This document shows positions 1 through 64,000 of a stretch of 64,000 nucleotides of DNA, piece by piece. The first letter of the stretch is position 1. Each line of letters begins with the position of its first letter. Position numbers and translations under genes: made by a program. The stretch is taken from the NCBI RefSeq assembly GCF_006345805.1, contig NC_043002.1:100812001-100876000 (forward strand). The letters run 5' to 3'. The DNA is from Octopus sinensis (Eukaryota). The notes under the pieces are model-generated. The model worked only from the letters and a program-made list of their open reading frames with translations. It made no database searches and was not told where the DNA came from.

Positions 1-410
1 TGTTGTTGGCGCTCCTTCCGTCGTCGTCTTTTCTCCTCCAGCTCTGCAGACCTTTTCGACTCGAAATTTGCCGTTCCCTCATGGATGGTGGTTTTCCAGA
101 GTGGTCTGATTTTTGCCGTTTCCTCCCAGTTGGTGAAGTCAATGTCACACTTTTTGAGGTTCGATTTCAGGGAGTCCTTGTAGCGTTTCTCCTGGCCTCC
201 TTTTGTACGCTTGCCGTACAAGATCTGTTTGGGAAGTCGTTCGTCAGTCATTCTAACCACGTGGCCGCTCCATCTTAGTTGGCCTTTCATGACATAGGCT
301 TCGATGCTGGTCATTTTTGCTTCTTGTAGCACGCTGACGTTAGTTCTTCTGTCTTCCCAGCTGATGTTGAGGATCTTCCGAAGACAGCGTTGGTGAAATT
401 TCTCGAGCGT
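1..410 (-). mobile_element. RTE(BovB)-clade LINE, fragment C-terminal to the RT domain
   Basis: Minus strand reads LEKFHQRCLRKILNISWEDRRTNVSVL...QLRWSGHVVRMTDERLPKQILYG, typical of RTE ORF C-termini; contains frameshifts. Confidence 0.85.
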
Positions 411-418
411 CTATCTAT

Positions 419-507
<89 letters not shown>

Positions 508-530
508 AATATAGATATAGGTATAGATAT
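411..530. repeat. (TAGA)n microsatellite
   Basis: Direct reading. Confidence 0.97.
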
Positions 531-599
531 AGATATACATGTATTTATACACCCACATACATATATACAAATGGAAGATCCAAGGATCTTTAATTAATT

Positions 600-1090
600 A
601 ATTAATTAATTATATTGACAATATAATTCTCTCCCTGATAATAAACTACAGATTCTTCTGTAGGAATTTGTTGGTCTATCACTCACGTGGGTGAACAGGG
701 GAAGATGCGTAGCCTCATTCGTATGTTTTGAATTCGTTAGTACTGGATGTCGAAGATGGTTTGTCTGAGGTTACTCAAATCAGATTAGTATGTTCGATTT
801 TTAGTGCTCTCAAATTTAAATTTAAAGAAATATCTGTACAGATGATGGGAATGTTAGAATAGTGATGTATTTCTAGCATCTCTATATCTGACTAACCCAG
901 AAACGCGTTCACAAGTAATCTAATTTCGAGTGAACTTTCGTTATTTTTCCCTCTATGCCTACGTGAATTGTTTTTGAGTATACGTTGTCTGGGAGACTCT
1001 TCTTATAGTAGAAGAAATAGCTAAATTTTTTGGCTGCTATTTCTAAAATTTCGGTATGTGGTAAAGCAAATATTTTTTGCAGAACCATAA
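600..1090 (-). mobile_element. Possible degraded Penelope-like RT fragment
   Basis: Minus-strand pieces resemble SLYTNIP (TSLF-NIP) and post-RT RICS motifs; heavily decayed. Confidence 0.35.
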
Positions 1091-1113
1091 TTATATAAAG
1101 TGTGTGTATATTA

Positions 1114-1489
1114 TTTTACATGTTTCAGTCATTTGACTGCGGCCATGCTGGAGCGCCGCCTTTTTAGTCGAGCAAATCGACCGCAGGACTTATTCGTTGT
1201 AAGCCTAGTTCTTATTCGATCTCTTTTTGCCGATCCTCTAAGTTACGGGGATGTAAACACACCAGCATCGGTTGTCATGCGATGTTGGAGGGACAAGCAC
1301 AGACGAACAAATATATACACACAAATACATATATATATGTGTGTGTGTGTGTGTGTGTTCTTTCAGTTTCCGTCTACCAAATCCACTCACAAGGATTTGA
1401 TCAGCCGGAGGCTATAGTAGAAGACACTTGCCCAAGGTGCCACGCAGTGGGACTGAACCCGGAACCATGTGGTGGTAAGCAAGCTACTT
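1114..1489 (-). mobile_element. tRNA-derived SINE (family A here; octopus-type)
   Basis: Reverse complement shows a tRNA-like B box GGTTCCGGGTTCAGTCCCACTG, an internal (CA/TA)n tract and the 3' body ...gcatggccgcagtcaaatgactgaaac. The head is truncated. Confidence 0.85.
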
Positions 1490-1689
1490 CATTTCAAAAA
1501 TTTTGCCATAAAGCCATGACACAGAGTAGGTTGCGGGCTGGACAAAAACATTGATGAGGTGAATGATGAAAAAAGGATGATATTAATGGGAGAAGATAAA
1601 AACGTCCACCGATATTTTGCTTCTCTAAAATATTATTCCCTTCTTTTCTTTATTTTTTCACAGAAGAAACACAAAACGAGGTATTGAAC

Positions 1690-3585
1690 CTCTTACTTCA
1701 GTTTTACAGTTATTGGACTAATAATCCATTTAAAAATTGGGGCGTTAAGCCTCTTAAACACAATACAGTAAACATTAAACGTTATACAATAAATATTATA
1801 ACACTGAAGCTTTTCAACCTTCCCAACATCCCTTGTGCCCATATTCTCCGCCATCATCCACTCCTCATTCAAGACCAAGGCGGGATCCGAGTCGGTGTCA
1901 CCCGGCCACAAGCGATATTCCTCATTGAGTCCCTGCAGCCTAAGCATTATGGGCAACGTTATGACCTCTTCACCTATCTGAAGGAGACCATTCGGGATCC
2001 TGTGTGAAGTTTAAAGGTACTCCCATATGGTGCTTTTCCACCACCTCTTCTATATCTCCGCTTCTACAGAAGAAGACCAATAGTTTGTCTTCCTCCGGGT
2101 TCGAGGTAGCCAATTCTACCGTTGGCGGCACAATTCCCCCTAATTGTGTCTCTTCCCCTGCTTGTGACAGAACACCTACCGGAAAGGTTCCGGGACATTC
2201 TGGTGCTATGTCACCGACTACCAGCAATGCCCCGTTTCTTTTCCTCTTTTTTGTCTTCTCAACTAAGGGAGAATGCATCTCCTCCGTGACCGGAAGATTC
2301 GACTCCCCTCCCTCATCCCTAGGATCCTTCGGTGAGCCCCCTTTGTTGCTCATCTTCTTCCTCTTGCAGCCCTTCTATGAGGAGTCTCAGCCTCTTCGGC
2401 TGCCTTCGTTCCTTCTTCTACAAAGGTCTCAATCAACTGCTCCAGGACTTTGCTTTGTTCCCGAGGGGAGTTTTTCTTTATATGGCCAGGCTCCAGGCAC
2501 CGATGACGCCTGGGTGGTGGGAAAACCTCAAGAATCACCGGGTACCTGCACCCTGATCATTTTCGAAATGTCTGGCATAACCAGATTCATGGCTGATTGG
2601 GTCCACAGGGTCAAAACAGCTTTTGACCCAACCCAATAAGCCGCAGGAAGAATTTTCACATTGAGGAACCTGGCTCCGCTGCCACCCAGACCCCGACGGA
2701 TAGTATCCTATATCTACTCGGGTTCATTTCCGGGTGGCAAACCACTGACCCAAGCCCTCGTCAATTCTTTCCCACAATAAGTGGGAAGAGACAAAATTTC
2801 TCTACCCTCTAAGGTCTGGCTCGCAAAATGCGAGCCTCCTCTGGATTGTCAAATAGCAACCACAAAGTTGCATATTTGACACCTCTAGAGATATACTTAA
2901 TGGTTGGCAGATGTTCCGCCAACTCCTGCTCAATCAGCTGCTTAGAGTAGACGGCAATGGTGTCGAGAGTCTTTGTATATGTTCTCAACAGCACCGTTCT
3001 CCCCTCTTGCTGTCTGAGCCACTCCTTAGGCGGGACAGTTCCCCATTCTACAATCTCACCCGTATTTTTTGCCATGTTTTAAATTAAAAAGTAAAATGTG
3101 CAAAACAATAGTTCACAAATTTCACAAAGAAAAGGGATAAAGCAAAAGGAAACAAAAGGGAAGACGAGAAAAAGCAAACAGTTCAATAAAGAGAGTCACA
3201 AGGGAAGAAGAAAACAACAGTTCAACAAAACACAGCAAAAAAGTATTCTGGGCATTCAGAACCTGGACTGCCCCACTTGAAATACAGCTTTCCAATTGTT
3301 GGTAAACGTTGTTGTAAAAGCACATATTATTAACAAAAACGTAACCACTTTTGGTGGCAGGATATGCCCCCAAACTCTACTTCTCACAATGAGAAAAACA
3401 TTTTTTCACTTAATATGAACAATATTGTTTATAAAAAGTATAACCACAGACAACAACACACACTGGACCCAAGAGACAAAAAGTCTTACCTTGCAGCAGC
3501 AACTTTTCGCTGGGTAAACACAGCCAGCTATCTTCTTCGGTGCGCAACACAATGACGCATGCGTACACTGACAACATAGACTCAT
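1690..3585 (-). mobile_element. L1/Tx1-like LINE remnant: 5'UTR plus gag-like ORF1, no ORF2
   Basis: Broken minus-strand ORF1 from MAKNTGEIVEWG (3075) through SLPTYCGKELTRAWVSGLPPG (RRM-like) to a decayed CCHC knuckle RHRCLEPGHIKKNSP (about 2470-2515) and a charged tail ending at 1970. Clade assignment is from memory of the motifs. Confidence 0.6.
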
Positions 3586-3625
3586 GGGAAGTAAGCAAGC
3601 TACTTACCACACAGCCACTCCTGAG

Positions 3626-3626
<1 letters not shown>

Positions 3627-3707
<81 letters not shown>

Positions 3708-3830
3708 CACATATATATATATATGCATATATACATATATATATATATACATATAGGTATATGTGTGTGTGTGTGTGTGTGTTTGTGTGTCTGTATGTAT
3801 GCATGTATATACACATGCAAACATACGCAA
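3627..3830. repeat. Compound (TA)n/(CA)n/(TG)n microsatellite
   Basis: Direct reading; source of the spurious YIYI ORFs. Confidence 0.97.
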
Positions 3831-4043
3831 AAGTATACGTTTATCCATACTAGCCCATTATGTGTTGTGTTATTCTCGGAGAATTTATGGTGGTAATAAT
3901 GTCTTTTGACGTTTCTTTTACAGTGCGTGGTGAGGCGCAAACCAAGCTCTTTTATATAATAGTGTATATATAATTATAAAATATTTTGAAAATTTAACTA
4001 TGAGGTTTTTATTTCCGCTCTAACCACGTTGTAAAAATCCTTA

Positions 4044-4280
4044 ATGATTTATATATATATATATATTCTTCTTCTTCTTCGTCTTCTTATTCTTCTTTTC
4101 CTCCTTCTTCCTCTTTTTCTCCATCTTCTTGTCTTGTTGTTGTTGTTGTTGTTCTTATTCTTATTCTTATTCTTCTTCATCGTCTTCTTTTCCTCTTCTT
4201 GCTTTTCTTCATCTTTCACTTCTTCTTCTTCGTCTTCATCTTCCTCTACTTCCACTTCTCCTTCACCCCATTCTTCTTCG
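4044..4280. repeat. (TA)n then (CTT)/(TTG)/(TTCTTA) low-complexity tract
   Basis: Direct reading. Confidence 0.9.
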
Positions 4281-4429
4281 TATGGTTATTAATACATGGC
4301 GAAAATTCTCAACATATTTTGCTGGATCTTATGGAAAATGTCCGCTGATCATAGCTAGAGATATCACGGTTTTATTGATCAGAGAACTCATGCAGTTCGA
4401 AGCAATGCTGATTTTTGTAGGTGGTGCAT

Positions 4430-5950
4430 CTATAATGAGTATTGGGAACTGAGGTATTACTTCGTGAATTCGAAAGACAAAATGATTTGTTTGCTTTTTG
4501 ATGCTGCGATTACGACAATAAAGTTTAACGCAGTATAAGACTATTTCAATTTAGAGGGACGGGCACGAATGTTTCCTCTGCAATAATTTAAAAAATGAAA
4601 GATAAAAGCAAAGATAGCTATTTCAGACTGTAGAGAAATCTGCAAATAATTTAATGGAAGCAACTCATAAAGTTGCTTGTATCATAAGAATAAAAAGGTA
4701 AGGTTTTCAGGGAGGTGGAAATTGTGAAAGAATGTATCGTTGAAGTCATAGGATGCTTAGACCCCAATAAGGGTTCGAAGTACAAACAATTATCTCTTTC
4801 AAGGAGAGCCATAACAGATCGGCTGCAGGAATTGGCCCTAAATGTAACAGAACAACTTCGTTATATACTTCAGATAGAAAATGTATATTATTCAGTCGCT
4901 TTAGATCAATTGATACTACAGATTCGGCTTATGTTTTATATTTTATTCATGCCGTAACAGAAGATTTCATTTAGTACGAAGAATTACTGGCTGTGGAACA
5001 CGGGGAATAAATATCTTCATAAACTTTAAAAATATATGCCGAGAAGTTGTGTTGAGTTTGGATATTTTAGCTAGCGTATGTACTGACAGTCCTCCATCGA
5101 TCACTGGAAAACGCGAAGGATTTATTGTCCAGTTAAAAAGAAGTCCCTTCAGATCCAGATGTTCTCATGTTTTTTTCATCGTATATTGCAAAAGCAAAAG
5201 CCTTTGTGCGAAATCGACCACTTTATGACTGTAGAAAGTCATAAACATTGTTAACTATATTTCTTGCCAATGCGACAATGCATCGTGAGTTCCGTAACAT
5301 GCTGCGGTTGGACGAGTTATTCAGTGTGGATTTGATTTATCATTGTAAAGTATACTGGCTATCATAAAGACATGTGTTGGAAAATGTTTTAACTTTACGC
5401 GGGCAGATAATGACATTTCATGAAGAACAGAATGAACAATGTGAATTATTATATGAAGATTTCTATGGAAATACTGCATTTCTTTGTGATATCCTATCAA
5501 AACAAAATGACTTGAATATTTATTTGCACAGAAAGGCAACATCAGTTCATGGCATGTGGCAAGAACTTGAAGTATTTCGGAAAAAAGCTTTTTTTTAAAG
5601 ATCTCTTTCAAAATGAAATTTGAAACGTACACTTTCCCCAGGTAGCTAAGGTCATTTATAACCATGAAAATCCATATGAATCCGTTAATGAATATGCAGA
5701 TGTTCTGGAATTTTTAATTGAAGAATACTGTGAAAGGATCACTCATTTCAGGACCATGATATTTCACTGAAATATTTCAACGATGTCTGCAAGGCTTCTA
5801 AGGAGTTGCAGCTGGAATTAATTGAGCTCTCAGAAGATGACATTTAAAAGTCGTTATTTAACGCTAAAAAGTATTCAGCTGTAGTAAGGAAATGCAGTAG
5901 AATACTCCCATGTATAAGCTGAGCTCCATCTACGAACCTCGATGTTACAT
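4430..5950 (+). mobile_element. hAT (Buster/SPIN, GTF2IRD2-like) transposase pseudogene
   Basis: Pieces WELRYYFVNSKDKMICLL, KQLSLSRRAITDRLQELALNVTEQL...YSVALD and VCTDSPPSITGKREG, with many stops and frameshifts. TIRs not identified. Confidence 0.85.
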
Positions 5951-6249
5951 TTTAAAAATATTTAAACACTATTTTCAAATTTATCACTACACTTTAGTAC
6001 TGTGATTTATTACAAAATATGGATTTAAAAAATAATAATGTAACTGTTGTTGCGGCTTTGTTAATTACGATTAAACTCTTGGTGATCTCGGTAGATTACT
6101 AAAGAATAAGCATTCTAAGTTATGCTTAATCGAAGCTTAGATACATTACATCACTATAATTAATTACTTACTCATGATATTAAACATTTTGATATGAATT
6201 AACTTTATTACAAAATAATTAATAAAAGAATATAATTAATAATTTAAAT

Positions 6250-7180
6250 AGTTGAATGTCTTTCTAAATAGTTCATAAAGAGTAAATAAAAATATATAGT
6301 ACCAGGCAGAAAACAAAATTCAGGCCACAATGGTACACCAGCCCTATTCGATCCCGACTCCTTTGCAGCTCTCAGTTTGATGGTAAAATCCAGTTCTTTG
6401 CTTGTAACTAAGCAAAAAAAAAATCCGTAATTTTCGAAACCTCTTAGTTGGTTTGAAAACAACAATAATTCTTCTTCAATTTTTCTCCACTGTAGAAAAT
6501 CACCAATTTACTTTAAAAAATTACGGCTTGCTTCTCCGGCTGTTCAAACAAGTTCACCGGCAACAAGCCACACACGCTTTGCTTGCAAAACAAGCAACAA
6601 ATTCACTGCTAAAAGTAAGCGAAATTGCCCCAGAGCAGGGCAGAATATACTGCAATAAAAATAAGGCAATAATTCTACCCAGCTCAGAAAAAGAAATCGC
6701 TCACCCTGACGTCGACCAACTACACGTCTTCAATAAAGGCGGAAGAAAAATTGTTCAATCTTCGGAGGTAAAGACGCTCCCCCAAACAACAGTTCTCACA
6801 ATTATTTTGAAATTCTTCAAAAATGAACAAATTTTTAGTAGGCACGATTCTCCTCCAAGCAACAATTCTCATAATTAAGTGAGAAAAATAGTCACTCAAC
6901 ATAAGCCGTTAACTAGGAAGACGAATACGCCCACAAACAAAATTCTCACAATTAAGCGAGGAAAAAAATATTCGCTCCAGTCAGGCACAACCAGAATTCT
7001 GAAGCCAGTAGGACTTCCTGGTTTGCCTGTACAAAAAAATTCTCAACAAAAATTCCCATTGGACCCAAAGGGCAGAACCGTACCTTACAATAGAGCTTCA
7101 AATTTTTCATTTCGAGACGGCTTCAAAAGTATGTCTCACCGCTTCAGTGCCAAACACAACACATAGCCACTCCTGCGCCT
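6250..7180 (-). mobile_element. 5'UTR-like segment related to the 1690-3585 element, with short periodic repeats
   Basis: Shares ordered motifs with 3380-3560 (tgtgttg..gcac.gaag, aaggta..., ttgggtcca, ttgtgagaa...ttgggg); ttctca(c/t)aatta recurs at about 6793, 6865 and 6943. Confidence 0.45.
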
Positions 7181-7200
7181 ATACATACATACATACATAT

Positions 7201-7275
<75 letters not shown>

Positions 7276-7329
7276 ATGTGTGTGTGTGTGTGTGAAGAAA
7301 GGAATGTGTACATTCCATGAATACTGTAA

Positions 7330-8115
7330 ATGAGAGCAACAACATATTCAGAGTTCGAGAACAACTGCGAGAGTACCCTGAAGATACAACACATCCTAAC
7401 CAACGAAAACTGGATTAACCTAAGCACAAGCTTGGCGGGGGGGGGGGGGGGGGGGCAGGAAGCATACCACCAAAATGAGATGCATGGGTATATATCCTGT
7501 AAGGTAGAGGATAAGAAGAGTATTGGCAGGAAAGACAGCCTCATTTTCACCTGTCATAGATACATTACATCTCACCTAGGAAGATATATTTTTGTGCTAA
7601 CGAAGAACAGGAGAGAGCTATTAAATACCTCATTACAGAAAGAAACACAAAATTAATACCAAAATCTCATGCTGAGACAGAAAATATCGGCTCACCTATA
7701 CCAGTGCAGCTGTCCCACAATGTCTACGAGATACTACCCAACCCATTTCCTGCTCTATGTCTCAATAAACTCTCGTATTCCATGGTGCTTATAGATTTCC
7801 TATCTAATTTGATCCATTATTTCTCAGTTTTGTAAACCTATCCCTGCTAAGGACTTCACCTTGCTTCCTTCCAGGCTCAATATATCACACTTCGAGATTC
7901 CGAATTCCATCGTAATATCCGTGAACCATGTTTACCAAAGACCTCGCTTGTACTTCATCCTTTCCATACTACATAAAATCATCAATGAAAAGGAGATGGT
8001 TGACTCTCTATGTTTTCCTCTTTAACTGATATCCATGGTTCACTTTCCTCGTCACCAAATCACAGGATTCATGCAAGGTGCAAAAAAGAAAAGGAGATAA
8101 ACTATCTCCTTGCTG
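7330..8115 (-). mobile_element. R4/Dong-like RT fragment
   Basis: Minus strand begins QGDSLSPFLFC...RKVNHGYQL, followed by a decayed HLLFMDD-like motif. Confidence 0.65.
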
Positions 8116-8860
8116 AGACATCCTTGTGTCTGACATTACTTATTTGAAATGTGAGGTTTTAGAAACTGAATTGGCAAGACAATTAAAACTCTTGAAACGT
8201 GGATCGTCAAAAACCTGACGTAGCTCTATATGCGCATATGTATCTATCTGTCGATTGATCTCTCTTGGATATTATCTATTCTATCGCTTCGATCGAAGCA
8301 ACTTTTTTTTAGTTAGATTATTAAGTTCAGATGTAGTAGAAGACACCGCTGTTTGCACTTCTCTACGAGCCATAAAATATCTTTAGTTCTCAGCAAGTGT
8401 TTTATGAAATGTCATTAATATCAAATTCATGTTTGGGACTGAAATATATTGTCACCAGCTGTTTACTAGTGTTGGAGGTGTTAAATTCACTTATAAATAC
8501 TCATCGCTTTCGCATTCTTCATTCTTTTATATTTCTTCTCAGCATTGTCCTTTTCGTATACGTAAGTGAACTTCTAAAAGTATCTTATTTTTTTTAATGG
8601 AATTTCTATGAAATATCTAAATGTTTGTTTTGCAATATAACTCAGATGTGATTTTAAAAACTGAATTTGTTCGTCAATGTTTTCTTATAGAACATAAAAT
8701 CGGAAACGTGTCTAATATAAAGATATCTGTCAATGTGTTCATTTGATTCTTTTGGTAAAGAAAAAAGATATAAAGTCGAAATCTAGACTAATTGTACTTT
8801 CTGTTTCTGTGTGTGAATATATGTCTGTGTTCGTTTATATCTATACATGTAAGTATCCAT
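8110..8860 (-). mobile_element. 5' part of a Tc1/mariner-type element (same family as 44960-46040)
   Basis: Clear similarity to 45300-46000; ends at the transposase start MSDTRMSQ. Confidence 0.65.
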
Positions 8861-8885
8861 CCATCTACGTATAATCTATCTATCT

Positions 8886-10710
8886 ATGCTTTCTTTGTAT
8901 CAATCCCAGAACTTTCTTGCCTATATCATAAACGGACTTTTTAAGGGTCAGCCAATCCTCCCCAATATCTGCAGCATTCATTTCCTCTCGTAAAGTTCTC
9001 TTCACACTATTACACCTGAGACGATCAACACTCAGTCTTTTAGGCAGGGTAATCCCTGCAGCTCGGATTTTATGTTTTGTGACTAATTTCACTTTTGTAC
9101 GTACTAGGCGGTAGTCAGTCCAACACTCAGCTCCACGAAGAACACGAACACACTGCACATCCTGCCTGTCACGCACCTGTAATCCGGAATATGCCATGTG
9201 GTCTTGAATTTATTCTTTTGCTGAAGCATGGTATTGGTAACACCTAGACGCAGCTCCTCACACTTCCGCAGCAAAAGCATGCCATTACTATTACACTTTC
9301 CCACCCCGTACTTTCCAATTACAGTCCATGTGTTAAAATCCCTACCCACTCTACCATTAAAGTCACCCAGTACGATGACTTTGTCTGCCCGAGGGATATT
9401 TCTTATAATGCCCTTCAAAGCATGGTAGAAAGAAATTTTTATCGTCATCAGTATAGCACATAGTTGGAGCATACACACTCACCAAGGTCACATAATTTCC
9501 TTTAACCAAAGGAATTCTCATGGACGCTCGTTAATTCCGACTGGGAATTCTTCCAACTTGTCCACAAGAGTAGTCTTAACAGCAAATGCCACTCCAGCCT
9601 CTCCTCTAAACTCTTCATTCCTCCCTTTCCAAAAGAATGTATATTTTTCACAAGATTCTGTAAGATGACCATCTCCGGCTAATCTCGTTTCAGATAAAGC
9701 AACGCCGTCAAGATCATAGCGTTGAAGCTCCTTCGCAACAAGGGCAGTCCTTCGTTCGGGACATTCAGAGGACTTGCGGTCAAGCAGTATCCGTACATTC
9801 CAGCAGCCAATATTCAATATTTCATTTGGTTCTATCACAGTAGCATGATGACGGCCGGGTTCAAACTGTGATGCTCTGGAGCCCCTGCCGGGCCAGACTC
9901 CTTCATCTGATATGGTTCCAGAGTCCTAACTGCCATTTATTTATATACTGTTTGGTACATCATTTGCTTTTTAAGGCTACAGCCAGCCATTCAGTTGAGA
10001 CTCACAGCACTATCAACAATCATGAATTTGTTAATCAATTTAATCAATCAATCAACGTCGTTATCGTGCAATGCCTGTGCAAGAAGATTTTTTTAAAGTG
10101 AAGAAAGGCTGTGCACTGAGTCAATCCCACTCACCAAGCAACAGCAGCCATAATCCGGAAAGAAGAACAAGTCAACGTCATCGGTAACCACTGAGTTGCA
10201 GGTTTTATGTCGGAGTTATCCCAGTTACCTGAGTTACCTTCTTCTAGAAGGATACCCTAACAAAGGCTAGGAGTCCTTCACTCCCAATGGTTTAACCGCG
10301 CGATCGGGTATTCAATCCGATTATTCTGTCCCCGCGCATGATACAGCCTTAATCTGGATAAAATTGATATAAGGAGAAGAAAAAGAACATTGAAATACAA
10401 AATATACATAAAATATATGATGTGAAGTATATATAGAATTTATATAATGAGCAAGCTATAAAAATATACAATATATAAAAATTAGTCAGAAAAAGGCAGA
10501 TATACAGTAAACATATGATTACGTATTTATTGGATGGCCATTGACTCTCAAGAGTTCCTCCGCCCTTTGACGGGCTTTGTTTTCCATCCCGCAGGGTGTC
10601 CAATAAGCACCCTCTTCACCAAGCAAGCTTGGTGGGGTTGCCGGTTTAGTCGCCGACGGCCCGACCATGCAACAGGTTGTTACCAATAGCACTCGAAAGT
10701 GACCTGACAT
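8886..10710 (-). mobile_element. RTE(BovB)-clade LINE 5' half: 5'UTR plus APE endonuclease, RT missing
   Basis: LNIGCWNVRILLDRK..ERRTALVAKELQRYDLDGVALSETRLAG, VIVLGDFNGRVG, GVTNT, ECWTDYRLV. The 5'UTR matches 29001-29515 and carries a roughly 190-bp AT-rich insertion at about 10340-10525. Confidence 0.9.
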
Positions 10711-10739
10711 AAATGGAAAGAGGCATCATCACTCATGTC

Positions 10740-10741
10740 GA

Positions 10742-10828
<87 letters not shown>

Positions 10829-10835
10829 ATATATA

Positions 10836-10884
<49 letters not shown>

Positions 10885-10896
10885 ATATACATACAT

Positions 10897-10960
<64 letters not shown>

Positions 10961-10993
10961 TCATACATACATACATACATATTTATATGTATG

Positions 10994-11025
<32 letters not shown>

Positions 11026-11035
11026 ATATATATCG
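10740..11035. repeat. (TCTA)n/(TA)n/(CA)n microsatellite block
   Basis: Direct reading. Confidence 0.97.
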
Positions 11036-11758
11036 ACATGAGTGATGATGCCTCTTCCAAGCGTACATTACCAGGATGGCGACTGGCTATGGGCGGATCC
11101 TAAGAACATTCAGAACCAGAGATATGAAAACCATGATGGTCCTCTGGCGGACATTCATCCTCAGTCGCCTGGATTACTGCTCACAGCTATGCCCATCCAC
11201 CAGTGTGAAATTAACAGCAGACCTTGGAGCAATCCAGAGAAGATTCACAAAGAATACCGTCTCTTTGCAACAGCTCAGCTACTGGGAAAGGTTGAAACAG
11301 TTAAGACTCTACTCCCTGAAGAGAAGACGGGAGAGGTATGCAGTAATATACATCTGGAAGATCCTGGAAGGAATTGTGCCAAATTTTGGCATTGAAAGCT
11401 ACACCAATGCCAGAACGGGACGACACTGCATAGTGCCAAAGGTCCCAGCAATGCCATCACGCTTCAGAACCAGTTACTGCAACAACCTGGGTTTCAAGAA
11501 CCCACAGCTTTTCAATATTCTTCAAAGAGTCTGAGGAACTTGCACAAAGTAGATGTAGGGCTTTTTAAATCAAAGCTGGACCTCTTCCTGTCAAGAGTCC
11601 CGGATGAACCTACCTCACGGCAAGAGGTGCAAATGAGGGTAGCTATATCAAACTTCATGCTTCACCAAATGTCACATATTAGAGGAGGCTCTTAGTAATA
11701 ACTGTGTAGCAAAACGGCGGTGCATCAGCATGGCCACAGCTCTGAGCTGAAACTAGAG
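11036..11758 (+). mobile_element. CR1/L2-group LINE, 5'-truncated 3' fragment
   Basis: LWRTFILSRLDYCSQLCP...YWERLKQLRLYSLKRRRERYAVIYIWKIL; 3' end ctctgagctgaaacta followed by A/(TA)n. Confidence 0.85.
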
Positions 11759-11999
11759 AAAAAAATATATATATATATATATATAAACAGATGCAGCACG
11801 TAATTTTGTTATTGATCGGCTCGCGGTCTCAAAGCGTCGAAGATATTTTAGCAAACTAAATTTAAATGTTGAAGTAAATCTAACGGTTTTTGTCTGTTTT
11901 TTTTTTGAAATGGCTTTTAAACACCCTCCATACTGCAATTGTTTTTGTTTCAGCACAGGATCTCAGATCAGGAGTTACTTACTATGCAAGTGCATCTCC

Positions 12000-12038
<39 letters not shown>

Positions 12039-12061
12039 TATATATTATATATATATATATA

Positions 12062-12178
12062 TCACCGTGATCACCGTAACCGACCAGGCTATCAGATGTT
12101 ACTACACATTGTTGGTCACAATGCACTTCGCATAGTTTTAGCCTTCAAATGACGCCACCCAGCTGGTTGAGCGAGCAG

Positions 12179-12181
<3 letters not shown>
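12062..12181 (-). mobile_element. SINE family C, 3' fragment
   Basis: Matches 14001-14110; flanked by (TA)n on both sides. Confidence 0.75.
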
Positions 12182-12214
<33 letters not shown>

Positions 12215-12460
12215 AGAGGAAAAATTATAATAAGGCGGAATGCTAACTTGAAAGTAAATTTTAATAAAAATGGGTGTGTGTATGGAAAATTTTAAAAAAA
12301 TATTAGATCAAACCAGTTTTTATCGCAAAGCAAATTTTCAAGATTTGAAAGGGGAAAATAATTTTTTTTTATTGGGGAAGGGGAAAAAAGAAATTTACAA
12401 TGTTTTTTTCAAAATAATAATAATAATATATATACAAAAATGAATAAATAAGTATACCGA

Positions 12461-12918
12461 TACGAGGGACGTTCAATAAGTAATGCCTCTGACCCACTTG
12501 CAGTTGTTTGATCTAGCTGAAATTTGCATGTGCAATTATTTATATCTCTATAGAGTAAGTGCCAAATTACAGCTCTGAATTAATTGTGGTTTCTGATTTA
12601 CAGATGTTTGAACCGAGTCAAGTGTGAAATGGAGCCTGTTGAATGTCTGATTTTCACCTCTTCCCAATCATGAAGTTGTTTTTGAAAGGAAAGCGTTTCC
12701 CAGATGATGAAGCCTTGATTTCTGAAGTCACGTTGATGTTGGAGGACCAAGCTGGGTTCTTCTACAAAAACGGTCTCCAGAGCCGCATCAAACGATGGGA
12801 GAAATGCGTAACTCTGGATGGTTCCTATGTAGAAAAAGACTAATAACTGTGCCAAGTTTCGTTGCTCTACTGCTATGGGAAGTGGGTCAGGGGCATTATT
12901 TATTGAACGCCCCTCGTA
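12461..12918 (+). mobile_element. Internally deleted mariner (MITE-like) with intact TIRs
   Basis: TIRs of about 38 bp: TAcgagggacgttcaataagtaatgcctctgacccact and agtgggtcaggggcattatttattgaacgcccctcgTA, with TA ends. Retains the transposase C-terminus SDFHLFPIMKLFLKGKRF...IKRWEKCVTLDGSYVEK. Confidence 0.93.
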
Positions 12919-13243
12919 CATTGTAGAGTCTTTATGCTTTTTGAGTTCAATAATAGTCCTTGGAAAATTTCTTTGGAAGATTAAGATCCATGTGATTAAA
13001 CGTGGTGCTTAGTTTAAAGTGTTTGGTAAAAGAGTGTCAAGACAGGAAATGGGGTTGGAGTTATCCTGTTCCTTTGAGTAAGGGGAGACAAATCTGTGGA
13101 TTTTATGCTCTGCAATTGGGATGATGGACATTTTGTCATACAGGACGCGTATATCAGTGAATGCGCTGTTCCTCTTCTTCCTTGAAATAGAAAGCAGTTA
13201 CCAGTTCTGTTACGTTAAATTACATTTGTATTTCCAGATCAAT

Positions 13244-13313
13244 ATGACACGACTACTTCCTTCTTGTTTGCTGATTTTGGTTGCATTGAAAGATGTTATG
13301 TCAGGAGACCCAA
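13244..13313 (+). CDS. First coding exon (signal peptide) of a predicted small secreted Cys-rich protein
   Basis: Acceptor tttgtatttccAG ends at 13237; ATG at 13244 with A at -3; encodes MTRLLPSCLLILVALKDVMSGDP+A; donor GTAAGT at 13314 (phase 1). Basic N-terminus, hydrophobic core and small residues (S-G) fit a signal peptide. The upstream acceptor implies a further 5'UTR exon that I did not locate. Confidence 0.8.
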
Positions 13314-13356
13314 GTAAGTTTCCTTTCATATATGAAAATATATTTCCTAAGCAGTC

Positions 13357-13428
13357 GGGGGTATAGCTCAGTGGGAGAGCATTCGACTGCATATCGAGGG
13401 GTCTCCGGTTCAATCCCGGCTGCCCTCC
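13357..13428 (+). tRNA. tRNA-Cys: tRNA-Cys(GCA) gene or young pseudogene
   Basis: GGGGGTA TA GCTC AGTGGGA GAGC A TTCGA CT-GCA-TA TCGAG GGGTC TCCGG TTCAATC CCGGC TGCCCTC C. Full cloverleaf, A box TAGCTCAGTGG, B box GGTTCAATCCC, T5 run about 30 nt downstream. Deviations from canonical tRNA-Cys: pyrimidine at position 37, one T-stem mismatch, C rather than U discriminator. Confidence 0.8.
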
Positions 13429-13957
13429 TCTACGGCTCGGAATTTATTCTTGAATGTTTTTCAGCGGTGGTGCTCCAGCATGGCCGCAGCCTTCGGGCTG
13501 AAACATTTTTAAGGATTTAAGGATTTAAGCACAATATGTTTACACAGATGAATATATATATATATGAATAACCACACACACTCACACACGCACATATGTA
13601 AATGAGTAACGAAGATGTACAGTTATCAACCCATTACGGCCGTTTCAAGCAACCGTTTTATTTGATTAATAAAAACATTAAAACATTTCAAAGAAGCCGT
13701 TCTTATCAGATGACCGCTTAGACTTCAAACAAAAAGGTTACAGCCACTGCTTTAAAATATTCGCAAGAATAATGGAACACAAAACATGTACAGTTTCTCT
13801 GGTAGTATGAATTTAGAAAGTAATGCATACCTTGCCAAGTGTACAATAATTTAGAGAGGGAAAGCAGCAGGAATACATGTTGATATTAAATTGTTTTGAG
13901 CGGATTATACAAACAGAACGAAGTGGCTTAATCTCAGTACCCAATTTAACGGAATCT

Positions 13958-14000
<43 letters not shown>

Positions 14001-14003
<3 letters not shown>

Positions 14004-14225
14004 CGTGACCGACCAGGCTATCAGATGTTGCTACACATCGCTGGTCACAATGCACTTCGCATTGTTTTAGCCTTCAAATGACGCCACCCCGCTGGCTAAG
14101 CGAGCAGGCCGACAGAAGAAAGAATGAGAGAAAGTTGTGGCGAAAGAGTACAGCAGGGATCGCCACCACCACCCTGCCGGAGCCTCGTGGATGTTTAGGT
14201 GTTTTCGCTCAATAAACACTCACAA
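14001..14225 (-). mobile_element. SINE family C, 5'-truncated
   Basis: caccgtgaccgaccaggctatcagatg...gtgttttcgctcaataaacactcacaa next to (TA)n; recognised from memory as an octopus SINE body. Confidence 0.75.
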
Positions 14226-14229
14226 GATT

Positions 14230-15783
14230 TATATTTAAGTCTGGCTTATATATTTCGATAAATGATGCCTCTTTATTTAGTTGTACTTGTGTTGAGGTCC
14301 AAATATCAAATTAATATAATGAAAATATGAGGAAATGTGGTTGAAATTGTTCTGTATATCTGTAAATGTTTTCACTGACATATTTCTGGCAGTATTGTGG
14401 GGAAGATATCTGTTGTCTGTGCACAGCACATCTCCTTCGGACAGACATTCGTGTCGGCCCTATATAGTTTTTATGACTGCCGGAACATCAGATTACGTAA
14501 ATGAGATTTTCAGAGGCGCAAGTGAAGTTGCATTTAAATTTGAATTTTTGACCTTGTCTAAAATGGAACTCTGATCCTTCCAAAAGATTGGGACATATTT
14601 CGCTGTTAGGATGATCTCATTTTTCCTCTTGCGTCTGTTATTTTGAAGTATAATTTAGCATTTGCGAGAGGTTTCTTTAATGTCCTTAGCTGTTTACTGC
14701 TTTTACTATTTTTATGGATACGTACAATTTCCTGCGGTCTGGGGTTCTTATGGGGTATTGGGAGATTTTGGACAATGATGTAAAACGCTTCTTTGTTTCT
14801 GGGGTTGTTTTCAGAGTAGGTGTGTTATTTTCTTCAACTTTTCTTAATGTTTTATGTCAATCGATTTTGCACGTTTAATCTCTTCATGTATGAGTTGAAT
14901 TGGGCAGTGTTTGTCTTTGAGTACGTTTTTAATCTTAGAGTACGCTTTGTCTTTGAGTATGATTACAGTCTTAGTTCTCTGGTATTTATTCGGACAATAT
15001 GTTGTAAATCCTTCTTGCAAAGCTGAAGTGGATATTTTATTGGATATGCCTCGGTTGGCATGATCTAAATAATAGGTATTGTTTAGTGTATGTAGTTCTG
15101 TAGAATATGTGCGTTTCTGCATTTTGCTTTTTGTTTCAACCAATATGTCAAGGAATGGGATTTCCTCTTGGTTGTGTCCCGTTGTAAATTTTATGCTGGT
15201 GTTAATGCTATTGAGGAGTCTTTTGAACTTCAGGAGATTATGTTTTCATTCAGACGATGAAGCAATCCATAAAAACTCTTTTCCAATGTATTTTTACGTA
15301 TAGCAAGAGAGTGTTTCTAAATTTTGAAAATGGCTCCTGATATAATATTATTTCTAAATAGTCTATTGCTAGATTTGCAATAGTCGGGGCCGTCTTGGTT
15401 CCCCTGGCAATTCCGGATTTTTGGCGATAAACAGTTGTGACAATGATTGTTTTGAAGGATGAATTTTATTGATTCGATCATGAAATCTTTGTTGATCCAT
15501 TGTGGTATTTCTTCTGGATATTTGAACAGCCAGAACCGGATCGCTCCTATTCCAAATTTATGGGTGTATATTAGTGTACAGGTTTATCACATCACATCAA
15601 AAAATGTGTGTTTCGTCCTTAACCTTTTCTGGTAGGTGATTTAACATATCTAAATCATACCTAATATAGTTTTTGCTGTATTTTAGAAATGGTATCACGA
15701 AGATGTACATGAGGCAACTTAATCGATGTGTTTCACAGGATGGTCCAGCAATAATGGGTCGTCATGTTAGGTCTCCTGGAGTC

Positions 15784-15819
<36 letters not shown>

Positions 15820-16400
15820 GTTGATGATTTTTTGAAGGCGTCGTTTATAGTTTGGCTTCTGTGAATTTCCGGTAGACCATAGAATAGGCTGGGTTTACAT
15901 TTAAAGCTTGTTAAATAATCGATTTCTTTTTTGTTGGATTTTTCCGTGGGTTTCGATTTGGCAAAAATGCTTTATCATTATTTGTTTTTATAGGTGGGGG
16001 AGTAATCTTTGTTTTTCTTTTGTGGTGTTAGTCATTATTTAACATGGATACTACCAGATTCTTGTAGTTAAATATTTCTGTGGTCACTATCACACTCACT
16101 TTATCCGCTTCTTTGATTGTTATCTCTTCATTGTTTACAGTTCACTTCGTACTTTCCATTTGGTGGCGCTGAAGTTTGAAATGATCTTTTGTTTATGCAA
16201 AGTGTGGTGGGAAACATTTTCGATTTGGTTGCAGTATTCATCAAGATATTTATTTAAATTTAATTTTATTTATTCCTTTTTATTTCTGTATGTTGGATGT
16301 TTTTGCATCTGTTCTTGTCTAGTGAAACATCTTCACTTTTATAATTGGCCATTGTTGCTCACGTTTCGAGTATATCTCTCCGCTGGAAAGAGGAATGTCC
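14230..16400 (-). mobile_element. Penelope-like element, decayed RT plus GIY-YIG endonuclease
   Basis: Minus strand GIARGTKTAPTIANL (RT), WKRVFMDCF, IPFLDILV and CNFTCASENLIYVI*CSGSHKNYIGPT (GIY-YIG). Confidence 0.85.
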
Positions 16401-16543
16401 AAAGAGGAAGAACGAACACACATATACGCGTAAGTACGTACACTTCCACATATACTCACATCCACATAGACAAATACCCCACCACATTTATTAGCACACG
16501 CACATACGCTATTATACTATCATACATACACACGCTACCACAA

Positions 16544-16574
<31 letters not shown>

Positions 16575-16899
16575 TACCGCCCATCTACAGCATTTCTTGT
16601 CCCAGAAACCACTTTCTCCGTCTCCTTCCAATTTCGCTGAGTTCATAAAAACTAACCGCATGTGAAATGTTCGCGATTTTTCCTTATCTTACTGTCTTTT
16701 CTGTGTGGACTTTCCTGTGTCCCACTTAGAGCTATGTTCGAAATATAAGTCTGGCAGCATTTTATTATTTTTTTACGTAAGTAATCTAGTTGATTTTTGT
16801 CTATCTTGGTTTTTATCCAATGCTTGATTTTATGCAGTTACTAACAAACTTTCTGTTTCCCTTTTCAGCTTTCCTATCTGCAACCATAACCATGTCTTA

Positions 16900-18560
16900 G
16901 TACAATTATTTTCTTCAACTATGTTTGGGAATCTACCATGCAATGCCTCCTCCTGCCATTTAGATAATATATGTTCTGTTTTCTGGTTTTTAAGTTTGTT
17001 TCACTTTTTGTTTTTCCCTATGTCTTGTTGTGACTCTAGCGGCTTTTAATAAACTTTCTTCGCTATTACCTACATAGGAGTCTATATCTACTGTAGCTAA
17101 CTCCACGTAGTATTTTACTGATAGTCACATTCTTCCGGTTTTCTTTCTCTGTAAGTATAATCTTACTACTCCTGCCTTTGGTTAGAGACCTCCATTCATA
17201 CTGAATTCCTTCCCAGTTTTCTCTCTGACTTTGCTAATTCAGGTTTTATCTAGATTCGGACCATTTAGCTTTGTCTTCATAAGCATCCTCACACACCTGA
17301 TGTACTCCTTCATAATTTTCGGTTTCATTGCTGCAGTTAGTACCCTGTCAGAAATCCAATAGTCATTGATGTCTTCGCTCTTGACACTGTCCCCTTCTCC
17401 TGACTAATATTGAGCTCACATCTATGCCACGTTCCAACTTTATATCTTTGCTGGAGAGTCTCACAGTCTGTATTAAGGAATGGATCTCTTCTTCATTCTC
17501 ACCAAAGTGCTTCAGACCATCCATGTAAAACAAATGGTTATTTGTTTGCCTGACTATATCTGAACTGATACACTGCCTATGCCTTTCTTAATAGTAAACT
17601 GGGGTGGATCAAACATAAAACGAATATTAAAGGGAACAATCCCCCCGCCTAGAAAATTACTCGTTTGATACTAACTTTCCATAACATTGTGTCACCTGAG
17701 TGGAGATAAACTTTCCATTTCTTCACACTACAGCTAATTTATTAATTTATTCCATTGTTGTCTGAAGTACTGAATATACTCAAAAAATTACTAATCTATG
17801 AGTATGGAATCATTTTATACACCTTTTGTAATCTATCCATGCTATTGTTAGAGTTTTCCTTTTAGCTTTTACTTCATTTAGAACTGCTTTATCATTGTAT
17901 AATAGATCATGCGTTCTTCTAGACATCTTTCCGTTCTGCTGGCAGTAAATTCTGGCTGTGAATGTGCTGGTAAATGCTTCCTGAAAGAGTTCCTCTGCGG
18001 CTTCCGCACTAATGGTAAGCAAGTGGTTGGTCTACAGTTGCCAGCTGTATTACCCTTGCTCTTGTCTTTCATGATGAATATTGTTCTCCATCTAGTCATC
18101 CAATCTGGTATTATTCCTCTATTAAGGCAATATTGAAGTTGTTCCCTCAGCCTCCTATGTCAACTACTAAATTTTTTAACCAATATGCTTGAACTAAATC
18201 TGAAACTTGGCACTTCCAATTCGTCATTTTTCCTAACACTTTACTCATTAATGAACTAGTTACTCTTTGATCTGGCTGCTTCTCATATACTAATTCTTCC
18301 CTCAGTTTCTTTGACTATACTGCATTTCCATTATAATTGACTGGCTCATCGAAAATATTATTTCTGAACATTCTATCTTCGTCTGCATTAGCTATCTCAT
18401 CTTCAATACTTCGTTTTCCAATATTTATTTGCTTATAGAATCTCCTCTGGTCTTTCCCAAATAATCTACTGTGTTCGTATAGATCTATTTTTTCTGGTAT
18501 CTGGAGAGCTTGTCTGCTACTGCGATGATATGCTATTTCATCGCATCCTTTACTGTCCCA
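16900..18560 (-). mobile_element. R4/Dong-like LINE fragment, older copy
   Basis: GNCRPTTCLPL, LTIAWIDYKR and NHLFYMDGLKHF; many stops. Confidence 0.75.
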
Positions 18561-19507
18561 AATTCTTTGTCCTTGACTATGTATCGTATCTCGAGGCGGT
18601 TCAATGGTGGGTCTTTCTTCCCACATCTGTAACCCATCTTAACTTTCCTAAGGGCCATTGTTATAGGTATTAGTGGAATTACAAATAGTAACGGAGAAAA
18701 CGAATCACATTGGAAGATTCCCCCTTTAATATTAACTGCTCCAAGGAATACATTACTTGAGTACAGTTTGGTTTTGTACTCTTTCATGATAAGCATCACA
18801 AAATTTGTGATATTGTCAGCAACAACAAACATCTGCAGGCTTTCAACGATCAAAGAATGACGCATCATATGATATGCCTTCTTAAAGTCAATATAAGCCA
18901 TAGACATGTTTGTATAATGATTTTTACAACGCCTCAAAATTGTTTTATCGATGACCAGGTGATCCTTGTAACCACGAGAACTCTTCCCTTAGTAGTATTT
19001 CTTCCTGTGTCAGAAAAGTATGTCTTGGTCGTACATATTCCAGTGAGTATCTTTCCAGATTATGTTTAGGCATGCTACGGGACGGTAGATTCCCACAACC
19101 CATAATAATCCCCTTTCATCTATCTTTCCTTTTAAATGTCACCATCCACGCAGGGAATGCACCTTTCTGCTAGTCTTCCCTGCACCGCGTAGCATCTCTT
19201 CAGCCAGAAATCATGAATCCCATCCGGTTCGAGGGCTTTCCAGTTGCTCTTTCACATCCCTCGTGCTTATGACAATATTTGTTTCTTTCCTCCTTATAAT
19301 TCTATATTGATAGTTCTTATCCACATTGTATTCCCTTTCTGCACCACATTGTTTCACCATAATCCATTTCTTCTGGACAAGTACAGCCTACCGGTGTCAC
19401 GCTTAGGGTGGAAAGTTCCGTGTGCTCTTACCATTTTCTTCGTCTTTGTATCCATTTTCTTCATTTCATTCTTTTATCATTTTATAATACCTGCTCCATA
19501 CCGAAGT
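18560..19507 (-). mobile_element. R4/Dong-like LINE RT fragment, second copy
   Basis: NWKALEPDGIHDFWLK, YRPVACLNIIWK, MAYIDFKKAYH and GIFQCDSFSPLLF; 5' end abuts (AAT)n on its sense strand. Confidence 0.85.
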
Positions 19508-19526
19508 GATTATTATTATTATTATT

Positions 19527-19988
19527 GAGTGAGAGAGCAGTGCATGCCATCAAAGTGACACTGGGGTAAAATATACGAAGCCCAGTATACCCATCATGAC
19601 TACCCGTATGATAAGGGTACACCAGGCACATGCATCACAACCATATGTGCGCGACATGGTGATCTCATATCAAGATAAACAGCACATGACCTTGCAAGTG
19701 GGGCCCACTTAGAATTTTCTTCTGGTCGAGAAACCCATCCCGCTCAAAAGGTCCCTGAAGAAGGGTCATTTAAGGATGTTGAACGAAACACTTTTTTCCA
19801 GAGGTGAATTATTCAAACCCCGAAGAATCCCTCTCAACACATGGCTATGATGCTCCCCCACTACTTCTGCTCGTGATCAGAGATGCATATATCGTCAGCG
19901 ATTAAGGGACATGGTCAACTGGTTAAGGTCAAACAACTGACAAGCAAATCTGTGGTATTGAGCAGAATATTTGCTGTAGCCCATCTTT
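19527..19988 (-). mobile_element. About 465-bp (AAT)n-flanked non-coding retroposon-like element, copy 1
   Basis: Reverse complement of 25201-25664; (ATT)n on both sides. Confidence 0.85.
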
Positions 19989-20000
19989 TTATTATTATTA

Positions 20001-20099
<99 letters not shown>

Positions 20100-20118
20100 G
20101 TTATTATTATTATTATTA

Positions 20119-20187
<69 letters not shown>

Positions 20188-20200
20188 AATATTATTATTT
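19989..20200. repeat. (ATT)n microsatellite
   Basis: Direct reading. Confidence 0.97.
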
Positions 20201-20780
20201 ATAATTATACTATAGTGGACGTAATTTCAGTCAGTCTGTCTGTCCCTCACTGATGGTCAAACAGCTGGTCCAATGGTCACGATATATTCCGGGATTACGA
20301 AGGAGGTAATCAGGCAGGTGTTTAGCGAAAACAAAGATGCGAAAAGTATGATTACTTCTTGGATATTGGAGATGATTATTGAATTTACGGGCTTACTGAA
20401 AGTAAATAAAAATTTAGGGGAAATAACTCCTAATATAAGAAGCGAAGGGAAGTAATTCAATTTACTTCTCCACTGAATTATACCATAAGCTTTAAGGAAT
20501 GATTGTGAGGGTATGAGCTTATCTTTAATCGGTGTATGACTACTAGGGTCTTTGTCAATAGCAATTGTATGCATAAAATTGTGTAATGCCTTATTAAATT
20601 TTCCTTCCTTCCACGCCATTATGACCTGGAAACGGAAATCAAGAATTGGAATGGGTAGGACTACCAGGAAAGCTACCGGTATAAAAATTAAGAGACAATC
20701 GAACAGTGAATACAGACAAACCCAACAGAATAAGGATATGGAAGCTCATAAAATTCGCCGTGATAGGGATGTGAGAGCAT

Positions 20781-20995
20781 CGGAACAGAACAGGGATACG
20801 CTAGCTCGCCAAATAACAGGGAGGAATCCTCAAGTGAGATCTTCGGAACAGAGCAGGGACACTTTAGCTCGCCAAGTGACACTCAAAATCCTCAAGTGAG
20901 ATCTTCGGAACAGAGCAGGGACACTTTAGCTCGCCAAGTGACACTCAAAATCCTCAAGTGAGAGCTTCGGAACACATAACGAACACTTTAGCTTT
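20781..20995 (+). repeat. Tandem 63/62-bp coding minisatellite in the Helitron N-terminal region
   Basis: cggaacag recurs at 20781, 20844, 20906 and 20968 (periods 63, 62, 62). Confidence 0.92.
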
Positions 20996-21193
20996 CCGAA
21001 AATCAAGATAAGTACAAGTACAAGTGGAAAATGATGCCTTGGTAAGCATTTTTGTTTCGCTGAATAGGACAATGAGCGGATTACAGATTAGAATTTGATG
21101 GCGATGCAGGAAAACTTTATTGAAAGTAACATTCCGTTATCATACCGTTCTCACTACTACGGCTGCCTGGGTGATTATATATATTATATATAT

Positions 21194-21413
21194 ATTTCTT
21201 TATTGCCCACAAGGGGCTAAACATAGAGGAGACAAACAAGGACAGACAAAGTGATTAAGTCGATTACATCGACCCCAGTGTGTAACTGGTACTTTATTTA
21301 TCGACCCCGAAAGGATGAAAGGTAAAGTCGAACTCGGCGGAATTTGAACTCACAACGTAACGACAGATGAAATACGGCTACGCTTTTCGCCCGGCCTGCT
21401 ACCGTTTCTGCCA
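21194..21413 (-). mobile_element. tRNA-derived SINE family B inserted in the Helitron
   Basis: Reverse complement matches 32012-32440 (gttcaaattccgccgag..gactttacctttcatcctttcggggtcgat). Confidence 0.88.
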
Positions 21414-23593
21414 ATGCCCATTGTTATTCAAAGCACTGGCCAGCAAAACCACCTTCCCTCTGCTGCGAAAACAGCAAAATCCAGCTGGAATCCATCCATA
21501 ATTTGTCGGCAGACATTGTGTCGTTATGGAACGATAAAAAGTTCATAAATATTCGAGCGTATAATAACGCGCCCGCATTTGCATCCATTGGTTGTGTTGC
21601 TGATAACCTCGATAACTGTATTTAATCTCACATTCAAAATCCAAAGTAAAGTGTATCACGCCACTGGATGCTTAATGCCAGATGCCAATCAACCGCCATC
21701 ATTTGCACAGCTGTACCTTTTTGATACACATCATTAGACCAAAAATCGAACGAAACATGAATGATCTGTAGGCGGATATATTGACGAAAGTACAAGGTGA
21801 TATTCGGCAAGTAAATCCATACGTAGTATCATTTCAAGCTGCTATAGAACTTTAGGCAACTGAGGATATCTTCATCCTTCAATATCATGACAAAATGCTC
21901 AAACCATCCAAGGCTCACTGTCACCAGTACAACTTGCTTATGAATTCGGAGGTGACTGCATTGGTTCCGGGTAATATTAAGAACCCTTTAGACGTAAACA
22001 TATACTGTCGTAATGGACATGATCATCGAACATACTCTATCCATCGATATGTTCTGCTACTACCGGAGCGAACAGATAGTTGGCATCTCAGTATGAAGAA
22101 ATCAAATGGACAAACATTAACAGTTATGAAATTTTACGCTTGCCAACTGCACGTAGGAACTAATTCTGACAATAATAATATTTGAAGTAGAAAACTTTTA
22201 CAGCAATATGCGGTAGATCAGTGGGCGAAAGTAGAACGGAGCAGATGGGCGGAAATCCATCAAACGACAATCAGAGCAGAAAAATACTCATGGCTGCTAG
22301 GTGCTGTCAACCAAACTGATTTTCACCTTGAGTGCGAGTGGTGGAACTGGCAAAACATATCTTATCAATGCCATCATAGATTTTCTGCTTTCGGAGAAAA
22401 AAAATCATACTCGCTACAGCTCTATCTGGGATTGCGGCAACATTGCTGCACAGTGACCGGACATTTCTTTCTCGGTTCAAAATGCCCAACTCGATTAAAC
22501 TGCACAACTCTTCAGAATGAACAGTCTAATAATAGTCGATGAAGTTTTCCAAGGCGACAAGCCCATATATGAATGTTTGGATCGTTCCCTACGCAATATC
22601 AGATCGAACGAATCCGTTTGACGGAGTATATGTTCTTTTTGTAGGCAACTGGAAGCAGATTCTACCTGTTGTTAAACGTGGTAGACGAGCCCAAATAGTA
22701 GAAGCCACCTTGGAAAAATCGTACATCTGCAGGTCTGTGATGGAGTTTAGTCTAAAGAAAAACATGAGGGTACGAAATTCTTCAGATATAACTTTCGCGA
22801 CATTGTTTCCGGACAATGTTCGTTCACTGACCCACTGAGAAAAGTGATTCGAATTAGGCCAGATTTTGTACTCGAGACTTCATCTATTTCCGAAATATGC
22901 AAATTCGTCTTTAATGATTTAAGTGAATACTACAAAATCGCATCATAGTTGTGTTGGCGAGTTGTCATCGCCTCGACCAGTGTGAATGAGTACATGGTTA
23001 GCAACTTACCTGGGGAAAGTAGAGAGTACTGTTGTTCGGATAAAATAGATGACGAGAGCTACCACCAGTACACACAGAATTTCATGAACAATTTAAATCG
23101 ATTGGGATTGCCACTCCATAAAATCAAATTGAAAAATAACTGTCCGATAATGTTCCTTAGGAATTTTGATCCGGCCAGTGGACACTGCAGTGGAACAAGA
23201 TACACAGTATCAGAACTAAATTCCAGTGTTATCGAAGCAGTGATTGTAACTGACCCCCCGCAATGGTAAACGCGGATAACCCTTATACCAACCGATAAGG
23301 AGTTTCAGTTCCCATTTAGACACAGGCAGTTTCCTATACAACTGACATTCTCATTTACAGCAAACAAGGCACAGAGCAAGAGTTTAGTTCGTGTAGGTGT
23401 ATTCTTACCCACTCTAATGTTTTCACACGTCTAGTTATACGTCGCTGTGTGTAGAGCAACGAAATCCAGTAATCCACACACAAAATATCGTCTACAAAGA
23501 AGATTTGAAATCATATTGACATCAAAATCCATTGACACATGTTTCAATACAAACTGTTTTTATGATTTCCCTAATAATAATAATAATATAATA

Positions 23594-23629
<36 letters not shown>

Positions 23630-23665
23630 TAATAATAATAATATAATAATAATAATAATAATATG

Positions 23666-23704
<39 letters not shown>

Positions 23705-23706
<2 letters not shown>

Positions 23707-24039
23707 GGGACTGATTGCTACCTAACTCAGATACCAGGAAACCCCAAAATGGCAGAAATTCAAAAGATAGTGCTCATGGGAACTGCTCATATCCTACGAA
23801 AAATACTCTCTATGTAATCCCAAGGTTTAAAACAAACTTTTTTTAATTTTATTTTATTTATTTTTTTTTGTTTATTTTTTATTTTTATGTATTAGACATT
23901 CACTAGTACAACACAAAACAAAAAAAAAACAAAAAAAACCCAAATATATGGCACAGAACTTCTAACCTGTTGTCTCTTGAGATCTCTGGGTGAGACTTGG
24001 AGCCAACTTGTACAGACATAAAGCAAAAGTCAAACATAG
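23705..24039 (+). mobile_element. R4/Dong-like LINE extreme 3' end between (AAT)n tracts
   Basis: EIQKIVLMGTAHILRKILSM* is homologous to the C-terminus at 48500-48579; (AAT)n at 23572-23704 and 24040-24116. Confidence 0.8.
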
Positions 24040-24064
24040 AATAATAATAATAATAATAATAATG

Positions 24065-24178
<114 letters not shown>

Positions 24179-24470
24179 ATGTGTTTATTAATTGACATGA
24201 GTAATCCTTGCGATCACAATATAGCGGCGAAAGACTTTGACAAGATCAGTAAATATAAAAACTTGCTATTAGAAACTGAAAAAAATGTGGCGTCTCAAGG
24301 CGTCTATAGTACCAGTGATTGTGGGATCTCTAGGAATGATAAAAAAAGTACTGAAACTTTATTTGAAAATGACACCAGGCTTCCCTACAGGAAGTGCAAA
24401 AAATCGTGTTAATTGGAACGGCTTATGTACTGAGAATAGCATTATCACTGTGTAAACAACATCCATTCAT
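24179..24470 (+). mobile_element. R4/Dong-like restriction-like endonuclease C-terminal fragment
   Basis: CLLIDMSNPCDHNIAAKDFDKISKYKNL ... VPVIVGSLGMIKK ... VQKIVLIGTAYVLR, with frameshifts. Confidence 0.8.
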
Positions 24471-24617
24471 GAATTTATTTGCTTATTAATGTTTTAAATA
24501 CATATTTTACCTGTGAATTTGCGTGGGTAATCTGGGAATGCATACAATGAGCTTCTCCGCCCTAGGTGTATGGAAAACACTCGGCGAGAAACGGAAGAAG
24601 ATTTGAAGAAAGAAGGA

Positions 24618-24680
<63 letters not shown>

Positions 24681-25170
24681 CATGTACATTGTTTTGTCTT
24701 GGTATAAAAGATGGGCTACAGCAAATATTCTGCTCAATACCACAGATTTGCTTGTCAGTTGTTTGACCGTAACCAGTTGAGCATGTCCCTTAGTGGCTGA
24801 CGATATGTGCATCTCTGATCACGAGCAGAAGTAGTGGGGGAGCATCATAGCCATGTGTTGAGAAGGATTCTTTGGGGTTTGAATAATTCACCTCTGGAAA
24901 CATGGGTGTTTCGTTCAACGTCCTTAAACAACCCTTATTCAGGGACCTTTTGAGCGGGATGGGCTACTCGACCTGAAGAAAATTCTAAGTGGGCTCCACC
25001 TGCAAGGTCATGTGCTGTTTATCTTGATATGAGATCACCATGTCGCGCACATATGGTTGTGATGCATGTGCCTGGTGTACCCTTATCAGACGGGTAGTCA
25101 TGATGGATATACTGGGCTTCGTATATTTTACCCCAGTGTCACTTTGATGGCATGCTCTGCTCGCTCACTC
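24681..25170 (+). mobile_element. (AAT)n-flanked non-coding element, copy 2 (slightly longer 5' end)
   Basis: catgtacattgttttgtcttggtataaaagatgggctac...tcgctcactc followed by (aat)n. Confidence 0.85.
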
Positions 25171-25200
<30 letters not shown>

Positions 25201-25203
<3 letters not shown>

Positions 25204-25664
25204 GATGGGCTACAGCAAATATTCTGCTCAATACCACAGATTTGCTTGTCAGTTGTTTGACCTTAACCAGTTGAGCATGTCCCTTAGTGGCTGACGATAT
25301 GTGCATCTCTGATCACGAGCAGAAGTAGTGGGGGAGCATCATAGCCATGTGTTGAGAGGGATTCTTTGGGGTTTGAATAATTCACCTCTGGAAACATGGG
25401 TGTTTCATTCAACATCCTTAAACAACCCTTATTCAAGGACCGTTTGAGCGGGATGGGCTACTCGACCTGAAGAAAATTTTAAGTGGGCCCCACCTGCAAG
25501 GTCATGTGCTGTTTATCTTGATGTGAGATCACCATGTCGCGCACATATGGTTGTGATGCATGTGCCTGGTGTACCCTTATCAGACGGGTGGTCATGATGG
25601 GTATACTGGGCTTCGTATATTTTACCCCAGTGTCACTTTGATGGCATGCACTGCTCTCTCACTC
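25201..25664 (+). mobile_element. (AAT)n-flanked non-coding element, copy 3, in tandem with copy 2
   Basis: aaagatgggctac...ctctctcactc followed by (aat)n; separated from copy 2 by about 10 AAT units. Confidence 0.85.
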
Positions 25665-26103
25665 AATAATAATAATAAATAATAATAATAATAGCATTAT
25701 CATTATCACTATTAGCTTTATTTTGTTTTGGCGTTCATGATTTATTACCAGCAAAAACGCCTATACCAACCTGAAATCCGGTGTTTCTTATACTTTATGC
25801 GATTTATCACTTCACACCGAAACCTTTTGGTTTGCCAAAACCACGCCTTTGATTAGAAGAAACCGTTGTAGAAGTACGTACCTGTTCGTTGAATTGGTTT
25901 CAATATATTCTTCATACGTATTCGTTTTATGGAGACAGAACTGAGAAAGGAGGTAAACGATATATGAATTAGAATGAAAGTTATGATCTAAGTTGGATAT
26001 TATTGAAACCATCTTTACCTATGCTAACTTATAATAAATCTGTCTTGTAAAATATCTAATATTCGTTAGTGGAAACTATTATAATGCATGTATTTTTCTT
26101 TAG

Positions 26104-26244
26104 GTTGTCCGGGAGGATGTATCGACGACATTTTTTTTTGCCGCGATTTTAAAGAAGAATGGGTGGAAACGAAATCCGATATATGTGCCAAGCAAATATG
26201 CGACAAGTTTGATGGTAAACTGAAAATAAAGGTAAAAGAGTTCT
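26104..26244 (+). CDS. Second coding exon (Cys module 1) of the predicted secreted protein
   Basis: Acceptor tatttttctttAG (26102-26103); 141-nt phase 1-1 exon reading (S)CPGGCIDDIFFCRDFKEEWVETKSDICAKQICDKFDGKLKIKVKEF+T; donor GTAAGT at 26245. An alternative phase-1 donor G|GTAAAC after 26214 is also frame-compatible. Confidence 0.8.
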
Positions 26245-26710
26245 GTAAGTCGACAAAAAAACAATTTCCTTTCTTCCCTTCACTGCGTGTTTAATGTATC
26301 AAAATCCCAACGAAGGTTTATATTTGCTTTGTTTCAAATGGGATAGGCCTTGTTCGATAGCTCTTAATTACTGACCATCTGCTAGCGTTAATTGTGAGAT
26401 TGATGTACCCAAGCTCCCAGAAGGTCAATTCTTGATTAAAAGCAAAAACGAGGTGTCGAAAATGCTCATTTTTCTTAACTTGACTTTCCATTTTAATGAT
26501 CTGAAAATAAATAAAAATTGACTAAAATTAACTAGAAAGAAAAACAAAATATTTTCCAAAATTATTCAAAAATAGAAAACTCGTAAAAAATAGATTCCAA
26601 AATTAAAAAAAAACGGAGGTGAACTTAGTTGCCAACCCAATACAAAAGAGAATGCAACTTAATTAATTAAAACATTAAATGCGTGATTTAAACTCAGAAG
26701 TATCTCCTCA

Positions 26711-26759
<49 letters not shown>

Positions 26760-26876
26760 TTTTAATTTATTATATAGAAGGAGCTTCTACAGGACTAGTA
26801 CTGTTTCATTCAAGAGAAATCTTATATATATATATATATATATGTATACGAGAAAGAAGCAACAAGAATGGATTAG

Positions 26877-26968
26877 TTTTTAGTACAATTGTTTCATACA
26901 AAGACAGGCTTTATTAAAAGTTGCAAAAATTGCAGCAGATAAAAGTGTCCCGTACTCATCAGCTAAAA
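26877..26968 (-). ncRNA. Type I hammerhead ribozyme motif (Penelope pLTR type)
   Basis: Minus strand: ttttag CTGATGA gtacgggaca...tgtctttgtat GAAA CAATTG TA ctaaaa. Stem I is 6 bp, both core boxes are intact, stem III is palindromic, and the cleavage triplet is GUA. Confidence 0.7.
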
Positions 26969-27396
26969 TACATATGAGTTCTCCAAACATCTTAGTGGGT
27001 GAGGCTATACTCATGAAGTATTGGAGATAATTTCATTAAAGGCAGATTTAGGTTGCAAACAGATTTCCAAAGTTCTTTAATGATGATGTACAGTCTTATC
27101 ACAGGTTCTTAAAACCTTATTAGCTTCACAGAGAAGGTGAATTAATCCGTAGTGTAGATGTAAATTTCCAGAGATATGAGGAGGAATTTCATACTCACAG
27201 ACGATGAATTTATCCATGGTTAATCCACAATCATTTCATGGTATATGATAAGGTATTTGTCACATTACTGTTCTCCACGCACAACTGCTATGTTATGACT
27301 TCTAAAGGTTGAAGGAATTTTTTGTGGAGCAAAGAAAAGAAAAGAAAGGAAAAAGGAGAAAAGAGACATGGAATTGACTTGAATCTTAATTGCTTT

Positions 27397-27648
<252 letters not shown>

Positions 27649-27811
27649 TATATTAATTAACTAACGACAAGAAGGATTTTGATATTAAACTTTATGTGTG
27701 TGACTGCATTCAAAAGATTCTGTTGCATCGTCCTTGCAGTCTGGGTCTCATCAGGTACATTGATGCAGTTGTGTCTCACTAAACATTTTATATATATATA
27801 TACATAGCTGG

Positions 27812-28976
27812 AAAACTTGAAGAGTGGTTAGGTTACATGACTTTCTGAAAGAAGTCAGGCAGTCGAGGCCAACGGAACCACCTCAAAGAAAACACAAATA
27901 TTTAGCGGTGTTCTAGAGGGCACTGTCTTGCGACCACTACTTTTCATAGTGGCCCTCTCCGATATGCGTTCAACTGCCCGGATAGCCATCCTTGTTACCT
28001 ACGCAGACGATACGCTTATATCAGAGAAAAGTCTCACAGAAAATACAGAATACCAGCGATGTTGCACACCTGCAGCAGAAGTTGGAGGCAATTTACAGAT
28101 GGGCTGAAGACAATAATATGCAGTTTAGTGCTGAAAAATTCCAAGCCCTGCACTACCAACGTCCAAAACCGAATATAATACTGACAGGGTAGACTGGTAC
28201 ACAGGGAATTACAATCCCAGGGCCCAAATCAGCGAGGGACATGGGTACGACATGAATGATGATACTTCTTTCCAAGTCCACATTCCCAGCATGGTGACAA
28301 ATTGCAGACGACTGGCTGGATGGAACCTGAGAACGTTGAGAAACAGAGAGAAGGAAACCGTGATTATTCTCTGGAGGACATTCGTCCTCAGCTGCCTGCA
28401 CTATTGCTCCCAACTACGGTCACCCAACAGTGTAAAATTACAGCAGGCCTTGAAGCAATCCAGCGAAGCTTCACAAAGTAGATCGTCTCGTTGCGAGAGT
28501 TCAGCTATTGAGAAAGCCTGAAACAGCTAAGACTCCACTCCCTGGAGCGAAGGTGGGTGAGGTATACAATAATATACATCTGGAAGATCCTTGAAGGAAT
28601 TGTGCCAAATTTTGTCATTCAAAGCTACACCAATGCAGAGAACGAGTCGAAAGTGCAGAGTGCCAAAATGGCAGCAACGCCATCACGCTTCAGGACCAGT
28701 TACTGCAACAGCCTGGGTTTCAGGGGCCAACAGCTTTTTAATATTCTCCCAAAGAGTGTGAGGGACCTACACAAAGTGGATGTAGGTACTTCAGATCAAA
28801 ACTGGACCTCTTCCTTTTGAGTGTCCTAGGTGAACCTACCTCGCGGCAAGGGGTTCAAATGAAGGTAGTGACATCAATCACTCTTATTCACTACATGTCA
28901 CATATTAGAGAAGGCTCTCAATAATAACAGTGTAGCAAAACGGTGGTGCCCCGCAGCTTTGAGCTGAAACTACAAA
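27812..28976 (+). mobile_element. CR1/L2-group LINE, 5'-truncated and internally deleted
   Basis: TYADDT, FSAEKFQALHY, LWRTFVLSCLHYCSQL, IYIWKILEG; same 3' end (gagctgaaactac) as the other copies. Confidence 0.85.
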
Positions 28977-29000
28977 AAATGTGTATGTATGTATGTATGT

Positions 29001-29515
29001 ATGTCAGGTCACTTTCGAGTGCTACTGGTAACATGTAACCCAGTACTCCCTTTTGCATGGTCGGGTCGTCGGCGACTAAACCGGCAACCCCACTAAGCTC
29101 GCTTGGTGAGGAGGGTGTTTATTGGTCACCCTGCGGGATGAAAAACAAAACCCGTCAAAGGGCGGAGGAACTCTTGAGAGTCAACGGCCATCCAATAAAT
29201 GTCTTAAAGCTGTATCATGCGCGGGGACATATAAATAATCGGATTGAATACCGATCGCGCAGTTAACCATCGGGAGTGAAGGACTCCTAGCCTTTGTTAG
29301 GGCATCCTTCTAGGAGAAGGCAACTCAGGTAACTGGGATAACTCCGACATAAAACCTGCGGCTCAGTGTGTACCGATTATGTTGACTTGTTCTTCTTTTG
29401 GGATTATGGCTGCTGTTGCTTAGTGAGTGGGATTGACTCAGTGCACAGTCTTTCCTCACTTAAAAAAAATATCTTCTTGCGCAGGCATTGCACGATAACA
29501 ACATTGATTAAGCTT
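29001..29515 (+). mobile_element. RTE 5'UTR-only copy
   Basis: Collinear with the reverse complement of about 10050-10710; flanked by (ATGT)n on both sides; no ORF. Confidence 0.8.
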
Positions 29516-29599
29516 CGTGCAATGGCCATACTCAATAACGAGAGGACAGCCACCATGTATGTATGTATGTATGTATTTATTTATGCATGTATGTATAGC

Positions 29600-29808
<209 letters not shown>

Positions 29809-31425
29809 AATAAGTTGAAGCAATCTTTCAACAAGTGATCACTGTTTCGCTACAATTGTTTCTGTACCAACTCTCTTTGCGACTCCAGCTTAAGCGATAA
29901 TCGAAATGGAGATTTACGTAGTAATAGCGCTTTTAGACATTAGTGTGGCACTTCATCAGACTTTCATCAATAATGCACTCTTACATTGCATGTCTTCCAA
30001 TCATTTTCTTCTTTTACTTTTTGTTTTGCTTATATCAGAGAAAATTTTTTAAAAAATATTCTCAGAACGGTCAGTCTGTACAACATCCTCACCGGTACCA
30101 AATACCATTTCAGGGGTATATAATTATTTTAATTTACCTCTAGAGATAACGTTAGGCAGACACAAGAAACGACGGACAAAACTGATTACAAAGACAACAA
30201 ATAAGTATAGTGAGAGGATATTTAGAAGAACTAAAAATTATAAGAATAATGACATTTGTGATACGTGTTGGGAGAGGATGATGTTGATAGTAGGAGAATG
30301 CCGTAAACTACTTGTTAGCAGCGGACGTATCCTGGTGGACTTAGAATGTGATATGGTGAGACATAAAAGGGAAAATGAAATCAAAAAAGGGAGAATGTTA
30401 ATGGGGTGCGTGTGCCCTGAAGAGTTAAAGCAGTAAAGTAGAATTTAGAATCGAAGACAAAGATGGCCAAGAAAGTTACAAACTCTGATCGTTTTGAACG
30501 AATATAGCTTAGGTGAATTGAAGATAAATAAAATACAGGAAATAGAGGAATAAGGAAAATATTGGAAAAATAAATTCCGAATTAATTACAGAATAGAAAG
30601 AAACTGGCGTAAAATATATAGTGTTAAGATTAAGAATTAAGAAAAGAAGATTATAATTAGTAGAAGTAAAATATTATATAAGTTATGCAATAAATTGCTA
30701 ATATTTTATTAATAGAGGAGTTGATGGGACAAAGTGAGTGATAAATGATAGTTAAGAAGGAATAAAGATAGAACAGCCCTATAAAGGGGACTGCAGAAGG
30801 ACAGGATTGGGATAAAATATAGAAAGTTAAAAATTATTAACAAAACCTACAAGTAAGTGTATATAAAAATTATAAATTATAAAAATATATTAAGAAGTGA
30901 ATAGTACGTTTAAATATTTAAAGAATAAATGTTTAGAATTATCAGAATTTAATATACCATATAAATGATGTAGTAAAATGCTAATTCTCTTGTACCAAAT
31001 TAAAGTGATCACACGTACTTTGATTGCATACAAGGTATGAAAACGATTATTTTACTTTATTCCGATTTAGGAATATGAACTCAATATAAAAAAGTGAATA
31101 ATAATTTACGTTAAATAAACATATATACCAGGATATCACTAATTGAAACGATGAGAGGGCAAAATTGTTAGCACGTCGGGCATATTCACTTATCGGAATT
31201 TTTTCTACCTTTCTGACAAGAATTTAAATTTCTCTTAGATTTTGCATTCGATCCCTTCCAGGTCGATAAAATAAGTCCCAATTAAACATTAGAGTTATTG
31301 TAATCGATTTCATAGTCCCCCTGAAATTGCTGATATTTTGCCAAAGTCTTAGACTAGTGTAGGCATAATTATGTCATAAAAATAGTTTTAATAGAATAAT
31401 TAATATATTTTCTTATCAACAACAG

Positions 31426-31580
31426 ATTGTAAGTGGGATGATGGTGGATGTGTTGCTAAAAGTACAAAATGGAGTGTCGTCAGGGCCGGCGGGTCTTGCT
31501 GGTCTTACACCTGCGACTATAAAGGAAAAACAGACGTTAGAGCCGAAAAGAAATTTCTCGGAAAATGTTCACCTCTGTGA
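31426..31580 (+). CDS. Third coding exon (Cys module 2) of the predicted secreted protein
   Basis: Acceptor tttcttatcaacaacAG (31424-31425), phase 1 start; reads (Y)CKWDDGGCVAKSTKWSVVRAGGSCWSYTCDYKGKTDVRAEKKFLGKCSPL then TGA (31578-31580). A possible donor GTGAGT at 31577 overlaps the stop, so a short further exon cannot be excluded. Confidence 0.8.
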
Positions 31581-32011
31581 GTATTTATGTGAAGCTATTA
31601 AAATTACTTCATATATTACATTTTCTCAATATCATTGTTGCGTTGACCTTTTTGCAACATTTCCTCTTCTGTTCTAAATTTAGCTCAAACTTTGAAGTGA
31701 AGATACAAATCTGAGGATTTCGAGTTGAACATTAAAAATACATTTAAAATACCTTTTTTTAAAAAATTTATAATGTGCTTGTCTTTTTGTTTGTCAGAGA
31801 AGCCCATATCACACTGTTTACTATTTCTCAAGTAGATCATGACTGCTGCTATATTTTCAATATACAGGATATTCCATTATAGTTTTTCTTAGCCAATTTT
31901 TCATCAGAACTAGAGAGTAAAATAACTACATGCTTCTTCCTATTATCATAGCAGATTGAACATAGGGAGAAAATATCCCAACCATAATTTGGAGTGGCGA
32001 ACGCCTTCTTC

Positions 32012-32440
32012 AAGGCAACGAGATGGCAGAAACGTTAGCACGCCGGGCGAAATGCGTAGCCGTATTTCGTCTGCCGTTACGTTCTAGGTTCAAATTCCGC
32101 CGAGGTCGACTTTGCCTTTCATCCTTTCCGGGTCGATAAATTAAGTACCAGTTACGCACTGAGGTCGATATAATCGACTTAATCCGTTTGTCTGTCCTTG
32201 TTTGTTCTCTCGGTGTTTAGCCCCTTGTGGGTAGTAAAGAAATAGGTATTTCGTCGGCCGCTACGTTCTGAGTTCAAATTCCGCCGACGTCGACTTTGCC
32301 TTTCATCCTTTCGGGGTCGATAAATTAAGTACCAGTTACGCACTGGGGTCGATATAATCGACTTAATCCGTTTGTCTGTCCTCGTTTGTCTGTCCTCGTT
32401 TGTCCTCTCTGCGTTTAGCCCCTTGTGGGTAGTAAAGAAA
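32012..32440 (+). mobile_element. SINE family B, dimeric
   Basis: Two tandem units, each with gttcaaattccgccga..gtcgactttgcctttcatcc...agccccttgtgggtagtaaagaaa. Confidence 0.9.
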
Positions 32441-33185
32441 AGAGAAGAGAATCATAATGGGGATCATGAGATGGTAACATTGCTACATTTATCTATCTCC
32501 TTATCACCATCAAAAGCTCTAATGCAGCTAATTTTCCACGTCCACTAAGAATTAAAACAACGGGAAATTAAGAGTTAAGTTCTTGCTGCTGATCATGAAT
32601 TAATTAATGCCAGATATTCTTCCCTACCCTTAATATACTGTGGCTATAAATTCGGTATGGCCACATTAAGGAACAAGTCTCAGAAGATGTCAGTAAGATA
32701 GGTGTTTATCCCCAGAAATAGGGAGGGTGATGGTGACATAAACTATTTTAATATTGTCAGTTGAAAGGGTCCTAAAATAGAAGACAAAGGAGGTCAGAGT
32801 AAGATCTAAATGGGTATTAAAGGTTCAGGGGAAAATTTATATCCAAAATTTAGAATGATTTATATATTGTATTTTGTACAGTCTATATACATTACTCTTT
32901 TACTCGTTTCAGAAAGCCGAAGTCGGCTGCGGTCATACTGGTGCAGCATCTTATATTTTATTCTTTTGTTTCAGACATGTGACTAAGGCTGCTCCGAAAG
33001 AAAAGCATGGAATACCATAGTCATCTCTAATATGTTTGCCAGAAAGATAGAGCTCGCTCTCCTACACGAAAGTTAATACCCATTTCTTATTTATGTTCAC
33101 CACAATCGAAATGAGTAAACTTCAAAATTCATAGTACACGTTTGGCAGCTGTTTTGACCCCTGTCGACGACGGCAGTATCTGGTA

Positions 33186-33186
<1 letters not shown>

Positions 33187-33222
<36 letters not shown>

Positions 33223-33356
33223 ACACACACACACACACTCACACACACACATATATATATATATATATGTATCTGTGTGTGTATGTGTACATATACATAT
33301 ATTCATATATATATATATATATATTGTTATATTTCGGAATGGTCAAATATATAAAC

Positions 33357-33424
<68 letters not shown>

Positions 33425-33445
33425 ATATATTATATATATAATATA

Positions 33446-33514
<69 letters not shown>

Positions 33515-33516
33515 GC

Positions 33517-33563
<47 letters not shown>

Positions 33564-33642
33564 TGCATGCATGCATGTATGTATGTATGTATGTATGTAT
33601 GTATGTATGTATGTATGCATGTATGTATGTATGTATGTGTGT
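33187..33642. repeat. (CA)n/(TA)n/(TATG)n microsatellite block
   Basis: Direct reading. Confidence 0.97.
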
Positions 33643-33789
33643 ATATTAAAGTTGGGGGTTACCGCACGAATATGTGTTTGTGAATGCGTGTAGGTGGTGT
33701 GCGTGTGTATAGGAATTAGACTATAACCGAGTTGCTCCGACACCGTTCGATAGTCCAATATATTTTTTAAGATATAAGAGTAGGTTTAA

Positions 33790-34935
33790 CTGTGGTATGT
33801 ATTTTGGTTGTCGATTGCCCTTAGCCCGTCCTATTCCATTAAAAATTAATGATGATGGGTACTATCTTTCCATTAGAATTCCATTTAATTCTTGGAGTCT
33901 TTTCTCGCGCGCGTCATAATTTGAGACAACTGTACAAATTCTTCTCACTAGATCAAAAGGAATGATTATCTTCATGTGGTTGGAGGTAAACAGAAAATAT
34001 TGCTTAGAATCAGTCGGTTTGTAGAGGACATCAGCTTCAACGTTTTTGTCATTTTTATGATTAAGTTATCTAGAAATGGCAGTTTGTCTTGACTATATTC
34101 CATTGTGAATTGTATATAATTATTGAAGCTGTTTATTAGGTCTTTGATTTCATTGAGTTGGTCGAATGTGTGAGACCATAGAATGAGGCAGTCATCCAAG
34201 TAGCGCTTCCAATTTTCAAACACTTGTAGAAATTCAGGCCGTATTTTAATTTTGACTGTTCATATATTTTCAACTTCTAGGTAAGCCATAACTATATTAG
34301 CGTAATTTGGAGCAACTTTTATACCCATCAGAGTCCCTGATATCTATTTATAGGTTTTATCGTTAAAGTTAAAATAGTTCTTTTGCAAAATGAACTTAGG
34401 TCCCTCGAGGATAAGATCTTTTTCTATTCTTCCCGGAATCATACTGGAATATTTTCCCAGACAGTATTGTATTGCTTCCTGTCCGTATTAGTGTGGAATA
34501 GTAGCGTAGAGTTTTATCGCATCAAAAGAGAAGATGAAAATGTCCCTGCTGGCCTGTTTGGGGAGGTGGTTTAGAAAATCCTGGTCATCTCATATAATAC
34601 TTAGTATGTGTTTGACAATTAGTTTTAGCAGTATGTCTATAAAATTGCTTAAACTGTGTGCTTCACAATTTTGGTCTGCCACAATTGGTCTCAGTTTGAA
34701 GTCAGTGGGATGTGGTGCATTGACGTAGGTGGAGGTGCACTTTTGCAAGCTTTGTTAATCATTTTGCTCCTGTGGATTTTCGGATGTCCGCAGAGGTTGC
34801 TGGTTTTGCATTTAGCATGTGTTAAATGGGCACATTCATTTTCCTTACTTTTTGATTTTAGAAAACGGGTGCGTTTAATTTGATCGTTGATTTTGCTGGT
34901 TGTTGTCTATACTTTCATGGTGAGTAGTATCTTCT
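33790..34935 (-). mobile_element. Penelope-like RT fragment
   Basis: GTLMGIKVAPNYANI, WKRYLDDCLILW, IQFTMEYSQDKLPFLD. Confidence 0.85.
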
Positions 34936-35109
34936 AAGAGGTGAGAGACAGAATTGTTTTAGTATTTATTATTCACAATGAAAGCAGTACTTCCCTTAAT
35001 CCCTCCCTTCATTATGACATCATTATTGTTTTTTAAATCGTGGATGATCTCCCATTCATTTTGACTGGATTGGATTTGGATTGAGGTTGGCTGCCATCAA
35101 CCACATTGC

Positions 35110-36530
35110 TTTTTTAAAAAAGAAGACAACAAGCGGAATGGTTAGTATTCATAAAACCCTACCGGAAAGAATTAAGATCTGAGTCATACATTAATTTACG
35201 TGATGACATCGATAACAAAATTGCTGATGAAGACATTGAGAAATTGTCCATCCTTCCACTCATGTTTATTGGTAGACCCAGATATGTGCCATGACATATA
35301 TTAGGAACGTTGGTAGATCAGACCTATTCATAACTCTGAAATGTATTCCGAAGTGGAAAGAGATTCAAAATGGATTGCTTCCAGGTCAAACACATGTAAA
35401 TATATACCACCTCACTCATAGGTCTTCCAGACAGAAAGTGTTGAAAGTGATGGATGTCATGACAAAGGGAAATATCTTTGGACCGATCAGTTGTCATACG
35501 CACACAACTGAATGGCAGTAACCTCATGCATTCATTCTTATTTGGCTTCATGAAAAAATTCATTCTGACCAAATTGACAGAATAATATCTGCAAATCTAC
35601 CCAATCCATCTAAAGACAAAGCATTGTATGAAATAGTTAAGATTCAAATGGTACATGGCCCATGTGGAGCTCTTAACAATAATTGACCCTGTATGCACGA
35701 CAATAGATACCACAGAGAAATATCAACGAAGTTCTTTGAAAGGCTATCATGTTTGAAAGACACTCAACGATAGATATGTAACTTAAAAAAGAAGGAATCC
35801 TTGAGAATTAGATTCTCAAACAAAAGTTGGACAATTTCAAATTGGCAATAGGTGGACTGTTCCATATAACCCATTGTTACTCAAAATATCTAATGTTCAT
35901 ATCAATTTTGAATTTTACAACTCGGGTGAAATCCATAAAATATGTTTGCAAATATGTCAACAAAGGATCCGATACTGCAATGTTTGCTCTACAGAGACAG
36001 GATGTTCAAGATGAAGTCAGAATATATGAAAGCAAGGTAGATGCATCAGCAGAAAGGAAGCATTTTGGAGAATACTTGCACTTCCATTACAGGACCGTTA
36101 TTGTTCATATATTGGAAATCTGAATATTCTCCAAAATGCTTTATTGATGCTGAAGGTTTCTACCATATTCATATATACAGACTTTATCATAAACATCCTG
36201 CCTTTGAAGAGCAAACATTCAACAGTCGGCTGTTTGTCTGAAAAATGAGCAACGTCTCTATATCACAGCTGCAATCGCCGCTCAACAGTCATTGGTTCCT
36301 AAAGAAACTACTCTAACAGCTTATTTCAAACTTTGCCACGACGACGATCCATTTGCAATGAAAATTTATTGTTACAGACTACCATCTTAATACACATAAT
36401 TAGCAAGAGAAGACGCGCAAAAGTGGTGCACCTGTTAAAACTCATCCCGATCAGATTGAATAGTGCTTTTGGAAGATTTTTACCCAGTACATCTTAATCA
36501 AAATGGGTGTCTCTACATAAGGATCCATAT
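35110..36530 (+). mobile_element. Helitron Rep (HUH) domain remnant
   Basis: SILPLMFIGRPRY, GRSDLFITLKCIPKWKEI, EWQ*PHAFILIWL (HUH region), MVHGPCG, NRWTVPYNPLLLK, SIKYVCKYVNKGSD. Confidence 0.9.
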
Positions 36531-37689
36531 TTGTTTATGCGTTTCTATTTGTCTATATATTAAACCGGAAAAATAAATAAATACATTTTGCTTTGTCAGC
36601 GCGATTACTCTGTCTCATACCTCCCTGGGCAATCGAAACAGCACATTGTAATTGTATTGTTGAATGACTGTAAAGTTGCAAAGGTTTTATTTATATTCTA
36701 TTAAAATCTTTACTTTATAATTAACATCTCTTGACAATTATATTTGGAAATATTTGTTCTTGTATATAAGTAAAAGTTTTGTATATCTTCACTTTTATAG
36801 CTAGAGAGACTGACCAGTTGAAAACCGAAACCAACGCCAAACCAGTTTACAATAAATTGATGAGGAATAAACTCATTTAAGTAACTAATGTAATAAACTA
36901 GTTTCAGAGCCAATTCTTCAGTTTCTTTTTGTTTTGTTTTTCCTATATATACTGTGATCTTTATGCTTGTTAGAAACCGTAACAACAAAAATTTGATTAA
37001 CACGCAACATTTACTTTCGCTCTGCCGATCATTCATGTGACCCTTACCGGTATTCTTCAATGCCACCAAGTCAATCTTCAGCCTTTCTTTTTCTTCAACT
37101 GCCCCTTGTTTTCAGTATACCATCCATCGTACCCCACTCAGACCGATGCTCCACCGACCAACTTTATCTCATCACCATACTATCACTTACATCCAATACC
37201 CAAACACACAGACGCCACTGCCCAGCACATCCTCACAGCTATCGCTTACACACATGCATACGCATACAACCTGTTCTCCACCTGACTACCGCCTCTACAT
37301 ACACCAACACGTCCACACATACATAATGTCTTACACTCTAATGATATGATGTATCTACCCAGACATACCGGCTCTCTGTTTCACGTACACCCATTCGCAT
37401 AGACACACACGTAATAAATTGCACTTATTCTCTACCGTAAACCCACATAAAACCCCATACCTGTTCTAGAATGCACACCTCGCACACATACCATCATTTC
37501 CTCTGTGCTTTACAGCTGTCCTTTAATTATTCATCCGTGGATCAACAATTGCTCAAGACAATAATTAATCTTTCCAACTGATATTTCAAGTCGCGTAATA
37601 CAAGCACGGACCGACACAAAAACTTGCAACGCACTCACACACGCCCCCGCTTCGCTAAACTCCTTCTTCCTTCGCTAATACTAAAAAAG

Positions 37690-38305
37690 CATGAAGTGCT
37701 TGAAAAACTATACGTTTTAACACTTGCTGGACCAAATTGAAACACCGAAAGCCTTCCCTACGCCCGAGCTCTTCAAAAAGAAAGTTATGTTGACTATTTG
37801 GTGGTGCACTGCTTGACTCATCCACTATAACTTCTTAAAACACGGAAAAATACATTACTGAAGAATCATATTGCCATGAAATTGCCAAAATAAACGAAAA
37901 ACTGCCACTCCTCCATTCTAGACCGGTCAACAGAAGAAGGCCAATCATTTTTTATGACAAGGCCCGACGACATGTTTCACTAATGACGCACCAGATGTCG
38001 AGGGAATTTAGCTACGAAGTTCTTCCCCACGCAGGTTATTCCACAGAGTTTTCTTCTACCGATGGTTTCCTGCGAGAGAAGTAGTTCAAAAATCAAACCA
38101 ATGCTGAAAGTGAATTCAAAGAGTTCATCAGCTCCGAAACTCCAGCTTTTTATGTTACCAGAATAAACAAACTTGGAACTCGTTGGCAAAATCATGTTGA
38201 TTGTAATGGTCCTTACTTTGGTGACTAAAATTTCCGCATTGTATAGATATATTGTGATGAATTTCATGTTTTAAAACGTTGCTTACTTTTTACTAAGCCT
38301 GGTAG
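37690..38305 (+). mobile_element. Mariner (Mos1-like) transposase 3' remnant
   Basis: KKVMLTIWW, LIHYNFLKHG, PIIFYDKARRH, EVLPHAGYS; ends with the TIR-like ttactttttactaagcctggta. Confidence 0.85.
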
Positions 38306-38309
38306 AACG

Positions 38310-39860
38310 AAATCATAGATAAATATGAGAAGAGTGCTTGCAGTGGAGATAGCACGGGAATTCGACCGAAGCATATCGACGTTTTGCACCATCTTGAAGA
38401 AAAACGACGAGATGAAGGCTGTTACAGTAGTAAAGGGTGTCTGACTCCAGGCTCTCTAAGTAACTCACTTCTGTCCACGAAAGGACGGGAAAATTGCATC
38501 TCCTGAAGCAACTCGCAGAGGATACGATTACATAGACCATCATCTGCGGGAAAGGACGGGCGCTGTATGGAAATCTCCTGAATAAGAACCCTGGAACATC
38601 GACAGAGGAAACATTAGCAGACGCATATGAAACCAGTCGTGGCTGCTGTCATAATTTAAAGAAGAGGACTGGTGTTCATAGCGTCGTCAAGTATACAGAG
38701 GCAGCGAGTTCTGACACGAAAGCAGCTGAAGATTTCGTGCGTGAGTTCCGTCAGCTCATCGCAGCCGAGGGGTACACAACTGGTAGTCAACTGTGGTGAA
38801 ACTGACCTTTTTTGGAAAGAAATGCCCAGAACATACATATCTTTAGACGAGAAAAAATTCCAGGCTAAATATCGTCCTTCGTGCCAATGTGAGTGGAGAC
38901 ATGAAGATTAAGATACTCCTTGTTTACCGTTCCGAAACCCCTGCGCGTTCAAGTCGCACAAAATCCCGAAGGAGAAGCTGCAGGTCATGTGGAGGACAAA
39001 CGTTAAACCCTGGGTAACCAGGCAATTCTTCTTAAATTTATTTTCCGTACCTTTCACTCAACACTACCCCTATCTTGCAGCCCAGAGGCCAACAGGTGAT
39101 TTTTAATTTTAAAAAGTTGAATACCAAACACCTGTTTCCTCGGTCCTTTGGATTCACCGGAAATACAAATCTAACCCTTCGTGAGTTTTGAAATGAGCAC
39201 TGCAGCATTGTATACTGCCTGAAAATCATCAATATAGCCTGGCATGGTGTAACGAGAACACTGGATTCTGCATGGAGTAAACTGTGGTCTAACTGCGTAT
39301 CTGAAAACGTCTTCGAAGAGTTTGAGTCTCAGATACCTGTAGTTGAGGAGATAGTTTCTCATAGGAAGTCCATGGGCCTTTCGGTTAATGGGGGACAGTA
39401 ACGATCTCATCGAGGAGCTGACTCAGAGAAGCTGACGACAGATGAACTCCTACAGCTTCAGGAGCAGGAGCATTTGGATGCGGTGGAAGAGATAGGTTCC
39501 TCAAAGGAGAACAGTGAAGCGGAAAATACTGAGGGGAATGTAGCGAAGAATACCGAGTGACATACATGCAGTGTTTGCAAAGTCGCAGTATGTTTCTGAA
39601 TTTGTAGATAAATATCATCCTGTAAAAGTAGCTACAGATCGTACAGCTGTTTAATTTAATGACTCTGCTCTGGCGCATTTTCGTAACATTTTGGAAGGCA
39701 GGAAAAAGCAGGCTTATCTTGATATGTTTCTAATGCAAAGACCTGCAAATTAAAAAAAGTGGTGAACGTGTATCCAAAAATATTAAATGAAGTGAAGTGA
39801 GAGAGAAAATGCTAGAAATTGTTCTTCCTCAAGTTTTAATGAAATGGAATTCTCCTTCCC
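38310..39860 (+). mobile_element. Tigger/pogo (CENP-B type) transposase remnant
   Basis: NFKKRTGVHSVV..EAASSDTKAAEDFVREFRQLI, VNCGETDLFWKEMP, VMWRTNVKPWVTRQFF; its 3' part enters the palindrome arm. Confidence 0.85.
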
Positions 39861-39923
39861 GCTCTATCGTCTTCCCCGCGCACATATCGTTCCATCTTTA
39901 AGGTAATTCAGTTAATATAATCC

Positions 39924-40320
39924 AAGGCGGCGACCTGGCAAAATCGTTAGCACGCCAGGCGACAAGCTTAACGGTATTTCGTCTGTCTTTATGTTCTGAG
40001 TTCAAAATTCCGCCGAGGTCGACTTTGCCTTTCATCCTTTCGGGGTCGATAAATTAAGTACAATTTACGCACTGGAGTCGATGTAATCGACTTAATACCT
40101 ATGTCTGTCCTTGTTTGGCCCCTCTATGTTTAGCCCCTTGTGGGTAATAAAGAAATAGGTATATCATTTGTCTTTACGTTCTGAGTTCAAATTCCGCCGA
40201 GGTCAAATTTGCCTTTCATCCTTTCGGCGTCGATAAATTAAGTACCGGTTGCGTATTGGGATCGATCTTATCAACTGGCACCTTCCCCCAAGATTTCCGG
40301 TTTTGTTCTTCGAGTAGAAA
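39924..40320 (+). mobile_element. SINE family B dimer (left arm)
   Basis: Same dimeric layout as 32012-32440. Confidence 0.88.
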
Positions 40321-40749
40321 ATAATTCACTTAATAAAATCAGTTTCCATATTTCTTTTGCATTCTTTCTTTATAATTGTCATTTTACCTCTCTCTCTCTC
40401 TCTCTTTTTTTTTTTTTTTTACTCTGGTGAAGTCTTAGTAGTAGGCAATAGATAGTAGGTGGTAGTAGTCCTAAAAGAATATTTGATATGGAGTCTTGGT
40501 TTTCGTTGTTTAAGACAGCAAAGTAAATAATGATATCAAGAACAAAATGAGAAATTTAATAATGCTAATAGCACTATCTGGCAACCAAGCTAGATTGCAA
40601 CGGTGAAGGCTTTTCCAGAATGAAAGTGTTTCGTCCACTTGTGACAGTGATGTATTGTGACTCTCTATTAAAAGGGACAATACTTACACAGCATCATCGC
40701 AGATTCATATTTCTTAAATTCTAAGGAAACTTTTATGTAAAAAAAAAAG

Positions 40750-42125
40750 ACCAATACCACAATGCAGGAAGAAAACAGGGTCTTTAATGAAGATTAGGGA
40801 CTGCAGTATTAATTTGTACCTTGGAAAGTTAAGAAGGTTTGTTTTCTTTGTGATACTGCGATAACGACATTAACACTTAATGCTCATCAACTCTATACGA
40901 CTCATAAAGATAATAAATATTTCAATTTAGAGGAAGAGACACGAAATTTTGGTCTGCAAACATTTAAAGAATGGAAAACAAAAGCAAATACAGCTATTTC
41001 AGTCTGTGCCGAGATCTGAAAATTATGTCACAGAAGCAACTTGCACAGTTGCTATTATACTGAGGAAAAAAGGTAAGCCTTTCAGGGATGTGGGAATTGT
41101 GAAACAGTGTATTACTGAAGTCAAAGCATGCTCAAACTCCGATAAGATTTCAAACTATAAATAATTACCTCTTTCGAAGAGAACCATAACTGAACAGCAG
41201 TATAAGTTATCCCCCAATGTAACAGAACAAATTCACTCTTACGTATGTGCAGATGGTACTCCTTCCATGACTGGAAAACGTAAAAGATTTATTGCTTAGA
41301 TAAGTTGTATTAGATCCAGATGTTCTCATAAATTTTCCTCGTATATATCATCAGCAAAATTTACTTTTTTAACTATATTGTTAACTATATTCGTACCAAT
41401 GCAACAATGCTACGTTATTTACATAACGTGCTGCGGTTGGACAATGAAGTATTCGGTGTGCATTTGATGTATCTCTCTAGTGTGTTGACTTGCAAGGACG
41501 GGTATTAGAAAACTTTTTAACTTTATGGGGGCAGATAATAAAATTTATTAGGAACAGAATAAACAATGTGAATTATTAGATGAATATTTCTATACAAATA
41601 CTGTATTTCTTTGATATATCATGCCAAAGCAAAATGACTTGAATATTTGTTTGTAGGGTAAAACAAAATTTATGACGTGGCAAAAGTTCAAGCATTTCCG
41701 AAAAAAACTTTCTATTTTGAAAGATTTTTTCCTTTAAAATGAAATTTTAACTGTACACTTTCCTCATTTAGCTAAGGCTATTTATGACCACGAACATCCG
41801 CTTGAAACCGTTGATGAACATGCAGGTGTTCTGGATTAATTAAGTGAAGAATACTGTGAAAAGTTCACTGACTTGGCGGAAGATGATATTACACAGATAT
41901 TCAACCATATTGAGTTGATCCTTGCAATACTCACAAAGTGATGCAGGTGAAATTAATCGAGTTCTCAGAATATTACATCTTAAAGTCGCTATTTAACGTT
42001 AAAAAGGATCCAGTTGAAGTAAGGAAAAAGGTAGTAGAATACCCACGACTTTTTCAACATACGCAAAATTTGCTTTCTTGCGTCTCTATAACATATTGCT
42101 AATAATTTATATTTTCAAACTTAAA
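40750..42125 (+). mobile_element. hAT (Buster/SPIN-like) transposase remnant (left arm)
   Basis: Homologous to 4430-5950; LPLSKRTITEQ, VCADGTPSMTGKRKRF. Confidence 0.85.
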
Positions 42126-42134
42126 CATAACATA

Positions 42135-44017
42135 GGCCTTCTTTCTTTACGCGAAAGAAACAGCCTCAGTACGCGTAAAGATAGAACCCCTCTTCCAAAA
42201 GAATGGCTCCCTCACAGACAGTCCAACTAGGATCAGTGAGGTACTGAATGATCAGTTCAAAAGTGTCTTTACCTCTCCGTTGGAACACAGACAATTGAAC
42301 GAACCAGTGGACTTCTTTGCCGCTTCACATACAACCAGCGAGGCAATTACGATGGAATACATTGACATTAGTGAAGAAGATATACCACTAGCCATAGTCG
42401 AAGTGGACACAAACTCAACTGCTGGTCCTGATGGATTCCCAGCAATCCTGCTCAAATCGTGTAAGCATGCGCTGGCAAAACCCCACCAGATTCTCTTCCA
42501 GAGACAGCTAAGCAAGCTGAAGGAGGGAATAATATGCCCAATCCATAAAGGGGGAAGCAGAGCAGATGCCCAAAACTATAAGCCTATCTCTTTGACTTCA
42601 CACATCAGCAAAGTCATGGAACGGATAGTCAGAGGGAAAGTAATTGCATTCCTTGAAGAAAATAACTGAGATATACCCACCATGGCTTTCGACCAGGTAG
42701 GAGCTGCTTGACCCAGCTCTTACAACATTATGACTGGGTGTTGAGGTAGTTACTCAACAACTCAAGTATGGACGTAATATACCTTGATTTTGCAAAAGCT
42801 TTTGACAAGGTGGATCATGGTATGATATGCCACAAACTGCGTGATCTCGACATAGCTGGAGAACTTGGAGAGTGGTCACATGACTTTCTGAAAGAAAGAA
42901 GTCAGGTAGTAGTGGCTAACGGAGCCACTTCAACGAAAACACGAACAGTGAACGGTGTTCCACAAGGCACTGTCTTGGGACTGTCTTTAGAGTGGCTCTC
43001 TCAGATATGACCTGAAGAACCCAGATAGCCACCCCTGCAAGTTACGCAGACGATACGAAAGTCTCGCAGAAAATACAGAACCCCAGCGATGTTGCACATC
43101 TGCAGTAGGAGTTGGACCCAAGTTACAGATGGTCTGATGATAATATTATGCAGTTTAGTGCTGGAAAATTCCAAGCCCTGCGCTACCAGCGTCCAAAACT
43201 GAATATGAAACTTACAGGATACACTAGTACACAGGGAATTTCAATCCCAGAGCCTAAATCAGTGAGAGACCTGGGTATCCACATGAGTGATGATACCTCT
43301 TTCCAATTGAACATTACCAAGATGTCGAGAAAGTGCAGATGACTAGCTGGATGGATCCTGAGAACATTCAGAACCAGGGATATGAAAACCAAGATGGTCC
43401 TCTGGAGGACAGTCGTCCACAGTCGCCTGGATTACTGCTCACATCTATGGTCACCCAACAGCGTGAAATTAACAGCGGACCTTGAAGCAATCCAGAGAAT
43501 ATTCACAAAGAAGACCGTCCCTTTGCAACTGCTCAGGTACTGGGAAAGGCTGAAACAGCTAAGACTCTATTCCCTGGAGAGAAGGCGGGAGAGGTATGCA
43601 GTAATATACATCTGGAAGATCCTGGAAATGATTGTGCCAAATTTTGGCACTGAAAGCTACACCAATGCCAGAACGGGACGACACTGCTTAGTGCCAAAGA
43701 TCCCACCAACGCCATCGCGCTTCAGGAGCAGTTACAGCAACAGCCTGGGTTTCAAGGGCCCACAACTTTTTAATATTCTCCCAAAGAGGCTAATGAACCT
43801 GCACAAAGTAGATGTAGGCGTTTTTAAATCAAATCTGGAACTCTTCCTGTCGAGAGTCACAGATGAACCTACCTCACGGCAAGAGGTGCAAAAGAGGTTA
43901 GCTATATCAAACTCCATTCTTCACCATGTGCCACATATTGGAGGAGGCTCTACAGTAATAACACTGTAGCAAAACGACGGTGCATCAGCTTGGCTGCAGC
44001 TCTGAGCTGAAACTACA

Positions 44018-44020
<3 letters not shown>
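42135..44020 (+). mobile_element. CR1/L2-group LINE RT, 5'-truncated (left arm)
   Basis: TAGPDGFPAILLK, NYKPISLTSHISKVMERIV, DVIYLDFAKAFDKVDH, GVPQGTVLG, YADDT, SRLDYCS; frameshifted. Confidence 0.92.
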
Positions 44021-44067
<47 letters not shown>

Positions 44068-44101
44068 TGTAGTTTCAGCTCAGAGCTGCGGCCAAGCTGA
44101 T
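43984..44101. repeat. Short fold-back palindrome of the LINE 3' end around (TA)n
   Basis: atcagcttggctgcagctctgagctgaaactacagaa-(TA)n-ttctgtagtttcagctcagagctgcggccaagctgat; 37-bp arms with 1 mismatch; mirrored at 59812-59932. Confidence 0.95.
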
Positions 44102-44305
44102 TGGTAAATGTTTTTGATTTTCACTCTCGATAAATTTATCCCTTTTTTGTGTCCCTAGCACTTGGCATCCTTATTTAGGAGCCCTTAATTATATTTCTAC
44201 ATGAATAATATTTTTCTATATGAATAATATTTTGTCTAATGACTAATTCGTCCTTTGTGCTGGGCCACTGGTAGTAATCTATATTATTACCCTTTTGATT
44301 ATATT

Positions 44306-44392
<87 letters not shown>

Positions 44393-44959
44393 TATGTATG
44401 CATGTATGCATGTATGTGTGTATGTATGTATGTAAGCATGTATATACTTACTTGGAAATGGATACGTTGCGTTCAATTAAATAAAATTATAAGTAATATA
44501 TATATATGTGTGTGTGTGTGTGTATGTGTGTACATATATGGGTACAGGACGTAACCAACAGTAAACAACATGAATTCCGAAAACAAATGAATAAAATAAG
44601 CAAATAACGAGTGAAAAAAGGACAAATAATACAAAGAATGTTCTTCATCAGTTGTCGGATGTCTATCTACTCCCCATTTCGAGTAATAAATGACAATATG
44701 AGACTTCGAAGACAGTTGCTTCCATAAATACCAAAATATAATTTTGCAATTTACGGAGGGCCAAAGTTAGCGAAAAAAAAACAGGATAATGGAGGGAAAC
44801 CGCCAAATTATAGCGTTCTTTATCCTAGGACACGCAATGTCAGTAACTGAGTAGATATTCTTTATGATAAAAGAGTGTAAAACTCCTTCGCTGCTCAAAA
44901 ACAAATACAAAAATAATGTTATTTCCTCTTCTTAATAATATTGTTATGTCTCCTTCACC

Positions 44960-46034
44960 TAATCAACAATGTTATTTCTTCTTCTTCAAACTAAGAACCT
45001 TCCCAATATTGTTGGTTGTAACTTTCTTCTACGGTGGATATTTTCTTATCCGTAAAAAGCATGTTTCTATGAGCACCGTCAGTGTACCGGAGAAGAAGCT
45101 GTTTAGATCATGTCGTTCTGCTCACTTTCAGTGAAGGAGCTAACATGCCCTGTACATCGACGATAGGCACTCACCACTAGATCTTAAATAGATAAATAAA
45201 TAAATAAGTAAATAAAGAGAAACTTTCTGCGTTTGAGCTATCTCCGTATAACTGTTCTGCGCTTTTAAGGCAGCGATTACAGCGTACCCTTTCAATTGCT
45301 GTGATACCCTTGTGTCTGACATTATTTATTTGAAATGTAAGGTTTTAAAAAACTGAATGAGCAAGAAAATTAAAGCTCTTGAACCACGTGACGTCAAAAA
45401 CCCGACGTAGATGTATATATGTGCATATCTGTCTATCTATCGATCAATCACTCTACGATATTATCTTTTCTGTCGTGTGGATCGGGGCACCCTTTATTTA
45501 TTCACTTTATTAACTTCAGGTGCAGAAGAAGAAACCGTTGTTTTCACTTCTCTACGAGCCATAAAATATCTTTAGTTCTCAGCAAGTATTTTATAAATTG
45601 TCATTCTTATCCACTTCAGGTTTGGCACTGAGATATATTGTCAGCAGCTGTTTATTAGTATTGAAGATCTTACATTCAGTTATAGATACTCATTGTGTTC
45701 GCAGTCTTCATTCTTTTAAATTTCTTCACAGCTTTGTCCTTTTCGTATACGTAAGTGAACTTCTAAAATTATCTTATTTTTTAATGGAATTCGTATGAAA
45801 TATTTAAATGTTTGTTTTGCTTTATAACTCAGATATGATTTAAAAAATTGAATTTTTTCGTCAATGTGTTCATGTAGTACATAAATTTGGAAACGTGTCT
45901 AATATAAAGTTACCTGGAGGTTTGTTGATTTTATTTTATTGGTAAAGAACAAAATATATGGTCTAAATCTAAAATAATTGTATTTTCTGTTTTTGGGTGT
46001 GAATATGTCCTACTTATCTATGTATATATCTATC

Positions 46035-46040
<6 letters not shown>
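44960..46040 (-). mobile_element. Tc1/mariner-type transposase relic (left arm; mirror about 57875-58960 +)
   Basis: MSDTRVSQQLKGYAVIAALKAQNSYTEIAQ (HTH start) and NMLFTDKKISTVEESYNQQ (first catalytic motif, decayed). Confidence 0.65.
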
Positions 46041-46084
<44 letters not shown>

Positions 46085-46087
<3 letters not shown>

Positions 46088-46731
46088 TAAGCAACAAGAT
46101 ATCAAGTAGTGATGCAGTACGACCGTTCCAAGCGGCTCCATTTAATTCAGCAATGTAATCATTATATTGTTTTGTCTAAGGCATGATACAACCATAGAAT
46201 TAATTTTTTAACACAGAAAATATAACGCCTACTAATAATATAAATAATTAGAGGGAGAATACAGGCTTACTTGGTCGGGGAAACAGATCTACTATGAAAG
46301 CATCCGCCAAACCCATCAATTTAAATAATGAGATAAGTAACAATTACAAATTAGATACTATAACGAGTAGGAATAATAGTTTGTATAATAATTGTAGTGA
46401 GGCGGTTGAGCGGATTATGCCACCATCTAATGATAAGAAAAATTCTGATAGTATAGCCAAACCTAATAATCAAGTCACGAGTTTGGAAGGTGGTGAAAGA
46501 GGAAGTAGATTCGGTCTTTATATACGAAAGAGAACTGAAAATAAGGATTTGGTCTGGTTTAATGTTCCATTCAACTGTGCCATATCCACCAACATATATA
46601 AGGAATTTATGGAAATTTTGGAGAAAAAAAACTTCCCTGTTTCCTATAGATATAATAGAATATTTTCCGTAAGACAGTTAGAATATTGTATTCTATCCTC
46701 CTCAATATAGGTACCATCATATAGTTAAACA

Positions 46732-46735
<4 letters not shown>
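46085..46735 (+). mobile_element. Penelope-like fragment (RT-EN linker), interrupted by (AAT)n and Dong (mirror about 57175-57830 -)
   Basis: LVWFNVPFNCAISTNIYKEFMEILEKKNFP...IFSRKTVRILYS matches the WFNPP...KxSYSC linker of PLEs. Confidence 0.65.
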
Positions 46736-46779
<44 letters not shown>

Positions 46780-46827
46780 TAATAATAATAATAATAATGA
46801 TAATAATAACAATAATAATAATGATAA

Positions 46828-47700
46828 TTGGCACTGTCACCTCTATCTGATATGCTAAATAGAACTGGATGCGGATATAAATGTTACGGCAAAACGATCA
46901 GCCACCTTTTATATATGGATGAACTAAAACTATACGCTGCAAACGACAAACAGCTGGAAACACTATTAAAGAGAGTTTATAGATTTACCAAAGAAATAGA
47001 TATGAAATTTGGATTACAAAAATGCGCCAAAGTAACCATCAAAAGAGGAAAACTGGTTAAGAGTAGCAACATCACACTAGATAAAACCAATGAAATAAAA
47101 TAATTAGACCAAAACCAAACTTACAAATACTTAGGAATCCATGAACTAGATAAGACACAACACACAAAAATGAAAGAGAAAATAAAAAAAGAATATTATA
47201 GACGAGTTAGATCAATACTAAAAACAGAGCTCAATGCTAAAAACAAGATAATAGGTATTAATACTTTAGCTGTCCCAGTTATAAGTTACAGCTACAATAT
47301 CCTTAACTGGACACTAAATGAACTGACCAAAATAGATAGGAAAACAAGAAAAATAATGACAGGATCTAGGATGCATCACCCAAAATCTGACATAGAAAGA
47401 CTATATATACAACGTATAGAAGGTGGTAGAGGCCTTATACAGCTGGAAAACTACTATAAAATAACCACCATAGAACCGCAAAAATATCTACTTCAGAAGG
47501 AAGGAAAACTGATACAAATAGCGGCAAAACACGAGCAAAACGAAAAATTGTTCTCAGTATTTAAGGAAGCTGACAAATACAAACAAGAAATCATACCACC
47601 TAATAAATATGAAGAAGAAGAAGAAGAAGAAGAAGAAGAAGAAGAAGAAGAAGAAGAAGAAGAAGAAGAAGAAGAAGAAGAAGAAGAAGAAGAAGAAGAA

Positions 47701-47731
<31 letters not shown>

Positions 47732-48680
47732 ATTATGATGAAGAAGCAACAAAAGCTATAAAACAAATGAAATCCAAACTAAAAATAGAACAGCAACGAA
47801 CCATGATAAAACGATGGCAAGAAAAGCCCCTTCATGGTAAATACTGGACTAAACTAAACGCAAAAGAAATAGACAAGAAAAATCCCAGCAATGGTTGAGA
47901 AGCTCAGGACTCAAAGCAGAGACAGAGGGATTTTTAATTGCAGCACAAGACCAAAGCCTCCCCACCAGAAATTACCAAAAACATGTAATGAAAAGAAATA
48001 TAACAAGTAACTGCAGAATATGTGGAGATGGACAAGAAACAATAAATCATATTATCTCTGGCTGCCCAGTCTTGGCTAAGAAGGAATATATTCACAGACA
48101 TGACAGAGTTGGAACCTACATACACTGGAAGCTATGCCAACATTATGGAATAACAACAGAAAAAAGATGGTATAGGCACACGCCAGAAAAGGTCACAGAA
48201 AACGAGAAAGCAACTATGTTCTGGGATATGCCAATACACACAGATAGAGAAATTAAGGCAACAGACCAGATATAGTTGTCAGAGATCATGAAGAAAAAAA
48301 TGCTTTCTAATTGATGTATCAATACCAGCAGATGACCACGTGTCTCTAAAAGAAATGGAGAAACTTTCAAAATACAAAGACCTGGAAATAGAGGTAACCA
48401 GAATGTGGAATCTGAAAACAGAAACAATTCCTATCATAGTAGGTGCATTAGGCATGATAAAAAAATATTCAGACAAATACATAACAAAAACACCAGGACT
48501 TACAAACACATATAACATACAGAAAATTGCACTACTAGGCACTGCACACATCCTACGCAGAACACTTTCCATACAATAACCATCAGAGTATCACAACAAA
48601 TCACAGCACATACCTATGGCACACAGAGCTGCGATCGGTAGTGAAGTGAAAGCACGCTATAAAAATAAAGCTACTGAATG
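46828..48680 (+). mobile_element. R4/Dong-clade non-LTR retrotransposon, 5'-truncated and young, inserted in (AAT)n (left arm)
   Basis: HLLYMDELKLY, FGLQKC, HPKSDIERLY..GGRGL, CCHC finger CRICGDGQETINHIISGC, RLE motif RPDIVV..LIDVSIP..EKLSKYKDLE; (AAT)n at 46737-46827 and 48681-48770; in-frame (GAA)n at about 47611-47731. Confidence 0.92.
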
Positions 48681-50706
48681 ATAATAATAATAATAATAAT
48701 ATAATAATAATAATAAATAATAATAATAATAATATATAATAATAATAATAATATAATAATAATAATAATAGTGTTGTCAACACTAGTTTAAACCACTAAA
48801 ATGATGATAATATTAATGGAAGTGGGGGAATTAGAAAAAACAGTCCTAACATATCTAATATGTACAATATAGACGGTGACGTCGAAGTTTATACTAGCAC
48901 AAGTATTTCTGATACAATGCCTTTTGAAGGAAATATAAATAATAACAACAATAATAACACAGATTATAGTAGTAGTAATAGTAATAATAATTATAATAAT
49001 AATAATAACAAAAACGACGATAGGAATGATGATATGTGGTATGCTATATATAATACTACCCCATGATAGACCCTGCCTATCACAGTATTTTTCTTTCTAT
49101 GATGTTCTGCCCTTCTGTTCATATTACGTATATTTGCAGTGACTTCATGTACGTCACCTTTCGACTAAATCATATACATCTTAGAGACTACAAAATCATA
49201 CACTCAATAGCATCTGTAACATTACAACTTATATAATCTCTTCGGTCTGAATACCTTTAATTGCCCTCACTACTTCAATGCCTATTACCCCCTATTTTCG
49301 GGTTACCTTTATCTCTTCTCTATCTCTAATCTTAATACTCTTTATATGTATGTTATATGGCTTTCTATTATTTTCTATAAATTCTTATTTTGTTTTCATA
49401 TTTTGAGATCCTTACTTATTAACCTCTTATCACCTATAAATTGTTATTTTTCTTGTTCTTAAATATATATTTTTCAGTTACTTAAGTTCATGCAAGATGG
49501 TTATACTATATCCATATAAACGTATAGATATTTATGTACGTGTATATATGCATATATACACATATATAAATGTGTGCGAATATGTATGCATCTTCACTAT
49601 TTTTCTGATTCATAGTTTAAAATTAATAGATAGCATGTATATTTGTCCAGTTATTCGATAGGTAAATGCCCTGAGCGGTCTTTATAGAAACCACCTAATA
49701 AGAAATTAATTAAGTACATGAATGAATATTAAACTGATTCTACGTAATCTTTCCGTTCTAATGTTTAGAATTCATATATACACACCCTTTACCAATTTCA
49801 TTTATGATATCATTTTTGAAATTCTGAAATTTATTTTTATACAACATAACAATATTGTATATAACCAATCATCCATAGTGTCCCAAAATATAATTTCCTC
49901 TGTATTAAGATCTTAATTTTCCTAGTGTCTTACCTCTTTAACTGGTAATTAACACCATAATTTAATGTCTACCACTACCCTGCCTCTTTTCATAGACAGT
50001 TACTTATATTTAACTTGCAACTTCTAATGTCTTATTTCCTCCCTCCGGAAAAGGGATACATATGATAATATTTATGACCTTAACTAGCCATTAGCTGTCA
50101 GCGCACCGTTGCCCTTTATTCAAAATAGACACAGTTTCTAGTCTTAGATTTAGTAGATGATAAATACATAAATGACCCCACTTGACTACATGCTATTCTT
50201 AGAAGTGTACTTCATTCTTAGCTACAATTTCTTCCATCTTCTTCCTCTGTTAAAATATTTGAGAATAATTATATGAATGTCTTACTATGTATTTGTGGAG
50301 TTGAATATGCCACTGCATTTAAATTAATGTAATGATTGCATTGTTCAAATAAATGGATCCATTTGAAACGGCCGTACTGATTCACTAATTGATATCCTGT
50401 TGCTTATTTTGATTTTATTCACTTTCGAGCTGTGTGCGGATAATACTGGACTAACTTGGTGATTCAACTTAAGTCAAGTATATATATATTATCAATAGTA
50501 ATAAAGGGTGAAATTAATTAATTAATCAATAATTAATAATTCTACCAAGTAGTTCGGTATGTTAAAAGAACCATTATTGGTAAACTTAAACAAAAAATTA
50601 ATGATTATGAGTATAATTATAATTAGGGTTCAGCAAAAATAATTATACTCATAATTATAAAATATATATATATATATACTTTATTTTAAGCAGCAGGAAA
50701 TTCAAC

Positions 50707-50754
50707 AAAATCTGTTACTCTGAGTTTCTCGTTGCCGTTCATCAGACAGTTTTT
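50707..50754 (-). ncRNA. Minimal type I hammerhead-like motif (left arm)
   Basis: Minus strand: aaaaactgt CTGATGA a-cg-GCAA-cg-a GAAA ctcagag TA acagatttt. Cores are intact; the stem II closing pair is an A:A mismatch. Confidence 0.6.
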
Positions 50755-53084
50755 GCTAGAATGGAACCGATATATCAATTCAATCTAGACTCTTACAAAC
50801 GCTACACCTTTAAAAAGAAATGGACTTGTTTGATTGGCCCTTTAGAAAAAAAATGGTCAATCTTCGAGCGATAAACAAAAAGGTCAAAAAATATATGTAT
50901 ATATATATAAAAAATCTTATAAAAAATTATAAAATCCGAGGAAAAAACCTTACATTGAATAAAATACATATTGACGTTAATGAAGAAAGTATAAATTATT
51001 TCATAGAAATTAAACCTGTTATAAATATTACACTGCAATACATATTTTTATTAAAATGCGCATATATATATCAACATACACAAAAGGATGCGCGCAAACG
51101 CCATACATATACAGACGTATGAATATAAATCTAAATATACACATAAATGCATGTGTACATATATTCACGCAAACCATCTCGCACGCAAGTTAAAAATGAT
51201 CTATGTAGCGATTCTCATATATTGAGTAAGGGGGGAACGAAAGAAAGGAAGAGAGAGAAAAAGGAACGAAGAGGGGTGGGGAAAAAAACGAAATAAGAAA
51301 AAATTATGTATACAAGCTGTGTAACGGCATTATTGGCATATATGGAGACAAGTATAAACACAAGTTCGAATGGATACATACACATAGTCGTGTATATGTG
51401 TGCTTAAGCACAAACATACTCTCACTTACACATACACAGATACGCATGCTTACAAATACATATCCTCGGCTATACACATACTTACATCAACATTCTAATT
51501 TTGACAACATTGCTTTTTTAAAAAAAACATTGCTTTTTTAAAAAGAATGGGTGCATTAATAAAAATATATACGAAAGACAAATAAAATAAAATATAACAC
51601 CCTATTTTGGATCATTTATAAATAATCAAGGTAATATAAATAATCAAGGTAATCCTATACAATACAATAACATGAAAACAAAGTTGAAGGTTTTTCCTGA
51701 TGTATATGTAGAAACATAAGACTTTGCTATACGGATTAAGATCCGCATAGCTTGGAAACAAAATCCATCGTAGCGCTCATCGTTCAAGAGTCAAAATCAA
51801 AATTTCAAAAATCAAAAATACAAAATATATACTCTATCCATATGGTATATTTATATTCGACATTTTAAATTTAGCCGCGTGCCTACATAAGTTCATTAGC
51901 TCATATATATATATATATATATTATATATGATATATATATATATACTTAATAACTCTGTAGGCCGCGGCTAAATTTAAAATGTCGAATATAAATAGACCA
52001 TATGGATAGAGTATATATTTTGTATTTTTGATTCTTGAAATTTTTGATTTTGACTCTTGAACGATGAGCGCTACGATGGATTTGTTTCCAAGCTATGCGG
52101 ATCTTAATCCGTATAGCAAGTCTTATGTTTCTACATATACTCAGCAGAAAACCTTCACTTTGTTTTCATGTTATTGTATTGTTATAGGATTACCTTGATT
52201 ATTTATATTACCTGATTATTTATAATGATCCAATAGGGTGTTATTTTTATTTTATATGTCTTTCGTATATATTTTTATTAATGCACCCATTCTTTTTAAA
52301 AAAAGCAATGTTTTTTTTTAAAAAAGCATGTTGTCAAAATTAGAATGTTGATGTAAGTATGTGTATAGCCGAGGATATGTATTTTAAGCATGCGTATCTG
52401 TGTATGTGTAATGGAGAGTATTTGTGCTTAAGCCACATATACACGCTGTATGTGTATGTATCCATTCGAACTTGTGTTTATACTTGTCTCCATATATGCC
52501 AATAATGCCGTTACAAACAGCTTGTATACATAATTTTTTTCTTATTTCGTTTTTTCCCCACCCTCCTTCGTTCCTTTTTCTCTCACTTCCTTTCTTTCGT
52601 TCCCCCCCCCCTACTCAATATATGAGAATCGCTACATAGATCATTTTTAACTTGCGTGCGAGATGGTTTGCGTGAATATATGTACACATGCATTTATGTG
52701 TATATTTAGATTTATATTCATACGTCTGTATATGTATGGCGTTTGCGCGCATCCTTTTGTGTATGTTGATATATATATGCACATTTTAATAAAAATATGT
52801 ATTGCAGTGTAATATTTATAACAGGTTTAATTTCTATGAAATAATTTATACTTTCTTCATTAACGTCAATATGTATTTTTATTCAATGTAAGGTTTTTTC
52901 CTCGGATTTTATAAATTTTTTATAAGATTTTTTATATATATACATATATTTTTTGACCTTTTTGTTTTATCGCTCGAAGATGACCGTTTTTTTTCTAAAG
53001 GGCCAATCAAACAAGTCCATTTCTTTTTAAAGGTGTAGCGTTGTAAGAGTCTAGATTGAATTGATATATCGGTTCCATTCTAGC

Positions 53085-53132
53085 AAAAACTGTCTGATGA
53101 ACGGCAACGAGAAACTCAGAGTAACAGATTTT
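53085..53132 (+). ncRNA. Minimal type I hammerhead-like motif (right-arm mirror)
   Basis: Identical to the reverse complement of 50707-50754. Confidence 0.6.
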
Positions 53133-55120
53133 GTTGATTTCCTGCTGCTTAAAATAAAGTATATATATATATATTTTATAATTATGAGTATAATTATTTT
53201 TGCTGAACCCTAATTATAATTATACTCATAATCATTAATTTTTTGTTTAAGTTTACCAATAATGGTTCTTTTCACATACCGAACTACTTGGTAAAATTAT
53301 TAATTATTGATTAATTAATTAATTTTACCCTTTATTACTATTGATAATATATATATACTTGACTTAAGTTGAATCACCAAGTTAGTCCAGTATTATCCGC
53401 ACACAGCTCGAAAGTGAATAAAATCAAAATAAGCAACAGGATATCAATTAGTGAATCAGTACGGCCGTTTCAAATGGATCCATTTATTTGAACAATGCAA
53501 TCATTACATTAATTTAAATGCAGTGGCATATTCAACTCCACAAATACATAGTAAGACATTCATATAATTATTCTAAAATATTTTAACAGAGGAAGAAGAT
53601 GGAAGAAATTGTAGCTAAGAATGAAGTACACTTCTAAGAATAGCATGTAGTCAAGTGGGGTCATAATGTTGTAAGGAATTATAATTCATTTCCAATTCAT
53701 TTATCATCTACTAAATCTATTTATCATCTACTAAATCTAAGACTAGAAACTGTGTCTATTTTGAATAAAGGGCAACGGTGCGTTGACAGCTAATGGCTAG
53801 TTAAGGTCATAAATATTATCATATGTATCCCTTTTCCGGAGGGAGGAAATAAGACATTAGAAGTTGTAAGTTAAATATAAGTAACTGTCTATGAAAAGAG
53901 GCAGGGTGGTGGTAGACATTAAATCATGATGTTAATTACCAGTTAAAGAGGTAAGACACTAGGAAAATTAAGATCTTAATACAAAGGAAATTATATTTTG
54001 GGACACTATGGATGATTGGTTATATACAATATTGTTATGTTGTATAAAAATAAATTTCAGAATTTCAAAAATGATATCATAAATGAAATTGGTAAAGGGT
54101 GTGTATATATCAATTCTAAACATTAGAACGGAAAGATTACGTAGAATCAGTTTAATATTCATTCATGTACTTAATTAATTTCTTATTAGGTAGTTTCTAT
54201 AAAGATCGCTCAGGGCATTTACCTATCGAATAACTGGACAAATATACATGCTATCTATTAATTTTAAACTACGAATCAGAAAAATAGTAAAGATGCATAC
54301 AGATTCGCACACATTTATATATGTGTATATATGCATATATACACGTACATAAGTATTTATACGTTTATATGGATATATTATAACCATCTTGCATGAACTT
54401 AAGTAACTGAAAAATATATATTTAAGAACAAGAAAAATAACAATTTATAGGTGATAAGAGGTTAATAAGTAAGGATCTCAAAATATGAAAACAAAATAAG
54501 AATTTATAGAAAATAATAGAAAGCCATATAACATACATATAAAGAGTATTAATATTAGAGATAGAGAAGAGATAAAGGTAACCCGAAAATAGGGGGTAAT
54601 AGGCATTGAAGTAGTGAGGGCAATTAAAGGTATTCAGACCGAAGAGATTATATATGTTGTAATGTTACAGATGCTATTGAGTGTATGATTTTGTAGTCTC
54701 TAAGATGTATATGATTTAGTCGAAAGTTGACGTACATAAAGTCACTGCAAATATACGTAATATGAACAGAAGGGCAGAACATCATAGAAAGAAAAATACT
54801 GTGATAGGCAGGGTCTATCATGGGGTAGTATTATATATAGCATACCACATATCATCATTCCTATCGTCGTTTTTGTTATTATTATTATTATAATTATTAT
54901 TACTATTACTACTACTATAATCTGTGTTATTATTGTTGTTATTATTTATATTTCCTTCAAAAGGCATTGTATCAGAAATACTTGTGCTAGTATAAACTTC
55001 GACGTCACCGTCTATATTGTACATATTAGATATGTTAGGACTGTTTTTTCTAATTCCCCACTTCCATTAATATTATCATCATTTTAGTGGTTTAAACTAG
55101 TGTTGACAACACTATTATTA

Positions 55121-55174
<54 letters not shown>

Positions 55175-55195
55175 CATTATTATTATTATTATTAT

Positions 55196-57088
55196 CATTC
55201 AGTAGCTTTATTTTTATAGCGTGCTTTCACTTCACTACCGATCGCAGCTCTGTGTGCCATAGGTATGTGCTGTGATTTGTTGTGATACTCTGATGGTTAT
55301 TGTATGGAAAGTGTTCTGCGTAGGATGTGTGCAGTGCCTAGTAGTGCAATTTTCTGTATGTTATATGTGTTTGTAAGTCCTGGTGTTTTTGTTATGTATT
55401 TGTCTGAATATTTTTTTATCATGCCTAATGCACCTACTATGATAGGAATTGTTTCTGTTTTCAGATTCCACATTCTGGTTACCTCTATTTCCAGGTCTTT
55501 GTATTTTGAAAGTTTCTCCATTTCTTTTAGAGACACGTGGTCATCTGCTGGTATTGATACATCAATTAGAAAGCATTTTTTTCTTCATGATCTCTGACAA
55601 CTATATCTGGTCTGTTTGCCTTAATTTCTCTATCTGTGTGTATTGGCATATCCCAGAACATAGTTGCTTTCTCGTTTTCTGTGACCTTTTCTGGCGTGTG
55701 CCTATACCATCTTTTTTCTGTTGTTATTCCATAATGTTGGCATAGCTTCCAGTGTATGTAGGTTCCAACTCTGTCATGTCTGTGAATATATTCCTTCTTA
55801 GCCAAGACTGGGCAGCCAGAGATAATATGATTTATTGTTTCTTGTCCATCTCCACATATTCTGCAGTTACTTGTTATATTTCTTTTCATTACATGTTTTT
55901 GGTAATTTCTGGTGGGGAGGCTTTGGTCTTGTGCTGCAATTAAAAATCCCTCTGTCTCTGCTTTGAGTCCTGAGCTTCTCAACCATTGCTGGGATTTTTC
56001 TTGGTCTATTTCTTTTCCGTTTAGTTTAGTTCAGTATTTAACATGAAGGGGCTTTTCTTGCCATCGTTTTATCATGGTTCGTTGCTGTTCTATTTTTAGT
56101 TTGGATTTCATTTGTTTTATAGCTTTTGTTGCTTCTTCATCATAATCTTCTTCTTCTTCTTCTTCTTCTTCTTCTTCTTCTTCTTCTTCTTCTTCTTCTT
56201 CTTCTTCTTCTTCTTCTTCTTCTTCTTCTTCTTCTTCTTCTTCTTCTTCTTCTTCTTCTTCTTCTTCTTCTTCTTCTTCTTCTTCTTCTTCTTCTTCTTC
56301 TTCTTCATATTTATTAGGTGGTATGATTTCTTGTTTGTATTTGTCAGCTTCCTTAAATACTGAGAACATTTTTCGTTTTGCTCGTGTTTTGCCGCTATTT
56401 GTATCAGTTTTCCTTCCTTCTGAAGTAGATATTTTTGCGGTTCTATGGTGGTTATTTTATAGTAGTTTTCCAGCTGTATAAGGCCTCTACCACCTTCTAT
56501 ACGTTGTATATATAGTCTTTCTATGTCAGATTTTGGGTGATGCATCCTAGATCCTGTCATTATTTTTCTTGTTTTCCTATCTATTTTGGTCAGTTCATTT
56601 AGTGTCCAGTTAAGGATATTGTAGCTGTAACTTATAACTGGGACAGCTAAAGTATTAATACCTATTATCTTGTTTTTAGCATTGAGCTCTGTTTTTAGTA
56701 TTGATCTAACTCGTCTATAATATTCTTTTTTTATTTTCTCTTTCATTTTTGTGTGTTGTGTCTTATCTAGTTCATGGATTCCTAAGTATTTGTAAGTTTG
56801 GTTTTGGTCTAATTATTTTATTTCATTGGTTTTATCTAGTGTGATGTTGCTACTCTTAACCAGTTTTCCTCTTTTGATGGTTACTTTGGCGCATTTTTGT
56901 AATCCAAATTTCATATCTATTTCTTTGGTAAATCTATAAACTCTCTTTAATAGTGTTTCCAGCTGTTTGTCGTTTGCAGCGTATAGTTTTAGTTCATCCA
57001 TATATAAAAGGTGGCTGATCGTTTTGCCGTAACATTTATATCCGCATCCAGTTCTATTTAGCATATCAGATAGAGGTGACAGTGCCAA
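55196..57088 (-). mobile_element. R4/Dong element (right-arm mirror)
   Basis: ORFs 55566-55982-, 56117-56746- and 56813-57088-; longer uninterrupted (GAA)n. Confidence 0.92.
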
Positions 57089-57115
57089 TTATCATTATTA
57101 TTATTGTTATTATTA

Positions 57116-57179
<64 letters not shown>

Positions 57180-57824
57180 TGTTTAACTATATGATGGTAC
57201 CTATATTGAGGAGGATAGAATACAATATTCTAACTGTCTTACGGGAAAATATTCTATTATATCTATAGGAAACAGGGAAGTTTTTTTTCTCCAAAATTTC
57301 CATAAATTCCTTATATATGTTGGTGGATATGGCACAGTTGAATGGAACATTAAACCAGACCAAATCCTTATTTTCAGTTCTCTTTCGTATATAAAGACCG
57401 AATCTACTTCCTCTTTCACCACCTTCCAAACTCGTGACTTGATTATTAGGTATGGCTATACTATCAGAATTTTTCTTATCATTAGATGGTGGCATAATCC
57501 GCTCAACCGCCTCACTACAATTATTATACAAACTATTATTCCTACTCGTTATAGTATCTAATTTGTAATTGTTACTTATCTCATTATTTAAATTGATGGG
57601 TTTGGCGGATGCTTTCATAGTAGATCTGTTTCCCCGACCAAGTAAGCCTGTATTCTCCCTCTAATTATTTATATTATTAGTAGGCGTTATATTTTCTGTG
57701 TTAAAAAATTAATTCTATGGTTGTATCATGCCTTAGACAAAACAATATAATGATTACATTGCTGAATTAAATGGAGCCGCTTGGAACGGTCGTACTGCAT
57801 CACTACTTGATATCTTGTTGCTTA

Positions 57825-57878
<54 letters not shown>

Positions 57879-59522
57879 GATAGATATATACATAGATAAG
57901 TAGGACATATTCACACCCAAAAACAGAAAATACAATTATTTTAGATTTAGACCATATATTTTGTTCTTTACCAATAAAATAAAATCAACAAACCTCCAGG
58001 TAACTTTATATTAGACACGTTTCCAAATTTATGTACTACATGAACACATTGACGAAAAAATTCAATTTTTTAAATCATATCTGAGTTATAAAGCAAAACA
58101 AACATTTAAATATTTCATACGAATTCCATTAAAAAATAAGATAATTTTAGAAGTTCACTTACGTATACGAAAAGGACAAAGCTGTGAAGAAATTTAAAAG
58201 AATGAAGACTGCGAACACAATGAGTATCTATAACTGAATGTAAGATCTTCAATACTAATAAACAGCTGCTGACAATATATCTCAGTGCCAAACCTGAAGT
58301 GGATAAGAATGACAATTTATAAAATACTTGCTGAGAACTAAAGATATTTTATGGCTCGTAGAGAAGTGAAAACAACGGTTTCTTCTTCTGCACCTGAAGT
58401 TAATAAAGTGAATAAATAAAGGGTGCCCCGATCGACACGACAGAAAAGATAATATCGTAGAGTGATTGATCGATAGATAGACAGATATGCACATATATAC
58501 ATCTACGTCGGGTTTTTGACGTCACGTGGTTCAAGAGCTTTAATTTTCTTGCTCATTCAGTTTTTTAAAACCTTACATTTCAAATAAATAATGTCAGACA
58601 CAAGGGTATCACAGCAATTGAAAGGGTTCGCTGTAATCGCTGCCTTAAAAGCGCAGAACAGTTATACGGAGATAGCTCAAACGCAGAAAGTTTCTCTTTA
58701 TTTACTTATTTATTTATTTATCTATTTAAGATCTAGTGGTGAGTGCCTATCGTCGATGTACAGGGCATGTTAGCTCCTTCAGTGAAAGTGAGCAGAACGA
58801 CATGATCTAAACAGCTTCTTCTCCGGTACACTGACGGTGCTCATAGAAACATGCTTTTTACGGATAAGAAAATATCCACCGTAGAAGAAAGTTACAACCA
58901 ACAATATTGGGAAGGTTCTTAGTTTGAAGAAGAAGAAATAACATTGTTGATTAGGTGAAGGAGACATAACAATATTATTAAGAAGAGGAAATAACATTAT
59001 TTTTGTATTTGTTTTTGAGCAGCGAAGGAGTTTTACACTCTTTTATCATAAAGAATATCTACTCAGTTACTGACATTGCGTGTCCTAGGATAAAGAACGC
59101 TATAATTTGGCGGTTTCCCTCCATTATCCTGTTTTTTTTTCGCTAACTTTGGCCCTCCGTAAATTGCAAAATTATATTTTGGTATTTATGGAAGCAACTG
59201 TCTTCGAAGTCTCATATTGTCATTTATTACTCGAAATGGGGAGTAGATAGACATCCGACAACTGATGAAGAACATTCTTTGTATTATTTGTCCTTTTTTC
59301 ACTCGTTATTTGCTTATTTTATTCATTTGTTTTCGGAATTCATGTTGTTTACTGTTGGTTACGTCCTGTACCCATATATGTACACACATACACACACACA
59401 CACACACATATATATATATTACTTATAATTTTATTTAATTGAACGCAACGTATCCATTTCCAAGTAAGTATATACATGCTTACATACATACATACACACA
59501 TACATGCATACATGCATACATA

Positions 59523-59607
<85 letters not shown>

Positions 59608-59844
59608 AATATAATCAAAAGGGTAATAATATAGATTACTACCAGTGGCCCAGCACAAAGGACGAATTAGTCATTAGACAAAATATTATTCATATAGAAA
59701 AATATTATTCATGTAGAAATATAATTAAGGGCTCCTAAATAAGGATGCCAAGTGCTAGGGACACAAAAAAGGGATAAATTTATCGAGAGTGAAAATCAAA
59801 AACATTTACCAATCAGCTTGGCCGCAGCTCTGAGCTGAAACTAC

Positions 59845-59894
<50 letters not shown>

Positions 59895-59898
<4 letters not shown>

Positions 59899-61785
59899 TG
59901 TAGTTTCAGCTCAGAGCTGCAGCCAAGCTGATGCACCGTCGTTTTGCTACAGTGTTATTACTGTAGAGCCTCCTCCAATATGTGGCACATGGTGAAGAAT
60001 GGAGTTTGATATAGCTAACCTCTTTTGCACCTCTTGCCGTGAGGTAGGTTCATCTGTGACTCTCGACAGGAAGAGTTCCAGATTTGATTTAAGAACGCCT
60101 ACATCTACTTTGTGCAGGTTCATTAGCCTCTTTGGGAGAATATTAAAAAGTTGTGGGCCCTTGAAACCCAGGCAGTTGCTGTAACTGCTCCTGAAGCGCG
60201 ATGGCGTTGGTGGGATCTTTGGCACTAAGCAGTGTCGTCCCGTTCTGGCATTGGTGTAGCTTTCAGTGCCAAAATTTGGCACAATCATTTCCAGGATCTT
60301 CCAGATGTATATTACTGCATACCTCTCCCGCCTTCTCTCCAGGGAATAGAGTCTTAGCTGTTTCAGCCTTTCCCAGTACCTGAGCAGTTGCAAAGGGACG
60401 GTCTTCTTTGTGAATATTCTCTGGATTGCTTCAAGGTCCGCTGTTAATTTCACGCTGTTGGGTGACCATAGATGTGAGCAGTAATCCAGGCGACTGTGGA
60501 CGACTGTCCTCCAGAGGACCATCTTGGTTTTCATATCCCTGGTTCTGAATGTTCTCAGGATCCATCCAGCTAGTCATCTGCACTTTCTCGACATCTTGGT
60601 AATGTTCAATTGGAAAGAGGTATCATCACTCATGTGGATACCCAGGTCTCTCACTGATTTAGGCTCTGGGATTGAAATTCCCTGTGTACTAGTGTATCCT
60701 GTAAGTTTCATATTCAGTTTTGGACGCTGGTAGCGCAGGGCTTGGAATTTTCCAGCACTAAACTGCATAATATTATCATCAGACCATCTGTAACTTGGGT
60801 CCAACTCCTACTGCAGATGTGCAACATCGCTGGGGTTCTGTATTTTCTGCGAGACTTTCGTATCGTCTGCGTAACTTGCAGGGGTGGCTATCTGGGTTCT
60901 TCAGGTCATATCTGAGAGAGCCACTCTAAAGACAGTCCCAAGACAGTGCCTTGTGGAACACCGTTCACTGTTCGTGTTTTCGTTGAAGTGGCTCCGTTAG
61001 CCACTACTACCTGACTTCTTTCTTTCAGAAAGTCATGTGACCACTCTCCAAGTTCTCCAGCTATGTCGAGATCACGCAGTTTGTGGCATATCATACCATG
61101 ATCCACCTTGTCAAAAGCTTTTGCAAAATCAAGGTATATTACGTCCATACTTGAGTTGTTGAGTAACTACCTCAACACCCAGTCATAATGTTGTAAGAGC
61201 TGGGTCAAGCAGCTCCTACCTGGTCGAAAGCCATGGTGGGTATATCTCAGTTATTTTCTTCAAGGAATGCAATTACTTTCCCTCTGACTATCCGTTCCAT
61301 GACTTTGCTGATGTGTGAAGTCAAAGAGATAGGCTTATAGTTTTGGGCATCTGCTCTGCTTCCCCCTTTATGGATTGGGCATATTATTCCCTCCTTCAGC
61401 TTGCTTAGCTGTCTCTGGAAGAGAATCTGGTGGGGTTTTGCCAGCGCATGCTTACACGATTTGAGCAGGATTGCTGGGAATCCATCAGGACCAGCAGTTG
61501 AGTTTGTGTCCACTTCGACTATGGCTAGTGGTATATCTTCTTCACTAATGTCAATGTATTCCATCGTAATTGCCTCGCTGGTTGTATGTGAAGCGGCAAA
61601 GAAGTCCACTGGTTCGTTCAATTGTCTGTGTTCCAACGGAGAGGTAAAGACACTTTTGAACTGATCATTCAGTACCTCACTGATCCTAGTTGGACTGTCT
61701 GTGAGGGAGCCATTCTTTTGGAAGAGGGGTTCTATCTTTACGCGTACTGAGGCTGTTTCTTTCGCGTAAAGAAAGAAGGCCTATG
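59895..61785 (-). mobile_element. CR1/L2-group LINE (right-arm mirror)
   Basis: ORFs nearly identical to the left-arm copy. Confidence 0.92.
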
Positions 61786-61789
61786 TTAT

Positions 61790-63135
61790 GTTTAAGTTTG
61801 AAAATATAAATTATTAGCAATATGTTATAGAGACGCAAGAAAGCAAATTTTGCGTATGTTGAAAAAGTCGTGGGTATTCTACTACCTTTTTCCTTACTTC
61901 AACTGGATCCTTTTTAACGTTAAATAGCGACTTTAAGATGTAATATTCTGAGAACTCGATTAATTTCACCTGCATCACTTTGTGAGTATTGCAAGGATCA
62001 ACTCAATATGGTTGAATATCTGTGTAATATCATCTTCCGCCAAGTCAGTGAACTTTTCACAGTATTCTTCACTTAATTAATCCAGAACACCTGCATGTTC
62101 ATCAACGGTTTCAAGCGGATGTTCGTGGTCATAAATAGCCTTAGCTAAATGAGGAAAGTGTACAGTTAAAATTTCATTTTAAAGGAAAAAATCTTTCAAA
62201 ATAGAAAGTTTTTTTCGGAAATGCTTGAACTTTTGCCACGTCATAAATTTTGTTTTACCCTACAAACAAATATTCAAGTCATTTTGCTTTGGCATGATAT
62301 ATCAAAGAAATACAGTATTTGTATAGAAATATTCATCTAATAATTCACATTGTTTATTCTGTTCCTAATAAATTTTATTATCTGTCCTTGCAAGTCAACA
62401 CACTAGAGAGATACATCAAATGCACACCGAATACTTCATTGTCCAACCGCAGCACGTTATGTAAATAACGTAGCATTGTTGCATTGGTACGAATATAGTT
62501 AACAATATAGTTAAAAAAGTAAATTTTGCTGATGATATATACGAGGAAAATTTATGAGAACATCTGGATCTAATACAACTTATCTAAGCAATAAATCTTT
62601 TACGTTTTCCAGTCATGGAAGGAGTACCATCTGCACATATACAAGTGTGAATTTGCTCTGTTACATTGGGGGATAACTTATACTGCTGTTCAGTTATGGT
62701 TCTCTTCGAAAGAGGTAATTGTTTATATTTTGAAATCTTATCGGAGTTTGAGCATGCTTTGACTTCAGTAATACACTGTTTCATAATTCCCACATCCCTG
62801 AAAGGCTTACTTTTTTTCCTCAGTATAATAGCAACTGTACAAGTTGCTTCTGTGACATAATTTTCAGATTTCGGCACAGACTGAAATAGCTGTATTTGCT
62901 TTTGTTTTCCATTCTTTAAATATTTGCAGACCAAAATTTCGTGTCTCTTCCTCTAAATTGAAATATTTATTATCTTTATGAGTCGTATAGAGTTGATGAG
63001 CATTAAGTGTTAATGTCGTTATCGCAATATCACAAAGAAAACAAACCTTCTTAACTTTCCAAGGTACAAATTAATACTGCAGTCCCTAATCTTCATTAAT
63101 GACCCTGTTTTCTTCCTGCATTGTGGTCTTGGTCT
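61790..63135 (-). mobile_element. hAT remnant (right-arm mirror, with a 33-bp deletion)
   Basis: ORF 62584-62934-; lacks left-arm 41500-41532. Confidence 0.85.
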
Positions 63136-63462
63136 TTTTTTTTACGTAAAAGTTTCCTTAGAATTTAAGAAATACGAATCTGCGATGATGCTGTGTAAGT
63201 ATTGTCCCTTTTAATAGAGAGTCACAATACATCACTGTCACAAGTGGACGAAACACTGTCATTCTGGAAAACCCTTCACCGTTGCAATCTAGCCCGGTTT
63301 CCAGATAGTGCTATTTGCATTATTAAATTTCTCATTTAGTTCTTGATATCATTATTTACTTTGCTGTCTTAAACAACGAAAACCAAGACCCCATATCAAA
63401 TATTCTTTTAGGACTACTACCACCTACTATCTATTGCCTACAACTAAGCCTTCACCAGTAAA

Positions 63463-63513
<51 letters not shown>

Positions 63514-63584
63514 TAAAATGACAATTACAAAGAAAGAATGTAAAAGAAATATGGAAACTGATTTTATTAACTGAATTGTTTTCT

Positions 63585-63785
63585 ACTCGAAGAACAAAAC
63601 CGGAAATTTTGGGGAAAGGTGCCAGTTGATGAGATCGACCCCAATACGCAACCGGTACTTAATTTATTGACGCCGAAAGGCAAAGTCGACCTCGGCGGAA
63701 TTTTGAACTCAGAACATAAAGACAGACGAAATACCGTTAAACTTGTCGCCTGGTGTGCTAACGATTTTGCCAGGTCGCCGCCTTG
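63585..63785 (-). mobile_element. SINE family B collapsed to a single hybrid unit (right arm)
   Basis: Joins unit-1 gactttgcctttc directly to unit-2 ggcgtc; lacks left-arm 40034-40225. Confidence 0.85.
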
Positions 63786-64000
63786 GATTTTATTTACTGA
63801 ATTACCTTAAAGATGGAACGATATGTGCGCGGGGAAGACGATAGAGCGGGAAGGAGAATTCCCTTTCATTAAAACTTGAGGAATAACAATTTCTAGCATT
63901 TTCTCTCTCACTTCACTTCATTTAATATTTTTGGATACACGTTCACCACTTTTTTTAATTTGCAGGTCTTTGCATTAGAAACATATCAAGATAAGCCTGC

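What the first reader, a model, noticed from the sequence alone, without database searches (positions are those of the whole stretch)
39708..64000. Palindrome of at least 24 kb folded on a (TA)n tract: real fold-back duplication or haplotype-join artefact
Seen: arms of at least 12 kb meet with essentially no unique spacer at about 51903-51945, and the distal end lies beyond the window. Established: spacer-less palindromes of this size are unstable in vivo, AT-rich hairpin sites seed them, and fold-back chimeric long reads also create them in assemblies. Inference: the allele-like arm differences plus a noisy apex fit a single fold-back read bridging two haplotypes. A genuine template-switch or breakage-fusion duplication is not excluded. 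If the arm continues about 8 kb past the window, it would hold a second copy of exon 3 of the secreted-protein gene.
Basis: partly seen in the sequence, partly recalled or inferred. Interest (0 to 1): 0.7.

Follow-up and report, generated by a model that had tools for sequence, protein, structure and literature searches.

The report
Fold-back false duplication in assembly
The 24-kb mirror-image repeat is really in the sequence, but its turning point looks like uncorrected single-read noise, so it is most likely one locus assembled twice and not a real genomic palindrome.

Summary
Window 39708-51925 and 51926-64000 are reverse complements: 99.2% identical over aligned columns, with 95 substitutions and 60 gap events. 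They meet inside a 43-bp (TA)n tract with no unique spacer. The right arm is cut by the window end, so 39708 is not a biological boundary.

The differences fall into three kinds. (1) From the apex to about 1.24 kb on the right arm (51926-53160) there are 36 one- to three-base indels, 12 times the density seen further out. Difference density is 18% in the first 50 bp. Bases missing at non-homopolymer sites are lopsided (17 from the right arm, 4 from the left). Two perfect tandem repeats in the left arm are broken in the right arm. This is raw long-read error confined to one arm. (2) Two patches of transition-biased substitutions (1.6% and 2.9%), microsatellite length changes, a 33-bp indel and a SINE-unit copy difference look allelic. 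(3) About 7.5 kb in between is almost identical.

Best reading (about 0.8): an assembly artefact. [quoted passage not shown] A real palindrome is not excluded (about 0.1), because no reads or other assemblies could be reached.

The parts
39708..51902 (+). Left arm. It is the cleaner copy and probably the true path of the contig. It is a mosaic of SINE-like units, a hAT-like ORF, LINE fragments, microsatellites and AT-rich unique DNA.
   Evidence: Internal tandem repeats at 51506-51544 and 51617-51653 are perfect here. zf-RVT domain at 47895-48275.
51903..51945 (.). Apex: an interrupted (TA)n tract of 43 bp. It is self-complementary, and the arms meet here without a unique spacer.
   Evidence: The DNA fold of 51860-51990 is -38 kcal/mol, z = -10.2. 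(TA)n tracts of at least 16 bp cover only 1.8% of the sequence.
51926..53160 (-). Error-dense inner part of the right arm, inferred to be sequence carried by one or very few noisy long reads.
   Evidence: 36 indels of 1-3 bp within 1.75 kb of the apex, against 13 in 7.5 kb further out. 17 against 4 non-homopolymer bases are missing from this arm. The tandem repeats are broken here (52189-52224, 52293-52332).
53161..54738 (-). Clean right-arm stretch. It holds a complex 36+12-bp indel (53661-53714) and a substitution-only patch (20 substitutions, 13 transitions and 7 transversions). It looks allelic.
54739..62383 (-). Near-identical part of the right arm (0.13% substitutions). The remaining differences are mostly microsatellite or homopolymer lengths, for example the GAA/TTC tract with 40.7 copies in the left arm and 53.7 in the right.
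62384..64000 (-). Distal right arm, cut by the window end. It has 2.9% substitutions (30 transitions, 16 transversions), a 33-bp indel, a 20-bp (AG)n difference, and one SINE-like unit where the left arm has two (a 192-bp difference).

Best explanation
This is an assembly artefact: a false inverted duplication. In the real genome the locus exists once per haplotype, and the left arm continues past the (TA)n tract into sequence that is not shown here. At the self-complementary (TA)n tract a fold-back long read entered the layout. Such a read carries one strand followed by its complement; it is made in library preparation or is an unsplit template/complement read. The assembler then walked back along the same locus in reverse orientation. 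For about 1.2 kb after the turn, only that read (or very few reads in one direction) supports the second arm, so raw deletion-rich errors survive. Later polishing reads preferred the clean left copy. Further out, reads of the other haplotype were recruited to the second arm, giving a clean sequence that differs in an allelic way. What is shown: the palindrome, the missing spacer, the one-sided error gradient, and the two kinds of difference. What is inferred: the number of supporting reads, the sequencing platform, and the haplotype origin of the outer right arm. A close variant of the same artefact is that an inverted haplotig was joined and the gap was closed with raw read sequence, using the strand-symmetric (TA)n as the overlap.
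For: Small-indel density is 12 times higher within 1.75 kb of the apex than at 3-10.5 kb (36 against 13; p = 2e-16). Difference density is 18 per 100 bp in the first 50 bp, 4-7 per 100 bp out to 750 bp, then 1-3. The same contig is otherwise well polished, since the arms differ by 0.3% or less over 7.5 kb; this serves as an internal control. The noise is one-sided: 17 against 4 non-homopolymer bases are missing from the right arm (p = 0.007). Two perfect tandem repeats in the left arm carry 4 derived indels in the right arm. Missed bases and low quality starting exactly at an inverted-duplicate junction, in the arm read second, are the documented behaviour of nanopore reads (PMC7229812). Fold-back artefact reads make up about 0.55-0.6% of ONT genomic reads, mostly carry no adapter, and can tangle assembly graphs (PMC12870357). 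No adapter is present here. Outer differences are allele-like: transitions to transversions about 1.9 (43:23), microsatellite lengths, a SINE-unit copy number and complex indels. This matches 'heterotype' false duplication joined through an error-read junction (PMC9516828). No unique spacer is present, whereas all 21 sequenced human germline fold-back duplications had a spacer of 766 bp to 70 kb (PMC3907307).
Against: No reads, depth, Hi-C or second assembly of this species could be reached, so the number of apex-spanning reads is inferred and not observed. The sequencing platform is unknown. An apex in a hairpin-forming (TA)n tract fits an in-vivo fold-back equally well. The patchwork of identical and 2-3% diverged segments is also what arm-to-arm gene conversion in an older real palindrome would give. 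Only 4 differences could be polarised, and no outgroup copy of the apex region exists in the window.
Confidence: 0.8

Rival explanations
1. This is a genuine germline palindrome. A break or stalled fork at the (TA)n tract folded back on itself, primed synthesis and produced an inverted duplication of at least 12 kb per arm. The arms have since diverged in patches and been partly homogenised by gene conversion. The apex noise is only a local assembly or base-calling difficulty at a real hairpin.
For: The apex lies in a self-complementary, hairpin-forming tract. The arms show blocks of about 0.1% and of 2-3% substitutions with a natural transition bias, as gene conversion would give. Real inverted duplicates also degrade nanopore base calls after the junction (PMC7229812).
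Against: With normal coverage from both strands, the consensus at a real apex should be as good as elsewhere and equally good on both arms. Here the noise is 12 times background and is confined to one arm. No spacer is present, unlike 21 of 21 sequenced human germline cases (PMC3907307). Spacer-less palindromes of this size are known to be unstable (established knowledge, not tested here). Scattered 1-bp deletions that decay with distance are not a known product of centre-breaking palindrome repair.
Confidence: 0.1
2. This is a real but rare DNA molecule: a somatic, mosaic or transposase- or nuclease-generated hairpin end at the (TA)n tract. It was present in a few cells, was sequenced once or a few times, and was then taken up by the assembler.
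For: It shares the one-sided noise and low support with the artefact reading. The non-random position in (TA)n points to a physical snap-back event and not a random chimera.
Against: It cannot be told apart from an in-vitro library artefact by sequence alone. Library-preparation fold-backs are frequent enough (about 0.6% of ONT genomic reads) to make this extra assumption unnecessary. It would still not be a feature of the germline genome.
Confidence: 0.07
3. This is a foldback-type transposable element whose very long terminal inverted repeats form the two arms.
For: The structure is an inverted repeat with almost no middle segment. The window is rich in transposons.
Against: The arms are a mosaic of unrelated pieces: SINE-like units, a hAT-like ORF, two different LINE fragments, microsatellites and unique AT-rich DNA. 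They are not subrepeat arrays. The arms exceed 12 kb, run off the window, and show no element boundary or target-site duplication. No other copy is present in the window.
Confidence: 0.02

Closest known systems
Fold-back (palindromic) artefact reads in long-read sequencing (Heinz, Meyerson and Li 2026, PMC12870357)
   Same: [quoted passage not shown] The breakpoints coincide and no adapter lies between them. These reads are known to tangle assembly graphs.
   Different: Here I see an assembled contig, not a read. The outer second arm carries allele-like differences, so reads from other molecules were recruited after the turn. The number of supporting reads is unknown.
Low-quality second arm of nanopore reads across inverted duplicates (Spealman et al. 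2020, PMC7229812)
   Same: Missed and wrong base calls begin exactly at the junction and affect the arm that is read second. The window shows deletion-biased noise beginning at the apex, on one arm only, and fading after about 1.2 kb.
   Different: That paper describes raw reads over real inverted duplications. The platform used for this assembly is not known, and a consensus should remove such noise unless support is very thin.
False 'heterotype' duplications in assemblies of heterozygous genomes (Ko et al. 2022, PMC9516828)
   Same: Two alleles are laid down as neighbouring copies in one sequence. They are joined through a gap or a 'depth-gap' made of error-containing reads, and they carry haplotype-specific differences.
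   Different: The two copies are inverted and abut directly with no N gap. Depth and k-mer criteria could not be tested.
Germline fold-back inverted duplications in humans (Hermetz et al. 2014, PMC3907307)
   Same: An inverted duplication seeded by short inverted homology at the turning point.
   Different: [quoted passage not shown] Here there is no spacer, and the chromosomal context is unknown.
Palindromic AT-rich repeats and other natural large palindromes, such as sex-chromosome amplicons and the Tetrahymena rDNA (from my own knowledge, not tested)
   Same: AT-rich self-complementary centres that can extrude hairpins, and arms kept similar by conversion.
   Different: PATRRs are a few hundred bp long. 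Long-lived large palindromes have a non-palindromic centre or spacer and uniformly very high arm identity, not an error gradient on one arm.

Membership tests
Fold-back long-read artefact carried into an assembly | Two halves are the same locus on opposite strands, with coincident breakpoints and no intervening unique sequence. | tested here: met
   the arms meet within the 43-bp (TA)n tract.
Fold-back long-read artefact carried into an assembly | The junction is supported by one or very few reads. | not testable with these tools
   No reads are available. The only proxy is one-sided raw-error-like noise at 12 times background next to the apex.
Fold-back long-read artefact carried into an assembly | Adapter remnant at the turning point (present in fewer than half of such reads, so not required). 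| tested here: not met
   No SMRTbell or ONT adapter within 3 mismatches anywhere in the window. This is neutral, given.
False heterotype duplication (criteria of Ko et al. 2022) | Half-normal read depth on both copies. | not testable with these tools
   No read data.
False heterotype duplication (criteria of Ko et al. 2022) | A gap or an error-read 'depth-gap' between the two copies. | tested here: inconclusive
   No N gap, but a 1.2-kb error-dense junction is present. Depth itself was not seen.
False heterotype duplication (criteria of Ko et al. 2022) | Haplotype-specific (single-copy) variants on both copies. | tested here: inconclusive
   Allele-like differences are present: 66 substitutions with transitions to transversions of 43:23 in two patches, plus microsatellite, SINE-unit and complex indels. 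Paralogous divergence would look the same without k-mer counts from reads.
Germline fold-back inverted duplication (Hermetz et al. 2014) | A single-copy spacer (766 bp to 70 kb) between the arms. | tested here: not met
   there is no unique sequence between the arms.
Germline fold-back inverted duplication (Hermetz et al. 2014) | Short inverted homology at the junction. | tested here: met
   Self-complementary (TA)n at the apex.
Germline fold-back inverted duplication (Hermetz et al. 2014) | An adjacent terminal deletion, new telomere, translocation or ring. | not testable with these tools
   The distal end is outside the window and the source contig could not be retrieved.
Long-lived ampliconic palindrome (sex-chromosome type) | A unique spacer and uniformly very high arm identity kept by gene conversion. 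| tested here: not met
   No spacer is present. Difference density ranges from 0 to 18 per 100 bp along the arms.
Foldback transposon | Arms are terminal inverted repeats of one element (often subrepeat arrays), with defined ends and other genomic copies. | tested here: not met
   The arms are a mosaic of unrelated TE fragments and unique DNA. No end lies inside the window and there is no other copy in it.

The most novel reading that the evidence does not exclude
This is a genuine spacer-less palindrome of at least 24 kb in the germline of a cephalopod-like animal. It would have formed by snap-back priming at a (TA)n microsatellite and been maintained long enough to gather 2-3% divergence in patches between gene-conversion tracts. 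It might also duplicate part of a lineage-specific cysteine-rich secreted-protein gene.
Probability: 0.1. Interest if true: 0.55.

Novelty: not a real feature. Interest (0 to 1): 0.15.

Why it matters
If it is an artefact, the value is practical. About 12 kb or more of this contig is a false inverted copy. Any gene copy beyond the window, including the suggested second exon 3 of the secreted-protein gene, would be a false gene gain. The true continuation of the left arm beyond the (TA)n tract is also missing at this point.

The one-sided error gradient next to a spacer-less apex is a useful signature that needs only the sequence. It could be used to flag such joins in other assemblies made from noisy long reads.

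If the palindrome were real, it would be an unusually large spacer-less palindrome tolerated in an animal germline and seeded by a common microsatellite. That would bear on how such structures escape hairpin processing.

Tried and rejected
1. Retrieving the source contig or other assemblies.
- Ten ORFs of the window are not in the 15-billion protein collection.
- The best named relative of the arm's LINE ORF is an Octopus vulgaris protein at only 57% identity.
- The spliced 98-aa translation of the cysteine-rich exons has no relative at all.
- An exact 44-mer from beside the apex is absent from the JGI metagenome contigs.
- So no independent copy of the locus was obtained.

2. An outgroup for polarising apex differences. 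No other copy of 48000-51925 exists in the window. Only internal tandem repeats could be used, giving 4 sites.

3. Adapter remnants at the apex. None were found.

4. The O. vulgaris locus L001. It shares only old repeats with the window (67-83% identity). It gives a weak taxonomic hint and no orthologous comparison.

5. A foldback transposon and a hairpin-ended replicon were considered. Both were rejected because the arms are ordinary TE-mosaic intergenic DNA of an animal genome.

Full report
**1. Is the palindrome there?**

Yes. The repeat finder reports a collinear series of inverted matches, from 39708-40033 paired with 63675-64000 inward to 50873-51235 paired with 52605-52967. blastn joins them into four blocks that reach 51920/51926.

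I aligned the right arm globally against the reverse complement of the left arm. The alignment has 11,941 ungapped columns, 95 mismatches (99.2% identity) and 60 gap events covering 411 bases.

The arms meet inside an interrupted (TA)n tract at 51903-51945. There is no unique spacer, no run of N and no SMRTbell or ONT adapter.

The last 326 bases of the window still match at 98%. The palindrome therefore runs off the window, and the start coordinate 39708 is only the mirror image of base 64000.

Other repeats in the window are transposon copies of at most 1.2 kb at 72-87% identity, plus one 494-bp tandem duplication at 97%. The palindrome stands well apart from that background.

**2. Where does the window come from?**

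The sequence is 30-44% G+C and rich in microsatellites. It is full of LINE, SINE-like, Helitron-like and other transposon fragments.

The only named relative of a LINE ORF in the arm is an Octopus vulgaris protein at 57% identity. One repeat is 67-83% identical to copies in an O. vulgaris chromosome.

The source is therefore an animal genome, probably a cephalopod or other mollusc. It is not O. vulgaris at this level of similarity. This identification is weak and nothing below depends on it.

**3. Anatomy of the arm-to-arm differences**

The differences are not spread evenly. Distances below are measured from the apex along the right arm.

| Zone | Window coordinates | What differs |
|---|---|---|
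| 0-1.24 kb | 51926-53160 | Dense 1-3-bp indels. Differences per 100 bp are 18 in the first 50 bp, 4-7 out to 750 bp, then 1-3. |
| about 1.24-1.74 kb | 53161-53660 | A clean stretch of about 500 bp. |
| about 1.74-2.8 kb | 53661-54738 | A complex 36+12-bp indel at 53661-53714, then a substitution-only patch: 20 substitutions, 13 transitions and 7 transversions. |
| 3-10.5 kb | roughly 54925-62425 | 10 substitutions (0.13%) and 13 small indels, mostly in microsatellites or homopolymers. One GAA/TTC tract has 40.7 copies in the left arm and 53.7 in the right. |
| 10.5-12.1 kb | roughly 62425-64000 | 46 substitutions (2.9%; 30 transitions, 16 transversions), a 33-bp indel and a 20-bp (AG)n difference. 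The left arm has two tandem SINE-like units where the right has a single recombinant unit (192 bp). |

**4. The apex noise is sequencing error, and it sits in one arm**

- *Density.* Within 1.75 kb of the apex there are 36 small indels, against 13 in the 7.5 kb between 3 and 10.5 kb. That is a 12-fold excess (binomial p = 2e-16). The same contig thus provides its own control: away from the apex the consensus is good, and at the apex it is not.
- *Direction.* Many of these indels are not in homopolymers, and they are lopsided. Seventeen non-homopolymer bases are missing from the right arm and 4 from the left (p = 0.007).
- *Polarity.* The left arm holds two perfect tandem duplications: a 20-mer at 51506-51544 and an 18-mer at 51617-51653. 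In the right arm the same repeats are imperfect (52293-52332 and 52189-52224). Read base by base, four indels break the repeat symmetry, and all four are in the right arm.

Real divergence between two arms of a palindrome would hit both arms alike, and it would not decay with distance from the centre. A consensus built from many reads in both directions would not keep 5-18% error.

**5. Mechanism**

*What the literature documents.*
- Fold-back reads are a documented artefact. They make up about 0.55-0.6% of ONT genomic reads. Fewer than half carry any searchable sequence at the turn. They are thought to arise in library preparation and can tangle assembly graphs (PMC12870357).
- Nanopore reads that cross an inverted duplicate show low quality, wrong calls and missed bases. 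These begin exactly at the junction and affect the arm read second (PMC7229812). That matches the deletion-biased, one-sided noise starting at the apex.
- False duplications of heterozygous loci carry haplotype-specific differences. They are joined through gaps or 'depth-gaps' made from error-containing reads (PMC9516828).

*The proposed sequence of events.*
1. The locus exists once per haplotype.
2. A fold-back read turning in the self-complementary (TA)n tract was used as a bridge. An equivalent route is raw-read gap closure that used the strand-symmetric tract as the overlap.
3. The first 1.2 kb after the turn rests on that read alone. It stayed unpolished because later reads align better to the clean left copy.
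4. Further out the second arm was built from reads of the other haplotype. That explains the clean but allele-like differences.

The apex lies in a (TA)n tract, and such tracts cover only 1.8% of the sequence. This points to a physical snap-back or a symmetric overlap, and not to a random chimera. It does not say whether the snap-back happened in a tube or in a cell.

**6. Rivals**

- *A genuine germline palindrome.* This is not excluded. The apex forms a strong hairpin (-38 kcal/mol, z = -10). The patchwork of identical and 2-3% diverged segments could come from gene conversion. However, this reading needs a separate explanation for one-sided noise at 12 times background. It also lacks the single-copy spacer found in all 21 sequenced human germline fold-back duplications (766 bp to 70 kb, PMC3907307). 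I give it about 0.1.
- *A rare real molecule.* A somatic or enzyme-made hairpin end that was sequenced once cannot be separated from a library artefact by sequence alone (about 0.07).
- *A foldback transposon.* This is rejected because the arms are a mosaic of unrelated elements and unique DNA with no ends in the window.

**7. What could not be done**

- None of ten window ORFs is in the protein collection.
- The cysteine-rich exon pair at 26104-26245 and 31426-31575 has no relative in the database.
- A 44-mer from beside the apex is absent from the JGI metagenome contigs.

As a result, no reads, no depth, no second assembly and no sequence beyond base 64000 were available. Whether a second copy of exon 3 lies beyond the window cannot be said. 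If it does, it would most likely be a false gene copy.

**8. Verdict**

This is most likely not a real genomic feature, so interest is low. The one-sided error gradient next to a spacer-less apex is a handy sequence-only flag for such joins.

Noticed in passing
window 26104-26245 and 31426-31575 (+): Two cysteine-rich exon-like ORFs with AG/GT borders and compatible phases. The joined 98-aa translation has no relative among 5.8 billion proteins, so it may be a lineage-specific orphan.
   Followed up: partly
window 19509-19989 and 24706-25678: A second, smaller inverted-repeat pair (about 480 bp, 95-96% identical). Its right copy is tandemly doubled with a 494-bp period. The pair encloses about 4.7 kb that includes a Pif1 2B-domain (Helitron-like) ORF at 22949-23269 and long ATT/TAA-type tracts. 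It could be a TIR-bounded element.
   Followed up: no
window 13357-13428 (+): A tRNA-Cys(GCA) gene or tRNA-derived repeat head (Rfam 51.6 bits; ARAGORN).
   Followed up: no
window 40005-40400; also 32011-32440, 21183-21413, 63640-63700: A SINE-like unit of about 190 bp. There are two tandem units in the left arm but one recombinant unit in the right arm, which looks like an unequal-exchange allele.
   Followed up: partly
window 11031-11785, 27802-29002, 42850-44046: Three copies of the 3' end of one LINE family (79-87% identical). Two of them end in a (TA)n tract, so some (TA)n microsatellites here may be LINE tails. Whether the apex tract is one of these was not determined.
   Followed up: no
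window 1109-1489 and L001 2946-3358, 15358-15494, 15989-16335: A repeat shared with an Octopus vulgaris chromosome (OX597824.1) at 67-83% identity. Together with a 57% protein match, it is the only hint to the taxon.
   Followed up: partly
window 47611-47732 and 56146-56306: A GAA/TTC microsatellite inside a LINE ORF reads as a poly-Glu run. It has 40.7 copies in one arm and 53.7 in the other.
   Followed up: no
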